From Schmidtea nova (taxonomy: Eukaryota): a stretch of 64,000 bases of DNA. The position numbers and the translations under genes are program-made. Location of the stretch: NCBI GenBank assembly GCA_044892505.1, contig CM097882.1, forward strand, positions 247,380,001 to 247,444,000, given 5' to 3'. The notes under the pieces are model-generated. The model was not told the origin of the DNA and did no database searches. It was given only the letters and a program-made list of their open reading frames with translations. This document shows, piece by piece, positions 1-64,000 of this stretch (positions within the stretch are counted from its first letter, which is position 1; the number at the start of each line of letters is the position of its first letter).

Positions 1-1233
1 CTGCTTTACAATTCATAATAATTTACTATATAATTGCATAATTTTCCTAAGTTATAATCGATTATTACGTATGATAATAAAAATTGATTTAATTTGCTGG
101 ACTGTAAATGAACTTATTTTTAGAAAATACTAGAAATAGCATAAGTCATTGTTGGCATTCGAACCTCTCATTGCACAATTATAAGTTACTTAAAACATGA
201 CAAATTTTGCCGTCAGGTGGCTAGTGTCCTGTATATAGGACTGCTTAGATATACGCTTGTGCAAATTGTGATGGAGGTACATTTAACAAAATAGTGAATA
301 GAAAATTAGTTTAGAAGATAAAACACATTTGGAAAAATTGCTTTACAATATACGTGTTACTTAACGACATTCGTGCATTTAAAACAGATTTAAAATTTAA
401 AAACTTGTATATAAGCCTGCAGTAATATCATACTTGGTTATGATCAACACAAAAATTTATTTTATTAGTGACAATGTACAAAACACCTGTAAATGCTTAC
501 AAACAAATCAATTTATTCTACTGTCCTATAAACAGGACACTGGGCCAAATTGGGTTAATTCAATTGATTGGTAAATTAGTTTTGTTAAAATGTAACTGAT
601 TTTAATAAAGAATAACAATAAAAAGTATTGGCAGTCATTGATATAATTCAATAGATGTCGCAGCAGAATCTCGACCAGCGAGTGAATACATTAATATTTA
701 GTGTAGAAAGTTCATATAATCACTTTGACAAATAAAGATCATAACCGATATTATGCTAGGACAAATTAAAGTTTAGCTTATGGACATTTAACTGGCATTG
801 TGTTTAATTTTTAATTTAATACAAACTCAATATCGGGTCAGAAGTGGAATGCCAAATTTGCTAGATGAAGAAATGGCTTTCAATGACGTACCATTGCGAA
901 ATGTAATTAATGTGGCCTTATAAAATGATTTACGTAAATAATCTTTGGTCCATCAATTATAGTGAAGATCCAAACAATGCTCAACATTAACATCATTTAA
1001 TAAGTCTACTTGATAATTTTAACACTTTGTTGTGTGACGGTCACGCAATAAATGGCAGGTACTTAAGTGTACATTGTAATAATTATTTATCGTTATTAAT
1101 GGAAATATTCTCGTCTAATTTATGTATGTACATATTGGGGCCGGTTTTCATTTCATTCTTTCTAAGGAGGTTCATGAATCTAATTTTTATTCTCAAAAAA
1201 GGATGTGTATTCTCTGTGACGAACACGTGTCTC
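1..1233 (-). repeat. Uninterrupted (empty-site) copy of the interspersed repeat into which the giant LTR element inserted
   Basis: The reverse complement matches 63716->63208 and then continues into 34894->34165. It reads AATAAATTGATTTGTTTGTAAGC with no insertion at the junction. Confidence 0.92.
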
Positions 1234-1954
1234 CAAATTAATTCAAAATATTCGTTTTTTTAACAATTTAAAAAAAATATTTTTTTAGTCATCGATGACT
1301 CATACTTTTTTCGAAAAAAAGTCTATTTTTTTATAAAATTTTTATTTGACTAATCAATTACTGATTGATGACTCATCCAAAATTTTTATGACTCATCGAA
1401 AAATTAGCAATTTTTTTTGAACTTTCTCAATTTTGATTACTATGAAATTTTTTTTGGTTTGTATGACTCATTGCCAACTCAGCTTTTTTGAGAAGTTAGT
1501 TTTTTAAAAATTTTAAAAAGTTGAAATAGATGACTCGTGGATGACTCACCCTCATGACTCATCGATGACTCACTCTATGACGCATCGATGACTCATTTCA
1601 AAAGTACAAGTATCAAGGTCAAATTGGGTATCGTTCGCAAGGCATTTCAGTGACGCACACGATCGTACCATCTTTGAAGGTGTCTGAACAAAAAATATAA
1701 TTTTGAAACAAAAACAAAAAAACTTAAAGTTCCAAGGTTAAAATTGCTATCATTCTCTCTTCATTTCAGTGACGCACACGGTGGTACCATTTTTGAAGTT
1801 GTCTGATCGAAAAAATTAAATTTTGTACCAAAAATTAAAAATTTTAAAAATTTCAAGTAACAAGGTCAAATTTGGTATCATTCAAACTGCCACCACTATA
1901 TGAACACGATGCTATATAATTTGATACCCTTTTTAAACAAACACATTGCAAAAA

Positions 1955-2775
1955 TAATTAAACAAAGACAATTCATGTGCAATAATAACAAAGACATTGC
2001 AATGCAGATGCAACTTAACAAGGACATTGCAATGCCAAAAAACTAAATAAAAACATTTCATTGGTTAAATAATTAAACAAAGACATTTTATTGTCAAAAA
2101 ACTAAACAAAGACATTTCGTTGCCAAAAACATAACAAAGACAATATAATGCCAAAAAACTAAACAAAAACAATTCATTACCACATTACTTATCAAATACA
2201 ATTTAATTCCAAAAAAATAAACAAAAACATTTCATTGCCAAAAAACTAAACAAAAACATTTCACTGCCAAATAACTTAACAAAGACATTTCAATGCCTAA
2301 AAACTAAACAAACCCAATTCAATGGAAAAATCCTTAACAGACACTTTGCAATTCCAAAAAACTTAACAAAGACAATTTCTTGGTTAAATAATTAAACAAA
2401 GACATTTCAATTCCAAAAAACTAAACGAAGACAATTTAATTCCAAAAAACTAAACAAAGACAATTCAATGACAAATTCCTTAACAAATACATTTGATTGG
2501 TTGAAATAATTAATTACCAAAGACATTTCAATGCAAAATAATTAAACAAAGACATTTCAATGCAAAATAATTAAACAAAGACATTTCAATGCCAAAATAA
2601 TTAAACAAAGAAATTTCATTTCCAAATTCCTTACCAAATATATTTCAATGCCAAATTCCTTAACAAAGACATTTCATTGCCAAACACCTTAGCAAAGACA
2701 TTACAATACCCGTGCATTGTAAGCAACATGACTAACAAAGACAATGTAATACATATGCAATTTAACAAAGACATA
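1955..2775 (+). repeat. Tandem array of about 30-31-bp units (AAAGACATTTCAATGCCAAAATAATTAAAC-like)
   Basis: Repeated AAAGACATTTCAATGC/ACAAAGAC cores are directly visible. Confidence 0.9.
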
Positions 2776-2781
2776 CATACA

Positions 2782-2782
<1 letters not shown>

Positions 2783-2831
<49 letters not shown>

Positions 2832-2850
2832 TTAATAATAATAATAATAA
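2783..2850 (+). repeat. (TAA)n microsatellite
   Basis: A run of TAA units is directly visible. Confidence 0.95.
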
Positions 2851-3846
2851 TAAACAACAGAATGATTGAAAACGAAATCCACAATCCCCAATTGAAAATG
2901 CTCTAAAACTCGAGTACAGAAAAGACGGTCAGTCTTGTCCAAAGTATGTGGCATTACGCCCATGACATTTGAAAAATTAAACGAGTATAGAACACAAATC
3001 AAAAGAAGAAAATAAACATCATCCACAACCACATCAGTTAATTTACTTAAACCGCAAAAAATGAGGCAAACACACGGACTCAAAACTCTCACACTCACAT
3101 ATTCACAAACAACGATATGGCTGAAAACAACGCTAAATCCCATTAATTGACTCCACTCTGAAACTCGAATACAGAGAAGACGGGCAGTCTTTTCCAATGT
3201 ATGTGGCATTTCACCCATGACATTTGAAAATATAAACGAGAACAGAGCAAAGAACAATACAGAAAACTTAGAATCGCTAACAATCACATCAATTAATTCA
3301 TAAACAATAGAACAAGAGAAGGAATCAGCAAATTAGTATTTCGATTTAATGATGAGGTTTACACTCGTGCTGATTCCTTCTCTTGTAATAATAATAAAGA
3401 CATTAACAGGATTGTCTTATTTAAGTCACGAAGATAACGAGGACATTCATTTGAATTGAAATAATTCCAATGGTATCTACGAATGAAACTTGCGGTAGCT
3501 TTTTTCATATTATCTTCAACGTTGAACTCTAACGACGTATTGTCACAATCCGTCCCGATATCGGTTTCATTTGATAAATCGTTTCCCGTTGAACCATAAC
3601 ACATTGTTACGTGATTTCTATAATCAAATGCGACATTGCCATCAATTATGTCCATCTTTTTCTTTTCCATTTTCACAAACATTGTTTTTAATTGTCGATC
3701 AACAATAAAGCAGAAAATCACTCGATAAATTCAAAAACCACAAAATTCAAATCCAAGTTTCCAAATTGGATTAATCAAACAAAAACTAACAGTTCTAGAA
3801 TAATAATAAAAAGTTAATTAAATTCCAAAAAATCTATTTTCCACCA

Positions 3847-4200
3847 AAGCGCACACGGACGCGAGATTTTTTCAATCGCAGCGCACACAGACGCTGATAA
3901 CCAAATAAATGCAGAAACGCGCACACAGACGCAAGACAAAAACATAATAAGGCGTACATACACGCTATAGGTAACAAAACCTATACACTGCGCACACAGA
4001 CGCGTGGCAAGTCAAAAACATAACGCGCACACGGACGCGATGGAACCAAAGCCTTAACTGTCACAAATCGCGCGCAGACGCGAGACATAAACGATATAAT
4101 ATCAAAGCGCACACAGATGCGAAACCTTCTAAGCGGCAATGCGCACACAGGCGCATATAAAACTCAAGATTTTAATTACGCGCACACAGACGCAAAAAAC
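3847..4200 (+). repeat. Array of about 10 GCGCACAC(A/G)GACGC motifs at about 35-bp spacing
   Basis: GC-rich motif separated by variable AT-rich spacers. A second array of 4 copies lies at about 33080-33205, with homologous flanking sequence. Confidence 0.85.
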
Positions 4201-4201
4201 C

Positions 4202-4453
4202 NNNNNNNNNNNNNNNNNNNNNNNNNNNNNNNNNNNNNNNNNNNNNNNNNNNNNNNNNNNNNNNNNNNNNNNNNNNNNNNNNNNNNNNNNNNNNNNNNNN
4301 NNNNNNNNNNNNNNNNNNNNNNNNNNNNNNNNNNNNNNNNNNNNNNNNNNNNNNNNNNNNNNNNNNNNNNNNNNNNNNNNNNNNNNNNNNNNNNNNNNNN
4401 NNNNNNNNNNNNNNNNNNNNNNNNNNNNNNNNNNNNNNNNNNNNNNNNNNNNN
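4202..4453. other. Assembly gap (N run)
   Basis: N run. Other gaps are at 6272-6409, 10672-10804 and 18182-18338. Confidence 1.
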
Positions 4454-5160
4454 GTCTTTGTTAACTTGTATCTACATTGCATTGTCTTTGTTAACTTGCA
4501 TATGTATAGCAATGTCTTTGTTAATATTGCATATGAAATGTCTTTGTTTAGTTATTTTGGCATTGAAATGTCTTTGTTTAATTATTTTGGCAATGTCTTT
4601 GTTAAGGATCTTGAAATTGAAATGTCTTTGTTTAGTTTTTTGGCATTGAATTGTCTTTGTTAAGGAATTTGGCAGTGAAATGTCTGTTAAGCTTTTTGGC
4701 ATTGAATTGTCTGTAAGGGAAATCGGCATTGAATTGTCTTTGTTAAGGAATTTGGCATTGAATTGTCTTTGTTAAGGAATTTGGCATTGAATTGTCTTTG
4801 TTAAGGAATTTGGCATTGAATTGTCTTTGTTTAATTTTTTGCCAATGTGTTTGTTTAGGATTTTGACATTGAATTGTGTTTGTTAAGTAATTTGGCAATG
4901 AATTGTGTTTGTTAAGTAATTTAAAATGTCTTTGATTTTGCATTGAAATGTCTTTGTTTAGTTTTTTGGCATTGAAATATCTTTGCTTAATTATTTAACC
5001 AATGAAATGGCTTTGTTTAGTTTTTGCCATTGAAATATCTTTGCTTAATTATTTAACCAATGAAATGGGTTTGTTTAGTTTTTTGGCATTAAAATGTCAT
5101 TGTTTAATTACATAACCATTGAAATGTCTTTGTTTAATTATTTTGGCAATGTGTTTGTTA
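4454..5160 (-). repeat. Inverted copy of the 30-31-bp tandem array
   Basis: GTCTTTGTTTAATTATTTTGGCATTGAAAT units are the reverse complement of the 1955-2775 array. Confidence 0.9.
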
Positions 5161-8100
5161 ACTATGTCGTTGTTTATCGCATCGTGTTCATATAGCGGTG
5201 GCGGTTCGAATGATACTAAATTTGACCATGGTACTTGAAATGTTTAAAATTTTTAATATTTGGTCCAAAATTTAATTTTTTCGATCAAACAGCTTAAAAA
5301 TGGTACCACCGTGTGCGTCACTGAAATGCCTTGTGAAAGATACCAATTATGACCTTGACACTTGTACTTTTAAAAATTTTTAAAAATTATTTAAATTTAA
5401 ACTGAGTTATCGATGACGTCACTTAATTCAAATTTGAAATGAGTCATCGATGCGTCACAGAGTGAGTCATTGATGAGTCATAAGTATGAGTCATAAATGT
5501 GATAAGTCAATTATGAATCATTGATTTAAACTTTTTAAAAATTTTTTAAATAATAACTTCTCGAAAAATAGCTGAGTCAGCGATAAAATAATCAAAATTC
5601 AAAAATTCAAAAAATTGCTTATTTTTCGATTAGTCATAAAAATTTTGGAAGAGTCATCGATCAGTAATCGATTGGTCAAATAAAAATTTTTTTAAAAAAA
5701 CAGAATATTTTTCTAAAAAAAGTATGAGACATCGATGAATCTTCGATGCATTATAAAAATTTTTTTAAAAAAACAGAATATTTTTCTAAAAAAAGTATGA
5801 GACATCGATGAATCTTCGATGCATTATAAAAATATTTTTTGAAAAAAACTGTTAAAAAAAGAGAATATTTTTCTAAAAAAAGTATGAGTCATTGATGACT
5901 CATCAATGCATTATAAAAAAAATTTGAAAAAAAATTTGTTAAAAAAGAAAATTTTTTTCGAAAAAAAGTATGAGTCATTGATGACTCATCGACGAAACAT
6001 AAAAAAGTTTTAACCCCTAACCCGGGGGAGGGGGTTTCTTTGTTCTTTCCCCCCCCCCCGCCCACGCAATGTCTTTGTTTTTTGCTCCACACATCTACCT
6101 ACTGGCCCTCTTAGTAATTCTCTTATTTTGGCCTGTGAATGACCATAATTAAACAGTAAACATCGAATCAATATATAACAATAATAATATAAAATGGGGA
6201 TTTCTTGGTAGCAGGAATATTAAATAACTAATAAACCACAAATAAAAATTTATAAATTTTTCATCCAAGGCNNNNNNNNNNNNNNNNNNNNNNNNNNNNN
6301 NNNNNNNNNNNNNNNNNNNNNNNNNNNNNNNNNNNNNNNNNNNNNNNNNNNNNNNNNNNNNNNNNNNNNNNNNNNNNNNNNNNNNNNNNNNNNNNNNNNN
6401 NNNNNNNNNCTTGATTGTTTATGATTGAAGACAAACATCTTTAATATTATAATGCATGTTTTCCAGAGGTTTCTTACATCCCATTATTCGACATTTCAAT
6501 GTTTTGAAAAATATTATTGTATAATTATTCTTTTTATCTAGAATTTGTTGAGGTTTTTCTGCGTAAAATTTTCATATGAACTCATCCTTCTTATTTAATG
6601 TTTACCAACGTTATTGTAACTAAGGTTTAAATAAGTTAAACCTAAATTATTTCTAAAACAAATATTTATTTTAAAACAAAATAGCATCGTATATTAACAG
6701 TGTTTACACATCTCTCTTTTTATTTGTTCATTGACGTTTATCAACTTATCAAATATATGCATCCATATTGCATTAACCAATCAAAATATGCTCTAGTCTT
6801 GCATAAAATATTGATGATGTCAAGACATTCATTTTTTTATTGAAATTAAGATATTGCAATTTAGACAATAAGTTTTCATGATGATTGATTAAAAAGTGCA
6901 AAAACTTATATAAAACTCGAAGTTTACAGTGTACCCAAAGTAAAGATCGATTTCATCTGCTAGAGAAAAGTTTTTCTGATAGATTGAGATATAAATATCT
7001 TGAAAATTAATTCTAGTACCTATAAAAAAGTGAAGTGAATTCGAAATACAAAAATCAATGTTATGTCTAAAATTTATATACCAGCTTGTAGAAAATTAAA
7101 TTGTGAATTGATTGAGCTATAAATCTTTTGATAACAAGAGCAAAAATGTATAAAAAGATTGAAGAATACAGGGTGTCAAATTAAAAATCAAGATCATGAT
7201 AATAATTTATATATCATCATGTAGGTAAAGGTTTTCTGTAAGAATGAGCTATAAATCTCTTGAAAATAATTTCAAGCACCTAATAAAACTGTGAAGTCAG
7301 TGAGTGACAAATAAAAGATTACTTGTTTTCAAGAAAATTTTCACATGGACAGAAAGAAAAATTTATTTCTAAAATGTGAAATGAAAATTAACTCTATAGG
7401 TTGATACAGTTGCTGGATAAAACAAAGTATTTGGAATATCGATAATTTTCGAAATATTTTGGGATCACAAGATGGTACAAGAATGACACTAGGCATATTG
7501 AGAAAGGTCTTCTATATTACTCGGAATTTCGAATTTAGTGCAGATCGATAACCGACCTCTGATCCCTTTTCATAATAAAATTAAATGAAATTTTTTTGTT
7601 TCAAAGAAATCATGAATTAATTTAATTTTTCATAATTTTTCAAGCAAAGATTATTATATGGGGAACCTCGTGCACTGCTCTCATAACTTGATCGAAAATA
7701 AAATCGATAACAACACTTTTAAATAAAGTGCAGCAGTGCTCAAAAGATATACTTGATTTATAAACAAACGTGTGATAACTTGTTGCACAGTTGCACGATA
7801 ACTTGTGCACAGTCGCTAAGCAAATCTTTGACAAATCTTGGATAAACAAGTGAAATCTAATATTTTCGGGCAAAAAGCACCTTTTCCATCTTAAAATAAA
7901 ATTATAGCACTTTTTAAAATATATTTGCACTTAAAAATCAATAGTGTCGTCATAACTCATAGACCAAACGCGCGAAAACTTTTCGATCACAATGGGGCAG
8001 GCGAGGGGGTGCGCAATAATAGATAGTTGTCTGGGGGACTTACATCTACCTACTTGAGTTACAAGAAATTATTTTAAAAATTCATAATTAACTAATACTT

Positions 8101-9074
8101 TATGTACACAAAAGTTAAAATTGATATTATTTTATTTTTTTAAATTTTTGAAATTTAATAAATCTTTCAGAGATTTTATGATAACATAGAGATTTTTCAA
8201 GTAACAACAAAAGTAACATCACAAGTAACAACAATAAAATTATTTTTATTTATATTATTATTACTATCATCACCATCATTCATTCCTATTACAAAATCAC
8301 CTGTTTCAATCACAGCAACACATCAAGGATATTAAACGGATCAACCCTAGGTGAATTTTGCATCAATCAAATTAACTTAATAATACACTTATCAATAGTT
8401 TCATTCACCATTTGTTTCACCGCCCGTTACTCTGTAGTAATTTAAGTTTTTTATCAATACAATTTATAGACTTACAATAAGTTGATGGCAATGTCCAAAA
8501 ACGATAAATCAAATATTTCTATTATATTTAAATTCCGGTGATGTATACAAACCAGTATCTGTTGTTTTATTATAAATTTCGCATTTAAAGTGTTTATCTT
8601 TCTTTTCAATCAACAATCAAAATATTATATTTTAGAATTGATTTCCTCTTTAACAGTCAATTTAATATTTTTATGCAAATTATACAGTTAATACAGAAAA
8701 GGCTAAACGTTTTCTTTATTCTTAAATACAACAAAAATATCATCAACATAACGTTTGTATACTAAAGGTTTATTCACACTATAATTTCAAACATTATTGT
8801 CTAAAGGTTAACCCATGGCAACACTATCAATGTGTTTTATATCATTGATTATCAAAGATAAAATGGACCAGAAAAGTAGCAAATATTAAAAGTATACGAA
8901 AATCAACAACATCAATAATATTTTTAAATTCAGTGTTAGCACTCCATAAATTGCAACAAATATCAATCGTTTCTATTCTCGTTTCAATTTGCATTCCACA
9001 CACAAGACGTTTTGATACCTCATGCATGAACTCACGATTGTCCTTCGACTGTACATTGCAGCTTTCGAGTGTTA

Positions 9075-9865
9075 GTAAGCAGGTGAGCTACATATATATG
9101 AATACTCCCAACTAAATCCGTTCTTACGAATTCATCTTGATCGATAAAAAGACCTTTATTTTTCCTTTTACCGCCAATCCTGGTCAAATATTCTGGAGTA
9201 TCTCAACTTATCTCATACAGTCACCTTATAAGCCGTAACATCATACATAATTACACTACGGATCGATTTACTCATATTCTTGCTAAACTATGATACGATA
9301 TACAAATAAACACTGAGGAATTCACAATAATACATTTACTTTTCAGACTATATAGCAAATCAGATAGGTACCATTTCGGCTAATAAGTCTAGCTCAGATG
9401 ACCCGTCGAGTTATTTGACCTGCCTCGTAAGCTGAAAATCAAATTTCTTCCGTTGTCTCTTCAGCTTACGGCGTTGCTTCGCACTCAATCGGTTCCGTTT
9501 TGGTACTCCAACAGCTTCCTCTACTTGCTTCTCTGGAGCCATATGGTACAGTAGGGTACCATTTTTCAAATGTTATTGGTCGGATTTTATCATCGAGTTC
9601 TCTCTCCATGAATGACTTGATTATTGCTTTCTAGAATTTTTCAATTCTAGTGGAAAAAGGCTTAAATCAAACTTTAGGTCCTCTTTCGCATGGTCTGTCC
9701 TTACCAGTTGTTGCTATAACTCGTGCACAAAAGTTGGTGGAAAGTAACAAGCTTCGAGCTCCTGAATTCGTAACTTAAGATGACCGGCGATCTATCGATT
9801 CATACTTCTAAGTGAGCGCACATTTGCATACCGCGATCGATTTCCCTTTATTACGCCTAAACATA
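9075..9865 (-). pseudogene. Frameshifted homolog of the giant element's LTR-encoded 194-aa protein (probable decayed LTR of a related family)
   Basis: Manual translation gives ELEACYFPP, SFMERELDDKIRPITFEKW and KRNRLSAKQRRK, against ELKAKWFSP, SYIDSELRALIRPITAQRW and RKHRMGSRQRRR in the 194-aa protein. GCAGGTGAGCT..TACTCCCC is also shared at the equivalent downstream position. Confidence 0.72.
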
Positions 9866-11115
9866 ACAATACAACAATAAAATATTACACAATTACTTCC
9901 AGTACTCACAATTTTCATACTACCTTTATCAATTTCTTCAATAATGGTTTCGCAGTTGTTGATCAAACACAAATTTCACACAAACGTTCATAAGCTATTT
10001 TCCCTTTTTCTTTCTTCCCCTTATGTATTTTTACTCTATACTTTTATACAAATAAGAAAATTTAAAGAGACATAATTCACATACATATATTATTCAAACA
10101 AATTCTATGCTACAGTTCTCAATTCAATAGTTGTTGATTTGACTTTTCCGGTATGTCATCAAGATCTCTACGGTTCATGATCCGAGGTCTATGCTGAGCA
10201 CCAGTACATATCCAAATGTGTTTAACTTCCGCCTATAAAATCGTTCCTTCATGCGAGATCTCATGGTATACTGGCAAGGAGTTGACTTTGCAGTAGAAAT
10301 GAGTTAAAAAGTCATCACATTCCCGATTTACATTGATTGACAAATTTTGTCTTCCTCGCCAGAATATTTTGGTATGGCCACGTTCGTATAATTTTGACAT
10401 CGAGTTTCCGGGACGAATAATGTATATGTGAACGGCAATCAAGATCAAACAATGGATCGAATGACAATTACTTTTGATAATTCAATTATGAAAATTTAAC
10501 AATTTACAATGTGTGATCTTGCTAACATTTTATTACATTATATTTATTTTATGGAGATGGACAAAATTAATAATAAAACTTTATGTGGTTTTAAAAGAAT
10601 ATTTTGTTTTGAAAATATTTTATGTAAATAAATTTTTTAAACTATTTGGAAAACAGTTTATATTTTGAGTTNNNNNNNNNNNNNNNNNNNNNNNNNNNNN
10701 NNNNNNNNNNNNNNNNNNNNNNNNNNNNNNNNNNNNNNNNNNNNNNNNNNNNNNNNNNNNNNNNNNNNNNNNNNNNNNNNNNNNNNNNNNNNNNNNNNNN
10801 NNNNAAATTAAAATAAATGAATTACTTTTTGTTTAAGTAGATTATATTCATAATCATATAGATTATAAGTTTAGCAAAATGAAATAATTCCAAGATTAAA
10901 AAAACAATTTCAATCAAATCAAGTAGAAAAATAACAATTATTATTGGCAGATTAAGTGCCTAAAAGTAGTATATAAACTGACTGAATTTTTCAGTCATAT
11001 CAGCCCTAAAATCTTGTAATCTAAAACGAGTGACAAATTCGGTAAACGACATTTGTAACAAAAATAGAGCATACAAAATTTATACATCCTAGCTCAGGAA
11101 GTTGCAAACATTTAC

Positions 11116-11760
11116 AGTAGACAGATATATGCACTCCAGAACAAAGACATATAACGTCATCGATGGGTCATAGCCAATCAAAATCAAGTAGACCTAGGAG
11201 AGCTACTTTTTTTAGAACCCGGATAAAACTTTTTTCGAGACCCATCCATAATTTTTTTTTGTTTTCGAGACCACCCCCCATAATTTTTTTACACACACAC
11301 GATGAGTCATAAAAATTTATTATTTTATTATTTTATTAATTTATTATTTTACGGACAAATTAAGAGGTCAACTTAATAATCAAATTATGAGGTCAACTTA
11401 AGGTCAACTTGAGATCAAAAGTCAAAGTCATTTTAAGTTCAAGTTCAAAATCTTTAAGGTCAAACTTTTAAAAACTAAAATTTTTTCAAAAATTTAAAAA
11501 TTTTCAAAAACTCAAGAATTGATTATAACATTTAATTAAAATAAATTAAGCGATTCTAGCGCTATTGATTTTCTAAATCAGAGACACTTCTTCTTTTGGA
11601 TCTACTTTATAGCCTTGAATCGATATATCAATAAACCAATTTACATTGTCCATAAATTCAACAGATTGAAACGAGTCATGGAAGTAAGTTTTCTTGTTGT
11701 TGATATATATTGTTTCACTGCAAGATAATTTCTTGTTGATTTTCATCATCACTTTACTGA
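11116..11760 (+). repeat. Left Polinton terminal inverted repeat (partner about 31160-31731)
   Basis: Reverse-complement similarity is visible but imperfect; weaker protein-level homology continues inward. Confidence 0.85.
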
Positions 11761-11989
11761 TTGCAACAACATCTTCTTTATAAAGCTGGCCAATATAGTT
11801 TAAATATTGAGAAGTCGACAGCTTTACCGGATTTGGGACTTTGAATGGAATTTCATTTAGCAAGAAAAACATTTGGTAATCGTGAAACATCTGAACCGGT
11901 CGCAAATCAAATTTGTTTTGAATTGATTTGGTATCGTTTTTAAGTGGTTTCCTTTTAATTGGACTTGATTTGCTGAAAGGATTTTGCAT
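11573..11989 (-). CDS. Small ORF in the Polinton terminal region, unknown function; a broken homolog lies at about 30795-31350 on the + strand
   Basis: ORF track (138 aa). KINKKLSCSETIY..NKKTYFHDSFQSVEFMDN is present in both ends. Confidence 0.45.
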   Translation of the reverse strand: MQNPFSKSSPIKRKPLKNDTKSIQNKFDLRPVQMFHDYQMFFLLNEIPFKVPNPVKLSTSQYLNYIGQLYKEDVVAISKVMMKINKKLSCSETIYINNKKTYFHDSFQSVEFMDNVNWFIDISIQGYKVDPKEEVSLI

Positions 11990-14181
11990 AAGACTAGTTT
12001 TGTTGTGTTATTTATACTAGTCATAACACGTGTGGAACCAATCAGAATCGTGCATGTGTCCTGTCCATGACATGCATGTGTTTTGTAAATGTATTTCTAA
12101 TATGTATTACACATTGATTAATTACAAATTGACTATAATTATTATAATTATTATTATTGTTATTACTAGAGGTTTACCCGTCCTAAGACGGGGCAGTTTT
12201 ATTTTTAAAAAATTGTTCTAATTTGAAAATATTTCTTTGTAAACAATGTTCTGAGTGTAATGGTTTGTATTGTTTTGAAGCCTTCCTTGGAGTTTGTTGG
12301 CCTTGATATGTACTATGAGATGTTGAGGATTCCTACATCTTGTTAGAGCGACATACAACTGGCCATGTGAAAAGACTGGCTCTTTGAGGTGAATACCTAC
12401 GTAATAAAAGGTTTGACTCCGGGATTTGTTGATCGTCATTGCGTACGCAGGAATTATGGGGAATTGACGTCGTTTGATAATGAATAGAAGCTTTATATCA
12501 CTCGGTGCCAAGTTTATTCGTGGAATGAAAACAACATCACCTCTATTGCATTCAGAAACAATCTCCACAGTTATAAAGTTCTTATTGAGTGATTTGATGA
12601 TTAAGTGGGTACCGTTGCATAAACCTTTCTTTGGGTTAAGATTGCGGAGAAGCATTACAATAACTCCCAATTTCACAGCAAGTCGATGTGGTGGCATCTT
12701 AGATGGTGTCTGTTGATGCAGAAATTCTGGTGGATAATTTTGTGCATCTGCTGGGTCGTCGGAAACAATTGAATCGACACTGTTGTAGACATGAAGCTCT
12801 CCAAATAGCTTTTCAATTATTTTGTAGTTCATCTCGAGCGTATCCATGTTTGTCGGTGCTAAAATAGCACGACTTACGATATCTTGTACAGAAATGTTAT
12901 TTATATCCTGGCCATAAATGGCATCGATTAAGTCATCGTCCAGTACAATTTGACTCGGTATTTCGATTGAGTTCCAAGGAAATCCGGGGATTTCTGGCAG
13001 ATATCCTGATCCAACATTCTGCAGCCAACGATTGTGCTCACTTTGACCTTGAATTGATTTGGTATCGTTTTTAAGTGGTTTCCTTTTAATTGGACTTGAT
13101 TTGCTGAAAGGATTTTGCATAAGACTAGTTTTGTTGTGTTATTTATACTAGTCATAACACGTGTGGAACCAATCAGAATCGTGCATGTGTCCTGTCCATG
13201 ACATGCATGTGTTTTGTAAATGTATTTCTAATATGTATTACACATTGATTAATTACAAATTGACTATAATTATTATAATTATTATTATTGTTATTACTAG
13301 AGGTTTACCCGTCCTAAGACGGGGCAGTTTTATTTTTAAAAAATTGTACTAATTTGAAAATATTTCTTTGTAAACAATGTTCTGAGTGTAATGGTTTGTA
13401 TTGTTTTGAAGCCTTCCTTGGAGTTTGTTGGCCTTGATATGTACTATGAGATGTTGAGGATTCCTACATCTTGTTAGAGCGACATACAACTGGCCATGTG
13501 AAAAGACTGGCTCTTTGAGGTGAATACCTACGTAATAAAAGGTTTGACTCCGGGATTTGTTGATCGTCATTGCGTACGCAGGAATTATGGGGAATTGACG
13601 TCGTTTGATAATGAATAGAAGCTTTATATCACTCGGTGCCAAGTTTATTCGTGGAATGAAAACAACATCACCTCTATTGCATTCAGAAACAATCTCCACA
13701 GTTATAAAGTTCTTATTGAGTGATTTGATGATTAAGTGGGTACCGTTGCATAAACCTTTCTTTGGGTTAAGATTGCGGAGAAGCATTACAATAACTCCCA
13801 ATTTCACAGCAAGTCGATGTGGTGGCATCTTAGATGGTGTCTGTTGATGCAGAAATTCTGGTGGATAATTTTGTGCATCTGCTGGGTCGTCGGAAACAAT
13901 TGAATCGACACTGTTGTAGACATGAAGCTCTCCAAATAGCTTTTCAATTATTTTGTAGTTCATCTCGAGCGTATCCATGTTTGTCGGTGCTAAAATAGCA
14001 CGACTTACGATATCTTGTACAGAAATGTTATTTATATCCTGGCCATAAATGGCATCGATTAAGTCATCGTCCAGTACAATTTGACTCGGTATTTCGATTG
14101 AGTTCCAAGGAAATCCGGGGATTTCTGGCAGATATCCTGATCCAACATTCTGCAGCCAACGATTGTGCTCACTTTGACCTT
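11918..14181. repeat. 1,131-bp tandem duplication (11918-13050 / 13049-14181) covering the Helitron 3' end plus flank
   Basis: Constant 1131 offset (CTAG 12166/13297; stops 12218/13349). TT microhomology at the junction. I saw one substitution. Confidence 0.9.
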
Positions 14182-17100
14182 CACTTCTCATGTTTTTTGC
14201 TAAAGTGAGTGTTGTGAAACACCTCAACAAATCGCTTGATTTAATGCAGCACTCGATGACATCAACGTGTGTTCCTCTTGGTACAACAGGTAAAGTCTGA
14301 CGAAAATCACCTCTTATCACAAATACTTTACCTCCAAATGGCTTTTCTGATTTCATTATTTCACGAAGCAAACGATCAATGCATCGTAAGCCGTGTTTTG
14401 TCAGCATTGTAATTTTATCAATTATTATCAAAAGACTTCGCGCCAAAAAGTTAGCACCAGGCAAGGTTAGCCGCATTGTTGAGATGGAAGTGTCAGTGAT
14501 TGGAACTGGAAGCTTAAATCCACTGTGAACTGTTCTTCCTTCTTTAAGCAATGTTGTCGCAATCCCTGTTGTAGCAAACGAAAGTGCAGTTCCACCTCGT
14601 CCACGAACAAATGAAAGTAAAGTTGAGTAAAGATAAGCTTTTTCGGACCCCCCTGGTCCATTCAAATAAAAACACAGATTAGGATTGTTGACGTTGTAAA
14701 TAGCAAAAGTGATTAGATTGAAGGCAGTAAGTTGCTGATTGTTTAATGATGCAATTTTGAACTCCGCGTCTTGTTTTTATGCAGCTTGATCGTATAAAGT
14801 TTTTTGAACGGGAATACCAGATGGTTTCGGCAAACCGAGTTGCGAGCATGATAAGCCGTGCTGAAGTAGAGTTGAGTTTATGTCATGCAATGCCATATTT
14901 GTAGCAGCTTCTGAGTTATGAAATCTGAGATAATCGATGACCATGTGTTGCTTGTGTTCATCCCAAAGTTGGACTATGTTCAGTGGCATACAAAAGCAAC
15001 AAATGAAAGCGAAAGTATGACGAAGTTAATTAGGCATCTGAAAAGTACCGGCTTCAGTCAAACAACGGTCCCATTCTATATCTGAATCCAATAAATGTCG
15101 TTGAAATGCAGCCGCTTTGAATGTTATGTAAATAACATTATCCACAGTTCACAACAATTCAAAACTTTGCGCCCCGGGAACATGTAACAATAACAACCTC
15201 AAGTAGAAACGTTCTTCATCTTTCATGATTACAAAATACATTCTTGACACTACATTGTTCCCCCTTCATTGTCGTTTTTGTCATCTGTTTTTGACGTATA
15301 CATATGAATAAGGTATATCCGTATAAAGCAGATTCCTCGTTGACTCATTTTCATTGTTCAAGAAGAACCAAGATTCTAGCTCTGTCTTTCCACTGCTTGC
15401 TGCTTCTAATGCTTCTATTTCTCGTCCTTCTTCAAATAAAATTATTTATTGGTGTGGTAAATGAACCGCCAATCTCACAACGGTGTGTGAACGATCATGC
15501 ATTGGTGACTCAAGAAAGCGCCACATTGCTTCAGGTGCGCTAACATAGCGTGCATCAATGAAATTTGCAACTTTGTCGTGTTTAAGCTGTCGATTCTCTC
15601 CTACTGTGATGATCATATTGGCACAGTCAAATCCTTTGTAAATATATTTGTAAATGTATTTGACCGCACGAAGCGATGTGCAAACTTCAATATTTATATG
15701 TGCTTCGTACTTGAGCAGAAGATAGGGATTATATGGAACCACATATCTATTATCCATTGGTTTTGCTCACACCACCACAATTAGTCCCTGACGACGCCTA
15801 TAAAGTGGATATCCATCGACGTTGTGTGATGTTTGTTCATGGAATTGTTTGGGGAACTGTTTTTTACATTTTCCATCTTCCATACATGGAGCAAGAGTAT
15901 TTGAAATGCCACACGGTCCATGAATCATACATCTCGTAACAATTTCATGAAGTCGTGGATGCGTTGTAACATCGGGTATTTCTGCACACACTACTTCATC
16001 GATCCTTTCTGAACTTGTCAATTTATCGTCTGCTTGTAGCGTGACTAAAATAAGTGCATGTGGCAAGCCTCGCTTTTGAAACTCAATTGGATAAACAAAT
16101 GCCACTGCTTTTCCCAACACTCCAAGTACTGTTACATCATGCAAGAAAGACTTAAGCTTAATTTTGAATATTCTTGCCATTAAATCTGGTCTATCGGTTG
16201 CCTGTTTGCCTCGTTGTAAATTTTCGGTAATTTCAACACATTTAGGGTTTGCTGTGACGGTGATGAATGGATCCGGAGCACCCAACTTTCCGAATATTGA
16301 TATCGCATCTGCACATCTTTCTGTCATGTTTCTTGGTGAACCTTCAAAAGTTGATGGGAGAATTAACGGAACTCCAGCTTGAACTCCAAGGTGAATTACT
16401 TGATTTTCTATACGATCGGCAAGCCCTTGAAATAACTCAACGCGGAGTTTACTTTGATGTTGCCTTATGAAGTTCAAATGATTTGCATCAACTTGGAGAT
16501 AAGTATCAACAATCCATTGTTGAGACAGTTTTCCAGCACTGATTGGAGGATTAAAGTCATTACGAATAGCTGTTTGCACTGCCACGTACTGCAACTTGGT
16601 TACTGATGTTCGTGTTCTATTGATTTGTGCTCCTGCATAAAAAGCGCACTGCCAGTTTGGCTGCCAACCAGGTTCTCCGTAAGGACAGAACAAAGGATAC
16701 GCCATAGGTTCTAAATTTGCCTAAGAATGTTGATGTTAACAAATTGTTGTTGAGGCAGGATGGGAATTTTTATATAAATTCTGATATCACATTTAAAAGA
16801 AGGTTCTCCATCGCTGTTAACAAAAATCATTGCGATTTCTTTTGAATTTGGGGTATTGTAGCGTCTCTGATCTGAACGGTGATCACGGTGAAACACCATA
16901 TTTACCATAGATCTCTGGCCACCATTTTGCAATGTAGATGCTTATACTTCTCTCCACATTTGATAAGTGTGACAAAGTCGATTGTGCTGTCTAAACCACC
17001 GATCAATATCATCCATAATCGAAGAGTGATAGAGTGAGTTTGCTGGATGACTCATTCAAATTTCGGTAGCTTGCGTACTATCAACTACATAAAGTTGTGC

Positions 17101-18100
17101 GTACTGCGCAGTTTGGTTTGTTACTGGATGATAGTGACTTGTACGGTGATAGATTTGCCCATGAACTTTAAAAACATGTGGTCCATTGGAATGAAAATCC
17201 ACTACTTTTGCACCCATTGATGCAAAAGATAATGCACTGTTATAGAAACGGATGTTATCTCTAAAGTGTCAAAAGTCAGGATGGTCTGGGTCAGATAATA
17301 GTCGACGCAACATGTTGAGGTACTCCAAAACTCTTCCATTTATATCAATCGGCTTTTCCAACTTTAATTTGCCTTTTCTACAGCAACTGGTAAACTTCCC
17401 ATCTGATGGACGTTCCGATAAGAAATTTTTTGAGTGACAAAATTCACATATAACAGTCAACGGTCCACAATAATGCCTCAACACATCAGAATCATTCGGA
17501 AGATGTCGAGGTCCAGTTTATGAATGAGCATACGATAATCGTCAAGCAATATATCGCTCTTGTGACTGTGAATTTGCAATACGCAAAGCCTGAACTTGTT
17601 CTTGCTGTACATCAGTTCCAATATTAAAATTTTCACGCATGCGCGCTCTGTAGCGGCTTAAACGCATTCTATTTAATCGATGTTTCTTTTCTAAAGGACT
17701 TTCACTATTTTCTGCACCATCCAGAGTATGAATTTTTGATAAACTTTCTCGAATAGAAGATTGTAGTTGGTGATCTTTTGGCTCTACTGTCGATTGTTGA
17801 ACCTGATCTATGTCAAAAGCTGCTCTAGAATTCGGACTTAAACGTGCTCGGTAACGTCTTACACGCTCTCTGTTTTGTCGAAGTTTTTTCTCTAACCGAT
17901 CCTTTTCCATTATCACCATAAAACAGAAGAAACTAAGTTTACTAAATGAGCGAAGATTTAGTGAATCTCAAAAAGGCGAACTAAATCCATCGATCAAAAA
18001 AGCACAATCAAACAAACAAAATACAAAACGATGAATGAAAAATAAATTAGCAATCAATTAAAAATTACTCGCATATTCTAACAGCAATGATTAAGGATAA
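13297..18100 (-). mobile_element. Helitron (formerly autonomous, now decayed); 5' end unresolved near the gap
   Basis: RepHel fragments, plus a canonical 3' end on the minus strand: hairpin CCCGTC-TTAG-GACGGG (13308-13323), 7 nt, CTAG (13297-13300), then T. Confidence 0.92.
13349..17919 (-). pseudogene. Helitron RepHel (HUH Rep + PIF1-family SF1 helicase), fragmented
   Basis: N-terminal CxxC..CCRKGK zinc region. Rep motifs FITVTANP, EFQKRGLPH and YIYKYIYKG. Helicase motifs: degenerate Walker A GPGGSEK, LLIIID, GDFRQTLPV, YAMTINKS, HGQLYVALTR. Multiple stops and frameshifts. Confidence 0.93.
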
Positions 18101-19679
18101 AAACTGGACGTTCAATTATTAGTTGAGTAAACATAGATACAATAAAAGTAAAAAGATGTCAAATTCATTGATAATAAAAAANNNNNNNNNNNNNNNNNNN
18201 NNNNNNNNNNNNNNNNNNNNNNNNNNNNNNNNNNNNNNNNNNNNNNNNNNNNNNNNNNNNNNNNNNNNNNNNNNNNNNNNNNNNNNNNNNNNNNNNNNNN
18301 NNNNNNNNNNNNNNNNNNNNNNNNNNNNNNNNNNNNNNAGTTTTCTTTTTAGCATATAATCATTTTGCATTACTTTTATTGTATATACGTAATGCAGCAT
18401 TACAGCAGCATTACTCAGTATTTCATTATTATATATTATTAATATTATTATTATTAAATTATTATTATTATTATTATTACTAATATTACTTTCCATTATT
18501 ATTATTATTTTCCATTATTATTATTTTCAATAAATATTCAAAACTATCAACATTTTATAAAATATAATTTAACAAAATAAAAAGACATTTTAACTACAAA
18601 ACATTTATTGACCTAAACATTTTCTTAGCTCCTCTTGGAGCAACCATTTGTGATATTTCTGAGTCATATAGACGCAACCTTCGCATCTATAAGCACAGAT
18701 AATACTGGCGCTGCATTCTTCTTCTTCCAGATTATGATTATGGTCGATCAAAACCTTGTTGAGATCGATTCCACTTAATGCCAATATTTTGTATGGCAGG
18801 AGCTCTGGAGCGCAGTAAACCAATTCGCGCATCAGTTTCGGATACAGGTCCTCCATTCTTTCAATCAGAACGCTTATAAGTTTTTCTAAAAAAAAAGAAA
18901 GCATTATTAAAAATTTCAAAATAAAAATCAATCCTTACCATCAGTTTTATTAAGAGACATCTATTTTGCTGTTGTTATAAATGTAATGAAAATGATGATG
19001 TTATTTATACTGTTAAATCGTACATACCGTCATGCAAGTATTTCTTTTATAACAACCAACCAAAATCATGTATTTTATTACGTAATTAGTAACAGAAATT
19101 TCAAGAATTCTAAGTCTTCAATGACTGATTTAATATCATTAATGATTTCTTCAACGAAAACATGATAGTTTACAGTTTTTAGACCGAGTGTAACAACTTT
19201 TGCCACTGTTGAATAAGTTGACGCATAAAGGATTGTACTTTATATATCTCAATGCCGGGAATATTTCTGGCTCATAATAACATGAGAGATTTTAAGACAA
19301 TTCATGTAAATTGAGACCTTTTCTAATATCTGTATTAACTGTAATTGATTGTATTTACAAATCACTTATTTCGTATAATAAATCTTCGGCTTTAAGAGTC
19401 TGTTTAGATACCATTATTCTACATTTCATTGACTTGAAAAATATAATTGGATACTTTCCACTCCTATCTACAATTTGTTGAGGTTTACCTTTCAGAAATT
19501 TTATATGAGAAACACAGCATTTGTCTTTGTAATTGATGTTTTTTAACATTATTCGAATGATTATTTTTTAAATATATTTCTTAAAAGTAAATGAATGAAT
19601 TTAAACAAATATAAACAATATCGATAAACAATTAATAATTGAAAATTAAATTAAGAAATGATGCAGTTTATCAAATTTT

Positions 19680-20230
19680 TTAACAAAGTGGAAGTGGAAA
19701 AACATTATTTGTTTGTAAATTATTACAATCAAAATTATTCAAATCAAAGTTTAACAAAGTTTATTGGTATAGGGGAGCTGATGATGAACATGGAATGACT
19801 CAAGATCAATTCTGTAAGATTAAAATTACAATAATAAAGGGATTTGATAAAGACTGGTCGTCTAGAAAACGAAATGGAGATGTGATTATTATCGATGATT
19901 TGTATCAAGAAGCAAATAAAGAGAAGGATTTCAATAATTTATTTACAAAATTTGCTAGACACAAAGGTGTTACAGTTATTTTTATTACTCAGAATTTATT
20001 TCATCAGGGTGGCGATCATCGAATTCGGAATTTATATGTTAAATATCTAGTTATTTTTAAAAATCCTAGTTATTGATTTTCTTGCAAGACAGGCTTACCC
20101 TTATAATCGTAATTTCTTGACCAATGCATTTCAAGATGCAATACAATTCCCAAATGGTTATAATTTTCTTGACTTTACTCAACAATTTAGTGATGAATTA
20201 CGGGTTTGAACTGATATTTTAAACAAAGAA
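19680..20230 (+). pseudogene. Polinton A32-like packaging ATPase remnant
   Basis: Walker A GSGKT at 19690-19704; IIIDDL..LFTK..VIFITQNLF..YLVIFKNP in ORF 19795-20076. Confidence 0.85.
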
Positions 20231-20544
20231 TGAGCCATCGTTTATAAACAAAGTCAAAAATCGTGTTTGAAATTAATCTTGAAACTTAAAGAACGTGCCA
20301 AACAACCAAAGTTATCTAAACTTAGAAAAGTTCTTAAAAAGAATCGTGAAACATTAATTCCTTCTAAAATTAGTTTCACACTACGTAAGACATTAATCAC
20401 CGAAATTTTTCCGATAATGAATTTTATTTCACACAATTCAAAACCAAAAACGTCAAAGGCTCTAAAGGAATCTGCAAGTTAAAAATCTAAAAATTATCGC
20501 AGTTTTCCGTTTTTTAATGCATTACTCAAGGCTCCAATCATTAG

Positions 20545-20660
20545 AACATTACGTGACGTTTTGGAGCGACCAATTTGGCGCGACCATTTTGGCGCAGGAC
20601 ATTTTGGCGCAGGACATTTTGGTGCAGAGCCGTTTTGGCGCCGGACATTTTGCCACACAG
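20545..20660 (+). repeat. Short array of 15-bp ATTTTGGCGCAGGAC-like units
   Basis: About 6 degenerate copies. No matching inverted arm was found. Confidence 0.7.
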
Positions 20661-20737
20661 ATTTTTCAATAACTTTAAATAAAATTTTAGTTACTTTAAA
20701 TTTCAAATATTAACAAGAGATATAAATATATTTTAAC

Positions 20738-21560
20738 ATGTATCGATGTTTTCAATAGATTTGTTAGTATTATTCCTACCAAAACTAAATCAGCAAATGA
20801 AAAAGCTTTTGCAATCAAAACTATGTTTAAGTCCGGTCGTCCAAAGAATTTACAAACTGATTTGGGTAGAGATATATATTAATATTTTAAACATTTTAAA
20901 TTACTATTTAGGTGAAGAATATTTTAATTTAATATATTAATATTTTAAACATTTTAAATAACTATTTAGGTAAAGAATTTTACAATAGTAAAGTTAAAGA
21001 AGTTTTGGCCGGGATTAATCATTACTCTGTGTTTTCTCAATTCAAAGCAGCCTACGTTGAACGATTTAATCGTACATAAAGAGATTGATTGAAAAATTAT
21101 TTTGTACATCAAGGTAATAAAACATGGATTAATGTACTGCCAAAAATAATACATAGTTATAATCATTCGTCATATAAAGGTATAAATGGATTAAGATCTG
21201 TTGATGTTTCAACGAAAAATAATGGATCTCGTAAATTAACAACTAGTATAAATAAACCGAAATAACAAATTGGTGATCATGTTTGAATTAGTAAGATTAG
21301 CGCTTCGCCATTCTTCAAAGATTTTAATAGTGATTGGTGTGATGAGGTATTTCAGATCTCAAAAATTAATACTAGCCAAGATCCTGCCATGTATGTTATT
21401 TCTGACTCTAACAATAATGTAGTTAGTGGGAAATTTTACGAGCAAGAATTACAAGTTATTCCCCTGCCAGCTGTATTTAGAATTCAAAAAACATTAAAAA
21501 CTAAAATAGTGGATAAGGATAAACAATACTACGTAAAGTGGCATGGATATCAAAACCCGT
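20738..21560 (+). pseudogene. Polinton rve integrase with C-terminal chromodomain, disrupted
   Basis: Manual translation gives CIDVFNRF, LQTDLGRE, KAAYVERFNRT and QYYVKWHGY. It contains a small internal tandem duplication and stops. Confidence 0.85.
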
Positions 21561-21589
21561 AATTGTTATCATCAAAAGACTTAGTAAAG

Positions 21590-21762
21590 TGAATTGTTAT
21601 ATTATATTACCAAGTAATAGCTGTCCACTGATACATCCAGATAACCAAGCCAGTAAATTCATGGTCAATCTTCAAAATCCAAATTATTTAGATGGTAATT
21701 GTGAAGTTGCATTACAAGATTTCACGTTTATGTACAAAACATTTCCATTTTATAGTCAATGA
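21590..21762 (+). pseudogene. N-terminal fragment of a Polinton minor capsid (penton)-like protein
   Basis: YIILPSNS..HPDN..SKF.VNL..P.YLDGNCEVALQD resembles the conserved N-terminus of Polinton minor capsid proteins. Confidence 0.65.
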
Positions 21763-23087
21763 GTAGGGGATAGTGAGTGATCTAGCACAAGCCATTTATC
21801 CCTGAACTGTGTATATTACGAAATAATTATACAGTTTATCATCACCAAAATTATGTAATGTTTTATGTACTACGTGATCATCGTGTAATACTTGATTTGT
21901 TACGTAATACTTATATACTACATAACCATTATATAACCATTATATACTACTTTATTGATTACGTAATTGTTACTTAATCAGTACATGATTATGTTAAGAT
22001 TTACTCGTTACGTAATTTCATAAAAACCTTTTAAAAATTATTTACTCACTTATTTTTACGCAATTGATGATGTAGCACTGAAATTTATTATTTTTATTTA
22101 TTTTTTTATAAATTTTACAAAAAATATTAAATAAATTAATTTTTTTAACATTTTTTCCAAAACTTTCAAAAATTCTCAGATTTTAATAATTTTTATTCCA
22201 ATCTACTGAGAATTCAATGGCGAAGAAAAAAGGGTCAAAAACTAAAAACATGAAAAATGGTCTTCTCTGATAAATTTAACATGAAAAAACCTTACTTGGT
22301 TAAAAATGGTTAAAAGTCAAGAACCTTTGCATATAAATAATCAAAATTTAACGCTCAACAATAAAAAGTAATTTTAACTAGAAAAACAACAAAAACACAA
22401 AGTATTTTAAAAAGTAAAACTTTATTTAAATAAATCTTCTCATCGTCAAGCAAATTGTTCTTCAGATTCAACAGCATCTTCACGCACCCCCATAACCACA
22501 TCAATTCCCTTATAATGTCCATAAGCCAGACTAACATTTTTTCCCACCCAAAGTCTTTTGTCGTCAAGATTAGTCAAGGAAATCTTAGAAGATTTATTAG
22601 TAAAGAGTTGATGATTCTTACTAACAATTCTCGACTGATATACAGAAACTATTGAATTATTATTATAACAATCCAGATACGACTGATGATTCAGTTTAGT
22701 ATCCTTCAATGTTATACCCTTAGCCTTAATGGAATCTTCATCACCTAAAAGACTGTAACACTTTGGCCTAAGAAACACCCACTCATTATACTTGAATCCT
22801 TTATTCTCGTCTTTGAATTTATCAATGACGGAATCTAGGTTTTTCGAGTACAAGGTATGATTTGGGTATTAATTCGAAGTATCTAATAACCTATCCCTAA
22901 CCATAGCAGACAAAAGAATATCCAACTTACGTGGTGCGCCCAATAAGTCATGAGGCTAATATAGAAATAATAATAGTAAAAGAATTGATACAGGCATATT
23001 TAAACTTCAATATATATAGGTAAAGAAAATGTTTTTTGTTTTAATAATCCATTATTGTTTAAGTATATTTTTGCTAACATTCGAAAA

Positions 23088-23790
23088 ATGCCTCTGGAAA
23101 CTATTCAATACCGTAGCGTTGTTCGCTTTCTCTTTCTGAAAGGAAAAAATAGAGAAGAGATTCTTTCTGAACTGAAAGCTGTTTACCAACAAGAGTGCCC
23201 ATCCACAGCAACAATTTATCGTTGGTTCAATTACTTTCAGAGTGGTAGAACCTCCGTTTTGAACGAAGAAAGATCTGGAAGACCCTCAGAAATTGATGGA
23301 AAAATAACGCAAAAGCTGCAGACAATCGTGCTAAACGAGAGAAAAATAACGACGAGAGAGCTTACAACCCGTCTAAACGTGAGCAAAGGCACTGTGCATA
23401 TTCTCCTCACTGAAAGTGGTATTTGAAAACTATGTACCCGTTTTGTGCCACTCTTCTTAACGGTGGAAATGCAACAACCACGCTTGGAATGCTGCTTGGA
23501 AAATCTGCAGATCAGGACCAATGTTGGAGACCGTTTCATTGATAATATCATCACTGTGAACGAGACACCGTTGTCCCTTTATGTCCCCGAATCTAAAAGA
23601 GAGTCTCAAGAATGGAAACTTCCAGGAAAAAACAGCTCACTGAAAATGCGGTCCTAAACCTGCCACCGAAAGGCTCTCATGCTGACAGTGTTTTGGGATG
23701 CCAATGGCATTATTCTGACTGACTTTGCTTAATCCGACGTGAAGATCAATAGTTCTTACATCGTGCAAAAACATCATATGCAAATGCGGT
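23088..23790 (+). pseudogene. Mariner transposase, truncated and disrupted
   Basis: HTH region YRSVVRFLFLKGK..TIYRWF..GRTSV..EERSGRP; degenerate catalytic ITVNET; MLTVFWDANGII. Confidence 0.88.
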
Positions 23791-23799
23791 TCGAGAACG

Positions 23800-26700
23800 A
23801 AATACTCAATGGGAGCATAAAAACAAACCAAAAGCAATAGTTCAAAATAACAGAGTATTTGAATCAAACCATCAGCAAAATATAACATATCAAGATAAGC
23901 TATTTAATAGTAGTAAACCTATATCAGAAGATCAGAGAGACAGAAAAACGAATGAATATGAAGAAAGAAGACAATTACCAACCATATCGATGAAGCATAT
24001 TGCAAGGAGACTTTATAATAAATGTTGTGGATTGCCAGAGCCGAAAGAAGAGAAGTTGAAACCAGGCCAGTGCTTCTGTTGCAGGGAGAGCAATCATTTA
24101 CGATTTCAGTGTCCTTTGAAAGATAGATGCTTGATTTGTGGCAAAACCGGACACACGTTTAGAGAGCTATGTGATTAAGAAGAATCTCGAAAGGAAACAA
24201 CACCAAGTATACTGTATACACGATGAAGAACAAGATGATTCAGAAATAATCAATGAACCCCTTTTACATGATGTAGATTATCTCAAAAACCAACTCGACC
24301 CTATCGTACACATTTCGTCGGTGAAGTCGAGTCAATAGAACAATCAAGAAATCGAAATGGAGTTATGAAGGATGTGATGTATATGAAGGAAGATGGTAGG
24401 AATTGCAGTAGAATTATTCTAGAAGTAGAAGTTGATATGTTGTGGGATTCGGGTGCGTCAATTAGCGTAATAAGTGAAGATTATTGGAAACGTATTGGCT
24501 GTCCACCATTGATAAGTAGCGTTATTAGAAGATGCCAGAGTCCTTGGAATTCACATTTAGTGATTGTTAGAAAGAAGGATGGTTCGATCCGCATGTGTTT
24601 GAAATTTCGAAGATTGAATTCAGTAACGGGAAAATTTTAGTTTCCAATGCCCGATATGCAGTTATTACTGTATTGTTTAAGTAAATCGAAGATATTTACA
24701 GCAATTGATCTAGGACAAGCGTACTACCAAGTCGAATTGCAGAAGGATTCACAAAATAAGACGGCGTTTAGTACTAAGGAAGAACAATTCTGTTTAAATC
24801 GTCTACCATTTGGGTTATCGACGGCACCAGCAACTTTTCAAAGATTAATGTATAAAATACTGGAAGGGCTTATTTTCAAAGGAGTTGTTGTATATCTGGA
24901 TGATATACTAGTTTACGCAGAAAATCAAATTGATCACGGTAAAGTGTTGTTGGAGGTATTAACATGAATAAGAAACACAGGCTTGAAAATTAACCCGGAA
25001 AAGTGCTCGTTCAATAAGGCGGAAATCAACTTTATTGGCCATACAGTCAGTGGTGAAGGTGTTCAGACAAATAAAAAAATAAGCGAAATTGAAAATGCAG
25101 CAGTTCCAGAATGTGTATCACAACTCAGGGTGTTTTTAGGACTCACAAACTATTAATGTCGATTTATAAAAAATTATGCAAAGATTGCAGCACCGTTATA
25201 CGCAGCAACATCCGGTGATGAAAAGAAAGTTATATGGTCAGAAGAATGTAACATTAGTTTTAATAACTTAAAGAAGGCGTTATGTGAAGCACCGATTTTA
25301 GAATTTCCGAGATCAGATCGAAAGTTTATCATTGATACAGATGCAAGTTTCGGAGCTGTAGGAGCAGTATTAAGCCAGATTAATGAAGAAGGCAGGGAAG
25401 TTGTCATAGCATACGCATCAAGACATCTTCAGGCTAACGAAATGGGTTATTGTGTAACAAGAAAAGAATTATTAGCACTCCATGAGTTCATTGTATTTTT
25501 TCAAACAGTATTTATATGGTAAAGAATTCGTTGCAAGAACCGATCACAAAGCTTTAACTTTCATGAAAGACACAAAGAAGCCAATTAGCCCTCAATTTCT
25601 AACTTGGATGACTAATTTGTCGGAGTATAATTTCGAGTTACAGTACAGAAAAGGAGAAGATCATGGAAATGCTGATGGCTTATCTAGAATAAAAAATAAC
25701 TTGTGCAGTCAATGCCAAGCGAAACATAATGACGCAAAAGAAAAAAAATCGAAGATAAGATATATAAATAGTTTACAAGAAAATCCAAATATTCTAGAAA
25801 TTATCAGATTTAAGCAAATGGAAGACGCAAATTTAAGAGAACTTATAAAATATTTGAAAGATAAGATTGGTCAGGTTCCAAACTTTGTGGAACAAAGTTA
25901 TTTTTTCAAACATATAAAAGAACGTATAAAAGAACTGCAGATAAACGAAGGGTTGTTATCAATTGAAATAACTAACAAAATAGTTGTTATAGTTCCAGAG
26001 AATTACACGGAAACATTGGTTAATTTTATGCATAAGGAATTATGTCATTTAGGTAGCAAGAAAACGGGAAGTTATATGAAAGATTTTTTATTGGCCTAAT
26101 ATGAATCAGGATATCAAAGAGATTATCAATAAATGCCAAATTTGTGCCAAGAGGAAAATAAAATAAGGAAGAACAAAGGAGATTTTATTACCAAGAACAG
26201 GGGAACGATTTCTTCAGCAGATCGTTGTTGACGTTGCGTATATGGAAAAGACGAAAGGGAATAAGAAATATGTGATTGCAATTATAGATAGATTTAGTAA
26301 ACTTGCAAGTTTAATGGCAACTTTAAAACAAGAAGAAAACACAATCGTTAATGTAATTTTGAATAACTGGATATACCGATATGGAAAGCCAGAAAGCATA
26401 CTGACAGATAAAGGTCGGGTTTTTGAAGGAACAATAATTCGAGAATGGATGAACAAGTTTGGGATAAAGCAAGAGTTTAGTTCACCTTACCAACATCAAT
26501 CTAATGGTTTGGCAGAACTTACTATAAGAACAGTTAGAGATATGATGAGTACATCTTTGAAAGGAGAACGTAATGAGAATAACTGGGCCGAGATATTACC
26601 GAGAATTGAATTTTGTCTCAATGCTACGAAACAAAGTACAACAAATTTCTCACCTTTTGAAATAGCCTACGATAAGAAAATTAATTTGTTTTCTAGTCCA

Positions 26701-27010
26701 GGATATGTACAGCAAATGAAAGATGAGGTACTACATACGACAAAATCAAATTTAGATAAAGCCGCTACTTCTATGCAAGAAAAAGACATAAACAAACGAG
26801 GAACAAAGCTCTTCAAGGTGGGAGAGAGAATATTTGTAAGAATTGAGCCAAACAAACGAAAAAAAATGGCGAACAGTACGTAGGACCTTTTGAAATTTTA
26901 AAATTCCTGTCACCAAGACAAGTAGCACTACAATTCCAAAACTCAGTAAAGACGAGACGAATCGAATGGTTGAAGAGATGGAAATCAAATTGAAGAGGGA
27001 GAAGTTATGA
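23800..27010 (+). mobile_element. Degenerate Ty3/Gypsy internal fragment (gag knuckles, PR, RT, RH, IN)
   Basis: CFCCRESNHLRFQC, WDSGASIS, KKDGSIRMC, YLDD, TDASFGAVGAVL, LTDKGRVF and QSNGLAE. Purine tract GAAGAGGGAGAAG at about 26992-27004. No paired LTRs seen. Confidence 0.88.
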
Positions 27011-27233
27011 AATGTGTCAATATTAAAATAATAATATTGTTTTAATATTGACAATTAAAATAGTTGAGCGTTGTTTTTAAATATAATTTGCATTATGAGT
27101 AAACCGACTTTTACTGCCATGCTTGTTCTAAATACAAAGTTTTGTGTTGATATCGTAAGTCTTTCTATTTTAGTCTCACGACTTATTGGGCGCACCACAT
27201 ACAATTCTTAACTTCCAAGAAGAAAGAATATGT

Positions 27234-27983
27234 GGTGTCAGGACGAAATTACACAAGACGAAATTACACAAGACGAAATTACACGAGACGAAATTACACA
27301 AGATGAAATTACACGAGACGAAATTACACAAGATGAAATTACACTGAGACGAAATTACACTGAGACGAAATTACACGGGATGAAATTACACAAGACGAAA
27401 TTACACTAAAAAATAGTAAGTTTAAAAAATGATAACTCTTTGATTATATTATTAAGAAATATATTTTGGTAAAATTCGTTATTAACAATTATATTCAGTA
27501 TCAGAACTTATCTAATATAACCTTAGTATCAGAACCTTTCTAGCAGAACCTTTGGTAGCAGAACCTCTTTTGTGATGGTTTTTACCTGTAAAAGATTCAT
27601 ATTGTATATTCACTTATATACTATTATTGATACATTTTCATTAAATTTATCACGTAGCAGAACCTTTCTAGCAGAACCTTTGGTAGCAGAACCTCTTTTG
27701 TGATGGTTTTTACCTGTAAAAGATTCATATTGTATATTCACTTATATATTTTATTAAACTTTTATTAAAATTTGAACTATTTTTTTAATTTTATTTTTTA
27801 CTATTTTTTAGTGTAATTTCGTCTTGTGTAATTTCATCCCGTGTAATTTTGTCTCAGTGTAATTTCGTCTCAGTGTAATTTCATCTTGTGTAATTTCGTC
27901 TCGTGTAATTTGATCTTGTGTAATTTCGTCTCGTGTAATTTCGTCTTGTGTAATTTCGTCTTGTGTAATTTCGTCATGTAACC
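27234..27983. mobile_element. MULE/Mutator-type MITE (750 bp) with subterminal 15-bp repeat arrays
   Basis: 9-bp TSD AGAATATGT (27225-27233 and 27984-27992). GGT..GACGAAATTACACAAG inverted ends. Internal direct repeat of about 90 bp. Confidence 0.85.
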
Positions 27984-30509
27984 AGAATATGTATCACCAG
28001 CGACTATACCAATCTCACAGTTGAATTCATTACGATATTTTTGTAATTCTTTATACTGGAGGTGATACATCCTAGGTTTTGATAAATCCAGTACAGTTTC
28101 ACCAATGTAGTTGGGTCTATCTCAACACACAGAGTCCTTATTAAGCAAGACAGAAACTAGGTCATCATCAATTCTATAAGTTTTTCGAAAAGTATGTTTT
28201 GAAGTATATGTAATCAGTTTTGATGCTGAATTACATTAGTCGTAAATTAAATCGTTTCTTAAGAATTTCAACCGTTTTTCCATAAAGACTATTATTCAAG
28301 AGTTTGTAATAGTTTTATCTAAAGCCGTAGAAGATGCTGTCCTAAGTTCAGTGTTCGTATATATGTATTTTCTAAAAATGGGTTTCTGTTTGTACTGAAC
28401 AGCCCGATGGTGCAAGTCATAGCTCTATAAATTATGAAAAATAACGGGTAAAAACTTGTATAAACGACGGGATTTGAAACAAGAATTATATTCTGCATCC
28501 AAAAATTTACCAGTGTAGTGATCATGGTCTCTGACTAGTTGTACTAAAGTTTTCTTACAAAGATAACAAATAGTAGTAGAAGCAAAAGATTGTTGATTAG
28601 CCGCTGTCATAAAAAGAGGTTTATTGTAATTATTTTTATAAAAAGGATAAACAATAGTTTCAGAAATATCACTAATTTCAGTAAGAAAATTAGTCACGCA
28701 ATCAAGACCTAAGAAACTCTTATATGTTTTTTCGCCAATAAAATTATTTACTAGTAAACGACTGGCAGATATTGGGACATTTCTTTGAAAATATTTTTCA
28801 TCAGTAGGTAAGATTGCCTCAAAATCGGCGTAAACAACAAAACGTGGGGTAATTGTTTTTCCCCAATTACTAAATTTCAAATTATTATTTCTAGGCAGAG
28901 TATAAAGAATTGTGCCTAATTGATCCTTAGCACACAACTGTTGATGACAATCGAATGCTTCCTGTTTTCGAAATCCATTCAAGCATCGATGATACCATAT
29001 AATTTGAATGCGAGTATTAGAAATTGAACGATCATCAAGATTCAAAAGCCTATCAAGATCGGTGACTGCAATATAATGATATGCATCACCACTTTCTAAC
29101 AAAATTAATTGATTAGAATTCCCCCAAAAACTTTCGACCTGCAGATAATGTCAACACAGGGATGTTTCGAAACTTCAGGATTTGTCAAAGTATCATGCAA
29201 AGCATCTTCATTATAAGATAAAACATTAATAGCAAGTCAAGGGTTTTTAGCCTCAAAATTTGGAATATTACAGATTCTCATGGGCAATTCTGAAGGGTTA
29301 AAGCTAAGATCAGAAAGATTATAATTATTTGCCCTATTTCTATTATTATCTACCTCATCATATTTCAAAATAGCCAAGATGCTATAAATGAAACATAAAT
29401 CATCGGAATTAATTAAATGTACTGTACAATGTTTTGGCAATAAATTGTAGTATTATTATGACCTCTGCCACTCAATCGAATTATTTCAACAAATTTAGTT
29501 ATTGCAAAATGAATTTCGTTGAGTTTGTTGATAACCCAATTACTTCCCTTTTCATTAATTAAAGATGTTTTTTCATTTAAAAGAGTGATACCTTCATCAA
29601 AAAAAGGTATCACTCATTGGTCTTGCAGGGTTTGAAATAATGAATGATTTTTTCAAACTTTTTCAAACTCTACGTCAACACAAAATTGTATTTGACAGAC
29701 CCCATTTCATTAATAACATCATTTAATTTATTAACTAAAATATCTGGTAAAATTACAGTTTTTAAAGCCAAGATAGAGACAACCATTTTCACAATGGCGT
29801 GTGATTTTCTTAAATCAAACTTAACATTAGGAAAAAAGGGAACCACCATATTGAACATCTATGATGGGTTCATCATCAGAAAGATCAACTATTTCAGAAG
29901 GAACAGCTGTATCATCGTCATCAGAAACAATCACTATATCGTCGTTATCAGTAAGTACAACTATTTCATTTAATTTAATTTATTTATTTGGGGTGGGATC
30001 ACAGATTAGTGTTTTTCTTTTATTATTATTAATATATTTATTATTAATAATATTTTTATTATTAATATTATTTATATTATTATTATTAATATTATTTATA
30101 TTATTATTATTATTAATATTATTATCATTAATATTATTAATATTATAATATCGATTTCTTTGAACATTGAAATTGATTCAAATGTTCACAATAAAACTTA
30201 TAAAAGTCTACATAAGAAGAGACAGAAGTAGAATTACAAGTGGGACAAATTAGGTAAGTGATGCGGTTATGGGTGTAAGAATAATATCGCTCCATTGAAT
30301 CATGATAGGTTTCATCATGATAAGATGAATGACAATATTGAGGATATAATCCGCTTATAAAAAATAAAAAATAACAAAAATATGCATATAAAAAATTAAC
30401 ATGTAAAATCAATTAAAAAATATCATTAAAGCGTGTATATGCACACATTAATAATAATCAATGAAAATCAAATAAAATGTCAAACAAATTTTGATTGCAT
30501 AATATAAAT

Positions 30510-30820
30510 TTAGAAAACATATATAAATGATCTAACAAAATATAGATTTCATTTTAAAAATGTTTCAACTTAAAAGTAAGTTTTATTATTTAAAAATGAA
30601 TATTTTTTAATGTTTTATTGTAGGATCGGAAAAGTTAACCAAACAAGAAGTTATGAAAATTATTTGCATTTAGAAAACATATATAAATGATCTAACAAAA
30701 TATAGATTTCATTTTAAAAATGTTTCATTTTAAAAGTAAGTTTTATTATTTAAAAATGAATATTTTTTAATGTTTTATTTTAGAATCGGAAAAGATGACC
30801 AAACAAAATGTTATGAAAAT
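30510..30820 (+). repeat. About 160-bp tandem duplication inside the right end of the Polinton
   Basis: TTAGAAAACATATATAAATGATCTAAC..GGAAAAG occurs twice. Confidence 0.8.
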
Positions 30821-31744
30821 TATTCTTGAAGAAAATTCAATTTCGGCAGCTAATTTGGTCAGAAATCCTGCAGTACAATTTCTTCAATATTCGATGGAAT
30901 ATTTAAAATTCCCAATAACATATTCATTTAAAGTAATTAATTTATCAAAAACAATTATTATTATTTTCTTTATAGGAACCAGTTACATTGAAACAATCAT
31001 TTTACAATATTCAAGTTGGAAAGTTTGGAGATATCGATAGACGAAATATAAGTGAAATTTTACTAGCAATCAATAAAGAAATGTAATTTAATGACGATTT
31101 CACGTTCATGAATATTAATAAAGATTGTAATTTTGAAAATCATGAAGAAAATTCAATGTTGTTGCAATCAATAAAGTGTTGATGAAAATCAACAAGAAAT
31201 TATCTTGCAGTGAAACAATATATTTCAACAACAAGAAAACTTACTTCCATGACTCATTTCAATCCGTTGAATTTATGGACAATGAAAATTAGTTTATTGA
31301 TATATTGATTCAAGGCTATAAAGTAGATCCAAAGGAAGCAGTGTCTCCGATTTGGAAAATCAATAGCGCTAGAATCACTTAATATACTTTTAATCAATGT
31401 TATAATCAATTCTTGATTTTTTGAAAATTTTTGTATTTTTTGAAAATTTTTAAATTTTTGAAAAAAATTTTTGTTTTTAAAAGTTTGACCTTAAAAATTT
31501 TGAACTTGACCTTAAGGTGATCTAGACCTTTGAACTCAAGTTGACCGCATATGTTGTCCTTAAAATGACCTTAAAAATTAAAAATTAATTTTTATGACTC
31601 ATCGTTTGTGTGAAAAAAATTATGGAGGGTCTCAAAAAAAAGTACCCCATGGGGTTTACTTGATTTTGATTGGCTATGACTCACAGATGACGTCATATGT
31701 ATTTGTTCTGGAGTGCACATATCTGTCTACTATTTACACATCAC

Positions 31745-31746
<2 letters not shown>

Positions 31747-31782
<36 letters not shown>
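31747..31782 (+). repeat. (TA)n microsatellite
   Basis: Directly visible. Confidence 0.95.
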
Positions 31783-31784
<2 letters not shown>

Positions 31785-32268
31785 CATTTTTTAAAGGTTT
31801 TTTTTAATTAAAAAAATATTTTTTATCATATTGTAAAAAATTGTGATAGATAAATAAAAGTTAATATACATTCTTTTTTTATTTATAAACGAACCATCAA
31901 GTTGAGATACTCGGAATTTCAATATATTCTTTAGTCTTTTTTTCGTTCTGCTAGCATAAGTTCTTTTCATTTTAATATAAAAAGGGACAAATATTTAGAG
32001 AATATCTATGCTATTATATTAAAACTATCTATTTTAAACAATTACTTATATTAAAATACTGGAAATAGAATAATTATAACAAGCATTAAGAGCTACTATA
32101 AATATAAGAAAGAGTATATTCAGAGAAATATTCAAATATTAGTATAAGGAAAATATAATGAAAGATTTCAAAAGATATATTAAAACTAGAATATAGGATA
32201 CAAGTCTAAGGGAAAGGAATAAAAAACTAGAATAATAATGGAAACAACACAAATGAGATATAGAGATA

Positions 32269-32874
32269 TTAACGATGAATAAAAAGAATATAAATTAGAA
32301 TATAATTTAGTTTTTTATTGCTAGCAACCAATTTGTCTTTCATAACAGCATCAATGTCAATCATCAAATGAAAGGCCAAATAAGCAACCAATAGGCCTCC
32401 AAATGTTTCATTCATTTGCCAATAAGTGAGCAACCCGAGTTTGTTATCATTAGGTTGTTGTTTGTAACGAACACTACGAAAAAGAATAGAGAAAGGCTCT
32501 CTGTGATTTGTTCGGCTATTGATTTGAGACCAAGATAACCAGCGAGCTTCAGGGATTTGTATAACGTTGTTGAGTTGTTTATTTGCATCATGAATAAATG
32601 TGATCACACAAGGCACAGTGAAACCTTTTACGCAGTCATAATCTCGTTTTATCGCTTTTGCGGTGCACATCTTGGAAATTGTGATCAATGATTTAGCTAA
32701 ATCCATCCTGAAAGACACCTCTGAATCGTTGCAAATTAATATTAAAGCATTCAATAATGCTGATGAAATGCTGCTGCTGTTTTCTGAATATTGTCGGCTC
32801 TGAATATACATCATGGCTTTTTGCAACGCTTGTTTACGATAGAAATAATCTTCATTTTGAACTGCACTTTTCAT
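32269..32874 (-). CDS. Unknown 201-codon ORF (possible exon or transposon cargo)
   Basis: ORF track, higher GC than its flanks, downstream of a GCGCACACAGACGC array. No domain recognised. Confidence 0.35.
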   Translation of the reverse strand: MKSAVQNEDYFYRKQALQKAMMYIQSRQYSENSSSISSALLNALILICNDSEVSFRMDLAKSLITISKMCTAKAIKRDYDCVKGFTVPCVITFIHDANKQLNNVIQIPEARWLSWSQINSRTNHREPFSILFRSVRYKQQPNDNKLGLLTYWQMNETFGGLLVAYLAFHLMIDIDAVMKDKLVASNKKLNYILIYILFIHR

Positions 32875-33239
32875 TAGAAAAAGTTTATGTATCCCTAATT
32901 CAAAGATTCAAATCCTCAAAATCGAAAATAAATTGTTCTCAACAAACTCAAATTTCCAGCCCAGAAAATCATAAAATCCCAAATTGGATTAAATAAACAA
33001 AAACCAAATCTAGAAATAATTAACTAAATTCAACCATAATTCCACAAATCAATTAATCGAACATAAATTCCAAAAAAGGCAACCTGCGCACACAGACGCG
33101 ATAACAATCTCTAAATGCGCACACGGACGCGAGAGCAGCACAAAAAATGAAATGCGCACACAGACGAAAAAACAATCCCAAACATCAACGCGCACACAGA
33201 TCCACAAAGTACTAATCCAACACATTCGAACAATAATAA

Positions 33240-33760
33240 TAATAATAATCTCATAATTATCTTTTTTCACCTTTGATCTTTTTTTATTATTATAATCAAT
33301 AATTCTCATAATGACTATAGATCAAATTTTTTTTTTATAAACAATAAAAAAAAAATTTTGATATATAGTCATTATGAGAATTATTGATAATAATAAAATT
33401 AATAATAATAATAATAATAATTATAATAGTTATAATAATAATAGACTTTTTACATCAAAAAATACAAACCTTCCATAAACATTCAATTCGCACAAAAAAT
33501 CATGTTTAAAAAGAGAATTAAAATAATTTTATCTTTCATCCAATAAAATCTTTATAAAATATAAAATAAATAATTAAGGTTAGTATATAGGATTAAGTTA
33601 ATATAACGATTGAAATATACACTTGATAAAGGCTGTGCCGAAATATCGTGTACTTATTTAAAGAAATTTTGATCTTTAGTCATTATGTGAATTATTGATA
33701 TGAATAATACAAAAAGATCAAAGGTGAAAAAAAATAATTATGATAATGATAATAATAATA
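33240..33760. repeat. Small inverted-repeat (MITE-like) structure
   Basis: ATCTCATAATTATC..CACCTTTGATCTT..CTCATAATGACTATAGATC (33245-33325) is inverted at about 33665-33755. Confidence 0.5.
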
Positions 33761-34164
33761 ATAATAATAATAATATTAATTTTATATTAATATATTTAAT
33801 ACTTAATGCTGCTACCAAGGAATCACCATTTTATACTCTCTAAAAGCCTGAACTAGGCTCAAACCTTGGATTTACCGAATCTAACTGGCATTAATAAAAA
33901 GATTCCAAAGTAATACAGCCAAATATACTTCCTACGTCGTTGTAAAGAATCAAACGTGAAACCAATGACTATTGAAAACATCTATCAACCGCTAATACTA
34001 AAGCAAAATAAAAACAACAAACTAAACAAAACCGTAAAAGAACATATCTTATCAAGTCTAATCAGAAGCCTGTATGGAGAAGTTCACTGAGAAACAAACA
34101 GACAAGACTATTTCATGCTAGCATGTACGCCTAAGCATCCAAGAGACTTAATATACGAAGTACA

Positions 34165-34894
34165 GAGACACGTGTTCGTCACAGCGAATACACATACTTT
34201 TCTGAGACTAAAAATTAGATTCATGAAACTCTTAAGAAAGAATGAAATGAAAACCGGCCCCAATATGTACATACATAAATTAGACGAGAATATTTCCTTT
34301 AATAACGATAAATAATTATTACAATGTACACTTAAGTACCTGCCATTTATTGCGTGACCGTCACACAACAAAGTGTTAAAATTATCAAGTAGACTTATTA
34401 AATGATGTTAATGTTGAGCATTGTTTGGATCTTCACTATAATTGATGGACCAAAGATTATTTACGTAAATCATTTTATAAGGCCACATTAATTACATTTC
34501 GCAATGGTACGTCATTGAAAGCCATTTCTTCATCTAGCAAATTTGGCATTCCACTTCTGACCCGATATTGAGTTTGTATTAAATTAAAAATTAAACACAA
34601 TGCCAGTTAAATGTCCATAAGCTAAACTTTAATTTGTCCTAGCATGATATCGGTTATGATCTTTATTTGTCAAAGTGATTATATCAACTTTCTACACTAA
34701 ATATTAATGTATTCACTCGCTGGTCGAGATTCTGCTGCGACATCTATTGAATTATGTCAATGACTGCCAATACTTTTTATTGTTATTCTTTATTAAAATC
34801 AGTTACATTTTAACAAAACTAATTTACCAATCAATTGAATTAACCCAATTTGATCCAGTGTCCTGTTTATAGGACAGTAGAATAAATTGATTTG
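34165..34894 (+). repeat. Left half of the interrupted host repeat (continues at 63208-64000)
   Basis: Matches the reverse complement of about 506-1233. Confidence 0.9.
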
Positions 34895-35421
34895 TGCTGG
34901 GATTATGGGTGGGTTTTACGTAATTCAAATAAACAATTAATCATACTAGGGATTCCGCGCCCATAACCATACATAACATGACTACTACACGCGTATGCCC
35001 TTGACTATTCCCCACTAGTCAAGTTGGTACTGCATACGGTGGTGGAAAAATGATGGGCAGGTGAGCTTTGTCGCCAAAACTACTCCCCATTTATCTTCCC
35101 TCGGGTTCTTGCTGCCGATAGAAGGTCTTACGCATTTACATTCTATGGATGTTCGTTTCCTACTGAATTTTATACTACATATCCCTATGATCTATCACAC
35201 GCTTTTCCCAATGACGCTCTCCCTCGCTGTTCTACAAGCCTACGAAAACTCTCGCTGCTAAGTAACGGTCGGTGTAGGTTTTACGATGCGATTTTTAGTT
35301 CTACGAATTACTTATGTAGTCTTATTTTATTTAGTGAAATCACACGATGAGAGAAAAAATTTACACAGTAATACTTTATTAAAATAATAAAGACAGGTTG
35401 TTATGTTACATGGAGATTTTC

Positions 35422-36006
35422 CTATTCAAACTCCAGGCTAATCTCCTGGATTAACTCTGCTTCGGTTAAGGAGTTCAGGTGGTGAATTTGTTCGTCCAGG
35501 CGCCTTGCAAATTCTCGGCGACGACGACGCTGTCGCGATCCCATTCGATGTTTTCGAAGCTGTGGGTTTATGGCCGGTGCTGACGCTATTGTTCTCGGGG
35601 GATCACTGGGAAAAATAGGCAAATCTTCCGTTGTAAGAGTGGGTGCCATGATGATTTCCTCTTCCGTCCCGCAAGCGACATCTTGGTGAGTGCATTGTAT
35701 CCAGCGCTGAGCCGTGATCGGCCGGATTAGCGCTCGTAATTCGGAGTCGATGTAACTTCTTGTTACTGCGTTCAGGCAATTTCGGAGTTCTCGCTGGACG
35801 GCATCTAATTCCAATTTGGTTGTAGCCAATGCTTCCTGCACTCGCTCGAGTTTTTTCGACTGGTCCTTCATCTGTTCGGGCGAGAACCACTTCGCTTTCA
35901 ATTCATCATTGGCGACCGTGAGTCGCTTGATCTGTCGCTGCTGGTCCCTCAGCTTTCTCTCTTGAATTTGTCCCATGATTTTCTTCGAATTTTCTGAAGT
36001 CGGCAT
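35422..36006 (-). CDS. LTR-encoded 194-aa coiled-coil protein with an Arg-rich motif (3' LTR copy)
   Basis: ORF track. N-terminal coiled coil; RKHRMGSRQRRRRREFARR. A diverged homolog lies at about 9.4-9.9 kb. Confidence 0.72.
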   Translation of the reverse strand: MPTSENSKKIMGQIQERKLRDQQRQIKRLTVANDELKAKWFSPEQMKDQSKKLERVQEALATTKLELDAVQRELRNCLNAVTRSYIDSELRALIRPITAQRWIQCTHQDVACGTEEEIIMAPTLTTEDLPIFPSDPPRTIASAPAINPQLRKHRMGSRQRRRRREFARRLDEQIHHLNSLTEAELIQEISLEFE

Positions 36007-36322
36007 GTTGTCTGAAGATTATAACGATAAATTCACTGGAGGGCCTATCAACAATGTTATTTTATTTAAACAACTATTATTATTATTAAACGAGATGTAT
36101 ATTAATGTTTTTAATTGTTGAGTTCTCTACAAAATTATTTAACTATCTAATCATTGAAGACTAAAAAGGTTTATTGAACTAATTTTATATTAATAAATGA
36201 ATTTCCTAATGACTATAACAACTACAATACTAAATCTACATGACAACACTATTAACAAAACGAACATTTCAGAATTCTTTAAAACATTTATTTAATTTAA
36301 AAACAGGCGGCCATTGATTCAG

Positions 36323-36799
36323 CTATTCATCCTCGGTCATTTTTCCTCGATACGAAAATACCGAGCGGATCTGCAAATTTGTATGGATTCCTGTGTTATT
36401 GGACGAGGCCTGCTGGAAACGGATTCTCTCAGCTTCTCGGAGGGGTCGGATGGCTGTATTGAACTTGAACCCCAATTCCTTGAAGGTAGAGGCTGGAATG
36501 AACCCCCAATAAATGACACATCTCGGGAATCCACCTTTGTCCAACATCATGATGAACCAGGCGGCGTGCCATGATTCGTATTCCTCGTCTGGAATGATTG
36601 GCCAACTAGCGCATCCCCGGTACCATACGTGGTGCCGTGGATGGTCCCATACTGTAAATGGACAGGCGGTTTCGAGCTCTCGGCGCCATGCCCACATCTT
36701 TTGATGGATTTGCTGTAAAATCTCGAAAGGAGCCGGCTTTAATGGGCTAACTCGGGCTCGTTCTTGTCGTTTTTTGATAGTGTATCTATGCTTAGCCAT
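36323..36799 (-). CDS. LTR-encoded 158-aa protein of unknown function (3' LTR copy)
   Basis: ATG-started ORF in a GC-elevated block with AT-rich flanks. Confidence 0.6.
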   Translation of the reverse strand: MAKHRYTIKKRQERARVSPLKPAPFEILQQIHQKMWAWRRELETACPFTVWDHPRHHVWYRGCASWPIIPDEEYESWHAAWFIMMLDKGGFPRCVIYWGFIPASTFKELGFKFNTAIRPLREAERIRFQQASSNNTGIHTNLQIRSVFSYRGKMTEDE

Positions 36800-38345
36800 G
36801 ATTCCAAAACGATGCTGAATTTTATAATAGTTACAATTTACATCAATAATTAATCATAGTAAATGTTATCTCTCATCGTGATTCCTCTATTATTTGCCTT
36901 CCCCTTAGACCTTAGCTGAAATCAAGAAAAAACTGTTGTTTGTTACAGTATGCATTACTCTCGTATCTACTTAGATTTATCTGTTTATGATCAATTTGAT
37001 AGACGAAAAAATGATGATTTGTCTGCTTGGATTTTCAAAATATTGGTACCTCAAAACGGAAACTCTCTCCCGTCATGTATCCCTAGTTTATTCGAAAAAA
37101 AAACGCTCTTTTGTACCAAACGCGGTCGACATAATTTTCCTAAGGTTTATTAGACGTTTATTAAACAGCGGCGCTATGGTGAGGGTGAAAAATTGTGCCT
37201 CCTCCCGGTTAACAACTTCTTTCATATCTTTAAGCTTTATCAAAAAATTCTCGTCCCCTCTGTAGCTAAAATGATCAGAAAATAATTTTCCGGATTTGTT
37301 GGGTGTCCCATGCGCAAGTCTCAACCACTACTGATAAAATTATGCTTTACTATTTATTACTTTACCGTGTGTGGAGCCCTCGAGCACCACGCCACGGACG
37401 GACACCTTGGGAACCTAAAGCTCCCAACGGCGCAAAATTAATATGATCATTATATATTTTAATGTTGAGTCCAATCACAATAACGTTTAATTCATATAAC
37501 AAATTTCAACACATGAATGCATAAACACATAAATAATTAGATCAATAGATAAATGACAAAGCAAATGACACAATCATGAATAAAATAATACAGAAACCAA
37601 AATACCTAATTCGTCTGGGTTTGCTTCGATCGGTTCGTCTAGAATTCAAAGTCTATTTGATTAGTGAGCTAAATTTTACACTCTCAACTGACGTTGTAAG
37701 ATTAGGTATTAAGTCTGTTTTATCCAAAGTCTGATCAGTATTTATACTGATCAGTCTGATCTAGACTGACCAATCGGATTTGGCCGATTTCATGGTGGGT
37801 TTTAATTATTGTTTTTGATTCTAATTAATTTTTATTTTTTTAGATTGTATTCTTCCTTGGAGGTCCGGGTTTCAAAAACAATTATTCAATAACAAGTACT
37901 TTTATTTGGTTTTAATTATTATTATTTGTATTTTATTTGTTTTTAGATGTCTCCTGGGCCCGTTAATATCTATAAATTCATTTATTTTTATTTATAGCTT
38001 GTACTTAGTTATTCTATATTTTTACTATATTATTCCTTTCTTTTAATAAATAAATATTCCCCTTTTTACCTTATTTTTCTCTTTTTTGTTTTAATTAATC
38101 TACTTTTATTTCATTTTTTTCTCTATTTGGCTGGCCCAACATCACTCGGGGACCCCTAAAATTGCGTCCCGCAATTAATTATACATTTACACCTATATCA
38201 TCATACATAAAAATTAAGCAGATAAATGTCAATTTACATATACACAAAGAATCACGTAAGGTGATAGATTTTATACGTAAGCACAAAGTCATATTATTGT
38301 TAAATGTAAGTGGATCATACATAAAGTGAATGTAATATATCAGTT

Positions 38346-38918
38346 TTACACAAGCTCTTTGATTTCATGATTGGTATTGGATTGGATAGGGGTTCTTTCG
38401 CTGATTGTTCGTAGTTCGTAGTGGCTTTGGATTCGGTTTAGGTGTTTTCTCATTCGCTTTTGGGTTCTGATGTCTTGTATTGTTGTTCGATTCAGGATGA
38501 CATGTTTTTGTTTTAAGATCTTCACTCGGTATGATGTTATGAGGATTGTGATCGCGATAATGGTCACGCTGAGTGCAAGGATTATTATAATTGCGATGAT
38601 CCATTTTTCTTGATATTCTATCTCTGCTTGGGCTAAGCTTTTTATGGGTTCTCGACCTTCTTTTAGGGTTTTTCTGATTGTTTTCAATTTGATTCGATGT
38701 TCATATAGGACCTGTTGAAATTTTTCATCGTTTGGGTTGTCTGATGTTATCTGTTGAAGTTGGGTGATTTCTTGTGTTGCTTCGCTGATTAGTTTATCTA
38801 GTTCTTGATAGGTTTTCTCGGGTAGGGCTCGTAGCTCCTTCTCTGTGAGTTGAAGATCTTCTCTTTGTAGGGTGATTGTTATTAGGTATAGGAATATCGG
38901 TATTCGGAGCTTTTTCAT
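38346..38918 (-). CDS. 190-aa predicted membrane protein (hydrophobic N-terminus, coiled coil, TM helix)
   Basis: N-terminus MKKLRIPIFLYLITITLQ; TM WIIAIIIILALSVTIIAITILITSY; basic tail. Confidence 0.75.
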   Translation of the reverse strand: MKKLRIPIFLYLITITLQREDLQLTEKELRALPEKTYQELDKLISEATQEITQLQQITSDNPNDEKFQQVLYEHRIKLKTIRKTLKEGREPIKSLAQAEIEYQEKWIIAIIIILALSVTIIAITILITSYRVKILKQKHVILNRTTIQDIRTQKRMRKHLNRIQSHYELRTISERTPIQSNTNHEIKELV

Positions 38919-39000
38919 ACTGTTTTCTTTACAGGTAGGTCAATACAATTTGATACTACATTTCATACAATTATTTACAAAAATATATTTTCCGCTTTAT

Positions 39001-40062
39001 TTACACAATCGTCTCGTTTGGTTCGTAGAAACCTTCGTCCTGAGGTTCTACCTGGTTCGTGGGGAGTGGTATCCAAACAACCCTGCTCCTCCACATTTCG
39101 ACTTCATCTCGATACATGTGAGATATCTGGATCTCCTCGTCCAGCAAATATTCTAGGTAATTTGCTTGTTCTGTTAATGTTTCTATTTGCTTCTCTAATT
39201 CGATTACTTTTGTCTTTTGTTCGTCTTCTTTCATCATTTTTGTTACGGCTGCCGTTGTACTTGTTTCTTTGGGTATTGCTAGTACTGTTACTCGTTTCTG
39301 TTTCAATTCTTCGTTTTCTTTCATCAAATTCGTTAAATTTTCCTCATAACTTTGCTTCGCTTCCTTTAACCTTTCTCTGGTTCTTTTTAGCTCTATTTTC
39401 TTCTGGGTAATCACTCCTTGATAACCATTTATATCTCTCTTCATCTCTTCTTCTTTCTGATTCCATATTCCGGTGAGCATAGATTTCAGTTGTTCTTGAT
39501 TAGCTAGTTCTTCTCCCATTCTTTGAACTTGATAGGTTAGTCCTTTAATTTTCTTTGCTTGTTCGCGGATAAATTGCTGTCTTTTTGTATTCCATCTTTT
39601 ATTTAACACTTCCTGGTTGATTTTTTGCTCTAACTCGTCTTTTAGTTCATCGATCTCTTTATATAACTTCCAATCATCACTATAATCTGTCCTTTCTATT
39701 ATTTCTCTAGCTTTTTCGTAAGATTCTTTCGCTTCTTTCTTCCAGTATCTTGCTTGTTCTGTAATCGAATACATCTTGTGTTCAGCTTCCATCTGCTGTC
39801 TGTCTCTTTCCTCTCGTCGCTCTTTCATCATTCTCTGGTAATATTCCTTTTGTTGTTGTAGCATTTTGTATACTTCTTCTATTTTTTCTCGACTTCTTTG
39901 ACTTGATCTTTCCGCTTCTTTTAATAATTCGGCTTGTCTCTCTATCTCCTCTTGCTTTCCATAATATGCATTGACCCATATTTCAATCTGTTCTAGATGA
40001 TCGCTAATCGCTTCTGCTTGATGCATCGTAATTTCCTGTAAGCATACTTCGATATTTCCCAT
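39001..40062 (-). CDS. 353-aa coiled-coil protein
   Basis: Long E/K/Q/R-rich heptad-like sequence; no catalytic motif recognised. Confidence 0.8.
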   Translation of the reverse strand: MGNIEVCLQEITMHQAEAISDHLEQIEIWVNAYYGKQEEIERQAELLKEAERSSQRSREKIEEVYKMLQQQKEYYQRMMKERREERDRQQMEAEHKMYSITEQARYWKKEAKESYEKAREIIERTDYSDDWKLYKEIDELKDELEQKINQEVLNKRWNTKRQQFIREQAKKIKGLTYQVQRMGEELANQEQLKSMLTGIWNQKEEEMKRDINGYQGVITQKKIELKRTRERLKEAKQSYEENLTNLMKENEELKQKRVTVLAIPKETSTTAAVTKMMKEDEQKTKVIELEKQIETLTEQANYLEYLLDEEIQISHMYRDEVEMWRSRVVWIPLPTNQVEPQDEGFYEPNETIV

Positions 40063-40178
40063 TGCTATAATTTCAAAAAAAAAATTTTTTAATCGGTTTA
40101 TATATCAGTTATTTTTTGTTTATATAATAATTTTTGGGTATTTAACTGTACATATTATTTACACGATCACTTCTCTTG

Positions 40179-41561
40179 TTACGTCAACCATTCTTTTCTA
40201 TCCGCTTTCTCATTCCTTTCCATTTCTATGTATAGGGTGTCTGCATATAATCGTTCCCATAGGCTTTCTTTCGTTATAAACATTGGTTCTCCCGCTGCTA
40301 ATCCACATTCTGTGGTTGGTTTCTCGCTCGTACTCGCATGTTTCTCTGTCTCAAAGAATTTTTCTACTGGTTTTGTTACATTTCTGATTCTAATGATGAC
40401 TCCTACTTTCAAGGGCCATTCTACTAGGTCGTCGTATTCTCCTTTACATAGCGAGAAAAATATTGACACATGTGTTCCTCGTCCTCTTCCGTCTCCATTT
40501 GGGTATAGCTTCAATCTCACTTTAGCTCCGTTTCTCCATAAATAAAATGGTGGGCTTATTACTGCTGTTTTCGTCATATTTCTGGCCTCTGTTAATTTGT
40601 TTCTAAAATCTGTCACTTTCCACACATAGGGTGCGATTGGTAACTTTTCCTCGGTATCCTGGGTGAGTTTGTTGTACTGGATTTTCATTCCTTTAGCCAA
40701 TTCTTCGATAGCTTTTATCTTTTCCTCCATCTTTTCTCGTGTTAGTTCGAATTGCTCTCTGGTTTCCAACAGTAGGTTTACCATTATCTTGTGTGACTCT
40801 ATTTCTCTTTCTAATTTTTTGATTGTTTGTTCGGTTTCTTTTGTTGCTTCGTTTGTCATTTCCGCATGCTTTAGCAATGCTTCCTCCAGATGTTGTTTCA
40901 TGGTTTTTTGCGTTCTTTTCTCCATACATCCCTGTTTGTTATAAGGACATTCCCTTGGTTTCTCCGTGCACACTTTCCAATGTTCTTGTAATTTTACTTC
41001 TACCGTTATCTCGCATTCGTTTGAACATATTCCTACATATTGTCTACATACTTTCTCCTCTTTTATATTCAGGTGTTCTTCTTCGATCTTTCTCCTCGTT
41101 TCTCGAGTTCCACAATATTCGCATAGACTTTCCTCTTCTTTACATTCATCTTTGTGCTGCTCTTTATTCTTTATAGTTATTTTTTGTTGGCATTTGTTAC
41201 ATTCAGTTCTCTTCTCTTCGCAGTTCTCCAGATGGTTCTCGAGATCGCGTATTTGTCCTTGCCATATACATGGTTGATTTATACATTCGGTTTTCGTGTT
41301 CATGATTTCTCTCTGAGTTGCTCTATCTGGTCCGGTTTCTTCGAATTTTATTTGACCTTCTTTGCATTCTGGACATTCTGGTGGTCTTTTCATACTTAAC
41401 TCGTGTATGCATTTGGTACATACTCTGCATCCGCATAGGGTTTGTCTTGGTTTCAATATTATGTTTTTACAATTTACACAAGTGAGTCTCAGACTCCATT
41501 TCCTGTTCTCGGCTCTCAAAATTTCGATTATCCGCTCTTCGGCTTTTCCTTCTGTATTCAT
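40179..41561 (-). CDS. TRAF: Full-length intronless TRAF-family protein (RING, TRAF zinc fingers, coiled coil, MATH/TRAF-C)
   Basis: RING CVNC..QTLCGCRVCTKC..CPEC. TRAF fingers such as CPYNKQGC..KQHL. MATH domain YVWKVTDF..SPPFY..KVRLKLYPNGDGRGRGTHVSIFF..GEYDDLVEWP. Confidence 0.95.
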   Translation of the reverse strand: MNTEGKAEERIIEILRAENRKWSLRLTCVNCKNIILKPRQTLCGCRVCTKCIHELSMKRPPECPECKEGQIKFEETGPDRATQREIMNTKTECINQPCIWQGQIRDLENHLENCEEKRTECNKCQQKITIKNKEQHKDECKEEESLCEYCGTRETRRKIEEEHLNIKEEKVCRQYVGICSNECEITVEVKLQEHWKVCTEKPRECPYNKQGCMEKRTQKTMKQHLEEALLKHAEMTNEATKETEQTIKKLEREIESHKIMVNLLLETREQFELTREKMEEKIKAIEELAKGMKIQYNKLTQDTEEKLPIAPYVWKVTDFRNKLTEARNMTKTAVISPPFYLWRNGAKVRLKLYPNGDGRGRGTHVSIFFSLCKGEYDDLVEWPLKVGVIIRIRNVTKPVEKFFETEKHASTSEKPTTECGLAAGEPMFITKESLWERLYADTLYIEMERNEKADRKEWLT

Positions 41562-41651
41562 TCTACAATGATATATACACTTGATTTGTTATCTATTTTT
41601 TGATTTTTCTTGTTTTTGTTTTACATATTTACAATTTTTCGCTTTATTTAT

Positions 41652-42008
41652 CTACGGCTCGTTTGTTGAATCTGGTTCTGGGTCGTTTTCTGATCTGTTT
41701 ATTGCCCAATTTGTCCATCCATCCTCTGCTTCTTCTGTCTCTCCCATTGTTAAACGGTCTATCTCTATTGCTTGTCTCTGATTTATGTCGCTCATCACTT
41801 GATTCTCTCTGGTAAGTTGCGTTATCAATCTCTGTTGCTCCTCGATTCTGTGGAGTTGTTCAAAACTATTATTATAACTTTCGGATAACAAATTCTGTTT
41901 CTCAATTAACTGATTTTGTAGTGAGTTGATTGTTCGTATTAACATGTCACACTGGGCTTTCCATCGCATAGCCATAGTAGTTTCTGCTATTTCTTCCTGT
42001 TCGTTCAT
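41652..42008 (-). CDS. 118-aa coiled-coil protein with an acidic tail
   Basis: ORF track; heptad pattern LIRTINSLQNQL..LTRENQ. Confidence 0.65.
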   Translation of the reverse strand: MNEQEEIAETTMAMRWKAQCDMLIRTINSLQNQLIEKQNLLSESYNNSFEQLHRIEEQQRLITQLTRENQVMSDINQRQAIEIDRLTMGETEEAEDGWTNWAINRSENDPEPDSTNEP

Positions 42009-42133
42009 TTTCTAAATTATATACATTAATCGTTTTCTCGATTTCTCTTTTTATATTTTTATAATATCGATACCCATACTATTACGGTAATGCATTGTTA
42101 TTTACACTATTATTTACAGTCATATCCCGCCTC

Positions 42134-43510
42134 CTATATCACCATCACTGTCTCTCCTTCGTATCGCTCTTCATCTTCTATTTGTCTCCAAAATTCTTTG
42201 CCTTTCGTCCTCCTTTGAAATTCTTTCTGTACTTCTTCCGGTAATTCTATACTGTAGTTCATAATCTTTATATCTGGCCAATGTGTTATTGGTTTCTTGT
42301 TGAATACATCATATATCCATATTATTAATAATACTGTTATTACTGGAATAGTTGCTGCTAGTATTCCCAGACCAATTAGTTCTCTAACTTGTTTGTTTAC
42401 GTCCATCTTCGTAATTTCACTCTGGTTAATCATTGGTCCGTATTGTCCCTTTAGTTTATTTAGTAGTTGTTCTCGTTCTTGTTGTTTTCTTTTAACTTCT
42501 TTAATTACTTCTTCCGGCGTCCATCTTGCGTAAGGGTCTATTACTACTTGTTCCGCGTCCATTTGTTTCGTTGTCTGACTTAATTCTTTAAATTCGAGTT
42601 TTCTCACTTTCCCTTTGGACGTTGAGTTTACCGGTGTGTAGTACGTTTCGCATCTTTCCTGCTGATTTCCTAATATGTCCGTCTTTTCTACCGCACATAT
42701 CTCGTATTCGCTATTGAATTTCAGATTTCTGATACTTATTTCCTCTTTTCCTTTCACGTTTCCACAGTCTCGTGGCTGTCTTTCCCTTTGTTTCTGAACT
42801 ATTACCCAACATATTTCTAACGTTTTATTGTCTATTCTCCATAGTATAAGAGTTGCTGTAGTATTCTTTTCGGTTCTTATTTGTATTTCTTGGTTTTTCT
42901 GTTGTCCATTAGGTTTAAAGGTAGTGGTATACCTCGTTTTTCCTTTGTTCCGTTGTCTTCTGCTTTTTCGCGTTGTCTTTCCAATTCTTGTTCTGGTGGG
43001 TGTTTTATATATTTTGCATTCCAGTTCATTTACTGTTATTTTGTCGCTCTTCCTGATCAGGCATATTTCGTACGTTTGATTACTTTCTAACCCTTCTATC
43101 TGTATTGTGGTTGTTCCTCTGTTTGTTCGACATTGCGGCGGTGTATTCTGGTTTGTTTTCTTTTCCTGCTTCTTCCAGCATACGCCTTTGACGTCCGGTT
43201 CCATTCCGGTTAACTCTAACATTATAGTTGTTCTCCGTTTGGTGCGTTTATTTCTTCTTCCTCGTCGTATGAACTTTATTGTTTCCCCAGGTTGAAATGT
43301 TTTACAAATTGTCGTTCCTTTCTTGTGTCTTTCTTTTTCTAGTAAACATAGTTCATACGTCCTGTCTGCTTTTACTTCTGATATCTTGGTTACTTTATTT
43401 GTTTTCCTTTTCCGACTCGTCTTTATTTCGCTTACGCCAATTTCTTCGTTGCTTCTGGCCCAACACTTTGGGTTGGTGTTTTGGGTGTCGTTCATCTCTG
43501 TTACTGCCAT
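42134..43510 (-). CDS. 458-aa membrane protein with three FN3-like repeats; in frame with the polyprotein
   Basis: Repeats ADRTYELCL..TICKT, GLESNQTYEICLI..ECKIYKTP and NLKFNSEYEICAV..RCETYYTP. TM LIGLGILAATIPVITVLLIIWIY. Confidence 0.8.
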   Translation of the reverse strand: MAVTEMNDTQNTNPKCWARSNEEIGVSEIKTSRKRKTNKVTKISEVKADRTYELCLLEKERHKKGTTICKTFQPGETIKFIRRGRRNKRTKRRTTIMLELTGMEPDVKGVCWKKQEKKTNQNTPPQCRTNRGTTTIQIEGLESNQTYEICLIRKSDKITVNELECKIYKTPTRTRIGKTTRKSRRQRNKGKTRYTTTFKPNGQQKNQEIQIRTEKNTTATLILWRIDNKTLEICWVIVQKQRERQPRDCGNVKGKEEISIRNLKFNSEYEICAVEKTDILGNQQERCETYYTPVNSTSKGKVRKLEFKELSQTTKQMDAEQVVIDPYARWTPEEVIKEVKRKQQEREQLLNKLKGQYGPMINQSEITKMDVNKQVRELIGLGILAATIPVITVLLIIWIYDVFNKKPITHWPDIKIMNYSIELPEEVQKEFQRRTKGKEFWRQIEDEERYEGETVMVI

Positions 43511-43543
43511 TGTGTCAATGTCTATCCCTTCTTCTAACCGTTT

Positions 43544-46500
43544 TCACATTGTTAATATGAGTGCTAAACATAGTAATTCTGCTTGGTAGGTCACTCTTTC
43601 AGTTTCATTTGTGGTTACTCTTACTTCGGGCCTGTCTATGGTAATTTGTATAGTTGGCGTTGTTCGTCTGTCTATTGTCTGATGTTTCTTGTTTTTTGTT
43701 CCTTGTGTCTCTGTTCTTCCACACTTTCTTACGACATAGTCTCCTTTGGATGACTGCTGTACTGTTATGGTTACTTTGGGTGTTAGGTAATTTGCACATG
43801 CAATTGTCTTATGTGATCTCGGATCCTTTGGTTTCCGAACGGTGCACATTCTGTACCAAGTATCTAGCTCTAAGTCATCGATCTCTATGATTTCTTGTTC
43901 ATATTCTGAGATCCTGCAATCCATTGGACTATTTTGTCCCGATATTTTGTCCTTTTTTGACCAACATACTCGTTCGATTCCTTTTGCGTTTCCAATTTGT
44001 ATTGTCGCTTTTTCTTCACATATCATTCCTTGAGTTGGACTAATTAAGGTCATGATTACCGTTAGTAATAATAGTTCTGGTTTAAAGAATGGGTTTATTG
44101 TTTGTTTGTAGCCTGTTCTTTTTACTTCGTTTTTATTTTTATAGTTGTTGTTTCTTTGTTTCCCAAATTCATTGTTCTTATCATTTTTCTCTGTGTCCCT
44201 TCCTTTCTCTTCACTGTCCTCTTTATCTGATAACTCATGATCCTCTGGATTTTCTCGAGTACTATCGTCGTCGTTTCCTGTATTGTCACCTCCCCTTTGG
44301 TCGTTGAAAATGTCGTCCTCGACATTAACTGCTTCTATCATTTTTTCATACGTTATGGTTGTGAGTATACTTGCTTCGTATTCTTGTGTTACTGCCTGCT
44401 TAGGTATTTCCTTATCGGTTAATTTACAATCTAGAATCTCTTTCTTGGCTTTTATCCAATTATTAAGGTACGTTTTCATTAGTTCTTTCCATTTGTCCGT
44501 ACGTTCTGTTTCCTTTGGGTTGTTTGTGAATCGTAAATCTTTTCTTCTCATGAAGATGTCTATTATCTTTGGCCATTTGTTTATTATTAATGCACACTTT
44601 ATATACAAATTTTGGCCTTGTTCCATGCACTCGTTGATCCTGAATGCTGGTTCATTGGTGTTTGGGTTCATCCAATTGAGTATTGCTTCAGTTAGTTCAG
44701 CGTTATGCATCATGGAATGTACGCTAGCTTTTTTAACTGTCCTTGTAAGGTATTCTATTTCCTCCTGATTTGTGATTGTTTTTATGAAATTTATCACCTC
44801 CCAATTGTGCGCTAACAACGCTACGTCTAGTATTGAGCTGTCTTTGTTAGTTCTTCCCATGAGTCCTGCACCTGCTTCGTACAGTTCCTGTAACACTCGG
44901 GTTTTTGTGTTCGCTCTTGCTGCGAATATCATGAGGGTATCTCCCTTTTTATCTTTCATGTTCATGTCACTTCCGCAATCTTGCATCAACCGTGCAATTT
45001 CGACTACCCTCCTATCTTTTCCTGCTCGTAAGGCTCTATGTATTGGCAATACTCCATTCTTTGTTAATAAGAAAGTCACTGGCATTTCTCTTTTTATGAT
45101 CATCATATCGTTTTCATTGTAAGTTCCTTCCGCATATGCGTGTACCTTTTCCACAATTGATCCGAGTATCTCCAGTGTATGTTTAGAATTCTCGAATTCT
45201 GGTAATAGTTCTTTTGCTTTGTCCTGTATCGCATCTAACCTTTCTTGATATGGTACCTCTGCGCTGAAAAGTGGTGTAAATTTCCTTTTGCTTTCTCTTT
45301 CCTTTCGACCTAGGAATTGTTTGCATTTTTCGGGGTGGTTTAATATGTCTACTAGTTTGTCATACTCTTCCTCCACCGTTTTGTACTTATCTTGAAAATT
45401 GGATATATCTTTGTAAGTTATCGACTTGGTTAGCGATTTTGCACACCATTCCCTAATTTTCCTGAATAATGCTTCTTTTTCGCTTTCGAATTTACACTCC
45501 TCTTTGTTTTTGGAAATTGTGATCTTTCTTCTGTCCAATAATATTAACAGTGTTTTCTGATCACAAACTAATTTTAATAGGAATTGAAATAACGCGTTTT
45601 GTCCTTTACTGTATACTTCGTTTATATTTAATACCCATGTATCATTTTCGGATCTTTTCCATTTTATTAGCTTGCGTATTGTTTTGCAGTTACCGATTTT
45701 TATTGCCTCCTTGATTATATCACCTTTGATCAGTTCGTCTATTTCCCAAGTGGCCTTCTCGATTATTTGTTTGAGCATTATCTGATTTGAGCTCCATATT
45801 GCGTGATTCAAGACTGTTTTGTTTTCTCTATCGCGTTCCGTCCAGTTGAAATCGGCATTTATCAAAAGGTCTATTATTGCTTTATCCGATTTGTAGATGG
45901 CTGCTACCATTAATGGTGTTTCTTGTTCGCTATTCCCAAAACCAAGGTGTTGGTTTGTTTCCTTAGCGATTTTTAGAAATTCTTTTACTCTCTCTACTTC
46001 TCCCCATTTTATGGCGTTATGTAATGCTGGTTGTCCTCCTATGTCTTCTAGTGAAAGTATTTCTGGAATCTTTTCCAGTAGTTCTGAAATGACTGGTTTT
46101 GTTGGTAGTCCCCTTGCGTAATCACTAATTATCGACTGAATATCTCTTAATATATCGTCTCTGACATGCCATTTTCCCATTATTTCTCTGGCTTTTAGTA
46201 CAATTTCCTTGTTTCTTTTTTCTCGTTGATTGTTCTCTGCTTCGGTACTTTCATTGGTTGCTCTGAGCATATTCATTCTGGCTGTCTGGGATCTGGTTAT
46301 TATTCGTTCTTCTGGCGCTGTGGTTATTGTCTTTGGTACTTTTTTACATCTGCATGTATTAACGTATATTGGTCGTATCAATGGTCGATTAACAAGTTTT
46401 ACCTTCACATTGTTTTCCTTTTTGTATATAACTTCGTAAGGGCCTTTTCCTGGTCTTTGTAGTTTTTTAACGGTTCCTGGTATTATTTCTGGGGTTTCTA

Positions 46501-49500
46501 TCATCACCCAATCTCCGGGTTTAAGATCATTTGTTTTAACATTTTTCTTTTGATCGTGTAGGTCCTTGTAACTTTCTTGATAAAACTTTATGTTTAGTTC
46601 TGCTGTCTTCCATATCTCTTGCATTCGTTCTTTGAATTTGGTGACGTAATCATCTTCCTCCATATATTGAGACAAAGGTGGTTGATATTCAAGATCTATT
46701 GGCATATTGCATTCCCTTCCATACATTAATTGAAATGGACTCAATTTTGTTGCTGCGTGTATCGACATTCGGTATGCCATTAGACATAGCTTTATGTACT
46801 CATCCCAATCTGTTTGGTGTTTGCTTACATAATTGGATAACATTCGAATCAATGTGCCGTTAAATCTTTCCGTTTGTCCATTAGTTTGCGGATGATATGG
46901 TGACGTTCGTAATTTGGCTATTCTGAAGTAATTTGTTACTTCATCTAGTATTTCGCTCATAAAATTTGTTCCTTGATCTGTTAGTATTTGTTTCGGGGTT
47001 CCGTATCGACAACATATTTCCTCTACTAAAATTCTTGCTACGGTCTTTGCTTTTTGATCCGGCATCGCAAATGCTTCAGGGAATTTAGTCAAATAATCCG
47101 TTATTACCAATATATATTGATTCCCGTTTAAACTTTCTGGCAATGGTCCTATTACATCCATCGCAATGGTAGTCATTGGTTCCGCTGGTATTGGCATGGG
47201 TTTTAAGGGATTTTTCCATTTCTTCCCACTATCCTTTCTTGTGGCACAAGTTAAACAGTTCTTTATCCATTCCTTTACGTCTTCGTCCATTGTTGGCCAA
47301 TAATATTTTTGTCTCATGCGATTTAATGTTTTCTTATCGGACATGTGTCCTCCCAACTTTCCGTCATGGTATTGAGTTATTATCTCTTTTCGTCTATTAC
47401 CTGGCAGACACATTAATCGTTTCTCTCCATCTCGTATTAATAACCATCCTTTTTCTATTGTGTATCGATGTTGGTATTTCCTCATGTGTTCCTTTAACTC
47501 TGCATTGTCTTTGAATACATCCATATTTCGTGAGCTTAGGAATTCTATGATGGGTCTTAGTTCTTTATCCTCTTGCTGATCTTTCTTTAACTCACTGAAA
47601 TCCAAATCCTCTGCTATCATTATGCATATTCTTTGCACTTCTGGGTCTGTTAGTTCTGGAAACGTTAATCTTGACATGCAATCTGCGTTGGCATTCGCTT
47701 TTCCTGATTTGAATTTTATATCTGGTGAATATTCTTGTAATTGCATCGCCCATCTCATTAATCTGCTGGATGTTTCCTTATGTTGTCCTAGCCATACAAG
47801 TGGTTGATGGTCTGTGGTTATGCATATGACGTGTCCCCATAATAGATATTTGAAGTGTTTTATTGCTAATATTATTGCCAATGCTTCTCTTTCCGTTACT
47901 GAATAATTCTTCTCGTGTTTCTTGAATGTTCTGCTATAATATCCGATTACCCGCTCTTTTCCCTCGTCATCATATTGTCCTAACACTGCTCCTGCTGCAT
48001 ATCCACTTGCGTCGGTTGCGAGTAAAAATGGCTTTTTGAAGTCCGGGTGAACCAATATTGGTGCAGTTATTAGCTTATCTCTCAATGTTTCAAAGGCTGT
48101 TTGTTGTTCGCTTCCCCATATGAACGATACGTCTTTCTTTACTAGCTCCTGGATTGGTTTTGCAATCCCTGCGTAATCCTTTATGAATTTTCTATAGTAA
48201 CCGCATAATCCGAGAAATTCTTGGATCTGCGTTATCGTCTTTGGTACTGGACATTCTTTTACTTTATCAATGTTTCTGGGATCTGGTTCCTTTCCTTTTG
48301 CGGACACAATATGTCCTAAGAATGTCACTTTCTCCTTTGCCCAATCGCATTTCGATGGTTTGAGCTTGAGTTTCCATTGTCTCAATCTAACAAATACATC
48401 TCTGATATCTTGGATGTGTTGTTCAAATGTGCTTGAGTAGATCAGTAGGTCGTCAATGTAAACCATGCATTGTTTTATGCCGTGGGTAACGAAATTCATA
48501 CATCTTTGAAATGATGCTGGCGCATTGGTTAGTCCGAATGGCATTTTCCTAAATTGGTACAAGTCTCTTCCGATAGTGAAAGCAGTTTTCTCTTTGTCTT
48601 CCTCCTTCATTTTAATTTGCCAGTATCCGCTTTTCAAATCCAATGATGTAAAATATGCCGCTCCTTGTAATGTCAATAACATCTCGTTGATGTCCGGTAA
48701 TGGGTAGGTATCCCTTTTTGTAACTGCATTTAATCTCCGATAATCGATACAAAATCGTTGTGTTCCGTCTTTCTTTTTCACCATTACAACTGGGAATTGC
48801 CACGGTGAGCAGCTTGGTTCAATTACTTCTGCGTCTAGCATTTTCTGTACCTCTGCTTCTGCTACTGATTTTTGCGCTTCAGCTAACTTGTATGGTCTTA
48901 ACGCAATAGGCGTTTCGTCTGTTAGGGGAATCGTATGTAGTGTGACGTCGCATGTCCCTAGATCTAAATCGGATGCTGCGAATATATCTTTATATTCTAT
49001 CAGTAATCTTTCTAGCTGCTTCTTTTGATCCTCATTTAATAGTTGGCTATCAATGTTCCAAGTGGGTTCCTCCTCTTTTACTCCTTCTTTTATTGGTATT
49101 TCGATATCCATCATTGGAGTTAGTTTACCTAGTCTTTCATTTTCATAAATTATTTTATCCTCTTCATCGAAATTTACTACAGTTATTGGGATTTCTCCGT
49201 TGTCATTCGCACTCACTAATCCCCTTGCCATTGGCAACGACTTTCTCTTTTCAAATCTTTTACTGGGTTCAAAAATCATGTCACCTTCTATTGTAGGGTC
49301 TATTTTTACGAAGCATATTTTCTCTCTCCGTGCTGGTACGATTATTTGTTTCGAACTTGTTACTTTTGCTTCTATTGCGCATATCTGTCCTGTCCTATCC
49401 TTTAATCTCATTGTTCCGAGGTCAATAACTATTTCTTTAAATAATGCTGGCATCAGATCCGTGCCTATAATGCATGGTACGCTCAGTGCTGGTATTACTG

Positions 49501-52500
49501 CTACGTACGTTTCGATTTCCGTGTTTTGATGTTTTATCTTTACCCACCATCTTCCGGCAACTTCTACTACTTCTTTACTGCATGCTATTACGTGAACGTT
49601 GGTTCTCTCAATATCCCGTCTTTGTTCTTGTGGTATCCATTTTATATCTATTGCTGAGATATTTGCTCCTGTATCAATCATCGCTTCAATTTCCCTTCCG
49701 TTAATTTCGATTGTTGTAGTTAATACTGGACCGGTGTTTGATGACATTACTGCAATTGTATGTGAGTCTCCTTGCGGATCTACGCTTCTGCACCGTCTCG
49801 TTCTATAGTCTTCTGGTATCATAGGATATATGTTTGTCATCGGCATCATTTGCATTGTATTTTGTCTCATCCCTGGTGTTGGTTCTTGGTACATGGTTGG
49901 TGGGGGTGCGTAACACTTCCACATTTCCGCTGGATTCTTTTCGACATACTGTGGTACTTGATTTTTAAATACTTGACCTCCTTCGTTATCATCATCATCG
50001 TCGTCACTGGAATCGTCTTGGGTTCTGTACCCTTTCATTCTTTCCCATAGTCCTTTTCTCTCTTTCTTTAGTTGTTGTCTTGCTTGCTCGTTATTCATTA
50101 TCTTTTTAAATTTTCGTCCCACCTCTTCATCGGTTCCTTTCATTTTTGCCAGTATTTTTAGGAGTCTCTTTATTCGGTGAATATCTTTTGAATGACCGTG
50201 TAATACCATTGTTTTAGCCAGAAATGGTAAGAATCCTACCACCAATTTCCAATTTACTTTCTTTTCTCTTTTATAGATGTCAAAACAGGCTAACATTTGC
50301 GTTATTATTACCCGTATTATTTGTATAATTAGTATAACACCAAGTATTCCTGCCATCATTTGTCCAAATATTAAAAATCTTCCCCACATCGCTTTCATCA
50401 TGTTTTCCGTTGCCTTCTTAAAGTGGGCTGGTGACAATAATAATTCGTAATTTGGTCCACCTTGGTAATTTGTTCCTCCTGTTATTGTTACAATACTGGA
50501 TAACACCGCTTCTCGTCTTGCCGGAAATAGTATGTTTTGTCTTGCTGCTTCTAAATCCTTTGCGCTATAGAATCCCATATTGCTTACGTCTACGTCTTTA
50601 AATTTTCGTCCTTTTGATAGTTGCATCAATTCAAATTCCCTTGGTGCTGGTACCTCTGTTCTTGACGGAAACATAACCCAATTTCCGTCTGGTTTTTGGT
50701 ATAGTGGTCCATATGCGTTGCTGCAATTGAAAGGGTTTGGTTCGAAACTTACTGGATTTATGATTCTTGTCACTGGTTGTACATATCTTACTTTCCCTTT
50801 ATATTCGATTTCTAGTTCGTTAGTACACTGACCTGGTTGTAGTTTTGTCATTGTCGCTACCTTCGCATTTGTCTTTTTACATATGTATACGTACATGACC
50901 TCTCCGACTACTCTTCCAAAATGACCTTCTCTTAATGGTAATAATGGCATTGCACTATCCGGGTTTGTGATTGCTACTGCTAATTTTGTCTTTAATATTT
51001 CCCTATTTAATATGCAATCGTTGTTTATTAAATCGTAATACACTTTTTGTAGTGACGCTTGTCCTCTATGGAATAGAAAATCCATTTTATTGTTCATGTA
51101 AAGGTGTAATTTAACATCGTTCGTGTGTACTTTGCGTTTCGCACTAGGTACTTCTTGTTTTGATACAAAAATGCCGGGGTAGTTGGTTTCCAACATGGCT
51201 ACTCCGCATTTCAAGGCTGTTTTTCCTTTTACAAACCTCATTCCGATATCTGCATCTGAGGTAATTAGTACCGTTGGTGTATTTCTCATTTTAATTTGTT
51301 TTTCTTGTGTTCGGGTTTCAATCTTTTTCTCTCCCCGTACTGTGTCTTGAAGTATTTTTCCTCTTGCTGCCTCGTCTTCTTCTTCCTCTTGGAAGGTTTT
51401 CCCTTGTATCTCATCGAATTCTGCTTCCTTTAACAGTTGTAGTTGACATTCCTTCCCTCGTATCTGGTAGGTTAGGGTTGACATACCAGTCTGACAAGTG
51501 TTTGACTCGATTTTGCACATAGGTAGAGTTTTCATTTCTCCCGTCGTTGGATCGAAGAATGCCTCGTACGTTTTTAGTTCCACTGTATACGTATCTATTA
51601 CCACTAGGTTTGTTGCTGCTACTCCGAATATTGGATATGTTGCTCCTTGGCAGTACCCTTCTCCTCCCGTAATAGCTCCTGCTACATAATATGTTTGTTG
51701 CAATATCACTCCCGTTTTTCCTCTTATCTTTACTCTATCTCTAGTCTCTACTTCTCCATGTTTAAATAATTTTTCACAGTCTTCTCCTTGCAGCATTACC
51801 GATTCTCTTTCCGTTCCTGGCATCACGATTGCTGAATAATGGCGGTGTCCACAATAAAAAGCAAATCTGGTTTTATAAACTTTGCATTCTCTGACCATTG
51901 TTCTTATCAGTTCAGCTTCCTGATATACGTGGTATAATTGTCTCTTTTTTAATGTTTTTAGCTCCGTTGGGGTTGCGTCTTTACATTGTTCTGTCCCTCG
52001 TAATGAGTATTTTTCACCTAATGCCATTTGATCACAATCGAATACTTCAAATGCTGTTGCTCCGTCAGTACTAATCATCCATATTAACATCATCATAATG
52101 ATAGAACTCAGGTTTAGTGATGATTTCCCGTTTCCTGTTCCCGACTTTTCCTTTTCCAATTCTCCCAATATCTCTTCGAATTTCTTTTTCATATTTTTGG
52201 CTTGGTTTTTCTTTTGGTTCGTTTTTGTGAATGTTTCCCATCCTCCTTTACTGATGATGTACGGTTCTATTTCTTTCTCTATAATTTTGGCTGTATTCTT
52301 TATATGTCTTTCAAGTGCTGTGGGTTTCAGTCGACCTCTACTCAGTGTCAGCAGATTGTAGATGGTGTATGCCATAGCTATTAAATATTTGTTATCCGTC
52401 TCTGCTCCTTCCGTTAACTTCTTTATCAACATCGTGGTTCCTTGCCAATCTAGGTGGTTTGACCTTGTCTTCTCTTTTATTAGTTCTGGTAGGATTGGTG

Positions 52501-55500
52501 CGATGGCGCTATGCAGTGATTTCGCCCTTTCGCTTATTTCATTTATTCTCCACCATTTCTTTAATTCCGGATCGATTATTGCCAGTATTTCCATTAACAT
52601 CTTTGATATCCATTCCTCGCCTTGGTATGTTTGTGTTGTTTCTTTTTCTTTCGTTACGGCTATTTTATTTAGTTTCTTTAGACACAAATCCCATTGATCC
52701 CGTCTTTTTTCCTCTCTTGATTTTATAACTACATTTGCTGGATCCATCTTGGGTCTACCTCTAGGTCGTTTATCCATTGTCGTGCCCGTTTCTACTAATC
52801 TTGTTTCTCGTCCAGTTTCTTCTGTGACGTCTCTTGGTTCATTGGCTCTTTCTTCTAACCATCTTTCCATTTCTTGTGTGAATTGTACGTTTTCTACATT
52901 TGCCCTCCTTGCTTCCTCTTCTGCTATTTCATTTACTTCTTCGATGATTATTTCTTGTTCAACTTCATCTTCGGTGTTGGTTACCGGTATTGCTGTTGGT
53001 AATTCCTGAATTCTTTCGAAAATATTATCATCTTTCTCTTTTGTTAGCTCTATTAACTCCTCTAACATATCATCGCTATCTGTAAAAATTTCGTCTACAT
53101 CGTATGGTTCTGGTGGTGTTCTTTCTCTTGTCTCTCTTGGTGTTGTTCTAGCTTGTTCTGAGCTTGTTCCTGGAGTCCTTACCGATTTCATTGGGCTCGG
53201 CGTACTCATACTTCCTTTTGGTTTCTTTTCCTCTTTCAATTTCAATGGTTGACCTGCTATTGCTGCTACTGTCAATGTATTTGCGATATCTAATTGCGCT
53301 GGCGTTATTCCAATTTCTAAGCTGTTATCTAATGATCGTCCTTGGTGTTGTAAATGGAATGGTGGTTCATATCTCAATTTCTTTTTAATGTCTCGAACTT
53401 TCTCCGCTATCCCTACCCAAAACTCTTCCTTTTCTTGGTTCGGATATACTATTCTTAGGTGTACTTTCTGTGGCGATTCCTGCGAGAATTCTTGGTTTCT
53501 CCATTTTTTAATTACGTGATCCAATTGTTCTGGACACCACTCGTTAACTCTTTTGTATTCGGCGATTGCTTTTGCTACTTTACGCAAGCATGTTATGTCT
53601 TCTCCATTAACTACGAAAAAATCTGCGAGACCTTTTACTACTTTTCTCTTGCCGTGCGCATTGGTTTTTAATATTTCGACAAATTCTTCCGTTTTTTGTT
53701 TTTCTCTTTCCAACCACATGGTTGTCGTTTCTGGTCCGTCTAAATCTGCTGGCATGGCTTTTCTTGTTACCATACAGACTCTTCCGGTTTCCGGTTTGTG
53801 ATCGTCTTCTATGCCTATTCCGTATTCCTCTTCGTATTCGCCTGCTTTTGGTTCCCAACATTTTCCTCGTTCGTTCCATTGTTTTTCTACAGGTGTTCGT
53901 AATCGTCTGTTGAGATTGAGTTCTTCTAATACATCTTCCCATTCTGGCCAAATCCGCCAATTTCGATAAATGTCTACTATTTGTTGTAATTTATGCACAA
54001 CTTCTTTTTGTCGTTCCCGTTCTCTTTTCTCATCCTTAGCAGTTTCTCTTGGTGTATCGTCCATTCTGATAACGTGGATGGTTTGGTGATTATCCCATAT
54101 ACCAATTTTATATAGCCGTCTTTCATCGTGATCCCATAATACATGTTCGTTGTATTTCATGATTATGTCATCTTCCCATTCTTCTTCTGGTTCTCTTTGT
54201 AATAGTGTCTCGTTGATGACATTTACTAATTCTTTTATGGTACAATCTGCTACCACTTCAATTTCTTTGGTATCCTCATTAGGTAACTCTACTGCAATTT
54301 TCAGATCTGTTATTTTCCCTTGTCTGAACATTGCTTTTCCCATTTTTGCAATTACTTTTCCGTATGAGATCTGTGACCATCTCGTGTGACTTGTGTCACG
54401 TATGCATTCGATACATCGTTTCAACTTTTCGTATTCGCTTCTCATTAACTCCTTTCTATGTTTTTTGATTTGTGGGATGATTTGTTCTATCATGGAATTT
54501 AGATTTCCTCGTAAGATTCGTCCTTTCTCATATTCTAACCGTGGTTTTATCTTCCTCTCGAAACACATATTTGCTTCTTTTGCTACTTCTTGTAGGTTCT
54601 CTTCTCTCTTATCATCGCATATCGATAATGTTGTCACCTCTCCTGGCCATATGCCTGTTTCTATCAAATGCGTCCTTTTCTTCACTAGTCCATTCTGTGA
54701 ATAGAGGAATTTGTTTTTATATGAACTCCCTAATCTGTCTTCCACCCATTGATAAATATCTTCCGTGAGTGGAGTTTTGATCCAAATCCTTGGCAAACAT
54801 GTTTTTATCTCTATTAGGATTATATATTCATGGAGTGGTTCTTTTAATAATTTTCCTACGTATTGGCTTAGTGTTTCTACTTCCCGGCCTGGTAACCACT
54901 CTTTATAGTTCATTTGTAATATTGCTCTCATGAATTTTCTATAGTGTTTCTTGTCAATGAATTCCTCATTATATATTACTTCTAGCGTATTATCTAATAA
55001 TTTCTGGATCTCGTCTTCTTTTACTTGAATAGTTTCTGGTGTCTTTACTACTTCTATCTTTTTGTCTTCAATTTCCGGTTCGTCTAGCATGTCCCCTGCT
55101 AGACTACTGACGTCACTATCCTCTTCATCGTCTGAAAAATTCTTTGCCTGGCCTCTCAACATGTTAATGTGTTTTATCTGGTTAATTTCACTTGGTGTAT
55201 TTTCCGTTGGTCTTGTTTCACTTTTAATAGCTTTTTGTGTTGATTCACTCTTGTCGTCTACTACTTCGACCTTTCTCAATTTTCGTTCTAACTCGTCTAT
55301 TTCTCCCAACCGTCTTCGTATCATTTTCCCTTTAAATATTCGACTGATTCGTGTTTCGTGACGCACTGGCGATGGAATTCCTTCTGGTTCTATTTCCTTG
55401 ATTACCATCACATTTCTTTTTGTCTCTACTACTCCCATGTTTTCCCATGTATCCGTTAGTTTCAATTTTACTTCTGGTGCACCTTCTATTTTTAGGAATG

Positions 55501-57523
55501 CTTCTCTGGGCAGTTTCGTTACTCCTGGAGCCATTTCATTCACTTTATTGAACAATATTTCTACTTCTTCCTTTATGTTATATTGGAATCGAAACACGTG
55601 CTTGTTTGGCAAAATTACCATCATTCCTCTTTTCCCGAGTTTCCTTTTCTCTTCTTGGTTCCCTTCTTTTTCTACTTCCTTTTCTGTTTCTTTTTCTGCT
55701 TCTTCATCTTCTTGTATTATCTCTTTTCGGCCTTCGTTGTTGGTTGGATTTGGGTTTGTTGGATTTATTTCTGGTACAGTCTCTTTCTCGTGGGTATTTG
55801 TTTGATTGGTTGCTCTCATCATATTAATTCTTAGAGGTTGTCGTTCTCTTTCTTGCTGTTTTTGTTCCTCTTCTCTTTGTATTCTTGCCCATTCCTGAGC
55901 ATGTCGTGCTTGACTTTCCCGATTCAATCGTTCGTTTTCGCTTTCTATTTTTCTCATCATATTGATTTGTTGTTGACCTGTTTGCGGATTTCCTCTGGTT
56001 GTATTGTTTATCAGCTCCGTCAATCTTTGGACCTCTTGCATTAAATGTATCTCTTTAGTGGTATTTTTATTTTGGTTATTATTATTACTATTTGGTTGGT
56101 TTCCGTATTCCGGTTGGTTTCCATTATTTGGCTGATTTCCATAATTCTGTCGGTTTCCACCAGTTGGTTGGTTGCCATAGTTTTGTCGGTTTCCGGTATT
56201 CTGCCAGTTTCCTCGTTGATTGCTTCTTTGTCCGCAATTTCTTGATAGGTGTCCAGGCCGTCCACAATTAAAACAGGTTATTGTGTAACATCTGCTCTCT
56301 GAATGCCCTTTTACTCCACATTTTCCACAATTCAAGTTCTGATAACATTCTTGTTGCCAATGTCCCAATTTCCCACATGTTTTGCATTGTTTCGTTGGTC
56401 CTTGGGGGTTGTAATTGTTTTGATTTCCGTAATTTGATACTTTATTCCCTTCATTCCTTCGTTGCGGTGGTGGTCGGTTTAATTGTTGTGAATTTGGAAT
56501 GTGGTTATTCAGGTTCACTTCTTGTTCGTTTTGTGCTGTATCCATAGCTAAATAGATTCTACCATCATTTCCTATCATGTGTAGTTCAAATCTATTAGCT
56601 GTTTCTAGTGCTTGGTCGATGGTTTTACAACCTTGACATCCAACTTGCGCTCTTATGTCGGGTCTTCTTAATCCTCCCACAAAGATAGCTGCCATTAACT
56701 CCTCATTTATTGGGCTGTCTTGATTAAAGATCAACTTTGCTAACTTTTTCAATTCGCTTGCATATACCGCATTCGATTCATTTATCTTTTGTTTCCTCAT
56801 TGAGAATTCCGTGAATGCCTCATTCAATACTTTATTTATTCCAAAGGTTTGTTGGAAAAAGTCCTTTATCGCTGACCAACTTGTAGGTGGATTAGTTCCA
56901 TTCTTTGCTTCCAAATATAGATCTAATGCGCTATCTTTCAAATATAGCTGAATTCTGCTTACAGTTGTTTCTGGTTTCCACTTGCATACTTCCACGAATA
57001 TGCCAAATTCCTTTAAGAAAGTTTCTAATTTACTCGCATCTCCATTAAACGGTTCTCCGGAAAATTTGTCTTTTATCTCTTCTCTTGGTTCACTCATTTC
57101 GATTCCGCTGTCTGTAGTTATTTTACTTTCGTTTCCTCTTGTTTCTAGTTCACTGTTAGGTTCGTCACTTGAATTTCGGTCGATCTCAGTTTCCTTTGCT
57201 GATTCGTTATCTGATGCTTTACTATCGTTATCGGTGTCGTCACTTTCTGTTTCTTGTTCTACTTCGTCTTCTATTTCTTCTATATAATCGTTGTTGGTTT
57301 TGTCGACTTCTATTTCACTTATTGGGTTTCTCTCGGGTTCTGCTTGATTTTCTTTGTTGCTTGAACTGTTGCTTGTTACTGATAATTTATCGTTTTCGAT
57401 AATCGACTTTTGTATTATTATCTGCCTTGCTTTACTTCCTTTTGGGCCTTTCTGATTATTATTCTTGGTAGCTTTATTCTTTTCTGCTGGTTTTATTATG
57501 ACACTCTTTTCTCCTTTTCTCAA
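43544..57523 (-). CDS. 4,659-aa Gag-accessory-Env-Pol-accessory polyprotein
   Basis: One uninterrupted frame with CCHC x3, DTG protease, YIDD RT, TDASG RNase H and HHCC/DDE/GPY integrase, plus the extra domains listed separately. The track start is TTG; the first ATG is at 57097. Confidence 0.96.
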   Translation of the reverse strand: MRKGEKSVIIKPAEKNKATKNNNQKGPKGSKARQIIIQKSIIENDKLSVTSNSSSNKENQAEPERNPISEIEVDKTNNDYIEEIEDEVEQETESDDTDNDSKASDNESAKETEIDRNSSDEPNSELETRGNESKITTDSGIEMSEPREEIKDKFSGEPFNGDASKLETFLKEFGIFVEVCKWKPETTVSRIQLYLKDSALDLYLEAKNGTNPPTSWSAIKDFFQQTFGINKVLNEAFTEFSMRKQKINESNAVYASELKKLAKLIFNQDSPINEELMAAIFVGGLRRPDIRAQVGCQGCKTIDQALETANRFELHMIGNDGRIYLAMDTAQNEQEVNLNNHIPNSQQLNRPPPQRRNEGNKVSNYGNQNNYNPQGPTKQCKTCGKLGHWQQECYQNLNCGKCGVKGHSESRCYTITCFNCGRPGHLSRNCGQRSNQRGNWQNTGNRQNYGNQPTGGNRQNYGNQPNNGNQPEYGNQPNSNNNNQNKNTTKEIHLMQEVQRLTELINNTTRGNPQTGQQQINMMRKIESENERLNRESQARHAQEWARIQREEEQKQQERERQPLRINMMRATNQTNTHEKETVPEINPTNPNPTNNEGRKEIIQEDEEAEKETEKEVEKEGNQEEKRKLGKRGMMVILPNKHVFRFQYNIKEEVEILFNKVNEMAPGVTKLPREAFLKIEGAPEVKLKLTDTWENMGVVETKRNVMVIKEIEPEGIPSPVRHETRISRIFKGKMIRRRLGEIDELERKLRKVEVVDDKSESTQKAIKSETRPTENTPSEINQIKHINMLRGQAKNFSDDEEDSDVSSLAGDMLDEPEIEDKKIEVVKTPETIQVKEDEIQKLLDNTLEVIYNEEFIDKKHYRKFMRAILQMNYKEWLPGREVETLSQYVGKLLKEPLHEYIILIEIKTCLPRIWIKTPLTEDIYQWVEDRLGSSYKNKFLYSQNGLVKKRTHLIETGIWPGEVTTLSICDDKREENLQEVAKEANMCFERKIKPRLEYEKGRILRGNLNSMIEQIIPQIKKHRKELMRSEYEKLKRCIECIRDTSHTRWSQISYGKVIAKMGKAMFRQGKITDLKIAVELPNEDTKEIEVVADCTIKELVNVINETLLQREPEEEWEDDIIMKYNEHVLWDHDERRLYKIGIWDNHQTIHVIRMDDTPRETAKDEKRERERQKEVVHKLQQIVDIYRNWRIWPEWEDVLEELNLNRRLRTPVEKQWNERGKCWEPKAGEYEEEYGIGIEDDHKPETGRVCMVTRKAMPADLDGPETTTMWLEREKQKTEEFVEILKTNAHGKRKVVKGLADFFVVNGEDITCLRKVAKAIAEYKRVNEWCPEQLDHVIKKWRNQEFSQESPQKVHLRIVYPNQEKEEFWVGIAEKVRDIKKKLRYEPPFHLQHQGRSLDNSLEIGITPAQLDIANTLTVAAIAGQPLKLKEEKKPKGSMSTPSPMKSVRTPGTSSEQARTTPRETRERTPPEPYDVDEIFTDSDDMLEELIELTKEKDDNIFERIQELPTAIPVTNTEDEVEQEIIIEEVNEIAEEEARRANVENVQFTQEMERWLEERANEPRDVTEETGRETRLVETGTTMDKRPRGRPKMDPANVVIKSREEKRRDQWDLCLKKLNKIAVTKEKETTQTYQGEEWISKMLMEILAIIDPELKKWWRINEISERAKSLHSAIAPILPELIKEKTRSNHLDWQGTTMLIKKLTEGAETDNKYLIAMAYTIYNLLTLSRGRLKPTALERHIKNTAKIIEKEIEPYIISKGGWETFTKTNQKKNQAKNMKKKFEEILGELEKEKSGTGNGKSSLNLSSIIMMMLIWMISTDGATAFEVFDCDQMALGEKYSLRGTEQCKDATPTELKTLKKRQLYHVYQEAELIRTMVRECKVYKTRFAFYCGHRHYSAIVMPGTERESVMLQGEDCEKLFKHGEVETRDRVKIRGKTGVILQQTYYVAGAITGGEGYCQGATYPIFGVAATNLVVIDTYTVELKTYEAFFDPTTGEMKTLPMCKIESNTCQTGMSTLTYQIRGKECQLQLLKEAEFDEIQGKTFQEEEEDEAARGKILQDTVRGEKKIETRTQEKQIKMRNTPTVLITSDADIGMRFVKGKTALKCGVAMLETNYPGIFVSKQEVPSAKRKVHTNDVKLHLYMNNKMDFLFHRGQASLQKVYYDLINNDCILNREILKTKLAVAITNPDSAMPLLPLREGHFGRVVGEVMYVYICKKTNAKVATMTKLQPGQCTNELEIEYKGKVRYVQPVTRIINPVSFEPNPFNCSNAYGPLYQKPDGNWVMFPSRTEVPAPREFELMQLSKGRKFKDVDVSNMGFYSAKDLEAARQNILFPARREAVLSSIVTITGGTNYQGGPNYELLLSPAHFKKATENMMKAMWGRFLIFGQMMAGILGVILIIQIIRVIITQMLACFDIYKREKKVNWKLVVGFLPFLAKTMVLHGHSKDIHRIKRLLKILAKMKGTDEEVGRKFKKIMNNEQARQQLKKERKGLWERMKGYRTQDDSSDDDDDDNEGGQVFKNQVPQYVEKNPAEMWKCYAPPPTMYQEPTPGMRQNTMQMMPMTNIYPMIPEDYRTRRCRSVDPQGDSHTIAVMSSNTGPVLTTTIEINGREIEAMIDTGANISAIDIKWIPQEQRRDIERTNVHVIACSKEVVEVAGRWWVKIKHQNTEIETYVAVIPALSVPCIIGTDLMPALFKEIVIDLGTMRLKDRTGQICAIEAKVTSSKQIIVPARREKICFVKIDPTIEGDMIFEPSKRFEKRKSLPMARGLVSANDNGEIPITVVNFDEEDKIIYENERLGKLTPMMDIEIPIKEGVKEEEPTWNIDSQLLNEDQKKQLERLLIEYKDIFAASDLDLGTCDVTLHTIPLTDETPIALRPYKLAEAQKSVAEAEVQKMLDAEVIEPSCSPWQFPVVMVKKKDGTQRFCIDYRRLNAVTKRDTYPLPDINEMLLTLQGAAYFTSLDLKSGYWQIKMKEEDKEKTAFTIGRDLYQFRKMPFGLTNAPASFQRCMNFVTHGIKQCMVYIDDLLIYSSTFEQHIQDIRDVFVRLRQWKLKLKPSKCDWAKEKVTFLGHIVSAKGKEPDPRNIDKVKECPVPKTITQIQEFLGLCGYYRKFIKDYAGIAKPIQELVKKDVSFIWGSEQQTAFETLRDKLITAPILVHPDFKKPFLLATDASGYAAGAVLGQYDDEGKERVIGYYSRTFKKHEKNYSVTEREALAIILAIKHFKYLLWGHVICITTDHQPLVWLGQHKETSSRLMRWAMQLQEYSPDIKFKSGKANANADCMSRLTFPELTDPEVQRICIMIAEDLDFSELKKDQQEDKELRPIIEFLSSRNMDVFKDNAELKEHMRKYQHRYTIEKGWLLIRDGEKRLMCLPGNRRKEIITQYHDGKLGGHMSDKKTLNRMRQKYYWPTMDEDVKEWIKNCLTCATRKDSGKKWKNPLKPMPIPAEPMTTIAMDVIGPLPESLNGNQYILVITDYLTKFPEAFAMPDQKAKTVARILVEEICCRYGTPKQILTDQGTNFMSEILDEVTNYFRIAKLRTSPYHPQTNGQTERFNGTLIRMLSNYVSKHQTDWDEYIKLCLMAYRMSIHAATKLSPFQLMYGRECNMPIDLEYQPPLSQYMEEDDYVTKFKERMQEIWKTAELNIKFYQESYKDLHDQKKNVKTNDLKPGDWVMIETPEIIPGTVKKLQRPGKGPYEVIYKKENNVKVKLVNRPLIRPIYVNTCRCKKVPKTITTAPEERIITRSQTARMNMLRATNESTEAENNQREKRNKEIVLKAREIMGKWHVRDDILRDIQSIISDYARGLPTKPVISELLEKIPEILSLEDIGGQPALHNAIKWGEVERVKEFLKIAKETNQHLGFGNSEQETPLMVAAIYKSDKAIIDLLINADFNWTERDRENKTVLNHAIWSSNQIMLKQIIEKATWEIDELIKGDIIKEAIKIGNCKTIRKLIKWKRSENDTWVLNINEVYSKGQNALFQFLLKLVCDQKTLLILLDRRKITISKNKEECKFESEKEALFRKIREWCAKSLTKSITYKDISNFQDKYKTVEEEYDKLVDILNHPEKCKQFLGRKERESKRKFTPLFSAEVPYQERLDAIQDKAKELLPEFENSKHTLEILGSIVEKVHAYAEGTYNENDMMIIKREMPVTFLLTKNGVLPIHRALRAGKDRRVVEIARLMQDCGSDMNMKDKKGDTLMIFAARANTKTRVLQELYEAGAGLMGRTNKDSSILDVALLAHNWEVINFIKTITNQEEIEYLTRTVKKASVHSMMHNAELTEAILNWMNPNTNEPAFRINECMEQGQNLYIKCALIINKWPKIIDIFMRRKDLRFTNNPKETERTDKWKELMKTYLNNWIKAKKEILDCKLTDKEIPKQAVTQEYEASILTTITYEKMIEAVNVEDDIFNDQRGGDNTGNDDDSTRENPEDHELSDKEDSEEKGRDTEKNDKNNEFGKQRNNNYKNKNEVKRTGYKQTINPFFKPELLLLTVIMTLISPTQGMICEEKATIQIGNAKGIERVCWSKKDKISGQNSPMDCRISEYEQEIIEIDDLELDTWYRMCTVRKPKDPRSHKTIACANYLTPKVTITVQQSSKGDYVVRKCGRTETQGTKNKKHQTIDRRTTPTIQITIDRPEVRVTTNETERVTYQAELLCLALILTM
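43780..44082 (-). other. Polyprotein domain: internal signal-like peptide plus FN3-like domain
   Basis: PELLLLTVIMTLISPTQG|MICEE followed by IDDLELDTWYRMCTVRK..IACANYLTP. Confidence 0.65.
44770..45065 (-). other. Polyprotein domain: ankyrin repeat cluster 2
   Basis: NGVLPIHRAL..GSDMNMKDKKGDTLMIFAA..GAGLMGRTNKDSSILDVAL. Confidence 0.85.
45640..46055 (-). other. Polyprotein domain: ankyrin repeat cluster 1
   Basis: GGQPALHNAIKWG..EQETPLMVAA..RDRENKTVLNHAI. Confidence 0.85.
46340..47420 (-). other. Polyprotein domain: integrase (HHCC, DDE, GPY/F)
   Basis: YHDGKLGGH..CLTC; IAMDVIGPL; LTDQGTNF; NGQTERFN; GPYEV. Confidence 0.96.
47680..49060 (-). other. Polyprotein domains: reverse transcriptase and RNase H
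   Basis: KKDGTQRFCIDYRRLN, LDLKSGYWQI, MPFGLTNAPASF, YIDD (48449-48460), TDASG, ERE and TDHQPL. Confidence 0.97.
49400..49730 (-). other. Polyprotein domain: aspartic protease
   Basis: IEAMIDTGANISAI (DTG at 49667-49675) and IIGTDLM. Confidence 0.93.
50200..52110 (-). other. Polyprotein domain: envelope glycoprotein of the chuvirus G / herpes gB-like type
   Basis: Signal-like IIMMMLIWMISTDGATA|FEVFDC. Cys-rich ectodomain with C..YCG, DCILNR..LAV..NP, GEVMYVYIC and CTNELEIEYKG..PVTRI. TM FGQMMAGILGVILIIQIIRVII. Family assignment is by motif recall. Confidence 0.8.
52222..52620 (-). other. Polyprotein domain: Bcl-2-like
   Basis: BH2-like IEPYIISKGGWETF (cf. Bcl-xL LEPWIQENGGWDTF); divergent BH1-position LDWQGTTML; helical context. 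Confidence 0.6.
52749..52772 (-). other. Polyprotein motif: AT-hook
   Basis: KRPRGRPK matches the HMGA AT-hook core. Confidence 0.6.
53265..55630 (-). other. Polyprotein region with 3-4 ubiquitin-like domains
   Basis: About 53265-53467 HLRIVYP..KVRDIKKKL..FHLQHQGRSLDN..GI..TLTV. About 54068-54302 IAVELP..EIEV..TIKEL..MKYNEHVL..L.KIGI..TIHVI. About 54615-54830 ..DRLG..FLYSQNG..ETGI.PG..TLSI. A weaker candidate lies at about 55395-55630. Confidence 0.65.
56234..57070 (-). other. Polyprotein domains: Gag capsid-like region and three CCHC knuckles
   Basis: FNGDASKLETFL..IFVGGLR; CKTCGKLGHWQQEC, CGKCGVKGHSESRC and CFNCGRPGHLSRNC. Confidence 0.93.
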
Positions 57524-58077
57524 CGGGATTACTTTTGTATACTCAATTTTCCTGTCTTATCGTGTTCCGATTCTTTTCTTCCTTAGTTGATTGGTTTGGT
57601 TTGATTGATTTATCTAAAATACAAATGTCACTTCAACGATACTCTATTGTTATCGTTGCGCTTTTATTCCCTTTTTACGGGACTTCTCATTACTGGGTTT
57701 CTATTATTTTTCCCCATTCCCAGATTCCCCTTTATTTAAGTCTATTTAAATTATCTATATACTAGTCACAATTATCTATTTAGTCATAACAATTATCTAT
57801 CGGTTATTAAAATACATCAATTATTTTTCCCGCGGTCTCCCAATTTATTTGTCGTTCGAACGCTCTAATTCCCTGAGTCATTTGACTCGATTATTATTTT
57901 TTCATCTCTTTATCTTTCTCTCTGCTAGCCTCTAATTATTAATTCTGCCGGTCTTTCCGGTCAGCTCCTATTTCTCGATTCTACTTGCATGCATTATTTT
58001 AGGTCGCATAATCAGCTTTACTCGCATTTCTCTATTATCGGTGCGCACTATTCTCATTATCGTCGACGATCACAACT

Positions 58078-58697
58078 CTGGGCCTATATTCCCTCTGTTG
58101 TTATTTCTTATCACTTGCAACCCTGGGCCTATATTCCCTCCGTTGCTACTCAAACGATTGTAACCCTGGGCTTATATTCCCTCCGTTACTATCTTCCTTT
58201 AATTTTAAATAATTGCAACCCTGGGCCTATATTCCCTCCGTTGCTACTCAACAATTGTAACCCTGGGCCTATATTCCCTCCGTTACTATATATCCGGATA
58301 TCCCTATTGGCTCCTTTGGCCTCTAATTAATATCAATTATCTCAAATGGCTCTTATGGCCTCAAATTCATATCTCAATTATCTTAAATGGCTCTATTGGC
58401 CTTAAATTCATATCTCAATTATCTCAAATGGCTCTATTGGCCTTAAATTCATATCTCAATTATCTCAAATGGCTCTATTGGCCTTAAATCATATCTCTCA
58501 ATAACGCCTAGCTAGGTCATTCAATATGGCTCTTTGGCCTCAACCCTTTGTTTCAAGGGACAAACCGCTGATAACCCTTTGTTTCAAGGGACAACCTCTA
58601 ATAACCCTTTGTTTCAAGGGACAAACCGCTGATAACCCTTTGTTTCAAGGGACAAATTCTAATAACCCTTTGTTTCAAGGGACAAACCGCTGATAAC
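58078..58697. repeat. Three adjacent tandem arrays upstream of gag
   Basis: 5x CTGGGCCTATATTCCCTCCGTT core (58078-58290); about 4x 41-bp TCTCAAATGGCTCTATTGGCCTTAAA (58310-58490); 5x CCCTTTGTTTCAAGGG at 58544, 58575, 58605, 58636 and 58666. Confidence 0.92.
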
Positions 58698-59171
58698 TTT
58701 TCCTTAACCGGTTAATCGTAATTCTTAACTTCGCTAGCGACTACAATTTCTCAGCTGAGTTCTCTCAATTTCATGCGAGCTGATTATGCACCTCTTATTT
58801 TTCTCTATAATTCCTCGATTCTTTGTTTTATTACTAATTCTTTCGCTGATCAGTCATAATTCAATTTTTATTATTTTCTCTGCGCGCATCTTACCTCCTC
58901 AGGGTTTTCCCTATTTCTCTCCCCAACCAAAATATACAAAAAGATCGCGTTGGTCTACTAATGCGGGATGTGGTGATCAATCACATCACAAAAGCTTTCC
59001 AACATTTGCGATTGGCCCCTTTCTATATACCCCGAGTGGGTTGATCAACTGGTACCTCCCAATGGGTGCTTAACGGACTACTTGACAGTAGCTCAAAAAT
59101 TAATTAACATTGTTGATTGCTCCCTTGACTTTGTCATTCGATACAATATATTAACACACTCTAAATATTTA

Positions 59172-59633
59172 TTATAAATAAACTACAATTTTATCAGCTA
59201 CAGAGAAATTGCACATGGGGCACTCATCACACTTATTCGCACAGTTTTTACAGAATCGAAAATGTCCACATGGCAAAAACATTATTTGGATTTCACTGTC
59301 TTCGCATATGTAACATTGTTTATATTGTTTTGCTGCCTCGACCCCTTGCGACATCCATCGGTTATATGTTAGACTTAACTGCTGTTCTATATGTCGGCAT
59401 CTGATATTCAACTCGGCATCCTCTAATCGTGCTTTGTACCATTTATATCGCGTATTTATATCGAGTTTATTTACTTTCTCTATGATTTTTATTAACTCAG
59501 TTGTTTCCTCAGTTTGTGTCGTAGGTTCCTCATATTCGGATGCTCTTATTCGGGTTATTTTTTCGCAGACTGTCTCAAATGTATCGTTCTCGGTGTTGAA
59601 AAATTCTTCGATTTCTTTCAGTTTTTCCTCCAT
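59172..59633 (-). CDS. 153-aa protein with a C-terminal IAP/MDM2-type RING finger
   Basis: CYIC..IMFLPCGHFRFCKNCANKCDECPMC..KIVVYL at the extreme C-terminus. No BIR motif seen. Confidence 0.85.
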   Translation of the reverse strand: MEEKLKEIEEFFNTENDTFETVCEKITRIRASEYEEPTTQTEETTELIKIIEKVNKLDINTRYKWYKARLEDAELNIRCRHIEQQLSLTYNRWMSQGVEAAKQYKQCYICEDSEIQIMFLPCGHFRFCKNCANKCDECPMCNFSVADKIVVYL

Positions 59634-59936
59634 TTCCTAGATAATTTATTTAATTACTGTGTTAATATTATTCGAAAAGTAGTACTGTGTTTCGTTTTCG
59701 ACAGTTTATAGCCTCCCCCCGTGTTTCGGTAAATTGTCGTCCCGACCTGTTATTTATGAATGCATTTGTTCAATTTATCTACTAATTTGTTTTAATTCTC
59801 TGTTTGTAATTATCTATTTCCACGCAACTCACTTTTATCTCGATTACTCTTTCGGTTACTATTTCTACTCACAAAATTCTTATTTTAAATTTCTCTGTTG
59901 TCATTGGGTTCGCATTTTCGCATAAAAACAAAGTTG

Positions 59937-59954
59937 ATCCCGGCTGAGCCCCCA
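59937..59954 (-). promoter_or_regulatory. Primer-binding site, tRNA-Pro type
   Basis: Minus strand TGGGGGCTCAGCCGGGAT, 16/18 identical to the classical tRNA-Pro PBS TGGGGGCTCGTCCGGGAT; 6 nt from the LTR. Confidence 0.85.
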
Positions 59955-60487
59955 AATTTATGCTGGGATTATGGGTGGGTTTTACGTAATTCAAATAAAC
60001 AATTAATCATACTAGGGATTCCGCGCCCATAACCATACATAACATGACTACTACACGCGTATGCCCTTGACTATTCCCCACTAGTCAAGTTGGTACTGCA
60101 TACGGTGGTGGAAAAATGATGGGCAGGTGAGCTTTGTCGCCAAAACTACTCCCCATTTATCTTCCCTCGGGTTCTTGCTGCCGATAGAAGGTCTTACGCA
60201 TTTACATTCTATGGATGTTCGTTTCCTACTGAATTTTATACTACATATCCCTATGATCTATCACACGCTTTTCCCAATGACGCTCTCCCTCGCTGTTCTA
60301 CAAGCCTACGAAAACTCTCGCTGCTAAGTAACGGTCGGTGTAGGTTTTACGATGCGATTTTTAGTTCTACGAATTACTTATGTAGTCTTATTTTATTTAG
60401 TGAAATCACACGATGAGAGAAAAAATTTACACAGTAATACTTTATTAAAATAATAAAGACAGGTTGTTATGTTACATGGAGATTTTC

Positions 60488-61072
60488 CTATTCAAACTCC
60501 AGGCTAATCTCCTGGATTAACTCTGCTTCGGTTAAGGAGTTCAGGTGGTGAATTTGTTCGTCCAGGCGCCTTGCAAATTCTCGGCGACGACGACGCTGTC
60601 GCGATCCCATTCGATGTTTTCGAAGCTGTGGGTTTATGGCCGGTGCTGACGCTATTGTTCTCGGGGGATCACTGGGAAAAATAGGCAAATCTTCCGTTGT
60701 AAGAGTGGGTGCCATGATGATTTCCTCTTCCGTCCCGCAAGCGACATCTTGGTGAGTGCATTGTATCCAGCGCTGAGCCGTGATCGGCCGGATTAGCGCT
60801 CGTAATTCGGAGTCGATGTAACTTCTTGTTACTGCGTTCAGGCAATTTCGGAGTTCTCGCTGGACGGCATCTAATTCCAATTTGGTTGTAGCCAATGCTT
60901 CCTGCACTCGCTCGAGTTTTTTCGACTGGTCCTTCATCTGTTCGGGCGAGAACCACTTCGCTTTCAATTCATCATTGGCGACCGTGAGTCGCTTGATCTG
61001 TCGCTGCTGGTCCCTCAGCTTTCTCTCTTGAATTTGTCCCATGATTTTCTTCGAATTTTCTGAAGTCGGCAT
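60488..61072 (-). CDS. LTR-encoded 194-aa protein (5' LTR copy)
   Basis: Identical translation to 35422-36006. Confidence 0.72.
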   Translation of the reverse strand: MPTSENSKKIMGQIQERKLRDQQRQIKRLTVANDELKAKWFSPEQMKDQSKKLERVQEALATTKLELDAVQRELRNCLNAVTRSYIDSELRALIRPITAQRWIQCTHQDVACGTEEEIIMAPTLTTEDLPIFPSDPPRTIASAPAINPQLRKHRMGSRQRRRRREFARRLDEQIHHLNSLTEAELIQEISLEFE

Positions 61073-61388
61073 GTTGTCTGAAGATTATAACGATAAATTC
61101 ACTGGAGGGCCTATCAACAATGTTATTTTATTTAAACAACTATTATTATTATTAAACGAGATGTATATTAATGTTTTTAATTGTTGAGTTCTCTACAAAA
61201 TTATTTAACTATCTAATCATTGAAGACTAAAAAGGTTTATTGAACTAATTTTATATTAATAAATGAATTTCCTAATGACTATAACAACTACAATACTAAA
61301 TCTACATGACAACACTATTAACAAAACGAACATTTCAGAATTCTTTAAAACATTTATTTAATTTAAAAACAGGCGGCCATTGATTCAG

Positions 61389-61865
61389 CTATTCATCCTC
61401 GGTCATTTTTCCTCGATACGAAAATACCGAGCGGATCTGCAAATTTGTATGGATTCCTGTGTTATTGGACGAGGCCTGCTGGAAACGGATTCTCTCAGCT
61501 TCTCGGAGGGGTCGGATGGCTGTATTGAACTTGAACCCCAATTCCTTGAAGGTAGAGGCTGGAATGAACCCCCAATAAATGACACATCTCGGGAATCCAC
61601 CTTTGTCCAACATCATGATGAACCAGGCGGCGTGCCATGATTCGTATTCCTCGTCTGGAATGATTGGCCAACTAGCGCATCCCCGGTACCATACGTGGTG
61701 CCGTGGATGGTCCCATACTGTAAATGGACAGGCGGTTTCGAGCTCTCGGCGCCATGCCCACATCTTTTGATGGATTTGCTGTAAAATCTCGAAAGGAGCC
61801 GGCTTTAATGGGCTAACTCGGGCTCGTTCTTGTCGTTTTTTGATAGTGTATCTATGCTTAGCCAT
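61389..61865 (-). CDS. LTR-encoded 158-aa protein (5' LTR copy)
   Basis: Identical translation to 36323-36799. Confidence 0.6.
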   Translation of the reverse strand: MAKHRYTIKKRQERARVSPLKPAPFEILQQIHQKMWAWRRELETACPFTVWDHPRHHVWYRGCASWPIIPDEEYESWHAAWFIMMLDKGGFPRCVIYWGFIPASTFKELGFKFNTAIRPLREAERIRFQQASSNNTGIHTNLQIRSVFSYRGKMTEDE

Positions 61866-63207
61866 GATTCCAAAACGATGCTGAATTTTATAATAGTTAC
61901 AATTTACATCAATAATTAATCATAGTAAATGTTATCTCTCATCGTGATTCCTCTATTATTTGCCTTCCCCTTAGACCTTAGCTGAAATCAAGAAAAAACT
62001 GTTGTTTGTTACAGTATGCATTACTCTCGTATCTACTTAGATTTATCTGTTTATGATCAATTTGATAGACGAAAAAATGATGATTTGTCTGCTTGGATTT
62101 TCAAAATATTGGTACCTCAAAACGGAAACTCTCTCCCGTCATGTATCCCTAGTTTATTCGAAAAAAAAACGCTCTTTTGTACCAAACGCGGTCGACATAA
62201 TTTTCCTAAGGTTTATTAGACGTTTATTAAACAGCGGCGCTATGGTGAGGGTGAAAAATTGTGCCTCCTCCCGGTTAACAACTTCTTTCATATCTTTAAG
62301 CTTTATCAAAAAATTCTCGTCCCCTCTGTAGCTAAAATGATCAGAAAATAATTTTCCGGATTTGTTGGGTGTCCCATGCGCAAGTCTCAACCACTACTGA
62401 TAAAATTATGCTTTACTATTTATTACTTTACCGTGTGTGGAGCCCTCGAGCACCACGCCACGGACGGACACCTTGGGAACCTAAAGCTCCCAACGGCGCA
62501 AAATTAATATGATCATTATATATTTTAATGTTGAGTCCAATCACAATAACGTTTAATTCATATAACAAATTTCAACACATGAATGCATAAACACATAAAT
62601 AATTAGATCAATAGATAAATGACAAAGCAAATGACACAATCATGAATAAAATAATACAGAAACCAAAATACCTAATTCGTCTGGGTTTGCTTCGATCGGT
62701 TCGTCTAGAATTCAAAGTCTATTTGATTAGTGAGCTAAATTTTACACTCTCAACTGACGTTGTAAGATTAGGTATTAAGTCTGTTTTATCCAAAGTCTGA
62801 TCAGTATTTATACTGATCAGTCTGATCTAGACTGACCAATCGGATTTGGCCGATTTCATGGTGGGTTTTAATTATTGTTTTTGATTCTAATTAATTTTTA
62901 TTTTTTTAGATTGTATTCTTCCTTGGAGGTCCGGGTTTCAAAAACAATTATTCAATAACAAGTACTTTTATTTGGTTTTAATTATTATTATTTGTATTTT
63001 ATTTGTTTTTAGATGTCTCCTGGGCCCGTTAATATCTATAAATTCATTTATTTTTATTTATAGCTTGTACTTAGTTATTCTATATTTTTACTATATTATT
63101 CCTTTCTTTTAATAAATAAATATTCCCCTTTTTACCTTATTTTTCTCTTTTTTGTTTTAATTAATCTACTTTTATTTCATTTTTTTCTCTATTTGGCTGG
63201 CCCAACA

Positions 63208-64000
63208 TTTGTTTGTAAGCATTTACAGGTGTTTTGTACATTGTCACTGTAATAAAATGAATTTTTGTGTTGATCATGACCATGTATGATATTACTGCAG
63301 GCTTATATACAAGTTTTTAAATTTTAAATCTGTTTTAAATGCACGAATGTCGTTAAGTAACACGTATATTGTAAAGCAATTTTTCCAAATGTGTTTTATC
63401 TTCTAAACTAATTTTCTATTCACTATTTTGTTAAATGTACCTCCATCACAATTTGCACAAGCGTATATCTAAGCAGTCCTATAAACAGGACACTAGCCAC
63501 CTGACGGCAAAATTTGTCATGTTTTAAGTAACTTATAATTGTGCAATGAGAGGTTCGAATGCCAACAATGACTTATGCTATTTCTAGTATTTTCTAAAAA
63601 TAAGTTCATTTACAGTCCAGCAAATTAAATCAATTTTTATTATCATACGTAATAATCTATTATAACTTAGGAAGATTATGCAATTATATAGTAAATTATT
63701 ATGAATTGTAAAGCAGTTGTATTAAATGCGTTCTTAATCCTCTAAAAAGGTTTAGAATTAGGATAAGCATATTTCTAAGCTGTCCTATATATAGGACATC
63801 AGAAGCATGCCACCAAAATTGTTCACGTTTTAAGTAACTTGTATTTGTGAATGAAAAATATAGTTGGCCGACAAAGACTTAGGCTATTCAAAACTTTCAT
63901 TTAAAATAACTTCTGCAATCCAGCAAATATATTCAATTTTTATTATCAATACTAATAATATATAATAATTCAGCAAAATTGTGTAATTGTAGTGCAATTT
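63208..64000 (+). repeat. Right half of the host repeat; degenerate about 300-bp subunits, each with a GTCCTATATATAGGAC-type palindrome
   Basis: Palindrome variants at 63476-63491 and 63782-63797 (perfect), also 34860-34875, 226-241 and 523-538. Confidence 0.85.

Follow-up and report, generated by a model that had tools for sequence, protein, structure and literature searches.

What is a retroelement doing with a TRAF, an IAP-type RING and a Bcl-2-like domain, and does an element with such a cargo belong to a kind that is already known? This question is raised by the window, i.e. the whole stretch of 64,000 nucleotides of Schmidtea nova DNA analysed here. As regards the kind, positions 34895-63207 are occupied by a Burro-like giant Ty3/Gypsy LTR retroelement, a recent insertion, which we liken to the published Burro elements by description. 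It is 28.3 kb long, with an internal region of 21.8 kb, and lies, as do all of its features given below, on the minus strand (-). The 3' LTR (34895-38141) and the 5' LTR (59961-63207) are 3,247 nt each, with 0 differences between them and with TG...CA ends, and the element is flanked by a 4-bp target-site duplication, TTTG (left copy 34891-34894, right copy 63208-63211). The target repeat has an uninterrupted, empty-site paralogue at window positions 1-1233, in which the TTTG 4-mer occurs a single time. The PR-RT-RH-IN order is present, and the closest PDB match is Ty3 Gag-Pol (E 4e-119). With its exact boundaries, identical LTRs, duplication and Ty3-like Pol, the 28-kb Gypsy element claimed in the earlier note is thus borne out. 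The 5' LTR contains two ORFs that match no family (61389-61865, 158 aa, and 60488-61072, 194 aa), copies of which lie in the 3' LTR at 36323-36799 and 35422-36006. The 18 nt at the primer-binding-site position (59937-59954) have 2,940 exact matches genome-wide, with 0 for the reversed control, while the conserved element at the polypurine-tract position (38142-38176), which is not purine-rich, is 82-84% alike across 50 nt to its counterpart in another family of this genome, family B.

The polyprotein frame (43544-57556) has 4,670 codons from stop to stop, its first Met being codon 154. It ends at an in-frame stop (43544-43546) that is private to the window copy: the frame is open there in 29/29 other copies of subfamily A1 and in 2/2 copies of subfamily A2, and all 29 sisters read through into the FN3 protein as one polyprotein of 5,140 codons, the stop-to-stop length of the family (24/83 rows). 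Because of this stop, the description of the window copy as intact fails. Domain and motif searches place a Gag capsid domain with three CCHC knuckles at 56222-57064, and protease, spacer, RT, RNase H and integrase with GPY, catalytic motifs present, at 46427-49717. The conserved spacer between PR and RT, for which a Pfam search gave no match, sits where a dUTPase-like motif is reported (dN/dS 0.02-0.04). The envelope (aa 1836-2425; 50282-52051), a Monjiviricetes-type fusion glycoprotein ectodomain with a membrane segment, is a part of the polyprotein, in frame between the Bcl-2-like domain and the protease, and not a separate ORF after pol. Its fusion type, claimed earlier, is confirmed by its match to the fusion glycoprotein family PF24664 (E 1e-68); a PDB sequence search was without match. 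A hydrophobic segment (52052-52123) holds the position of both a Bcl-2 tail anchor and an Env signal peptide. It is present in 11/11 loci examined, from 8 lineages, and the order of Bcl-2-like domain, hydrophobic segment and Env is kept in 11/11 loci, down to 48% RT identity, the RT tree being made of the genome's own families, P0001 and outgroups.

For the Bcl-2-like domain (aa 1626-1783; 52208-52681; dN/dS 0.07-0.08), a Pfam search with the window copy alone was blank, and 0 matches were found among 1.84 billion representatives. Nonetheless, the earlier claim of such a domain is upheld by profile and fold tests, as opposed to the single-sequence Pfam search. Namely, a 9-row profile of the domain matches Bcl-xL (E 6e-8), a Bcl-2 profile from which the element's family was left out recovers aa 1626-1783 (iE 3e-7), and all Foldseek rows listed for its model are Bcl-2-family chains, that of EBV BHRF1 among them (best TM 0.65, E 5e-3). 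The Bcl-2 fold is, in other words, a predicted one, from profiles as well as a model. Note that the BH1 motif of the window copy is degenerate in the alignment, so that the domain might promote death or fail to engage BH3 proteins. The ubiquitin-like units are weakly supported at the level of sequence: of the domains claimed, unit 2 (aa 1350-1432; 53261-53509) has support through families B and G, direct searches of the unit being blank, and support for the possible unit 1 (aa 1076-1157; 54086-54331) is weak, with a Pfam E of 0.084 (iE 0.03) and two further searches giving none. The ankyrin clusters were recovered by sequence search as two stretches (about aa 3785-4060 and 4100-4380; 44417-46204; dN/dS 0.07-0.09). 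Finally, a signal-like segment and a first FN3-like repeat (43757-44080; iE 9e-10 to the other repeats) precede the C-terminal 469 codons (42134-43543), which the private stop severs from the polyprotein in the window copy and which contain three further FN3-fold-like repeats, a membrane segment (aa 386-415) and a tail. Sequence searches with this array of four internal repeats gave only sub-threshold matches to FN3; the top Foldseek rows for its model are FN3 domains (TM about 0.52, E 4e-3; the fold E-values of the Bcl-2-like and FN3 models are both above 0.001). The FN3 fold of the proposed "FN3 membrane proteins" is therefore supported by the model and the internal repeats, but they are not separate proteins, since the frame is open in the sisters and they form the tail of one polyprotein. 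The topology of this tail is uncertain, as a short hydrophobic stretch lies between the first and the second FN3 repeat.

Outside the polyprotein, the TRAF claim is substantiated by a full-length, intronless ORF of 460 aa (40179-41561) with RING, zinc fingers, coiled coil and MATH (MATH domain E 5e-22; PDB matches to TRAF2/3/5 at E 1e-22 and to the TRAF6 RING-ZnF at E 5e-11; dN/dS 0.09-0.17 against subfamily A2). Of its 92 scored matches in the genome, 80 are without an in-frame stop. MATH is confined to this ORF, with none inside the polyprotein; the layout with MATH in ORF1 belongs, in this genome, to family G. Likewise in agreement with the earlier reading, a 153-aa ORF (59172-59633; dN/dS 0.09-0.11) carries at its C-terminal end an IAP-type C3HC4 RING, nearest to those of XIAP and cIAP (E 5e-11). 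There is no Pfam BIR in the element and no BIR motif in its six frames, and the RING ORF cannot, therefore, act by itself like the published caspase-binding B-IAP; the BIR-RING of this genome belongs to the non-autonomous family B. The remaining small ORFs comprise one of 190 aa (38346-38918; no family; dN/dS 0.25) that has a single strongly hydrophobic segment, predicted to lie in a membrane, a charged, probably coiled-coil one of 353 aa (39001-40062; dN/dS 0.10-0.11) with a homologue in family B, and one of 118 aa (41652-42008) that matches no family and has a 38% identical family B homologue. A YAG lies 1-5 nt upstream of the first ATG in 6/7 small ORFs, compared with 115/604 ATGs (p 3e-4).

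The element has 83 close copies, 34 of them with an open frame of at least 5,000 codons, and a second subfamily besides. All scorable cargo regions are under purifying selection: their dN/dS is 0.06-0.30 (RT: 0.01 or less), and the bootstrap upper bounds stay below 1. This is effectively one comparison, as the three A2 copies used come from one subfamily, and dS is near saturation in several regions. The earlier note had named absence or neutral decay of the cargo elsewhere as speaking against it; instead, the cargo is present in the copies and is selected.

Starting from what is observed, namely the anatomy, the recent spread and the selection, we consider it rather probable that this recent Burro-like element, with all of its cargo selected, delays death and stress signalling in host cells while it copies itself. 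One polyprotein would be threaded through the ER membrane, with Gag, the ubiquitin-like units and the Bcl-2-like domain on the cytosolic side. The Bcl-2 tail would double as the signal of Env, placing Env in the lumen, while protease, RT, integrase and ankyrins would be back in the cytosol. By way of a second signal, the FN3 repeats would then be exported as part of a protein anchored in the membrane. Release of the units would likely fall to the element's own protease, cutting at a recurring motif, which occurs 7 times (shuffle mean 0.95, maximum 5) and was defined post hoc. The TRAF, the RING and the other small ORFs would likely come from spliced messages. The Bcl-2 fold may then bind pro-death BH3 proteins, and TRAF and RING may redirect ubiquitin-dependent survival signalling. 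We thus agree, from the domain set and the selection on it, that the cargo points at cell death and ubiquitin signalling.

A wider arrangement is possible, and we put it forward tentatively. In such a helper-satellite consortium, autonomous enveloped elements would supply Gag, Env, Pol, the Bcl-2 fold and the FN3 surface protein. BIR-IAP and TRAF, under purifying selection, would come from a satellite that outnumbers these elements, lacks Gag, Env, RT and integrase and is mobilised in trans. Family B has such a composition, keeping TRAF, BIR-IAP and RING at pN/pS 0.12-0.32, and its layout is found at 15 of the first 30 primer-site loci (of the 2,940 exact matches). If this is true, the anti-death toolkit is upheld by selection on the cell or host and not by the element's own replication.

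Could the element instead be an infectious retrovirus-like agent, using Env and FN3 surface proteins for entry and TRAF and ankyrins against TNF/NF-kB immunity? The provirus hypothesis has been raised before (PMC6431247), Env has signal-like and membrane segments and a dN/dS of 0.06-0.08, and the FN3 repeats would belong to another predicted surface protein, whose 469-codon part has 7 N-glycosylation sequons. However, the Env ectodomain has one sequon and lacks an R-x-K/R-R site, and retrotransposition alone accounts for the spread across the genome. What is more, the TNF/NF-kB part, including the IkB mimicry suggested earlier, is unsupported: the ankyrins match generic repeats and no IkB is among the 58 PDB matches of the polyprotein. 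A genome search for a Rel domain, run without a working control, was blank, and planarian NF-kB homologues are unclear, none being clearly identified in S. mediterranea according to the accessible part of PMC13563047. All in all, we regard this explanation as unlikely.

We are still more doubtful of a mutualism in which the cargo is kept mainly for the benefit of the host, in stem-cell protection and regeneration, as reported for the Burro1 IAP (B-IAP) in work cited in the accessible part of PMC13465017. Selection on the cargo of family B, which is without Gag, Env, RT and integrase, is not explained by benefit to replication proteins of its own. That said, survival of the element-bearing cell serves the element too, so family B cannot separate the mutualist from the selfish reading, and the copies, dispersed and still mobile as judged from LTR pairs that are 99.8-100% alike, are not fixed single loci. 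Equally doubtful is the notion that RINGs, ubiquitin-like units, ankyrins and TRAF serve replication, through budding, polyprotein turnover or removal of silencing factors, and not death control. The simpler relatives C, D and E have neither TRAF nor IAP but do keep ubiquitin-like units next to Gag and Env, the RING ORF lacks a BIR, and planarian BURRO1 is under PIWI control, as the accessible text of PMC8532177 has it. Yet the Bcl-2 fold, the XIAP/cIAP-type RING and the full TRAF together indicate one death/survival pathway, and planarian TRAF-like proteins are required for cell survival, as stated in the accessible text of PMC7586133. Lastly, that the extra ORFs were taken from the host and now hitch-hike and decay is most improbable despite the private stop and the stops in 12/92 TRAF matches, given dN/dS far below 1 in all scorable accessory regions, which rules out neutral decay provided the codon alignments are correct, and an unchanged ORF order across subfamilies at 45-80% identity.

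The element is of interest as a young member, present in many copies, of the kind of Gypsy element that is richest in genes, with selection evidence for every cargo unit, for which a 2019 review had wanted confirmation (PMC6431247). It also offers definite proteins for testing: the predicted Bcl-2 fold, the BIR-less RING and the FN3 membrane repeats. The accessible part of PMC7586133 counts more than 121 planarian TRAF transcripts, many of which may, we infer, be element-borne. Finally, the satellite family, if confirmed genome-wide, would be a natural test of whether anti-death cargo is for the element or for the host.

How does the element compare with known systems? Large DNA viruses carry viral Bcl-2, IAP and ankyrin proteins; by analogy, the Bcl-2 fold and the IAP-type RING would be shared, but in the window element the Bcl-2 fold stands in a polyprotein and the ankyrins are without IkB-type matches among the 58 from the PDB. 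With Ty3/Gypsy elements (Metaviridae) it shares the PR-RT-RH-IN order, the 4-bp duplication and the Ty3 Gag-Pol match, while its large accessory set distinguishes it from them. In errantiviruses env is a separate ORF after pol, whereas here Env is read in the same frame as Gag and Pol, placed between the two, and belongs to the Monjiviricetes fusion family. The errantivirus-type layout is given in general terms in PMC6431247.

The closest likeness is to planarian Burro, from which the kind of element and most of its cargo are already known. The cargo logic, thought possibly unreported in the earlier note, is in print: Burro-like elements carry MATH/TRAF, BIR, ankyrin, BCL2-like, Ubi2/SUMO-like domains and an in-frame Env, they have been proposed to be integrated proviruses, and meddling with apoptosis and ubiquitination is stated (PMC6431247). 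Functional work on the IAP of Burro1 is cited in the accessible part of PMC13465017. The FN3 array, the Bcl-2 tail as likely Env signal and family B were not found in the literature searched. Burro-like elements are described as about 30 kb long and present in many copies, with LTRs of several kb, as much as 25 kb of internal region and an ORF1 of about 4,900-5,100 aa starting with Gag and CCHC knuckles (PMC6431247), and the assignment as Burro-like, also made earlier, fits: the size, LTRs and 83 close copies agree, as do the single 5,140-codon frame with Gag first, Env between the BCL2-like domain and the protease, the TRAF in an accessory ORF and the ankyrins. Burro1/GYPSM1 and Burro2-4 of Schmidtea mediterranea are likewise giant Gypsy elements of about 30 kb that have one very large ORF, TRAF/MATH, ankyrin and BCL2-like motifs and Env between BCL2 and protease (PMC6431247), and Burro1 has an IAP-related product (accessible part of PMC13465017). 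Ubi/SUMO-like motifs are described for them too, and the Ubi2/SUMO-like motif of Burro-like elements is placed before BCL2 (PMC6431247), where the weakly supported ubiquitin-like units of the window element lie. Burro1 differs in having MATH within its 4,873-aa ORF1 and a BIR domain (PMC6431247), whereas in the window element a full TRAF forms an ORF of its own and BIR is lacking. The Burro-like element of Dugesia tigrina, compared by description, has its TRAF ORF called upstream (downstream here) and two knuckles (three here), and its description mentions neither FN3 repeats nor a RING-only ORF; that said, it shares the accessory-ORF MATH/TRAF, Gag with CCHC knuckles, the order of BCL2-like domain, in-frame Env and protease, and an ORF1 whose 5,140 aa equal the stop-to-stop length of the family in the window (PMC6431247).

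The element is a Burro-like Ty3/Gypsy LTR retroelement on the minus strand, reading from window position 63207 to 34895 between a 5' LTR (59961-63207, minus) and a 3' LTR (34895-38141, minus), each 3,247 nt long, starting with TG and ending with CA, with no differences between the two. TTTG flanks it on either side, and its target was itself a repeat, of which an inverted, uninterrupted paralogue lies at 1-1233. Since this empty-site paralogue has the 4-mer only once, the target-site duplication is real and the insertion recent. The internal region comprises a 153-aa RING ORF, two frames that share a phase (4,670 and 469 codons) and four further ORFs (118, 460, 353 and 190 aa), and two more ORFs lie inside each LTR. 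The source genome has 2,940 occurrences of the 18-nt primer site, as opposed to 0 of the control. Three short tandem arrays (58056-58724; periods of approximately 43, 41 and 31 nt) lie in the leader, which separates the RING ORF from Gag. The polyprotein frame has 153 open codons (57098-57556) ahead of its first methionine and opens at the corresponding point in all three copies of a second subfamily, A2; translation may start at a non-ATG codon, or there may be a spliced 5' exon. Elsewhere in the window we note a broken Gypsy RT (24509-25585, plus strand, 37% identity), unidentified ORFs (11573-16720, minus strand) with a near-perfect 1.13-kb tandem duplication at 11918-14181, and two fold-back repeats (1733-5357 and 27233-27984) made of 29-nt and 15-nt arrays.

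The TRAF, IAP-type RING, fusion-type envelope and ankyrin clusters proposed in an earlier note were all recovered by direct searches. Namely, Pfam recognizes in the long frame Gag knuckles, protease, RT, RNase H, integrase, ankyrin repeats and a Monjiviricetes-type fusion glycoprotein (E 1e-68), in the 460-aa ORF MATH and zf-TRAF, and in the ORF upstream of the polyprotein a C3HC4 RING. In the PDB, the polyprotein matches Ty3 Gag-Pol (E 4e-119), the TRAF ORF the MATH domains of TRAF2, TRAF3 and TRAF5 and the RING-zinc fingers of TRAF6, and the RING ORF the RINGs of XIAP and cIAP (E 5e-11). Protease, RT, RNase H and integrase all have their catalytic motifs, and neither Pfam nor a six-frame motif scan finds a BIR in the window element. 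The idea that the ankyrins are IkB mimics found no support: they match designed and generic repeats in the PDB, and there is no IkB among the 58 PDB rows for the polyprotein. According to PMC13563047, a clear NF-kB homologue has not been identified in S. mediterranea, which has seven divergent Rel-domain genes; our Rel-domain search of the source genome was blank, but it lacked a working control and thus carries no weight.

The proposed Bcl-2-like domain is supported by profiles and fold, while single-sequence searches are blank. Taken alone, the region has no Pfam match, a best PDB E of only 1.1, matches to unrelated repeats in the Atlas, and 0 matches in 1.84 billion proteins. A 9-row profile of the domain finds Bcl-xL (E 6e-8), and a profile built without the window family detects aa 1626-1783 (iE 3e-7; no reversed control scores better than 0.07). 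The rows listed for its model (pLDDT 72) are all Bcl-2-family chains (best TM 0.65, E 5e-3). The domain occupies the same position in three simpler relatives from the same genome, families C, D and E, the last of which the Pfam Bcl-2 search finds at or near its cut-off. The four FN3-like repeats find one another by profile, sequence searches with them giving only sub-threshold matches, and the model of a single repeat (pLDDT 76) has FN3 domains as its top fold matches (TM 0.52, E 4e-3). The ubiquitin-like units are the weakest domain claim. Here a mixed profile finds ISG15 and ubiquitin (E 1e-5), a leave-out profile does not detect the window units, and a trimmed profile selects both expected places near control level (iE 0.03 and 0.18). 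Unit 2 has a link by way of its homologue in the related non-autonomous family B (32% identical; hhalign 47%), which itself reaches E 1e-4 to the profile; for unit 1, hhalign gives no support.

The element had also been called apparently intact, but the window copy carries a private in-frame stop at 43544-43546: among the 30 of 40 scored matches examined, the frame is open in all 29 other close copies, as it is in 2 of 2 A2 copies. The stop being private, the family polyprotein is 5,140 codons long, a length present in 24 of 83 close copies, and the frame is open for at least 5,000 codons in 34 of the 83, of which one has a stop within its match. The predicted FN3 membrane protein is thus the tail of this polyprotein.

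Would the cargo be decaying neutrally? This was rejected, since dN/dS is low in the scored cargo and 80 of 92 scored TRAF matches in the source genome are free of stops; the accessory ORFs are kept in other copies. In particular, comparing the codons of the window copy with natural A2 copies (three copies of one subfamily, and hence in effect one comparison), dN/dS is 0.09-0.11 for the RING ORF, 0.07-0.08 for the Bcl-2-like domain, 0.06-0.08 for Env, 0.07-0.09 for the ankyrins, 0.16-0.30 for the FN3 region, 0.09-0.17 for the TRAF RING-zinc finger and MATH, 0.07-0.14 for the ubiquitin-like units, 0.08-0.26 for other small ORFs and at most 0.01 for RT. Saturated dS left one LTR ORF and the coiled coil of TRAF unscored, and the second LTR ORF gives 0.48 against A2 and 0.06 against another locus, L061. 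Along the element (38346-59633), dS versus A2 varies from 0.3 to 2.9, and identity to A2 is just 28-36% in the LTR ORFs, as against 97-99% in RT, a pattern that suggests recombination and LTR exchange.

How the element might work can be sketched only provisionally. The order of Bcl-2-like domain, hydrophobic segment and Env is kept in 11 of 11 loci, which, together with hydropathy, suggested a polyprotein threaded through the membrane. The Bcl-2 tail anchor would double as the Env signal peptide, Pol and the ankyrins would enter the cytosol after Env's membrane segment, and the FN3 repeats would be exported by a second signal. Of 7 small ORFs, 6 have YAG 1-5 nt upstream of their first ATG, versus 115 of 604 ATGs (p 3e-4), and accessory ORFs may be expressed via spliced messages. 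A motif recurs at domain borders 7 times versus a shuffle mean of 0.95, having been defined post hoc from the sequence, and the element's own protease may process the polyprotein. By analogy with what TRAF, IAP and Bcl-2 proteins are known to do, the cargo would promote host-cell survival.

The layouts of relatives were surveyed at the first 30 of the 2,940 primer-site loci by position, all at one chromosome end. The family B leader is present at 20 of them: 15 have, in order, RING, ubiquitin-like, protease and ankyrin and lack Gag and Env ahead of the protease (one ends after the protease, at the stretch end), 2 belong to an autonomous family, G, and 3 have no internal part. The remaining 10 comprise 2 close copies of the window element (A1), 1 A2, two diverged relatives (1 autonomous, 1 without RT), 4 Gag-only and 1 unassigned. 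Family B (e.g. L153-L155, L156-L158, L168-L170 and L055-L058) consists of LTR elements with TG...CA ends, LTR pairs 99.8-100% alike in 3 copies, 4-bp target-site duplications in all 3 copies checked and the window element's 18-nt primer site. Its order is RING ORF, a protein of approximately 1,045 aa (ubiquitin-like, protease, ankyrin), small ORF, TRAF, BIR-RING IAP, coiled coil and three more ORFs. Copies traced to their end have neither RT nor integrase, none of 150 scored matches has a protease frame longer than 1,082 codons, and pN/pS for TRAF, BIR-IAP and RING is 0.12-0.32 (5-8 copies per gene). Family G (L206 with L235; L209 with L238-L239) has MATH inside its polyprotein, as in the Burro1 layout, an RT 89% identical to that of the window element and an fn3 Pfam trace (E 0.0015); 2 of 2 copies lack TRAF and IAP ORFs downstream. 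With family B it has in common the LTR (83-97%), leader and RING ORF (92%), and it would be the likelier helper of that family. That autonomous elements mobilise a cargo-only satellite in trans, with the cargo divided between them, is a tentative and rather doubtful reading, based on 30 loci at one chromosome end; an autonomous BIR-bearing family may exist beyond the matches listed.

Other relatives differ in what they carry. A diverged relative of the window element's family, with an open frame (L228-L229), keeps Gag, Env and cargo, misses RT, RNase H and integrase, and has ankyrin directly after the protease. The Gag-only family (L221, L223, L225, L227; 4 of the first 30 loci) is 57-59% identical to the window Gag and shares its primer site. 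Simpler relatives (L101-L102, L105-L106, L141-L142, L150-L151), with polyproteins of 3,000-3,400 codons and RT 48-50% identical, have the same core order as the window element: Gag, ubiquitin-like, Bcl-2-like, signal, Env, Pol, signal, ectodomain, membrane segment. In the stretches examined, they lack the window primer site at up to 2 mismatches, and the family E Bcl-2 domain meets the Pfam cut-off in some copies. Family C has a 483-codon accessory ORF (L102:4350-5798), without a Pfam match, which resembles, by eye, a DEDD exonuclease. A 29,990-nt ENA contig encodes a protein of 3,108 aa (P0001) that has the same Env family and Pol and an N-terminus ubiquitin-like by eye; in the RT tree it falls together with families C and D.

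Overall, the earlier observation was partly confirmed and its interpretation partly supported. The integrated-provirus idea and the apoptosis/ubiquitin theme are already present for Burro in the parts of PMC6431247 consulted, which list MATH/TRAF, BIR, ankyrin, BCL2-like, Ubi2/SUMO-like and dUTPase-like motifs and an in-frame Env for Burro/GYPSM1. FN3 repeats and a cargo-only satellite were not found in the literature searched, including section 7 of that paper, and other Burro papers may have them. A BIR-RING protein of Burro1 is reported to guard stem cells (Lee et al. 2026, as cited in PMC13465017). Because the window element, unlike Burro1, has neither a BIR nor MATH in ORF1, it is Burro-like, as judged by published description, rather than Burro1. 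It resembles the Burro-like element of D. tigrina, for which the same parts of PMC6431247 give an ORF1 of 5,140 aa and a TRAF in an accessory ORF: the window family likewise has 5,140 codons and its TRAF in an accessory ORF.

Follow-up and report, generated by a model that had tools for sequence, protein, structure and literature searches.

Each long terminal repeat (LTR) of a giant Gypsy element of Schmidtea nova carries two open reading frames (ORFs) of 158 and 194 codons, which raises the question of whether these ORFs are genes and, if so, what genes placed inside an LTR might do for the element. We analysed the 64,000-nt stretch of DNA that contains the locus (hereafter, the window; positions are those of the window, and LTR positions are counted from the LTR 5' end). 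It holds a 28.3 kb Burro-type Gypsy element with two identical 3,247-bp LTRs that have TG...CA ends. Both ORFs, which an earlier note on this DNA had reported for each LTR, are found in both of these LTRs, in sense orientation relative to the polyprotein. The element is laid out as follows:

34891-34894 and 63208-63211: 4-bp target-site duplication (TSD), TTTG
34895..38141, minus strand: 3' LTR, 3,247 bp, identical to the 5' LTR
59961..63207, minus strand: 5' LTR, 3,247 bp
59938..59954, minus strand: primer-binding site (PBS), 6 nt behind the 5' LTR
43544..57097, minus strand: polyprotein, 4,517 aa; Gag - fusion glycoprotein - PR - RT - RH - IN - ankyrin, Burro type
38346-43510 and 59172-59633, minus strand: six more accessory ORFs (RING 153, 458, 118, TRAF/MATH 460, 353 and 190 aa)
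36323..36799, minus strand: ORF158, 158 aa (copy at 61389-61865; LTR 1343-1819); YAG ends at 36815, AATAAA at 36287-36292
35422..36006, minus strand: ORF194, 194 aa (copy at 60488-61072; LTR 2136-2720); acceptor AG ends at 36012, AATAAA at 35375-35380

The flanking repeat has an inverted, 98%-identical copy in the window (1-1233 versus 34165-34895 and 63207-63716) that represents the empty site, confirming the 4-bp TSD of the element. The PBS is presumably tRNA-Pro-like; the PBS pattern has 3,021 matches genome-wide, and a narrower pattern has 641. Pfam domains follow one another in the polyprotein in the order PF00098, PF24664, PF00077, PF00078, PF17917, PF00665 and PF12796; the Gag region carries a zinc knuckle, and the env is a Monjiviricetes-type fusion protein placed before the protease. 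The RING ORF sits between the 5' LTR/PBS and the polyprotein, and the five other accessory ORFs, including TRAF/MATH, are also internal. Accessory ORFs of the 3' array are spaced 33-125 nt apart, with a YAG just ahead of each ATG and, in some cases, an AATAAA at the stop. The 460-aa ORF is MATH/TRAF cargo (PF22486 and PF02176). The element has a RING ORF, and BCL2-like and BIR motifs gave no Pfam match in it at E 0.1. By its layout, the element is of the Burro type. In one other copy (L178), the RING ORF is cut off at roughly codon 39, where env-region sequence takes over, as expected of an internal deletion copy. Elsewhere in the window lie pieces that we named by eye: Helitron-like Rep/helicase pieces (11573-16705, minus strand) with a 1,131-bp near-perfect tandem duplication (11918-14181), and broken RNase H/integrase-like ORFs from another LTR element (25482-26883, plus strand).

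The substitution pattern indicates that both LTR ORFs are coding. None of 1,000 shuffled LTRs contained a sense ATG-ORF of at least 158 aa. Among the best 150 genome matches to each ORF, internal stops were absent from 148 for ORF158 (91-100% identity) and from 146 for ORF194 (89-100% identity). A family-A set of 41 copies was composed of the window copy and 40 copies drawn from among the most diverged ORF158 matches (84-91% DNA identity), and this choice by protein similarity biases the set towards intact ORF158. Across the 41 copies, third codon positions are 3-5 times more variable than first and second positions in both ORFs, and indels avoid the ORFs. Pairwise dN/dS over this set is 0.12 for ORF158 and 0.18 for ORF194, as compared with 1.4-2.5 for shifted frames and 0.6-1.0 for non-coding LTR sequence, and the full-length frame is kept in 40/41 and 34/41 copies, respectively.

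Because of the bias of the family-A set towards intact ORF158, we sampled a second time by PBS, fetching 60 loci, of which 12 were picked to cover families and the others were taken in list order. Using tblastn, we found ORF194 homologues in 32 and ORF158 homologues in 14 of the 60 loci. Those of the sister families (D, D2, E, F, G and H, the window element being family A) lie nearly all at an equal distance from the PBS, with 21-30% and 25-35% identity to the window proteins for the two ORFs; a 211-aa ORF of families F and G is likened to ORF158 by its position, aligned motifs and one tblastn match (E 0.008). The LTR proteins of families A and F are only 21-28% identical, as against 93-94% for RT-RH (window versus two F-type copies). 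For the PBS-sampled sister families, dN/dS is 0.09-0.22, calculated from intact ORFs only. We conclude that, judged by these alignments, ORF158 and ORF194 are conserved coding sequences, as the earlier note had proposed in calling them protein-coding; homologues that are 21-35% identical occupy the same place in the LTR.

Outside this genome, homologue searches restricted to near lengths found no relative of either protein, the Atlas gave no usable match for ORF158 and only scores below 0.9 for ORF194, and the ORF194 alignment, scanned against metagenome and viral contigs, found no relative. Pfam assigned no family to either window protein, with just scattered weak matches among family members, and a sequence search of the PDB with the LTR proteins returned designed helices only.

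The two genes are not kept by every lineage. Five F-type elements (L137, L152, L153, L185 and L188) have short LTRs without either ORF, the deletion ending away from the splice sites described below. This ORF-less lineage is present at several sites, and two sampled copies encode gag, env and pol domains in a long frame that is broken. That a lineage with pol spread in this form implies that neither LTR gene is needed in cis, and both may be dispensable. Other families share the PBS and are pol-less (L138/L139, L154, L132 and blocks L217-L227). Among pol-less families, E keeps only the ORF194 homologue, B keeps PR and ankyrin and has a 190-aa LTR ORF with a similar basic helix in two sampled copies, and C has gag only and no LTR ORF; in both E and B the ORF194-like gene is kept under constraint. 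We considered the 190-aa ORF of family B as an ORF194 homologue and rejected this assignment, since homology is unsupported (hhalign 4%) and only the basic helix aligns. At one locus (L136:7136-7480), a truncated H-type ORF194 homologue and the conserved LTR-end element described below stand just behind a family-C PBS; this piece is probably recombinant or nested.

How the LTR genes could be expressed is suggested by features at the LTR 5' end:

37738..37777 (5' LTR 62804-62843), minus strand: predicted promoter, inverted CCAAT box and TATA box (LTR 365-404)
37606..37721 (5' LTR 62672-62787), minus strand: leader exon (predicted), non-coding, hypervariable and without ATG, reaching to the donor LTR 536/537
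36012..37605, minus strand: GT...AG intron between leader and ORF194 acceptor (LTR 537-2130), containing ORF158

CCAAT and TATA boxes occur at fixed spacing in families A, D, D2, E, F and G, and transcription is predicted to start near LTR position 425. The leader lacks an ATG in 35 of 37 scorable copies (3/40 were not scorable), as compared with an equal length behind the donor, which has an ATG in 37/37. The GT donor is found at the corresponding place in sister families, and a YAG stands just before each LTR ORF, including in sister families with unrelated surrounding DNA. Across the whole element, a YAG lies within 15 nt of the ATG in 9/9 ORFs (background 0.45; P about 0.001, by hand) and within 5 nt in 6/9 (background 0.20; P about 0.003, by hand).

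A copy of the element records the predicted splice. We searched the genome by pattern for ORF194 starts that are not preceded by CAG; 170 of 172 have the native CAG context, and the two that do not are the LTRs of one complete copy (L203/L204, within L203-L207; G000:C1, about 499.30-499.32 Mb), hence one event. In this copy, the leader and the ORF194 exon meet precisely at the predicted donor and acceptor sites, with the junction 5 nt ahead of the ORF194 ATG, and the 1,558-1,560 nt GT...AG intron of close relatives is gone from both LTRs, ORF158 with it. The LTRs are 1,748 bp each and differ at 2/1,748 positions, the copy has a 4-bp TSD of its own, and its interior is colinear. A deletion is unlikely to have hit both predicted sites by chance, and hence cis-splicing of the leader-ORF194 intron happens; the spliced RNA can be copied into DNA. 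Three more junction patterns (ORF158 of family A and both ORFs of family F) returned no spliced copies. The splice to ORF194 is therefore documented by a single event, and the one to ORF158 is a prediction. In four read runs that are DNA-like in appearance, no joint at the predicted splice sites was among the 15 of 21 joints listed. We had considered spliced-leader trans-splicing as likely as cis-splicing for the LTR ORFs and dropped this idea given the exact spliced copy; trans-splicing of other element genes is possible.

These observations place the LTR genes and define a problem for the element. Downstream of the conserved TATA box, it is 0.9 kb to ORF158 and 1.7 kb to ORF194, and both are behind a working donor. 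Since both lie downstream of the predicted start, they would be in R or U5 rather than in U3, and our initial reading of them as U3 genes was dropped once the promoter had been placed. An AATAAA follows the ends of ORF158 and ORF194 after 31 and 42 nt, respectively, and may serve each. That 170 of 172 LTRs keep the intron indicates that most of the RNA that is copied is unspliced, although the donor works. A working donor, an intron that is mostly kept and a YAG before 9/9 ORFs together suggest that the element faces an intron-retention problem. Because ORFs, promoter and intron are all inside the LTR, a solo LTR would hold the whole unit.

The ORF194 protein contains three features that bear on its function:

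35659..35682, minus strand: putative LC8-like motif, aa 109-116, where the disordered linker begins
35500..35556, minus strand: basic helix, aa 151-169, with 10 R and 1 K in 19 residues
35428..35478, minus strand: acidic amphipathic C-terminal helix, aa 177-193, not a canonical nuclear export signal (NES)

The predicted model (pLDDT 77) has helices at aa 3-40 and 43-90, followed by a conserved IRPxT...W turn; from aa 112 onward, pLDDT is below 50, and the linker is disordered and variable (dN/dS 0.6-1.0). The earlier note had read a coiled coil, an arginine-rich motif and a leucine-rich export tail into this protein. The long N-terminal helices of the monomer model, with a hydrophobic share of 0.46 at a/d positions, are consistent with a coiled coil, and the oligomer that it would form is putative. 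The arginine-rich motif, placed at about 35498-35560, is present at 35500-35556 and is strongly constrained (dN/dS about 0.05), with G156 and R160 nearly invariant across families; 11 K/R in 19 residues was reached by 0.16% of 20,000 shuffles of ORF194. The stretch is Arg-rich in families A and F and Lys-rich in family E (8 K and 3 R in 17). The tail, conserved as an acidic amphipathic helix in families A, D, D2 and F and missing from family H, does not bear out the suggested NES. By the class 1a/1b/1c/2 rules, window ORF194 has no strict NES match, though 88% of shuffles have one, and no match is shared across families; by eye, a class-1b fit needs Ala in the first position and is lost in D, D2 and E.

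Within the LC8-like motif, residues 110-115 are invariant in 41/41 family-A copies amid variable neighbours, and a single match occurs at this place in 20/23 aligned proteins, with the pattern drawn from the same sequences and matched by 8% of shuffles. The motif reads TQT in family F and TNT or TST in families E and H, the window variant being non-canonical; TNT, TST and other variants have been discussed as anchors that bind the LC8 hub (bioRxiv 10.1101/2025.07.16.665182). The genome has intronless LC8 genes, and elsewhere in it (G000:C2, 5-45 Mb; L191-L202) some 20 dynein light chain (PF01221) genes, nearly identical and free of introns, stand in clusters.

ORF158 is predicted to form a helix and then strands, with F48, G62, W66 and G110 invariant in the alignment with sister families. 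Its model is of low confidence (pLDDT 45), and Foldseek returned nothing for it at E 0.001. With VIA-align, the same low-confidence model reached a best Z of 3.7, with PUA-associated N-terminal domains (APE0525, eIF2D, MCT-1, Nip7 and RsmF/YebU) among the top 43 rows, a likeness that we treat as a lead only. No fold is assigned to ORF158, which is likely to be a co-expressed small alpha/beta partner or a host-facing accessory protein.

A candidate cis-acting RNA lies at the LTR 3' end:

34932..35133 (same place in the 5' LTR), minus strand: conserved structured element, LTR about 3009-3210

This element of ~200 nt is the most conserved part of the LTR (pi 0.013-0.017) and is common to all sampled families, including ORF-less ones. 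In its hairpins, 18 of 25 pairs have changes on both sides across 16 sequences, which none of 500 shuffles reproduced, the structure being taken from the same alignment. Single-sequence folding of the LTR end is not unusual (z -1.07), and Rfam has no match anywhere in the LTR. The element is perhaps an undescribed cis-acting RNA for packaging or priming, and its structure is a conceivable target RNA for ORF194.

The best explanation of these features would run as follows. From the predicted promoter near the LTR 5' end, transcription would yield a short leader without ATG, to be joined by splicing to ORF194 and likely also to ORF158. By default, the LTR would produce short spliced ORF158 and ORF194 mRNAs, probably ended at their own AATAAA, and a full-length RNA would have to pass a donor about 110 nt from the start, nine acceptors and several poly(A) signals. 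ORF194 is promoter-proximal, spliced, basic and probably oligomeric, which makes it a natural candidate for letting full-length RNA through: as a nuclear, oligomeric RNA-binding regulator, it may enable the intron-containing 25-kb genomic RNA to escape splicing and early polyadenylation and to be exported, with the helical oligomer stabilised by LC8 and the basic helix acting in the nucleus. We favour the reading of the LTR as a two-gene transcription unit whose ORF194 would be a Rev/CERV-like regulator of intron-containing genomic RNA, at somewhat less than even confidence. The specific role in the escape of unspliced RNA from processing is drawn by analogy and is, to much the same degree, tentative. 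Against export, there is no NES match, and the Lys-rich basic stretch of family E fits a plain nuclear or nucleolar signal. The spread of the F-type lineage without either ORF, the single splice event and the lack of similarity to Pfam families or, generic helices aside, to solved proteins also count against this reading; the constraint on the ORF194-like gene in the pol-less families E and B counts in its favour.

The same features can be read in other ways. The basic helix might bind LTR DNA or nascent leader RNA while the acidic helix recruits host machinery, making ORF194 a Tat/Tas/N-like activator of transcription or read-through. The promoter-proximal, spliced gene, the conservation of the acidic amphipathic tail in A, D, D2 and F, and a long transcript with AATAAA behind several genes all suit such an activator, but family H lacks the tail, the hypervariable leader would be a poor TAR-like target, and just one of 23 ORF194 family members has a bZIP match (E 0.075); we think this unlikely. 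We regard as equally unlikely the proposal that both LTR proteins, in the manner of the element's TRAF, RING and ankyrin cargo, face the host and antagonise its piRNA/RNAi, apoptosis or innate signalling pathways, with the basic helix only a nuclear signal or a non-specific RNA binder. It would account for the divergence between families A and F, far above that of RT-RH, and for the loss of both ORFs from a lineage, and in planarians SMEDWI-2 is reported to keep Burro RNA low (PMC8532177). Purifying constraint within families is strong, however, no excess of amino-acid change is seen outside the linker, and Pfam recognises no captured host domain in either ORF.

ORF194 might instead act in the cytoplasm, helping in packaging or transport as an adaptor or RNA chaperone: LC8 would bind a helical dimer whose basic helix holds the genomic RNA, in a layout like that of mononegaviral phosphoproteins. 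The LC8-like motif, found once and in the same place in most aligned proteins (TQT in family F) and invariant in family A, speaks for this, as do the conserved structured RNA adjoining the PBS and the Monjiviricetes-type env. Yet the motif pattern was drawn from these very sequences and is matched by 8% of shuffles, the window variant is non-canonical, and Gag already has zinc knuckles; we consider such an adaptor distinctly improbable. That the ORFs are untranslated by-products held open by recent amplification is highly implausible. The selection of family-A copies by protein similarity does favour intact frames, but the third-position excess and low dN/dS recur in the PBS-sampled families, diverged homologues stand in the same place, and the exact splice ends 5 nt before an ATG.

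The preferred reading, of ORF194 as a regulator of unspliced genomic RNA, can be set beside known viral regulators. HIV Rev, HTLV Rex and lambda N are short proteins with an Arg-rich helix, and Rev and Rex are made from a splice from the promoter leader. ORF194 resembles them in being short, in its Arg-rich helix and, for Rev and Rex, in being spliced from the promoter leader; it differs in lacking a conserved leucine-rich NES, in being Lys-rich in one family, and in its long N-terminal helices and LC8-like motif, and we detected no homology. The Rev-like analogy of the earlier note thus holds for the spliced RNA and the constrained Arg-rich helix and fails for a conserved NES. Its second comparison was with LTR genes. 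Nef, MMTV Sag and foamy Bel/Bet have coding sequence inside or overlapping the LTR, in U3, at the 3' end of the RNA. This analogy is not supported, given the position of ORF158 and ORF194 downstream of the predicted promoter, start and splice donor (R or U5), inside or behind the LTR intron. Genes behind a promoter inside the LTR would occupy a position that is not known for other LTR genes.

Among retroelements, the closest comparison is Burro/GYPSM1 of planarians, a giant Gypsy-like element of about 28 kb with multi-kb LTRs and a mononegavirus-like fusion protein between Gag and PR (PMC6431247). The window element shares the single giant polyprotein, ankyrin repeats and TRAF/MATH and RING accessory ORFs, and the section of that paper on the element describes no LTR genes, intron, promoter or spliced expression (PMC6431247). 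In the window element, TRAF is a separate downstream ORF, and BIR and BCL2 are without a Pfam match at the threshold given above. None of the papers returned by our literature searches deals with genes or introns within Burro LTRs, and the supplement of the original Burro paper (Grohme 2018) or Repbase may draw these ORFs. New here are the selection data, the sister-family alignments, the promoter placement and the exact LTR splice; we provide exact donor, acceptor and start-site predictions and, aligned with their sister families, two orphan protein families. In the way that they are expressed, the largest LTR retroelements may resemble complex viruses, many genes being joined by splicing to one short leader, the first two of them inside the LTR; and if solo LTRs express ORF158 and ORF194, many host loci could supply both in trans.

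The nearest functional parallel is CERV of the Gypsy/Ty3 element Cer1 of C. elegans, which is made from a spliced mRNA and needed for genomic RNA export, as proven by mutation (PMC10309623). The likeness lies in a novel protein from a spliced mRNA, with a helical zipper and a basic signal, and in an RNA with working splice sites that has to be exported; CERV differs in its 517 aa, in sharing exons with gag and in its globular M and G domains (PMC10309623). ORF194, with 194 aa and wholly inside the LTR, is likened to CERV by description and not by sequence. A bolder version of our reading, which we find doubtful, is that the Burro LTR is a self-contained 'early' operon of promoter, leader exon, intron and two genes in R/U5, such that any LTR, a solo LTR included, can make a trans-acting regulator. 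ORF194 would then be a Rev equivalent that evolved independently, a helical dimer zipped by LC8 whose basic helix binds RNA; under its action, a 25-kb transcript that has nine splice acceptors would cease to be processed into single-gene mRNAs and would be kept as full-length genomic RNA. ORF194 is a candidate for another Rev-like function among Gypsy elements, CERV being the first.

Follow-up and report, generated by a model that had tools for sequence, protein, structure and literature searches.

The window, a stretch of 64,000 nucleotides from Schmidtea nova contig CM097882.1, contains a 28.3-kb element on the minus strand, with a 21.8-kb internal region between long terminal repeats (LTRs) at 63207-59961 and 38141-34895. 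The LTRs have TG...CA ends and show zero differences across 3246 compared bases, and the element is flanked by a 4-bp target duplication, CAAA. It also carries a primer-binding site and domains in the order PR-RT-RH-IN, as in Ty3/Gypsy elements; judged by its sequence, it is a young Burro/GYPSM1-type Ty3/Gypsy. The 5' LTR with its two ORFs (158 and 194 aa) is followed by the primer-binding site, a RING ORF, a tandem-repeat block, the polyprotein, and frames of 458, 118, 460 (TRAF-like), 353 and 190 aa before the 3' LTR. The features, in the order of the element, are as follows.

59961..63207, minus strand: 5' LTR (TG...CA) with promoter, leader exon, first intron (all predicted) and two ORFs; delimited by LTR comparison
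62806..62812 (3' LTR copy 37740-37746), minus strand: TATA box with ATTGG upstream; context kept in four diverged subfamily copies and in family D
62672..62785, minus strand: predicted non-coding leader exon with a putative 5' end; family A leaders are ATG-free, the family D leader has one ATG
61870..62671 (3' LTR copy 36804-37605), minus strand: predicted 802-nt intron, from the donor AG/GTATTT to 4 nt before the ORF-a ATG; absent in one integrated copy
36323..36799 (5' copy 61389-61865), minus strand: LTR ORF-a, 158 aa; the nearest YAG ends at 36815 in the window copy
35422..36012 (5' copy of the ORF 60488-61072, of the acceptor 61078), minus strand: predicted acceptor TCTTCAG (36012) and LTR ORF-b, 194 aa; best of 17 AGs in the spacer
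59938..59960, minus strand: primer-binding-site-like sequence behind the 5' LTR; identical in family D
59172..59637, minus strand: predicted acceptor TATCTAG (59637) and RING-finger ORF, 153 aa; best of 22 AGs
58860..59090, minus strand: conserved non-coding block with a predicted long stem; 76 predicted pairs, 3 of them with changes on both sides, from 3 sequences only
57098..57614, minus strand: candidate Gag-Pol acceptor ATTTTAG (57614) and 516 ATG-free bases; best of 159 AGs
43544..57097, minus strand: 4517-aa polyprotein with Gag (zinc knuckle), mononegavirus-type fusion glycoprotein, PR, RT, RH, IN and ankyrin (Pfam)
42134..43510, minus strand: 458-aa frame, the C-terminal part of the polyprotein behind an in-frame stop; relatives are open across the stop
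41652..42012, minus strand: predicted acceptor AATTTAG (42012) and 118-aa ORF; best of 7 AGs
40179..41563, minus strand: predicted acceptor ATTGTAG (41563) and TRAF-like ORF, 460 aa; best of 5 AGs
39001..40065, minus strand: predicted acceptor ATTATAG (40065) and 353-aa ORF; best of 5 AGs
38346..38920, minus strand: weak candidate acceptor AAAACAG (38920) and 190-aa ORF with two hydrophobic stretches; worst of 4 AGs in the spacer
34895..38141, minus strand: 3' LTR, content as in the 5' LTR; delimited by LTR comparison

A giant retroelement and its relatives

By Pfam, the polyprotein reads Gag, fusion glycoprotein (PF24664, aa 1935-2276), PR, RT, RH, IN and ankyrin (at about aa 3700). It spans 4517 aa in the window copy, and about 5.0k aa where the frame continues into the 458-aa part. 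The intervening stop at 43546 is read through in nine of ten family loci and in the sister family (family D), ruling out the 458-aa ORF as a separate cassette. ORF-a had no Pfam match. BIR and BCL2-like domains, which belong to Burro/GYPSM1 elements, were not matched at E<=0.05 in the element proteins. A homologue of ORF-b is present in family D. The conserved block at 58860..59090 might serve as a packaging or export element, as its predicted stem suggests.

Copies in the same genome match the element at 96-100% (40 scored of 734 candidates), and the nearest long proteins of the same layout are 48-52% identical over RT-IN. No relatives were confirmed in viral contigs, and the other TRAF loci fetched (L140-L148) were without a Burro-like gene array.

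Burro1-4/GYPSM1 are giant planarian Gypsy-like elements with internal regions of up to 25 kb, the largest exceeding 30 kb (PMC6431247). As in their published description, the window element has multi-kb LTRs, a single polyprotein of 4.5-5k aa (4.9-5.1k aa published), accessory ORFs, a fusion glycoprotein encoded in frame after gag and ahead of the protease, ankyrin repeats and TRAF/MATH cargo, but its TRAF/MATH lies in a separate ORF downstream of pol; the assignment rests on that description rather than on sequence comparison or an RT clade with Burro1-4 (PMC6431247). Planarian genomes hold many Burro-type elements, whose cargo includes TRAF, RING and ankyrin; Burro RNA rises in neoblasts or PIWI-knockdown animals. 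The Burro section of PMC6431247 says nothing of how the accessory ORFs are expressed, and the literature searched, in which one query was weak and which did not extend to the primary Burro papers and their supplements, held no description of Burro cargo expression. The covered parts of PMC6880638, PMC8532177 and the supplements of PMC7346339 likewise contain nothing on the splicing of such elements.

Candidate 3' splice sites ahead of the accessory ORFs

A preliminary description of this DNA had pointed to an AG shortly before the start codon of seven accessory ORFs, and all seven contexts are present at the positions given there, on the minus strand: CTAG 3 nt before the ATG at 59633, TTTAG 3 nt before 42008, TGTAG 1 nt before 41561, TATAG 2 nt before 40062, ACAG 1 nt before 38918, TTCAG 5 nt before 36006, and TTCAG 15 nt before 36799. 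Thus, a YAG lies 1-5 nt upstream of the ATG in six of the seven ORFs. In the background, a YAG ends 1-7 nt ahead of 22% of non-coding positions and of 26% of the element ATGs that have a purine at -3 (n=355). The enrichment corresponds to a binomial p of 0.002, and that of the longer T-N-Y-A-G pattern (5/7 ORFs versus 6.5% background) to p=2e-5, both with window sizes picked after inspection of the data. The 458-aa ORF at 43510, with an AG 11 nt away, was not counted, since it forms the in-frame end of the polyprotein. No YAG stands tightly before the Gag ATG (57097), whose candidate acceptor lies 516 nt upstream. The ORF-a ATG at 36799 has no AG at -4 in the window copy, and a YAG is found there in 6 of 19 readable copies.

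The same arrangement recurs in family D (L019-L023), whose proteins are 30-55% identical to those of the window family (family A). There, a YAG precedes the first ATG by 1-7 nt in 6/6 cases: CAG at 3 nt for the RING ORF, TAG at 6-7 nt for the 118-aa homologue, TAG at 1 nt for the TRAF ORF, CAG at 1 nt for the 353-aa homologue, CAG at 2 nt for the 190-aa homologue, and TAG at 5 nt for an LTR ORF without a match to ORF-a. The ORF-b homologue makes a seventh case only if its second ATG is taken as the start. In the smaller families B and C, which share the fusion domain, TTTTAG stands 6 and 3 nt ahead of the single accessory ORF.

To score these sites, a host matrix was built from 29 of 60 candidate junctions, drawn from 12 host myosin genes; these represent one gene family, and a few junctions may be misplaced. 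The training introns are mostly 45-60 nt long, with T at -5 in 19/29. On this matrix, the AG before the ATG is the top-scoring AG in five spacers, and the best AG is either the pre-ATG site or the Gag acceptor in six of eight; the latter, ATTTTAG at 57614, ranks first among the 159 AGs between RING and Gag. There were two exceptions. The site at 38920 is the worst of four AGs in family A (15th-45th percentile) and middling in family D, and the -15 site of ORF-a ranks fourth of 46. As a group, the seven window sites outscore non-coding YAGs (p=0.003), as do ten sites from other copies and families (p=0.0002). Downstream of 57614, the 516 nt up to Gag contain no ATG where 6.7 are expected, together with an open frame of 153 codons in phase with Gag; the corresponding 483 nt in family D also lack ATGs (7.1 expected), and the site there reads AAG.

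The YAGs of the 3' cassettes could instead belong to the context of the start codon, with the downstream ORFs reached by reinitiation or leaky scanning and without any splicing. The weakness of the 38920 site fits this reading, but ATGs with a purine at -3 carry a YAG in only 26% of cases and TNYAG in 6.5%, and TAG/CAG swaps between families A and D, seen at the RING and 353-aa ORFs, preserve the signal. A related idea, that the YAG provides an upstream stop for reinitiation, is ruled out by the several sites that read CAG. We regard translation without splicing as very improbable; the YAGs ahead of the ATGs are very probably genuine 3' splice sites.

A conserved donor in the LTR and an intron-less genomic copy

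Families A and D share a TATA context followed, about 100-135 nt downstream, by AG/GTA, the family D donor reading AG/GTAATT at a distance of about 100 nt. Four diverged family A copies keep both TATA box and donor despite differences in the length and sequence of the leader. Transcription would start approximately 25-30 nt downstream of the TATA box. All five family A leaders (113-254 nt) are free of ATG and the family D leader has one (5/6 overall). On the host matrix, the window donor ranks fifth of 255 GTs.

This donor (62672/62671) was predicted before we searched the genome for spliced copies. The end of the leader was followed by GT in 67 matches, by a non-G base in two, and by G and then non-T in none. 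Both non-G matches (2/69) are the two LTRs of one integrated element (L024, L025, L101, L139), which has its own 4-bp target duplication and is otherwise about 99% identical to the window element over the aligned parts. In each of its LTRs, 802 nt are missing, and the leader runs directly into the base that lies 4 nt ahead of the ORF-a ATG. Among 20 LTR regions fetched, 13 of the 19 readable ones, including the window, have no AG at the position of this junction; three near-identical copies have TTTTAG there and three diverged copies CTAG or CCAG. Since such AG-bearing copies exist, the missing stretch corresponds to an exact GT..AG removal from one of them, suggesting that the intron-less copy arose by reverse transcription of a spliced RNA.

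Under the reading without splicing, this copy would be a microhomology deletion. TTAG is indeed repeated at both ends of the junction, and such a deletion would yield an identical junction. However, the deletion starts exactly at the previously predicted donor and stops 4 nt short of a real ORF. The stretch from the donor to the LTR end holds 12 TTAG, and only one of about 13 TTAG end points adjoins ORF-a. Cis-splicing of the LTR leader to the first cassette, ORF-a, is thus well supported by these genomic sequences.

Genome searches for spliced copies at the donors of family B and family D and at a second donor candidate of family A found none; five B/D donor matches were rejected as one point variant, one related element and three unrelated places. 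A second donor at 58894 was discarded: it is not kept in family D and has no intron-less copy. Splices past the primer-binding site would remove that site, so the absence of genomic copies of them is expected and says little.

In the scheme that these observations suggest, the YAGs of this giant LTR retroelement of the Burro type would be recognised by the host spliceosome as 3' splice sites, and a short non-coding LTR leader exon would be joined to alternative acceptors immediately ahead of each ATG. The predicted ORF-a donor may also act for ORF-b, RING and Gag-Pol as well as for the four 3' cassettes. Internal AATAAA signals, one of which overlaps the stop of the RING ORF, may terminate some of the spliced mRNAs. 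RNAs spliced past the primer-binding site could not be copied, and the Gag-Pol mRNA would differ from the packaged genomic RNA. We consider it somewhat likely that a single LTR leader is cis-spliced to all the YAG acceptors. An upstream cis donor outcompetes the spliced leader (SL) in flatworms (PMC4558846), but 20-24 kb separate the 3' cassettes from the donor, with four other acceptors and several AATAAA signals in between, which counts against this scheme. Subgenomic splicing, as proposed in the preliminary description, has thereby gained a conserved LTR donor, host-like acceptors and an intron-less copy; the direct evidence concerns LTR ORF-a, and the accompanying proposal that every cassette has its own spliced mRNA is an extrapolation from the acceptors.

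In the HIV and foamy-virus schemes, subgenomic splicing likewise joins a 5' donor near the cap to acceptors before the downstream ORFs. The same holds for the Oikopleura Tor3a env (PMC4402516). By contrast, the window element would have up to eight acceptors over 24 kb and a donor inside the LTR, ahead of the primer-binding site; the LTR itself holds two of its ORFs, and Gag-Pol would depend on a spliced mRNA. Both the type of element and subgenomic splicing are known already. No published account was found of the in-LTR leader, of this number of acceptors or of a probably spliced Gag-Pol mRNA, in a search that did not extend to the primary Burro papers and Rossi 2014. In a 28-kb element with eight extra ORFs, a donor ahead of the primer-binding site would explain the exclusion of spliced RNAs from replication. 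The exact donor and acceptor coordinates make the expression of Burro cargo testable.

Trans-splicing and internal promoters as possible routes to the 3' cassettes

The preliminary description had also raised SL trans-splicing, and the host does carry a Schmidtea-type SL exon: there were 1180 matches to the SL 18-mer, and the full leader occurs followed by diverse coding sequence. The host SL system is active, its genome holds SL-tagged copies of mRNAs, and 236 SL-leader matches have an ATG 1-7 nt on (control, 11). The LTR ORFs might therefore be cis-spliced while the cassettes past the primer-binding site are resolved as an operon by the host SL: cleavage at an upstream poly(A) signal would leave a donor-less RNA, to which the SL would be added at a YAG approximately 100 nt on. 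The spacing between cassettes agrees with this mixed mode, with 125, 90, 116 and 82 nt from stop to ATG in family A and similar values in family D. Trans-spliced neighbours in Macrostomum show a spacing peak at about 100 bp (PMC8629364). AATAAA lies within about 60 nt of 5/8 stops in A and 6/8 in D (background 0.20), but not at the same stops in the two families; AATAAA signals of the window element stand at 59173, 41648, 39001, 36292 and 35380. TGTAAA is found in all eight spacers, mostly paired; a role as a CFIm signal was rejected, as no UGUA is described upstream of planarian poly(A) signals in the relevant part of PMC5068929.

The SL-tagged loci themselves argue weakly against the mixed mode. 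None of the 100 listed among the 236 SL-ATG matches starts like an accessory ORF of families A-D (by eye), a weak negative for these ORFs given that the list holds ~30 distinct starts, and none of 60 SL loci matched accessory proteins by tblastn, two pol matches lying away from the junction. In addition, the AUG of the SL would match the reading frame at some sites but not at others (distances of 1, 2, 3 and 5 nt), and there is a cis donor upstream that is apparently in use. The SL AUG was also considered as the Gag start; the frame fits (516 nt in A, 483 nt in D), but in-frame stops follow in A, D and a second A copy, and the idea was rejected. Flatworm acceptors are often common to cis- and trans-splicing, least so in operons (PMC12582326), and flatworm SL operons resemble the 3' array in having same-strand ORFs approximately 100 nt apart with an acceptor near the ATG; they are, however, reported for host genes (PMC8629364, PMC12582326), and SL use on the window element is a candidate mechanism. 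A precedent is Cer1 of C. elegans, a Ty3/Gypsy element in an SL-using host, whose subgenomic RNA undergoes cis-splicing and, in part, trans-splicing to SL1; unlike the window element, it has one spliced product, an unspliced gag-pol mRNA and no tandem gene array (PMC3315495).

We therefore hold the mixed mode to be possible but rather unlikely. The same tentative standing applies to a dual use of leaders, in which the LTR leader would serve the first genes while the SL cuts the 3' array, and perhaps Gag-Pol, from a 25-kb transcript, so that the genomic RNA would never be the Gag mRNA. If the SL is indeed used, the element would count among the rare retroelements organised as an operon.

Alternatively, the 3' cassettes might have internal promoters, with the YAG lying in the start region or ending a short 5' UTR intron. 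There is a precedent in the env of Oikopleura Tor3b/4b, which has an internal promoter (PMC4402516), and a TATAAAA is conserved in the 125-nt spacer of A and D. Spacers of 73-125 nt are nevertheless too short for a promoter plus an intron, and those of family A have no GGTA[AG] donor. The 3' region of family A also has no set of ATTGG/CCAAT, TATA and donor, and no unusual block of synonymous conservation was seen between A and D. The TGTAAATA and GCGGAAA motifs resemble forkhead and E2F sites and would fit such promoters. On balance, internal promoters seem improbable for the 3' cassettes of family A.

A stop that lies upstream in the joined frame argues against the micro-intron of 32 nt considered before the gag of families B and C. 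Ahead of the accessory ORF, the 400-nt spacers of B and C have ATTGG, a TATA-like box and a donor-like GGTAAT in common, similar to the internal env promoter of Tor3b/4b (PMC4402516); on these motifs, the two families appear to rely on an internal promoter instead.

Motifs in the accessory-ORF spacers

We examined the stop-to-ATG gaps in the 3' accessory array of family A, the 28.3-kb Burro/GYPSM1-type element of the window, and compared them with those of its sister family D. In each of four spacers TGTAAA motifs lie 3' of the stop codon, frequently accompanied by GCG(G/A)AAA, and the TGTAAA motifs are kept in family D.

Spacers with TGTAAA motifs (window coordinates)
42133-42009, minus strand
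41651-41562, minus strand
40178-40063, minus strand
39000-38919, minus strand

In the smaller families B and C, the spacer upstream of the single accessory ORF (L102, L103) combines ATTGG and a TATA-like box with a GGTAAT that resembles a donor and with a small, conserved motif of hairpin-like form; this set might represent an internal promoter together with an intron in the 5' UTR. The LTRs of family D are of two sorts, with and without the two internal ORFs (L019/L022 versus L023). Host TRAF/MATH genes form a large cluster at 405-455 Mb of C2 in the S. nova genome, and those fetched from it share 24-33% identity with the element-type TRAF.

The Gag upstream frame and the RING-Gag interval

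Upstream of Gag, the Gag frame continues as an open, ATG-free stretch of 153 codons in family A, 121 in D and 34 in B and C, with peptide words common within each family pair (A/D and B/C). Close to the start of this frame, all four families carry an ATT in the context A-N-N-ATT-G, which could possibly serve as a non-AUG start of a Gag extension.

Features between RING and Gag (window coordinates)
57098-57556, minus strand: ATG-free open Gag frame, also in L022, L023, L011 and L013
58860-59090, minus strand: non-coding block within the predicted Gag intron, strongly conserved between A and D, with a predicted long stem; a candidate packaging or export element
56056-58700, chiefly 58056-58700, minus strand: three tandem-repeat blocks (31-, 41- and ~45-nt units)

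Dispersed spliced-leader copies

An 18-mer of the host spliced leader (SL) exon has 1180 dispersed occurrences genome-wide. Among the loci bearing such copies (L071-L100, L109-L138 and L018:4938-5075), 30 were read in detail; in these, a ~105-nt common unit beginning TGGTCGCG, shortened in a few, precedes the 18-mer, with a purine tract immediately before it in five. In 22 of the 30 the leader is intact up to its own ATG; what comes next there is mostly coding sequence of host-like type that differs from locus to locus, and not GT. Many SL-bearing copies are paired, with ~5 kb between partners. The SL-bearing unit has the look of a mobile element capturing mRNAs that carry a trans-spliced SL; one speculation is that the leader serves it as a common strand-transfer sequence.

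Surroundings of the element

The repeat that hosts the family A insertion (34165-34895 and 63207-63716) has an inverted, uninterrupted copy at 1-1233 of the window. One further feature was recorded.

11573-16705, minus strand: Rep and Pif1 helicase fragments of Helitron-like type, including a tandem duplication of 1133 bp

What the first reader, a model, noticed from the sequence alone, without database searches (positions are those of the whole stretch)
38919..42133. Operon-like 3' gene train: 82-125-nt spacers with eight TGTAHATA motifs
Seen (minus strand TGTAHATA): 42111, 42099, 42018, 41626, 41572, 40156, 38998 and 38972. That is eight hits in about 410 nt, where my rough composition estimate expects well under one. 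AATAAAGCG follows two of the stops. Known: UGUAHAUA is the Pumilio/PUF element, UGUA binds CFIm, and GTAAATA is also a forkhead DNA site. Inference: coordinated 3'-end formation or stem-cell/germline translational control of each cassette.
Basis: partly seen in the sequence, partly recalled or inferred. Interest (0 to 1): 0.72.

Follow-up and report, generated by a model that had tools for sequence, protein, structure and literature searches.

The report
Stop-anchored RNA signals in giant retrotransposon
In a giant jumping gene of a kind known from flatworms, the same 8-letter signal sits about 16 letters after almost every internal stop codon and a splice-site-like AG sits just before each next gene, so the element likely makes its extra proteins from spliced messages whose fate is likely set by the host RNA-binding protein Pumilio right where the ribosome stops.

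Summary
The eight TGTAHATA are exactly where stated (0.35 expected; 0 of 10,000 shuffles). The 'operon' is the 3' accessory-gene train of a 28.3-kb Burro-like LTR retrotransposon; the 458-aa ORF is the polyprotein tail, cut off by a stop that 13 of 13 other copies lack. The motif is under selection and is anchored to the upstream stop codon: TGTA(A/T)A starts 15-22 nt after the stop in 18 of 19 train spacers of four families (30-78% protein identity; spacers 73-268 nt), against 0 of 16 other element ORFs and 1 of 42 host genes. A YAG precedes the next ATG in 17 of 19, and the LTR has an AUG-free leader with a donor-like site. AATAAA is not enriched. Best reading (0.4): spliced subgenomic mRNAs carrying Pumilio sites at the edge of the terminating ribosome; host Pumilio has the canonical code. 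Rival: operon-type 3'-end formation with trans-splicing (0.25). No RNA data could be obtained. This scan had noted the Pumilio-plus-acceptor junction before on other DNA of this genome (e1-9095355); the stop anchoring, the fourth family and the controls were tested here.

The parts
34895..63207 (-). Giant LTR retrotransposon (Burro-like, family A here), 28,313 nt, TG..CA ends, 4-nt target-site duplication
59961..63207 (-). 5' LTR, 3,247 nt, identical to the 3' LTR; holds two ORFs (158 and 194 aa)
62806..62812 (-). TATA box behind a CCAAT-type box, kept in families A, B and C (putative promoter)
62666..62671 (-). Donor-like site after an AUG-free leader of about 110 nt, followed by a U-rich tract (inferred common 5' splice donor; second copy at 37605 in the 3' LTR)
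59937..59954 (-). Primer-binding-site-like 18-mer, shared with families B, C and D (tRNA-Pro type by recall)
59172..59633 (-). 5' accessory ORF, 153 aa, RING finger; no stop-anchored motif after it
43544..57097 (-). Polyprotein, 4,517 aa in this copy: zinc knuckle, fusion glycoprotein (PF24664), protease, RT, RNase H, integrase, ankyrin repeats; ends at a stop that other copies lack
42134..43510 (-). 458-aa ORF = tail of the polyprotein (open frame across the junction in 13 of 13 other copies)
42009..42133 (-). Spacer S1, 125 nt: TGTAAATA at +16 (42111-42118) and +28 (42099-42106) after the stop, TGTATATA at 42018-42025, YAG at 42012-42014
41652..42008 (-). Train ORF 1, 118 aa, no confident family
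41562..41651 (-). Spacer S2, 90 nt: TGTAAATA at +19 (41626-41633), TGTAAA at +27, TGTATATA at 41572-41579, YAG at 41563-41565
40179..41561 (-). Train ORF 2, 460 aa, TRAF-like (zf-TRAF, MATH)
40063..40178 (-). Spacer S3, 116 nt: TGTAAATA at +16 (40156-40163), TGTA at +27, YAG at 40065-40067
39001..40062 (-). Train ORF 3, 353 aa, coiled-coil-like by inspection, no Pfam family
38919..39000 (-). Spacer S4, 82 nt: TGTAAATA at +22 (38972-38979), a further one over the stop codon (38998-39005, not kept as such in the B and C copies aligned), YAG at 38920-38922
38346..38918 (-). Train ORF 4, 190 aa, hydrophobic N-terminus and one membrane-like segment by inspection; followed by a U-rich flank without the stop-anchored motif
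34895..38141 (-). 3' LTR

Best explanation
Each spacer of this retrotransposon's 3' gene train is a conserved two-part junction, with a TGTA(A/T)A motif (mostly a perfect TGTAHATA, usually paired) 15-22 nt after the upstream stop and a YAG just before the next ATG; the YAG is likely a splice acceptor and the motif likely a Pumilio site that would act on the mRNA as the ribosome terminates. Inferred working: one promoter in the LTR makes a long RNA; an AUG-free leader exon is cis-spliced to one acceptor at a time, which strips the upstream AUGs and puts a single accessory ORF first; because the internal spacers are A-rich and must let full-length genomic RNA through, these messages likely run on to a distal poly(A) site and carry long tails. 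Host Pumilio would bind just outside the footprint of the terminating ribosome (about 15 nt, recalled) and set the fate of each message. The fixed closeness to the stop suggests shielding from long-3'UTR decay, as the RSE does for Rous sarcoma virus; plain Pumilio repression or dosing is the alternative outcome. Shown: motif, position, conservation, YAG, AUG-free leader, canonical Pumilio triplets. Inferred: splicing, transcript ends, binding, effect.
For: Enrichment 8 vs 0.35. Conservation A vs C: 58 of 64 motif positions identical, 194 of 366 other spacer positions, 54 of 108 fourfold sites. First TGTAWA at +15..+22 in 18 of 19 spacers (perfect TGTAHATA in 16), mean 17.2, SD 2.0 nt, while its distance to the next ATG is 53-254 nt, SD 51. 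The +15..+22 window was noted from A-C before family D was found; D meets it in 6 of 7 spacers (rotation test P 5e-5), including 221- and 268-nt spacers and after a BIR-RING gene and a 191-aa gene that the A-C trains lack. Absent after 0 of 16 other element ORFs, which have U-richer flanks (T 0.38 vs 0.27), 1 of 22 host GPCR and 0 of 20 host TRAF stops. YAG within 8 nt of the ATG in 17 of 19; all four in the window P 0.00085; 18 of 19 spacers hold upstream AUGs. LTR: CCAAT/TATA, then an AUG-free leader and a donor-like site before a U-run; 12 of 20 LTR copies match the donor pattern in the first scan, 3 more further downstream, 5 only a looser GTAAAT. Host Pumilio triplets SRQ, NYQ, CRQ, NHQ, CRQ, NYQ, SNE, NYQ, the code for UGUANAUA (consensus in PMC11182014, passages; triplet code recalled). 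Stop-proximal protection has a retroviral precedent (PMC4764554, passages).
Against: No RNA evidence: no listed run is on record as RNA. No spliced genomic copy at the one train acceptor probed (0 matches vs 89 control matches). Pumilio is described as a repressor; I found no report of it shielding from decay or needing a fixed distance to the stop. Second sites of the pairs often depart from the PRE at base 7 (T in 20 of 36), which fits a UGUA(A) reader as well. AATAAA or ATTAAA lies within 75 nt of 12 of 19 internal stops and in 5 of 19 the 8-mer runs straight into AATAAA, so internal poly(A) sites remain possible. The 5' RING ORFs would also have long tails and lack the motif (they have AATAAA at or near the stop). 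Spacer D7 lacks the motif; D7 and B4 lack a close YAG. Homologous spacers are not independent, so the P values are optimistic. Two of the eight hits sit near the acceptor and are not explained by stop anchoring.
Confidence: 0.4

Rival explanations
1. The train is a true operon: each spacer holds a 3'-end signal (paired UGUA upstream elements, an A-rich poly(A) signal, the second TGTA block as downstream element) and the YAG takes the host spliced leader in trans, as in nematode SL2 operons.
For: Spacer lengths (73-268 nt) match flatworm intercistronic distances of about 100 nt (PMC12582326 section 14; PMC8629364 passages). Planarians trans-splice (PMC10899757 passages). Cer1 of C. elegans gives an SL1-spliced RNA (PMC3315495 passages). 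TGTA pairs 7-13 nt apart and the preference for A at base 5 (28 of 36) fit a CFIm25 dimer (recalled). The motif occurs only where another ORF follows.
Against: A nuclear processing signal has no known reason to keep 15-22 nt from a stop codon, also in 221-268-nt spacers. AATAAA is not enriched. UGUA and CFIm59/68 were reported missing at planarian poly(A) sites. Four to seven working internal poly(A) sites would tax genomic RNA. A conserved cis donor exists. No in-frame bias to the leader's terminal AUG: 5 of 17 YAG-ATG gaps are multiples of three.
Confidence: 0.25
2. Splicing as in the best reading, but the stop-anchored motif is read by another factor (a host UGUA-binding protein or an element-encoded protein) and serves termination, ribosome recycling, export or packaging.
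For: Core TGTA(A/T)A is better kept than the last two PRE bases; C4 and D5 have only the core. The element encodes several proteins of no known family.
Against: The first site is a perfect TGTAHATA in 16 of 19 spacers and the host has a Pumilio with the matching code. Export or packaging would not need a stop anchor.
Confidence: 0.17
3. The train is translated from one unspliced polycistronic RNA by termination-reinitiation, with the motif holding the ribosome after the stop.
For: Fixed distance to the stop and presence only where another ORF follows.
Against: 18 of 19 spacers contain upstream AUGs; YAG just before the ATG in 17 of 19; no shared structure; known reinitiation signals lie upstream of the stop (recalled).
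Confidence: 0.07
4. The spacers are small internal promoters with forkhead (RTAAAYA) sites and TATA-like boxes.
For: GTAAATA matches the forkhead consensus (recalled); S1 keeps a TATAAAA about 55 nt before the ATG in A, B and C.
Against: All sites face one way; distance is fixed to the upstream stop, not to the downstream gene (SD 2 vs 51 nt); TGTATATA variants break the forkhead core; no consistent TATA in S2-S4.
Confidence: 0.06
5. The motifs are passive leftovers of captured host 3'UTRs or of one duplicated junction.
For: Two near-duplicate host TRAF-like genes carry TGTAAATA at +12; spacers of the four families are partly homologous.
Against: Motif identity 91% against about 50% at neighbouring and fourfold sites; letters between stop and motif have turned over while the distance holds; host genes rarely have it there (1 of 42).
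Confidence: 0.05

Closest known systems
Burro / GYPSM1 giant Ty3/gypsy elements of planarians (PMC6431247, passages of section 7)
   Same: Huge single polyprotein with env-like fusion glycoprotein between gag and protease, ankyrin repeats, TRAF/MATH, BIR or RING and coiled-coil cargo, multi-kb LTRs, high copy number.
   Different: 28.3 kb rather than over 30 kb; TRAF is a separate ORF in a 3' train rather than in the polyprotein or upstream; the passages seen say nothing on how accessory ORFs are expressed or on spacer motifs.
Rous sarcoma virus stability element with PTBP1 (PMC4764554, passages)
   Same: Retroviral-type RNA element directly behind an internal stop codon; activity depends on closeness to the stop.
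   Different: RSE is 400 nt, CU-rich, once per genome; here an 8-mer pair of PUF type is repeated behind each internal stop at a nearly fixed 15-22 nt; protective function untested.
Pumilio response element UGUANAUA (PMC11182014, passages)
   Same: Sequence, sense orientation, clustering, location behind a stop; host protein has the canonical code.
   Different: PREs repress from anywhere in a 3'UTR; a fixed distance to the stop is not part of their definition.
Complex retroviruses (HIV, foamy viruses) and adenovirus late unit: one leader spliced to many acceptors (recalled)
   Same: AUG-free leader, one donor, a weak acceptor before each ORF.
   Different: Up to 20 kb between donor and acceptors; no repeated stop-anchored motif is known to me there; splicing not shown here.
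SL-resolved operons of nematodes and flatworms; Cer1
   Same: About 100-nt gaps between same-strand ORFs, acceptor just before the ATG.
   Different: Here inside a retroelement that needs full-length RNA; a cis donor exists; neither leader addition nor internal poly(A) is shown.

Membership tests
Burro-like giant gypsy elements | LTR element with protease-RT-RNase H-integrase in gypsy order | tested here: met
   Pfam order in the polyprotein; identical LTRs and target duplication
Burro-like giant gypsy elements | Env-like fusion glycoprotein in frame between gag and pol | tested here: met
   PF24664 E 9.6e-69, residues 1935-2276, between zinc knuckle and protease
Burro-like giant gypsy elements | Ankyrin, MATH/TRAF, BIR or RING cargo | tested here: met
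   Ankyrin, MATH, zf-TRAF, RING in the window; BIR in family D
Burro-like giant gypsy elements | BCL2-like and ubiquitin-like segments in the polyprotein | tested here: inconclusive
   Three window fragments gave no such Pfam hit; family D gave a weak Rad60-SLD hit, E 0.018
Burro-like giant gypsy elements | Total length above 30 kb | tested here: not met
   28,313 nt; so Burro-like, not one of the named Burro1-4 families on this criterion
Burro-like giant gypsy elements | Sequence kinship with described Burro families; dugesiid host | not tested
   No Burro sequence was at hand; host taken as probably planarian from the element type and the TRAF gene cluster
Pumilio response element | UGUANAUA on the sense strand, 3' of a stop | tested here: met
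Pumilio response element | Host PUF protein with the matching recognition code | tested here: met
   One locus with eight repeats and canonical triplets (code recalled)
Pumilio response element | Binding and regulation by Pumilio | not testable with these tools
   needs CLIP, RNAi, reporters
CFIm-type poly(A) upstream element | UGUA upstream of an enriched AAUAAA and a cleavage site | tested here: inconclusive
   AATAAA not enriched in the window's spacers; a hexamer within 75 nt in 12 of 19 internal vs 8 of 16 other stops; cleavage sites unknown; CFIm25 in this genome not searched
SL-resolved operon | Same-strand genes within about 300 nt, acceptor before the downstream ATG | tested here: met
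SL-resolved operon | Spliced leader on downstream mRNAs and poly(A) sites in the gaps | not testable with these tools
   no RNA holder listed
RSE-type decay shield | Position directly behind a stop that is followed by a long tail | tested here: inconclusive
   position met; tail length depends on unknown RNA ends
RSE-type decay shield | UPF1-dependent stabilisation | not testable with these tools
   needs decay assays

The most novel reading that the evidence does not exclude
Burro-like retrotransposons have built a reusable junction module that docks Pumilio against the terminating ribosome and turns this classic repressor into a shield or switch for long-tailed subgenomic mRNAs, so that new genes (TRAF, IAP, membrane proteins) can be slotted into the train one cassette at a time: a PUF-based counterpart of the retroviral RSE, with a strict stop-to-site distance rule.
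Probability: 0.2. Interest if true: 0.8.

Novelty: new variant of a known kind. Interest (0 to 1): 0.56.

Why it matters
How giant retrotransposons express four to seven accessory genes from one LTR is not described in the passages and listings I saw. A repeated junction with a measurable rule (motif at +15..+22 from the stop, acceptor 1-7 nt before the ATG) makes that question directly testable with long RNA reads and short reporters. If Pumilio acts there, it ties the most abundant planarian-type retroelements to a conserved stem-cell RNA regulator and would show a stop-distance-dependent PUF function; if the operon rival is right, it would be a retroelement resolving a multi-gene operon with the host spliced leader.

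Tried and rejected
RNA evidence: no RNA holder listed; four runs of unrecorded kind covered the stretch evenly, with flank and LTR-end loose ends and no joint at the acceptors among the rows shown (524 loose ends not shown); they look like DNA and count neither way, and their kind stayed open. Spliced genomic copies: none for the TRAF acceptor (0 vs 89 control matches) or for an LTR site suggested by a joint (0 matches, no control). The internal deletion in L068 joins by an 18-nt overlap inside TRAF, not at a splice site. GTGAGT donors just after the primer site (59872, 59832) are not kept in B or C and were dropped; an LTR TGCGTAAG site is ATAAG in other copies and was dropped. A generic architecture pattern found nothing because its spacing was mis-set. 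Structure: 5 of 6 spacers fold no better than shuffles, S3 z -2.3; a small CCGTA-N4-TATGG hairpin in S1 is seen by eye in A, B, C but is not the predicted minimum; Rfam gave nothing real. Homologue searches: none for the 353-aa ORF, only 23-48% TRAFs for the TRAF ORF, no Atlas hit for the 190-aa ORF. Smaller gag-env-pol families have one 3' ORF behind a roughly 400-nt spacer with an acceptor-like end and no TGTAHATA. No tRNA gene in the window.
Full report
Observation. The eight minus-strand TGTAHATA are at 42111, 42099, 42018, 41626, 41572, 40156, 38998 and 38972, in or at spacers of 125, 90, 116 and 82 nt. Dinucleotide shuffles of the spacers give 0.35 on average and never 8 in 10,000; the best gapped 8-mer of any kind reached at most 6 in 1,000 shuffles. 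The whole window is about twofold rich in the motif (31 vs 14.3), far below the spacers. AATAAA is not enriched (2 vs 3.97). The region read holds no N.

Setting. The train is the 3' part of an LTR element at 34895-63207 (minus): identical 3,247-nt LTRs, TG..CA ends, a 4-nt target duplication. The 4,517-aa ORF has zinc knuckle, PF24664 fusion glycoprotein, protease, RT, RNase H, integrase and ankyrin repeats in that order; the train has a TRAF-like ORF; a RING ORF lies upstream. This is the layout described for planarian Burro/GYPSM1 (PMC6431247, passages). The host is therefore probably a planarian (inferred; not tested further). A TRAF search of the own genome gave 92 matches, 87 at 86-100% and 5 at 78-79%. 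The 458-aa ORF is the tail of the polyprotein: 13 of 13 other copies fetched read through the junction. So the train proper is four ORFs (118, 460, 353, 190 aa).

Conservation. In 29 near-identical copies seven of the eight motifs are kept in all and one in 28; these copies are young and say little. Family B (61-78% protein identity) and family C (34-54%, found through MATH) keep the same train. Between A and C, 58 of 64 motif positions are identical, against 194 of 366 other spacer positions and 54 of 108 fourfold sites; A vs B: 59 of 64, 261 of 366, 119 of 193 (one copy per family). The hit over the S4 stop codon is not kept as TGTAHATA in the B and C copies aligned.

The positional rule. 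In all 12 A-C spacers the first TGTA starts 15-22 nt after the stop (noted). Family D was found afterwards through BIR: a roughly 22-kb element with the same primer site, a protease-ankyrin remnant, no RT, integrase or env match, and a seven-ORF train at 30-38% identity to A. Six of its seven spacers obey the rule at +15..+17, including spacers of 221 and 268 nt and those behind genes absent from the A-C trains. Pooled over one copy per family: TGTAWA at +15..+22 in 18 of 19 spacers (perfect TGTAHATA in 16), mean 17.2, SD 2.0; distance to the next ATG 53-254 nt, SD 51; no TGTA starts at +1..+14. Rotating the spacers, which keeps the motifs but moves them, gives P 0.0004 (A), 0.00125 (C), 5e-5 (D); homologous spacers are not independent. 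Controls: 0 of 16 other ORFs of the same four families (last train ORF, two LTR ORFs, 5' RING-type ORF; one of them may not be a gene), whose flanks are U-richer (0.38 vs 0.27); 1 of 22 host GPCR stops (22 of 30 loci kept; 8 dropped for partial profile match or internal stops; stops taken as the first in frame after the domain); 0 of 20 host TRAF stops (20 picked from the clustered hits).

The other half of the junction. A YAG ends 1-7 nt before the next ATG in 17 of 19 spacers; all four in the window by chance P 0.00085; 89 of 89 copies matching the TRAF start keep the A of the AG. S1 ends like a host intron seen in enolase. 18 of 19 spacers contain upstream AUGs, which argues against scanning through them. 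The LTR has a CCAAT-type box and TATA kept in A, B and C, then an AUG-free stretch and a donor-like site before a U-run (62671 in the window). Of 20 LTR copies scanned 12 match the donor pattern within 200 nt, 3 more at 207-282 nt with no AUG before it, and 5 show only a looser GTAAAT. Each leader alone would be AUG-free in 13-17% of shuffles. YAG-to-ATG gaps are multiples of three in 5 of 17, so there is no bias to the AUG that ends flatworm spliced leaders (PMC12582326, passages).

Who reads the motif. The genome has one clear Pumilio locus with triplets SRQ, NYQ, CRQ, NHQ, CRQ, NYQ, SNE, NYQ, the canonical set by recall, for the consensus UGUANAUA (PMC11182014, passages). In S. mediterranea UGUA was reported not to be enriched before poly(A) signals and CFIm59/68 not found (PMC5068929, passages); CFIm25 was not searched here. 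Against a pure PRE reading: base 7 is T in only 20 of 36 stop-proximal TGTA words, and in 5 of 19 spacers the 8-mer runs into AATAAA.

Mechanism. A signal that keeps its distance to the stop codon while its neighbours and the spacer length change points to a step that sees the stop, that is translation termination; about 15 nt is the recalled reach of the terminating ribosome. I therefore read each spacer as Pumilio site(s) for the upstream message plus a splice acceptor for the downstream one, on leader-spliced subgenomic RNAs with long tails (0.4). The closest functional precedent is the stop-proximal RSE of Rous sarcoma virus (PMC4764554, passages); whether the effect here is shielding or repression is open. 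The operon rival (0.25) has spacer length and host biology on its side (PMC12582326 section 14 read whole; PMC8629364, PMC10899757, PMC3315495 passages) but does not explain the stop anchor. Another reader of UGUA (0.17), reinitiation (0.07), internal promoters (0.06) and passive carry-over (0.05) follow. No step at the RNA level is shown: no RNA run was listed.

Literature. Searches (listings and abstract starts) gave no description of these spacer motifs or of how Burro accessory ORFs are expressed; the one TGTAAATA paper opened uses engineered sites (PMC3192847, passages). PMC8532177 (passages) shows Burro RNA is expressed and PIWI-controlled. PMC7346339 (passages) added nothing. Grohme 2018, Jurka 2007, Zayas 2005 and Rossi 2014 were not seen; their text or supplements may bear on novelty. 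No supplement was read.

Earlier notes of this scan (unchecked AI notes, looked up after my reading was set). e1-9095355 reads the same junctions on other DNA as Pumilio site plus acceptor; e1-9903775 notes the acceptors; e1-9318386 reports a genomic copy of a spliced RNA for the first splice, which would favour cis-splicing; I could not locate it and saw none among 20 LTR copies scanned.

Verdict. Interest 0.56.

Noticed in passing
L130/L131, L176, L179 (G000:C1:119.239-119.260 Mb and 253.26-253.29 Mb): Family D: high-copy, about 22-kb element with 4-5-kb LTRs, no RT, integrase or env match, keeping a protease-ankyrin remnant and seven intact accessory ORFs (TRAF, BIR-RING, coiled coils); looks non-autonomous yet preserves its cargo.
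   Followed up: partly
window 59961-60200 and 34895-35135; L104, L105, L107-L109: The last 240 nt or so of the LTR are conserved across families A-C while the LTR interior and its two ORFs differ widely, even within family B; possibly a structured RNA element. No Rfam match.
   Followed up: partly
window 60488-61865 and 35422-36799: Two ORFs inside the LTR, downstream of the putative promoter, each with an acceptor-like AG before the ATG and AATAAA after the stop.
   Followed up: partly
L044, L050, L056, L059: Smaller gag-env-pol families (about 3,350-aa polyprotein, PF24664 in frame) with one 468-482-aa 3' ORF behind a 400-nt spacer; env between gag and pol is thus not limited to the giant elements.
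   Followed up: partly
G000, dispersed: About 45 dispersed fragments of the enolase N-terminal domain with a common internal gap, probably carried by a mobile element.
   Followed up: no
L067/L068: Family C copy with an in-frame internal deletion fusing the env-protease region to the TRAF MATH domain through an 18-nt overlap.
   Followed up: yes
L079, L081 (G000:C2:452.97-452.99 Mb): Two near-duplicate TRAF-like genes in long open frames with TGTAAATA at +12 and a second TGTAAA behind it; possible donor or descendant of the element's TRAF.
   Followed up: no
window 58056-58724: Three tandem repeat arrays (about 31, 41 and 42-55 nt units) in the leader between the RING ORF and gag.
   Followed up: no
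window 11573-14476 and 25482-26883: Other ORF groups outside the element (a 1,131-nt-spaced duplication with 300- and 375-aa ORFs; a pair of 205- and 213-aa ORFs, perhaps another gene-bearing solo LTR).
   Followed up: no

Follow-up and report, generated by a model that had tools for sequence, protein, structure and literature searches.

Burro1/GYPSM1 and Burro-2 to -4 of Schmidtea mediterranea are giant Ty3/Gypsy retroelements of ca. 28–30 kb with long LTRs and MATH/TRAF cargo (PMC6431247). According to the part of that paper covered here, they encode a huge polyprotein containing gag, a BCL2-like segment, an env in frame between gag and pol, PR-RT-RH-IN, and ankyrin repeats; MATH_TRAF_C lies within this polyprotein, and the cargo includes BIR. 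The same part mentions, as "not shown", a Burro-like element of Dugesia tigrina with a polyprotein without MATH and a separate MATH_TRAF_C ORF, which is located upstream and is not stated there to be a full TRAF. MATH/TRAF cargo of Burro, also as a separate ORF, has thus already been published. An expansion of planarian TRAFs was reported without a link to elements in the text covered (PMC6109357). A captured TRAF in a selfish replicon is also known from megalocytiviruses, in which ISKNV ORF111L binds host TRADD and alters cell death; in the covered text of PMC3352826, it promotes apoptosis, and its carriers are large DNA viruses, not retroelements.

In the window, the whole 64,000-nt stretch of Schmidtea nova DNA analyzed here, a complete TRAF gene is located inside a 28.3-kb element that resembles Burro1–4 in its length, long LTRs, MATH/TRAF cargo, and polyprotein contents, including the env between gag and pol, with a BCL2-like segment that is only weakly recognizable here. 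Compared by description, this element differs from Burro1–4 in that the TRAF gene stands alone downstream of pol, and from the D. tigrina element, with which it shares a polyprotein without MATH and a separate ORF, in that the ORF is downstream and complete. No BIR domain was detected by Pfam in this element, which has a separate RING ORF instead. In the literature searched, a full-length TRAF gene in Burro elements was not described, and a link between Burro and TRAF was found in PMC6431247 only. TRAF-domain cargo in Burro was therefore known, and what appears to be new here is the complete RING–finger–coiled-coil–MATH gene, which extends a known oddity. Since the cargo was known in outline, the surprise is limited.

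The TRAF gene (40179..41561, minus strand) runs from ATG at 41561 to a stop codon with zero internal stops and encodes 460 amino acids, comprising a RING (residues 28–66), five TRAF-type zinc fingers (ca. 93–233), a coiled coil (ca. 229–301), and a MATH domain (312–447). The MATH domain matched Pfam MATH_2 above the cut-off (E = 4.6e-22, residues 312–447). In a PDB sequence search, TRAF5, TRAF3, and TRAF2 were the top matches (E = 1e-22 to 1e-21), with weaker matches to TRAF4 (1e-13) and TRAF6 (1e-7); the label "TRAF2/3/5-like" given to the MATH domain in the first-pass annotation therefore stands. zf-TRAF scored under the curated cut-off (E = 7.8e-5), and the five Cys/His ligand sets of the fingers aligned with those of host and outgroup TRAFs. 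Pfam did not call the RING in this copy at E ≤ 0.1 and gave it a weak score in the TRAF of a related family (family C, below), but residues 22–152 matched solved RING and finger fragments of TRAF2/5/6 (E = 5e-11 to 2e-7). In the alignment, all eight RING ligands are Cys (C28, C31, C43, C45, C48, C51, C63, and C66), and C45 occupies a position that is mostly His in non-flatworm TRAFs. The AlphaFold2 model has a single 73-residue helix (229–301) preceding MATH (mean pLDDT 84; pTM 0.39), and its fold matches were TRAF1/2/3/5. The protein is thus a member of the TRAF family by its MATH domain, coiled coil, and N-terminal RING and TRAF zinc fingers. The intronless gene, the RING with Cys at the usual His position, the zinc fingers, and the coiled coil, all claimed from the letters in the first-pass annotation, were each recovered, as was carriage by a retroelement, the ORF lying between two identical LTRs.

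These LTRs (5′ LTR, 59961..63207; 3′ LTR, 34895..38141; both minus strand) are 3,247 nt long, begin with TG and end with CA, and have no mismatch to each other. They are flanked by a 4-bp target-site duplication (34891..34894 and 63208..63211), and a further copy of the host repeat that was hit, at ca. 480–530 of the window, shows the target site uninterrupted. Since the LTR pair is identical, the insertion must be very recent. A primer-binding site (59937..59954, minus) is complementary over 18 nt to tRNA-Pro(TGG) of this genome at its 3′ end plus CCA. As a polypurine tract, just a short G run was present before the 3′ LTR. Genes for tRNA-Pro(TGG) form a tandem array with a 308-bp period elsewhere in this genome (G000:C1:459.61-459.65 Mb, L111), and the tRNA-end pattern had 1,191 matches genome-wide. 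Both LTRs contain two minus-strand ORFs of 198 and 176 codons (60488-61084 and 61389-61919; 3′ LTR twins, 35422-36018 and 36323-36853), which have homologs in the LTRs of other families and no Pfam match.

Between the LTRs, on the minus strand, the first ORF (59172..59633) encodes 153 amino acids with a RING at the end (Pfam zf-C3HC4_3, E = 8.7e-12), which we take to be of the IAP type, and has homologs in four other elements. The polyprotein frame (43544..57556, minus; 4,670 codons) contains gag with CCHC knuckles, a BCL2-like segment, an env-like fusion glycoprotein (E = 1e-68), protease, RT, RNase H, and integrase in the order PR-RT-RH-IN, and ankyrin repeats (E = 2e-12); env lies between gag and pol, and the BCL2-like segment scored weakly (Bcl-2, E = 0.12). 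A frame with an FN3-like repeat ectodomain and a transmembrane segment (42134..43543, minus) does not join the polyprotein in this copy because of an intervening in-frame stop, which is absent in families B, C, and E, where the frames are continuous. Downstream of it, four ORFs follow at short intervals, with TRAF in second place; the others encode a coiled-coil-like protein of 118 amino acids conserved across families (41652..42008), a coiled-coil-like protein of 353 amino acids with a conserved acidic tail (39001..40062), and a 190-amino-acid protein with one predicted transmembrane segment (38346..38918), all on the minus strand. By this anatomy, the carrier appears to be a giant LTR retroelement of the Burro/GYPSM1 type (Ty3/Gypsy).

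The FN3-like, receptor-like frame (also at L071:1955-4906 and L067:1-1911) has one transmembrane segment and a conserved tail starting with W-P-D, closes the polyprotein of sister families, and is duplicated in family B. The start of this tail presumably resembles the membrane-proximal motif of gp130-type receptors. The frame does not appear in the Burro domain list in the covered part of PMC6431247.

We grouped the copies in the genome into families, A being that of the window element. Families A, B, C, E, and F have a full TRAF at the same position, with protein identities of 43–100% to the window copy (B, 78%; E, 67%; C, 53%; F, 43%). In family D, only MATH is present, as part of a ca. 5,000-amino-acid polyprotein; this is the published Burro1 layout, and the RT of this family shares 90% identity with that of the window element. 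In counts of genomic places, which are lower bounds, cover families A to D, and used 28-mers for family A, TRAF of family A was found at 82 places and its RT at 78, family B at 154, and family C at 128, giving 364 TRAF copies for families A, B, and C; MATH of family D was found at 251 places. The first-pass annotation had held that sister elements without TRAF would argue against its reading, and the family-A copies pointed the other way. At 69 of the 78 RT places, the TRAF 28-mer was present at the expected 7.8 kb; with eight places from the protein search added, a TRAF match lay 5–9 kb downstream in 72/78 RT copies, and TRAF was found within 40 kb at 75/78 and at none of the remaining 3. Copies within family A are nearly identical to each other, and 71 of 87 protein matches were full-length and open, 12 had stops, and 4 were partial. 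Element neighbor ORFs were present at all sampled loci of family A (30/30) and families B/C (25/25), and at 0/30 of the top-scoring MATH loci, which belong to the host class.

Several copies had departed from this layout. A family-B copy of ca. 13 kb (L070:8703 to L072:2139; G000:C2:219.90-219.91 Mb) has near-identical LTRs and no gag, env, or pol, but its FN3-like, TRAF, coiled-coil, and membrane ORFs are still open. Family B as a whole is not non-autonomous, since pol was found upstream in 5/6 copies read. In copies of families E, F, and C (loci L181, L183, L185, and L159), RT and integrase are lost and protease is joined to the downstream parts, with TRAF open. A shorter Burro-like element (L147:9383 to L075:2790; G000:C2:416.80-416.82 Mb) is bounded by nearly identical LTRs of 4.2 kb; its protease is joined to ankyrin repeats, RT and integrase being absent, and it has several other accessory ORFs; no TRAF match was found in the stretches of it that were read. 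Host locus L075, considered as lying inside this neighboring element, does not, because the LTR pair closes ca. 1.8 kb before the gene.

To class the host TRAF genes of the same genome, the best 150 of 2,419 candidates from the family search were sorted by hand into 73 host, 75 family C, and 2 family D loci. At least 63 of the at least 73 host MATH loci are located in G000:C2:405-455 Mb and three on small contigs. In this region, TRAF-like host genes, most of them with two exons, form a large array with local tandem repeats; two apparent coding exons with an in-frame GT-AG pair were found in 3/3 genes tested, and the array genes form their own clade (100/99) apart from the element genes. The host TRAF expansion therefore exists independently of the elements. 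The first-pass annotation was right that planarian TRAF/MATH sets are expanded, but cargo does not account for all of this, as the host has its own tandem cluster. At the same time, more TRAF/MATH copies are carried by elements (at least 364 + 251, i.e., at least 615) than were found as host loci (at least 73).

At least eight host TRAF loci outside these elements have RING to MATH in a single open frame, and neither the Burro gene set nor an LTR pair was found in the 10–40 kb read around them. Because intronless host TRAFs exist, the absence of introns in the element gene is no proof of mRNA capture. The proposed capture of a host mRNA thus holds as regards the host origin of the cargo and loses intronlessness as its evidence. 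Cys in place of His was found in 14/14 host RINGs read from the genome and in three Dendrocoelum proteins, and His at that position in most non-flatworm TRAFs of the set. As far as these sequences go, a RING with Cys for His characterizes the flatworm lineage; an element-specific lesion was rejected, and the Cys is no sign of a decoy.

The closest named full-length matches of the element TRAF were Dugesia and Dendrocoelum TRAFs. Host flatworm TRAFs (Dugesia japonica TRAF2-like A; Dendrocoelum lacteum TRAF-2, -4, and -5; Smed-traf-2A/B) have the same compact architecture of 450–490 amino acids and the same Cys-for-His RING, often in one coding exon, but are only 29–35% identical to the element TRAF and lie outside LTR elements. 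Element TRAFs form a long-stemmed clade of their own with altered MATH groove residues. Word-based homolog searches with the single protein and with a five-sequence profile retrieved 12 distant proteins each. TRAF-like iridovirus proteins among the entries listed have 206–296 amino acids and are at most 20% identical to the element TRAF; the viral and element TRAFs are likely separate captures.

A careful tree was built from 29 of 69 rows, after removal of the other 40, namely seven with long branches, redundant copies from elements and host, and outgroups without a name. In this tree, the element proteins grouped together (100/99), protein P0035 joined them on a long branch (97/93), and the element and all flatworm TRAFs were split from those of other animals (98/97). 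In a MATH-only tree, families A, B, C, and D and P0035 formed one clade (96/89; 90/92 with E and F added). The grouping of D and P0035 with the element clade could be due to long-branch attraction. The best genome match of P0035 was 37% identical, with no close copy found, and 11/12 loci from this search had element neighbor ORFs, the twelfth being a host gene. On the suggestion that some annotated TRAF paralogs are retroelement cargo, the four named flatworm TRAFs tested all grouped with host loci, and P0035 grouped with the elements.

The TRAF branching ((A,B,E),C),F did not conflict with the partly resolved pol tree. The phylogeny with host TRAFs called for in the first-pass annotation placed a distinct element clade on the flatworm side without fixing its position among flatworm TRAFs: a topology in which the element clade falls outside the radiation of host flatworm TRAFs was not rejected (p-AU 0.28), and the nearest host-type rows were ca. 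3 changes per site away. The TRAF coding strand resembles the polyprotein in base composition (A 44%, T 17%); host TRAFs have A 36–38% and T 26–29%. The simplest reading of the trees and composition is one ancient capture with co-descent, and it is likely that a flatworm TRAF was captured once, long ago, and then descended with the element. As the capture is old, its route is no longer readable.

We calculated dN/dS between families by the Nei–Gojobori method. The ratio for TRAF was 0.150 for A–B (bootstrap 0.11–0.21) and 0.17 for B–C; synonymous sites were saturated for A–C, at ca. 53% protein identity. By domain, it was 0.19 for RING, 0.14 for the fingers, and 0.18 for MATH. TRAF diverges far faster than RT (A–C pN, 0.275 vs 0.044). 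These ratios show, at the codon level, purifying selection on every TRAF domain, and the RING half does not appear to be decaying. Purifying selection between families implies that TRAF is useful to the replicating lineage. On the other hand, family D, with MATH alone, indicates that one successful lineage can do without the RING half.

A motif ending in TTGTAG (41562..41582, minus), 1–3 nt 5′ of the TRAF ATG, is a putative 3′ splice acceptor, and TTGTAG precedes the TRAF ATG in 5/5 families. YAG was located within 4 nt of the ATG in 5/5 short accessory ORFs compared with 71/493 ATGs across the element, and the acceptor motif was missing at some accessory ORFs of B, E, and F. A loose scan for it gave 11 occurrences against a shuffle mean of 4.7 and maximum of 12, ca. 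twice the shuffles and not clearly above them, and no conserved donor was found by sequence comparison across families. The pattern suggests spliced sub-genomic mRNAs, in cis or with a spliced leader. Contigs of three sequencing runs of one study covered flank and element like genomic DNA, and none of the joints listed for them fell at the putative acceptors, a result that has no bearing on expression. In a related species, Burro1 is a PIWI-silenced target that is expressed when PIWI control fails, according to the covered part of PMC8532177.

TRAFs trimerize, bind receptor or adaptor tails via MATH, and couple them to ubiquitin signaling. By analogy, the element TRAF may be a signaling adaptor through which host pathways of cell survival or innate immunity are tilted in favor of the element, a reading on which we are evenly divided between acceptance and doubt. 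The protein would be translated from a spliced sub-genomic mRNA, to judge from the conserved YAG just before the ATG, and would trimerize through the coiled coil and MATH as other TRAFs do. MATH would dock on receptor or adaptor tails, RING and fingers would recruit the ubiquitin machinery, and TRAF may act jointly with the element's separate RING ORF and BCL2-like segment. Element-expressing cells would be kept alive, or a TRAF-dependent defense (TAK1/p38/JNK or RIG-I-type) would be blunted. In planarians, cell survival depends on the host's own TRAFs, which also react to cues of infection (PMC7586133, PMC8807557, and PMC7958881), a virus-encoded TRAF acts on host death signaling (PMC3352826), and interference of Burro with apoptosis and ubiquitination was already proposed (PMC6431247), each within the text covered. 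The selection on TRAF and its co-descent with pol lend sequence-level support to this published idea that planarian retroelements interfere with apoptosis and ubiquitin signaling, and one complete assayable protein can now be named.

E2 docking in RING ligases is usually via an Ile. At what we take to be this position, the element RINGs have Asn (A), Lys (B and C), Tyr (E), or Ile (F only), and a position we take to be the peptide-groove aromatic of MATH is Ser in families A, B, and E. Absence of the Ile in four of five families and loss of the aromatic in three argue against a strong ligase role. The absence of the Ile also favors a dominant-negative decoy that would occupy receptor sites or poison host TRAF trimers, with RING and fingers merely structural. 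RING-less TRAFs are classic dominant negatives, family D carries MATH alone, and a high copy number would suit titration. Nevertheless, RING and fingers are under as much constraint as MATH, all eight RING zinc ligands are kept in 5/5 full-TRAF families, shark and Lingula TRAF3 likewise have no Ile at the aligned position, and the flagged RING Cys is common to host genes; we consider a decoy rather unlikely. Alternatively, TRAF might serve the element's own cycle, binding the tails of its membrane proteins or ubiquitylating Gag or Env in assembly, with host signaling no target. The neighbors of TRAF do include element ORFs that have transmembrane segments and conserved tails, its MATH groove residues are partly unlike those of the host, and between the LTRs of the ca. 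13-kb family-B copy, recorded as identical in this comparison, just the FN3-like, TRAF, coiled-coil, and membrane ORFs remain. However, no canonical TRAF-binding motif was seen by eye to be conserved in the element tails, and the Burro-like element at 416.80-416.82 Mb had no TRAF match in the stretches read; we regard this role as quite improbable.

Two further readings fit the data poorly. If the dispersed copies belonged to the worm's TRAF repertoire and were selected through benefit to it, their excess over host loci (at least 364 + 251 vs at least 73) would fit, but the copies are young and in complete elements, 12/87 family-A matches already have stops, and the constraint is seen between families, i.e., along the replicating lineage; in addition, Burro1 is PIWI-silenced in a related species, in the covered text of PMC8532177. 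This makes a service to the host very unlikely. A host TRAF mRNA acquired recently and carried without function would explain why the gene is intronless and why family-A copies are nearly identical, as expected of young passengers. It is largely refuted by a dN/dS of ca. 0.15 between families with saturated synonymous sites, and no close host donor was found, the composition is element-like, and the gene is at the same position in five families; we give it hardly any credence. We therefore rank the adaptor before the pure decoy, followed by the internal helper, the host-serving copies, and the passenger. In a broader and doubtful reading that takes in the adaptor, Burro elements would be retrovirus-like replicons with a spliced accessory death-and-immunity kit (full TRAF, separate RING ligase, BCL2-like segment, and receptor-like membrane protein), most TRAF-coding DNA in this genome would be owned by elements, and the host tandem expansion would be partly an arms-race response.

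Whatever its role, the cargo affects work on planarian TRAFs, since counts of "expanded planarian TRAF" genes, RNA-seq mapping, and RNAi designs need an element filter when element loci number at least 615 and host loci at least 73. The window also contained other repeats, recognized by eye: Helitron-like Rep and PIF1-helicase pieces at 11573-17967 (minus), Polinton-type ATPase and polymerase B look-alike fragments at 19684-22868 and 28425-29150, a mariner-type transposase look-alike fragment at 23004-23426, and a broken ordinary gypsy gag-pol look-alike at 23753-26883. A near-exact 1,131-bp tandem duplication was located at 11918-14181, inside the Helitron-like region.

Follow-up and report, generated by a model that had tools for sequence, protein, structure and literature searches.

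A Burro-like Ty3/gypsy polyprotein from Schmidtea nova with a predicted gB-like glycoprotein in frame between Gag and Pol

Burro elements of planarians have been described as carrying an env in frame between BCL2 and protease, an arrangement called the first such case in the sections of the paper drawn on here (PMC6431247); the env region was read there as a gypsy Env with an HHpred probability of 96.7%, together with matches to mononegavirus glycoproteins. According to a second study (PMC13524379), gB-type env is found throughout Ty3/gypsy elements and the order GAG-ENV-POL occurs in Nematoda, Bryozoa and Platyhelminthes: 9/9 of the flatworm elements listed are ENV_HSV, six of them from Schmidtea with sizes of 14.5–18 kb, and the Schmidtea rows are given with no LTR/PBS found. 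Processing, topology and stoichiometry are not dealt with in its main text, nor does the name Burro occur there; from the size of the Schmidtea ENV_HSV elements, we infer that these are Burro ORF1s. As both the layout and the gB class are already in print, the arrangement analysed here is not new in itself: these two papers do not support the statement of the original prediction that gB/chuvirus-type envs are known mainly from Bel/Pao elements, nor the view that the layout is unrecorded.

The present locus contributes a young and well-delimited copy, complete with its LTRs, target duplication and empty site; the assignment to class III of a Burro-type env first described as F-type, by which two papers working under different names are linked; and evidence for purifying selection on env. 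It also raises the question of how Pol could enter the particle if a luminal protein lies between it and Gag. We consider it probable that a Burro-like Ty3/gypsy frame here joins Gag, a gB-like glycoprotein and Pol, with the ectodomain threaded into the ER, released on its N-terminal side by the signal peptidase of the host and within its tail by the element protease, and likely acting as the fusion protein of an enveloped particle.

A young Burro-like element and its polyprotein

The window comprises 64,000 nucleotides of Schmidtea nova contig CM097882.1 (positions 247,380,001 to 247,444,000, forward strand; assembly GCA_044892505.1) and contains a complete LTR retrotransposon on its minus strand (Table 1). 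The two LTRs show 0 differences over 3,247 bp in the self-comparison, and a 4-bp target duplication flanks the element (34891-34894 and 63208-63211). Positions 1-1233 of the window are an inverted 98% duplicate of both element flanks from which the element is absent; as this pre-insertion (empty) site has the target 4-mer once, the ends of the element are fixed. The primer-binding-site-like 18-mer may resemble the 3' end of a tRNA-Pro, whilst inspection of the element sequence revealed no clear polypurine tract. Elsewhere in the window lie a broken Helitron (Helitron_like_N, PIF1 helicase; 11918-16720, minus), inside which there is an exact 1,131-bp tandem duplication (11918-14181), and a fragment of another LTR element with RNase H and integrase pieces (25476-26883, plus).

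Table 1. Features of the element within the window, in order of decreasing window coordinate
Feature	Position	Strand	Basis or remark
Whole LTR retrotransposon, Burro-like giant Ty3/gypsy, 28,313 bp	34895..63207	minus	self-comparison of the window
5' LTR, 3,247 bp, TG...CA ends	59961..63207	minus	
Primer-binding-site-like 18-mer, 6 nt behind 5' LTR	59937..59954	minus	
Accessory ORF upstream of Gag, C3HC4 RING finger	59172..59636	minus	Pfam
ORF1 polyprotein frame, 4,670 codons stop to stop	43544-57556	minus	
Three CCHC zinc knuckles of Gag, residues 391-441	56234..56386	minus	Pfam
Putative BCL2-like helical domain directly ahead of env	52187..52699	minus	matching stretch of relative P0008 only: Pfam Bcl-2, E 0.001, under cut-off
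Internal signal-like stretch, residues ~1813-1834	~52055-52120	minus	hydropathy
Predicted class III (gB/chuvirus G-type) ectodomain, residues 1835-2399, 565 residues, 14 Cys, one N-glycosylation sequon (residue 2277)	50360..52054	minus	
Env transmembrane helix, residues 2400-2418	50303..50359	minus	most hydrophobic 19-mer of the frame
Tail of ~190 residues between Env and protease, in frame; basic at first, acidic further on and finally Pro/Met-rich	49715..50302	minus	
Aspartyl protease; IDTGA at residue 2627 (49678), DTG at 49675	49445..49714	minus	Pfam
RT, RNase H, integrase, Ty3/gypsy order	46889..48781	minus	Pfam and PDB
Ankyrin repeats behind integrase, best of three stretches	45755..46024	minus	Pfam
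Second internal signal-like stretch near ORF1 end	44018..44074	minus	
469-codon frame behind ORF1 stop, C-terminal hydrophobic helix	42134..43543	minus	without Pfam match; belongs to ORF1 elsewhere in the family
Accessory ORF, TRAF-like (zf-TRAF, MATH)	40179..41588	minus	Pfam
Two further accessory ORFs, 367 and 197 codons	38346..40104	minus	no family match over cut-off
3' LTR, 3,247 bp	34895..38141	minus	
Two short open frames inside 3' LTR	36323-36853, 35422-36018	minus	without Pfam match

ORF1 has its first Met at 57097 and runs through Gag, ~1,350 residues of cargo, the signal-like stretch, the ectodomain, the membrane helix, the tail, protease, RT, RNase H, integrase and ankyrin repeats; from Gag to integrase there is neither a stop nor a frameshift, and a single frame for Gag, env and the DTG protease is indeed what had been proposed. 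Slippery heptamers are common throughout the A-rich ORF1, none of them being needed for the continuous frame, and an I-N-M-M/L-R word occurs three times behind Gag. With more than 25 kb, long LTRs and one ORF1 of ~5,000 residues, the element is Burro-like. The helical domain ahead of env returned no direct Pfam, PDB or Atlas match and is labelled BCL2-like only tentatively, by way of its counterpart in P0008. Of the Ubi/SUMO-like, dUTPase-like and BIR domains associated with Burro-like elements, a check for the first gave one ubiquitin-like stretch at E 0.06 and two other stretches without match; no Pfam match to dUTPase or BIR was found in the element. The accessory ORFs at 38346-41588 are partly coiled-coil-like in look, and short tandem arrays of 41-bp and 30/31-bp units occur in the leader that separates the RING ORF from Gag (57929-58725).

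By its sequence Pol is Ty3/gypsy (Metaviridae), the best solved relative being Ty3 Gag-Pol (E 4e-120, best of the 25 PDB matches listed). Membership of Bel/Pao was rejected: no Bel/Pao Pfam family matched, and gypsy-type RT_RNaseH and Integrase_H2C2 were found instead, as anticipated in the original prediction of a Gypsy element.

At least 73 near-identical copies of the family are present in this genome (73 of 3,748 candidates scored, all at 99-100% protein identity), with env free of stops in 64 of the 73. The commonest ORF1 length in the family is 5,140 codons, stop to stop (exactly so in 23/73 scored copies); in the window copy a stop at 43544-43546 ends ORF1 far behind integrase. The 241-bp tail-protease junction was recovered full-length at 100% rounded identity in 40/40 scored matches, and env plus protease are open end to end in 8/8 loci of this family and in 18/30 loci fetched after a Pfam family search of the genome. 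Since the Env-Pol fusion is intact in many copies and in further env-bearing families, we regard it as a family trait; an assembly slip or chance as the source of the fused frame is ruled out by the intact copies across the family. Two more env-bearing families were seen in the genome (loci L009-L038), with frames of 3,401 and 3,393 codons and the protease in frame; their env is 36-38% identical to that of the window.

The fused order extends to distant relatives: env, RT and integrase lie in one chain in P0004, P0009, P0016 and P0019, at 30-40% identity (4/10 of the polyprotein-type proteins scanned). Relatives P0004, P0009 and P0016 likewise have hydrophobic helices behind integrase, so that the polyprotein may have a second, conserved luminal cassette at its C-terminal end. 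Repeats between the second signal-like stretch and the C-terminal helix (42134-44110, minus) look fibronectin-III-like by eye; a Pfam search of these was without match. Two to four protease-like domains follow env in one chain in P0004, P0006, P0007 and P0018.

Class and ancestry of the env ectodomain

The ectodomain matches Pfam PF24664 (Monjiviricetes_fusion) at E 1.3e-71 and 241.9 bits (cut-off 27). An HMMER search of 1.84 billion representatives gave 961 matches at E up to 0.001: among the best 150 of these, long proteins of 30-46% identity come first, followed by stand-alone proteins of ~660 residues and 20-28% identity, and the best stand-alone full-length match is a chuvirus glycoprotein (E 4e-36, 28% identity). 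Looking up 20 of the matched proteins returned two named chuvirus glycoproteins and two clusters of insect genome proteins, most of the 20 being without a name. Relative P0009, an env-PR-RT-IN polyprotein, is labelled as a Flavobacteriaceae metagenome protein and is probably animal DNA in a bacterial bin. A word-indexed protein search found one relative of near length and none longer; as HMMER found 961 matches, the blanks of this search are uninformative. A search of a phage collection with env gave no match. The rows of the Atlas for env name class III families only, namely Monjiviricetes fusion, rhabdovirus G and GP64, with the first match at 0.96 and an Atlas recognition of 1569, below the usual level of 2300.

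Whilst the single env sequence gave 0 matches in the PDB, an env profile reached herpes gB at E 0.012. An AlphaFold2 model of the ectodomain (monomer; 109 sequences) has a mean pLDDT of 88.3, a pTM of 0.70 and a 48-residue central helix, and 37/37 of the matches listed by Foldseek against the PDB, the search on which the fold assignment is based, belong to herpesvirus gB (alignments of 620-730 columns; best E 1.3e-13), with global TM-scores of only 0.25-0.43 and identities of 9-12%. All 14 ectodomain cysteines are kept (14/14), each in 93-100% of the aligned rows with a residue at that position. As a prediction, the class III, gB-like fold is firm, in keeping with the chuvirus/gB-like envelope that had been proposed from the sequence. 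We also considered the class I reading put forward for Burro (PMC6431247), in which the 96.7% HHpred probability to gypsy Env would apply to this region as well: every structural and family result for the window env is class III, the flatworm elements listed in PMC13524379 are ENV_HSV throughout, and the Foldseek matches refute a class I protein, so that we give this reading next to no weight. For the window env itself, a class I F-type gypsy Env is ruled out by listed fold matches that are all to gB and by the absence of a canonical furin site.

The env is under purifying selection: dN/dS lies at 0.03-0.20 in 15/15 pairs among six sister-family envs, the oldest pairs of which are near saturation (dS 1.7-2.8). 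In two same-family copies compared with the window env, 44 and 6 synonymous changes stand beside 0 non-synonymous changes over 486 codons, a zero count that is biased because both copies were taken from the top of a protein-identity ranking.

Does the ectodomain then serve in entry? Translocated and folded, Env could instead be a receptor decoy, or a membrane scaffold used in assembly, in ER budding or in the loading of vesicles. The fusion loops align with those of relatives, with loop 1 in the window env less hydrophobic and without the Trp or Met found there in many relatives; this altered first loop in the family of the window element would suit such a role, as would the absence of a canonical furin site (R-X-K/R-R) from the window env; according to PMC13524379, moreover, it is not known how gB-type elements enter cells. 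However, the same paper describes the furin site as not always conserved in gB-type ENV, the complete cysteine set and the full five-domain-length ectodomain are kept, and the selection on env is strong. We therefore judge a scaffold or decoy function to be unlikely beside that of an entry fusogen.

In order to place the env among its relatives, a tree was built by a quick method from 56 of 109 rows (10 were dropped for <75% coverage, then the first 42 non-embedded rows were kept). On this midpoint-rooted tree, in effect unrooted and without bootstrap, 14 embedded envs together with fragment P0015 and the long-branch row P0041 are separated from both named chuvirus G proteins by a branch with SH-aLRT 99. 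Identities follow the same pattern: the window env shares 30-41% with embedded envs versus 22-28% with chuvirus G. These results fit an env that is old and inherited, with no sign of recent capture in the sequences compared. The original prediction had favoured an independent capture by this Gypsy element. A recent capture of a chuvirus G gene would agree with chuvirus G proteins being the nearest named stand-alone relatives of the window env, and GAG-ENV-POL elements are non-monophyletic on the Pol tree (PMC13524379), so that this order may have ancient and repeated origins; on the other hand, the embedded envs group apart from chuvirus G, albeit on a quick tree, and are closer in identity, which makes a recent capture by the window element very improbable.

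Topology and the proposed processing and packaging of Pol

The best 12-mer of the signal-like stretch has a Kyte-Doolittle value of 2.25 (rank 16 of 4,659 windows), just under the cut-off of 2.3, and a hydrophobic 12-mer above 2.3 lies just ahead of the env start in 10/12 relatives, the exceptions being P0006 and P0007. The stretch ends in small residues ahead of a conserved x-Y/F-D-C start (14 relatives), and signal cleavage is predicted ahead of residue 1835. Between ectodomain and protease there is one clear strong membrane helix, which would leave Gag and Pol cytosolic and the ectodomain luminal. A weaker hydrophobic stretch, common to stand-alone chuvirus G, follows at residues ~2435-2454: the topology would differ if this stretch crossed the membrane, and it constitutes the main topological doubt. 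The coordinates and sizes given in the original prediction are correct.

Processing of the polyprotein by signal peptidase and the element protease, as put forward in the original prediction, is likely. Gag and cargo would be made in the cytosol; the signal at 1813-1834 would open translocation and the helix at 2400-2418 would stop it, returning protease, RT and integrase to the cytosol. A signal peptidase cut before residue 1835 would then yield a Gag-side precursor tethered by the signal, with Pol hanging on the Env tail, and the element protease would cut within the tail and Pol. As Gag and Pol would find themselves in separate chains after the signal peptidase cut, Pol would be packaged via the Env tail: Env trimers and membrane-tethered Gag would gather at one membrane, where the protease could dimerise and release the enzymes. 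Gag, Env and Pol would be synthesised at 1:1:1, plausibly as had been proposed, with other particle ratios arising after translation. In its most extended form, this scheme describes enveloped particles infectious from cell to cell, in which signal peptidase severs Gag from Pol, the enzymes ride on the tail of a class III Env, clustering of Env activates the protease and the left-over signal anchors Gag; we offer this combination as a tentative possibility, well short of the confidence placed in the polyprotein reading itself. If Pol is packaged on the Env tail, Env would be required for every round of retrotransposition and not only for infection.

The main rival of the polyprotein model is splicing, whereby stoichiometry would be set by a Gag-Pol message that skips env and/or by a separate Env(-Pol) message and the full polyprotein would be a minor product. 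The element probably splices, since accessory ORFs have acceptor-like sites: a T-rich acceptor-like site precedes the first ATG in four accessory ORFs, including both at 38346..40104, and a donor-like site is present at 58894. However, the best acceptor-like sites in the env part of ORF1 (51832 and 52071) lie inside the ectodomain or signal, and no top-ranked acceptor was found immediately 5' of either the env signal or the protease when 901 sites were ranked by a crude T-minus-G score. Furthermore, relatives whose env is 30-40% identical keep the frame at both env junctions, a feature that splicing would not require. Comparison of four contig sets (one study, run kind unrecorded) with positions 42000-61500 revealed, at env, no joint whose ends are of splice type; a joint from 60191 to 50258 with 13 foreign letters was seen in one sample of the four. 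We consider it improbable that splicing governs stoichiometry, and retain the polyprotein model.

In the same contig sets, the depth at 59577-60227 is ~15-fold above that of the element body in 4/4 sets, contig depth from runs of unrecorded kind being a poor measure; this may correspond to open chromatin at the LTR end, and one loose end there resembles a transposase adapter.

In the literature consulted we found no study testing how these polyproteins are processed, their topology or their infectivity, although the single frame or its processing may already be treated in Grohme 2018 and Sacco 2022. With a high-copy family in a flatworm that is likely tractable in the laboratory, the question of Pol packaging can be tested on native material.

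Comparison with known systems

The structural polyproteins of alphaviruses and flaviviruses consist of a capsid, an internal signal and an envelope protein, cleavage being carried out by signal peptidase together with a viral protease. These are unrelated to the window element and carry class II fusogens, so that the analogy is one of mechanism only. Chuvirus G (Wufeng shrew chuvirus 2, Tacheng tick virus 4) shares the Pfam family and the cysteine pattern of the window env, but is a stand-alone protein of ~660 residues with an N-terminal signal and 22-28% identity, whilst herpesvirus gB has the same predicted fold at 9-12% identity. The same glycoprotein family is found inside an LTR retrotransposon in Anakin, as far as the preprint text used here describes it (bioRxiv 10.1101/2020.02.15.950899): there, however, the host element is a Bel/Pao of mosquitoes with a chuvirus G, whereas the window element has a Ty3/gypsy Pol.

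Closest in architecture is Burro/GYPSM1, with likeness to Burro1-4 judged from published descriptions. In the sections drawn on here (PMC6431247), these elements share with the window element a size of ~30 kb, an ORF1 of ~5,000 residues, three CCHC knuckles and accessory ORFs, as well as the succession of a BCL2-like domain, an in-frame env and the protease, and cargo with ankyrin, MATH/TRAF and RING domains. The two differ in the placement of MATH, which the window element has in a downstream accessory ORF, whereas Burro1 carries it within ORF1 and the D. tigrina element in an upstream ORF; in BIR, for which the window element gave no match; and in the reading of env, class III here versus gypsy/F-type for Burro. 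The 5,140-codon frame of the family agrees in length with the ORF1 described for D. tigrina, an element with two knuckles (PMC6431247); as 5,140 is counted stop to stop and the number of knuckles differs, we do not claim identity with that element.

Smed_errantivirus_1-6, as presented in PMC13524379, have in common with the window element a Ty3/gypsy Pol, the GAG-ENV-POL order and many near-identical copies, and their gB-type ectodomain likewise lies between a signal and a membrane helix. In sister-family locus L022, whose env is 36% identical to that of the window, 21/21 residues around fusion loop 1 match Smed_errantivirus_1 by eye.
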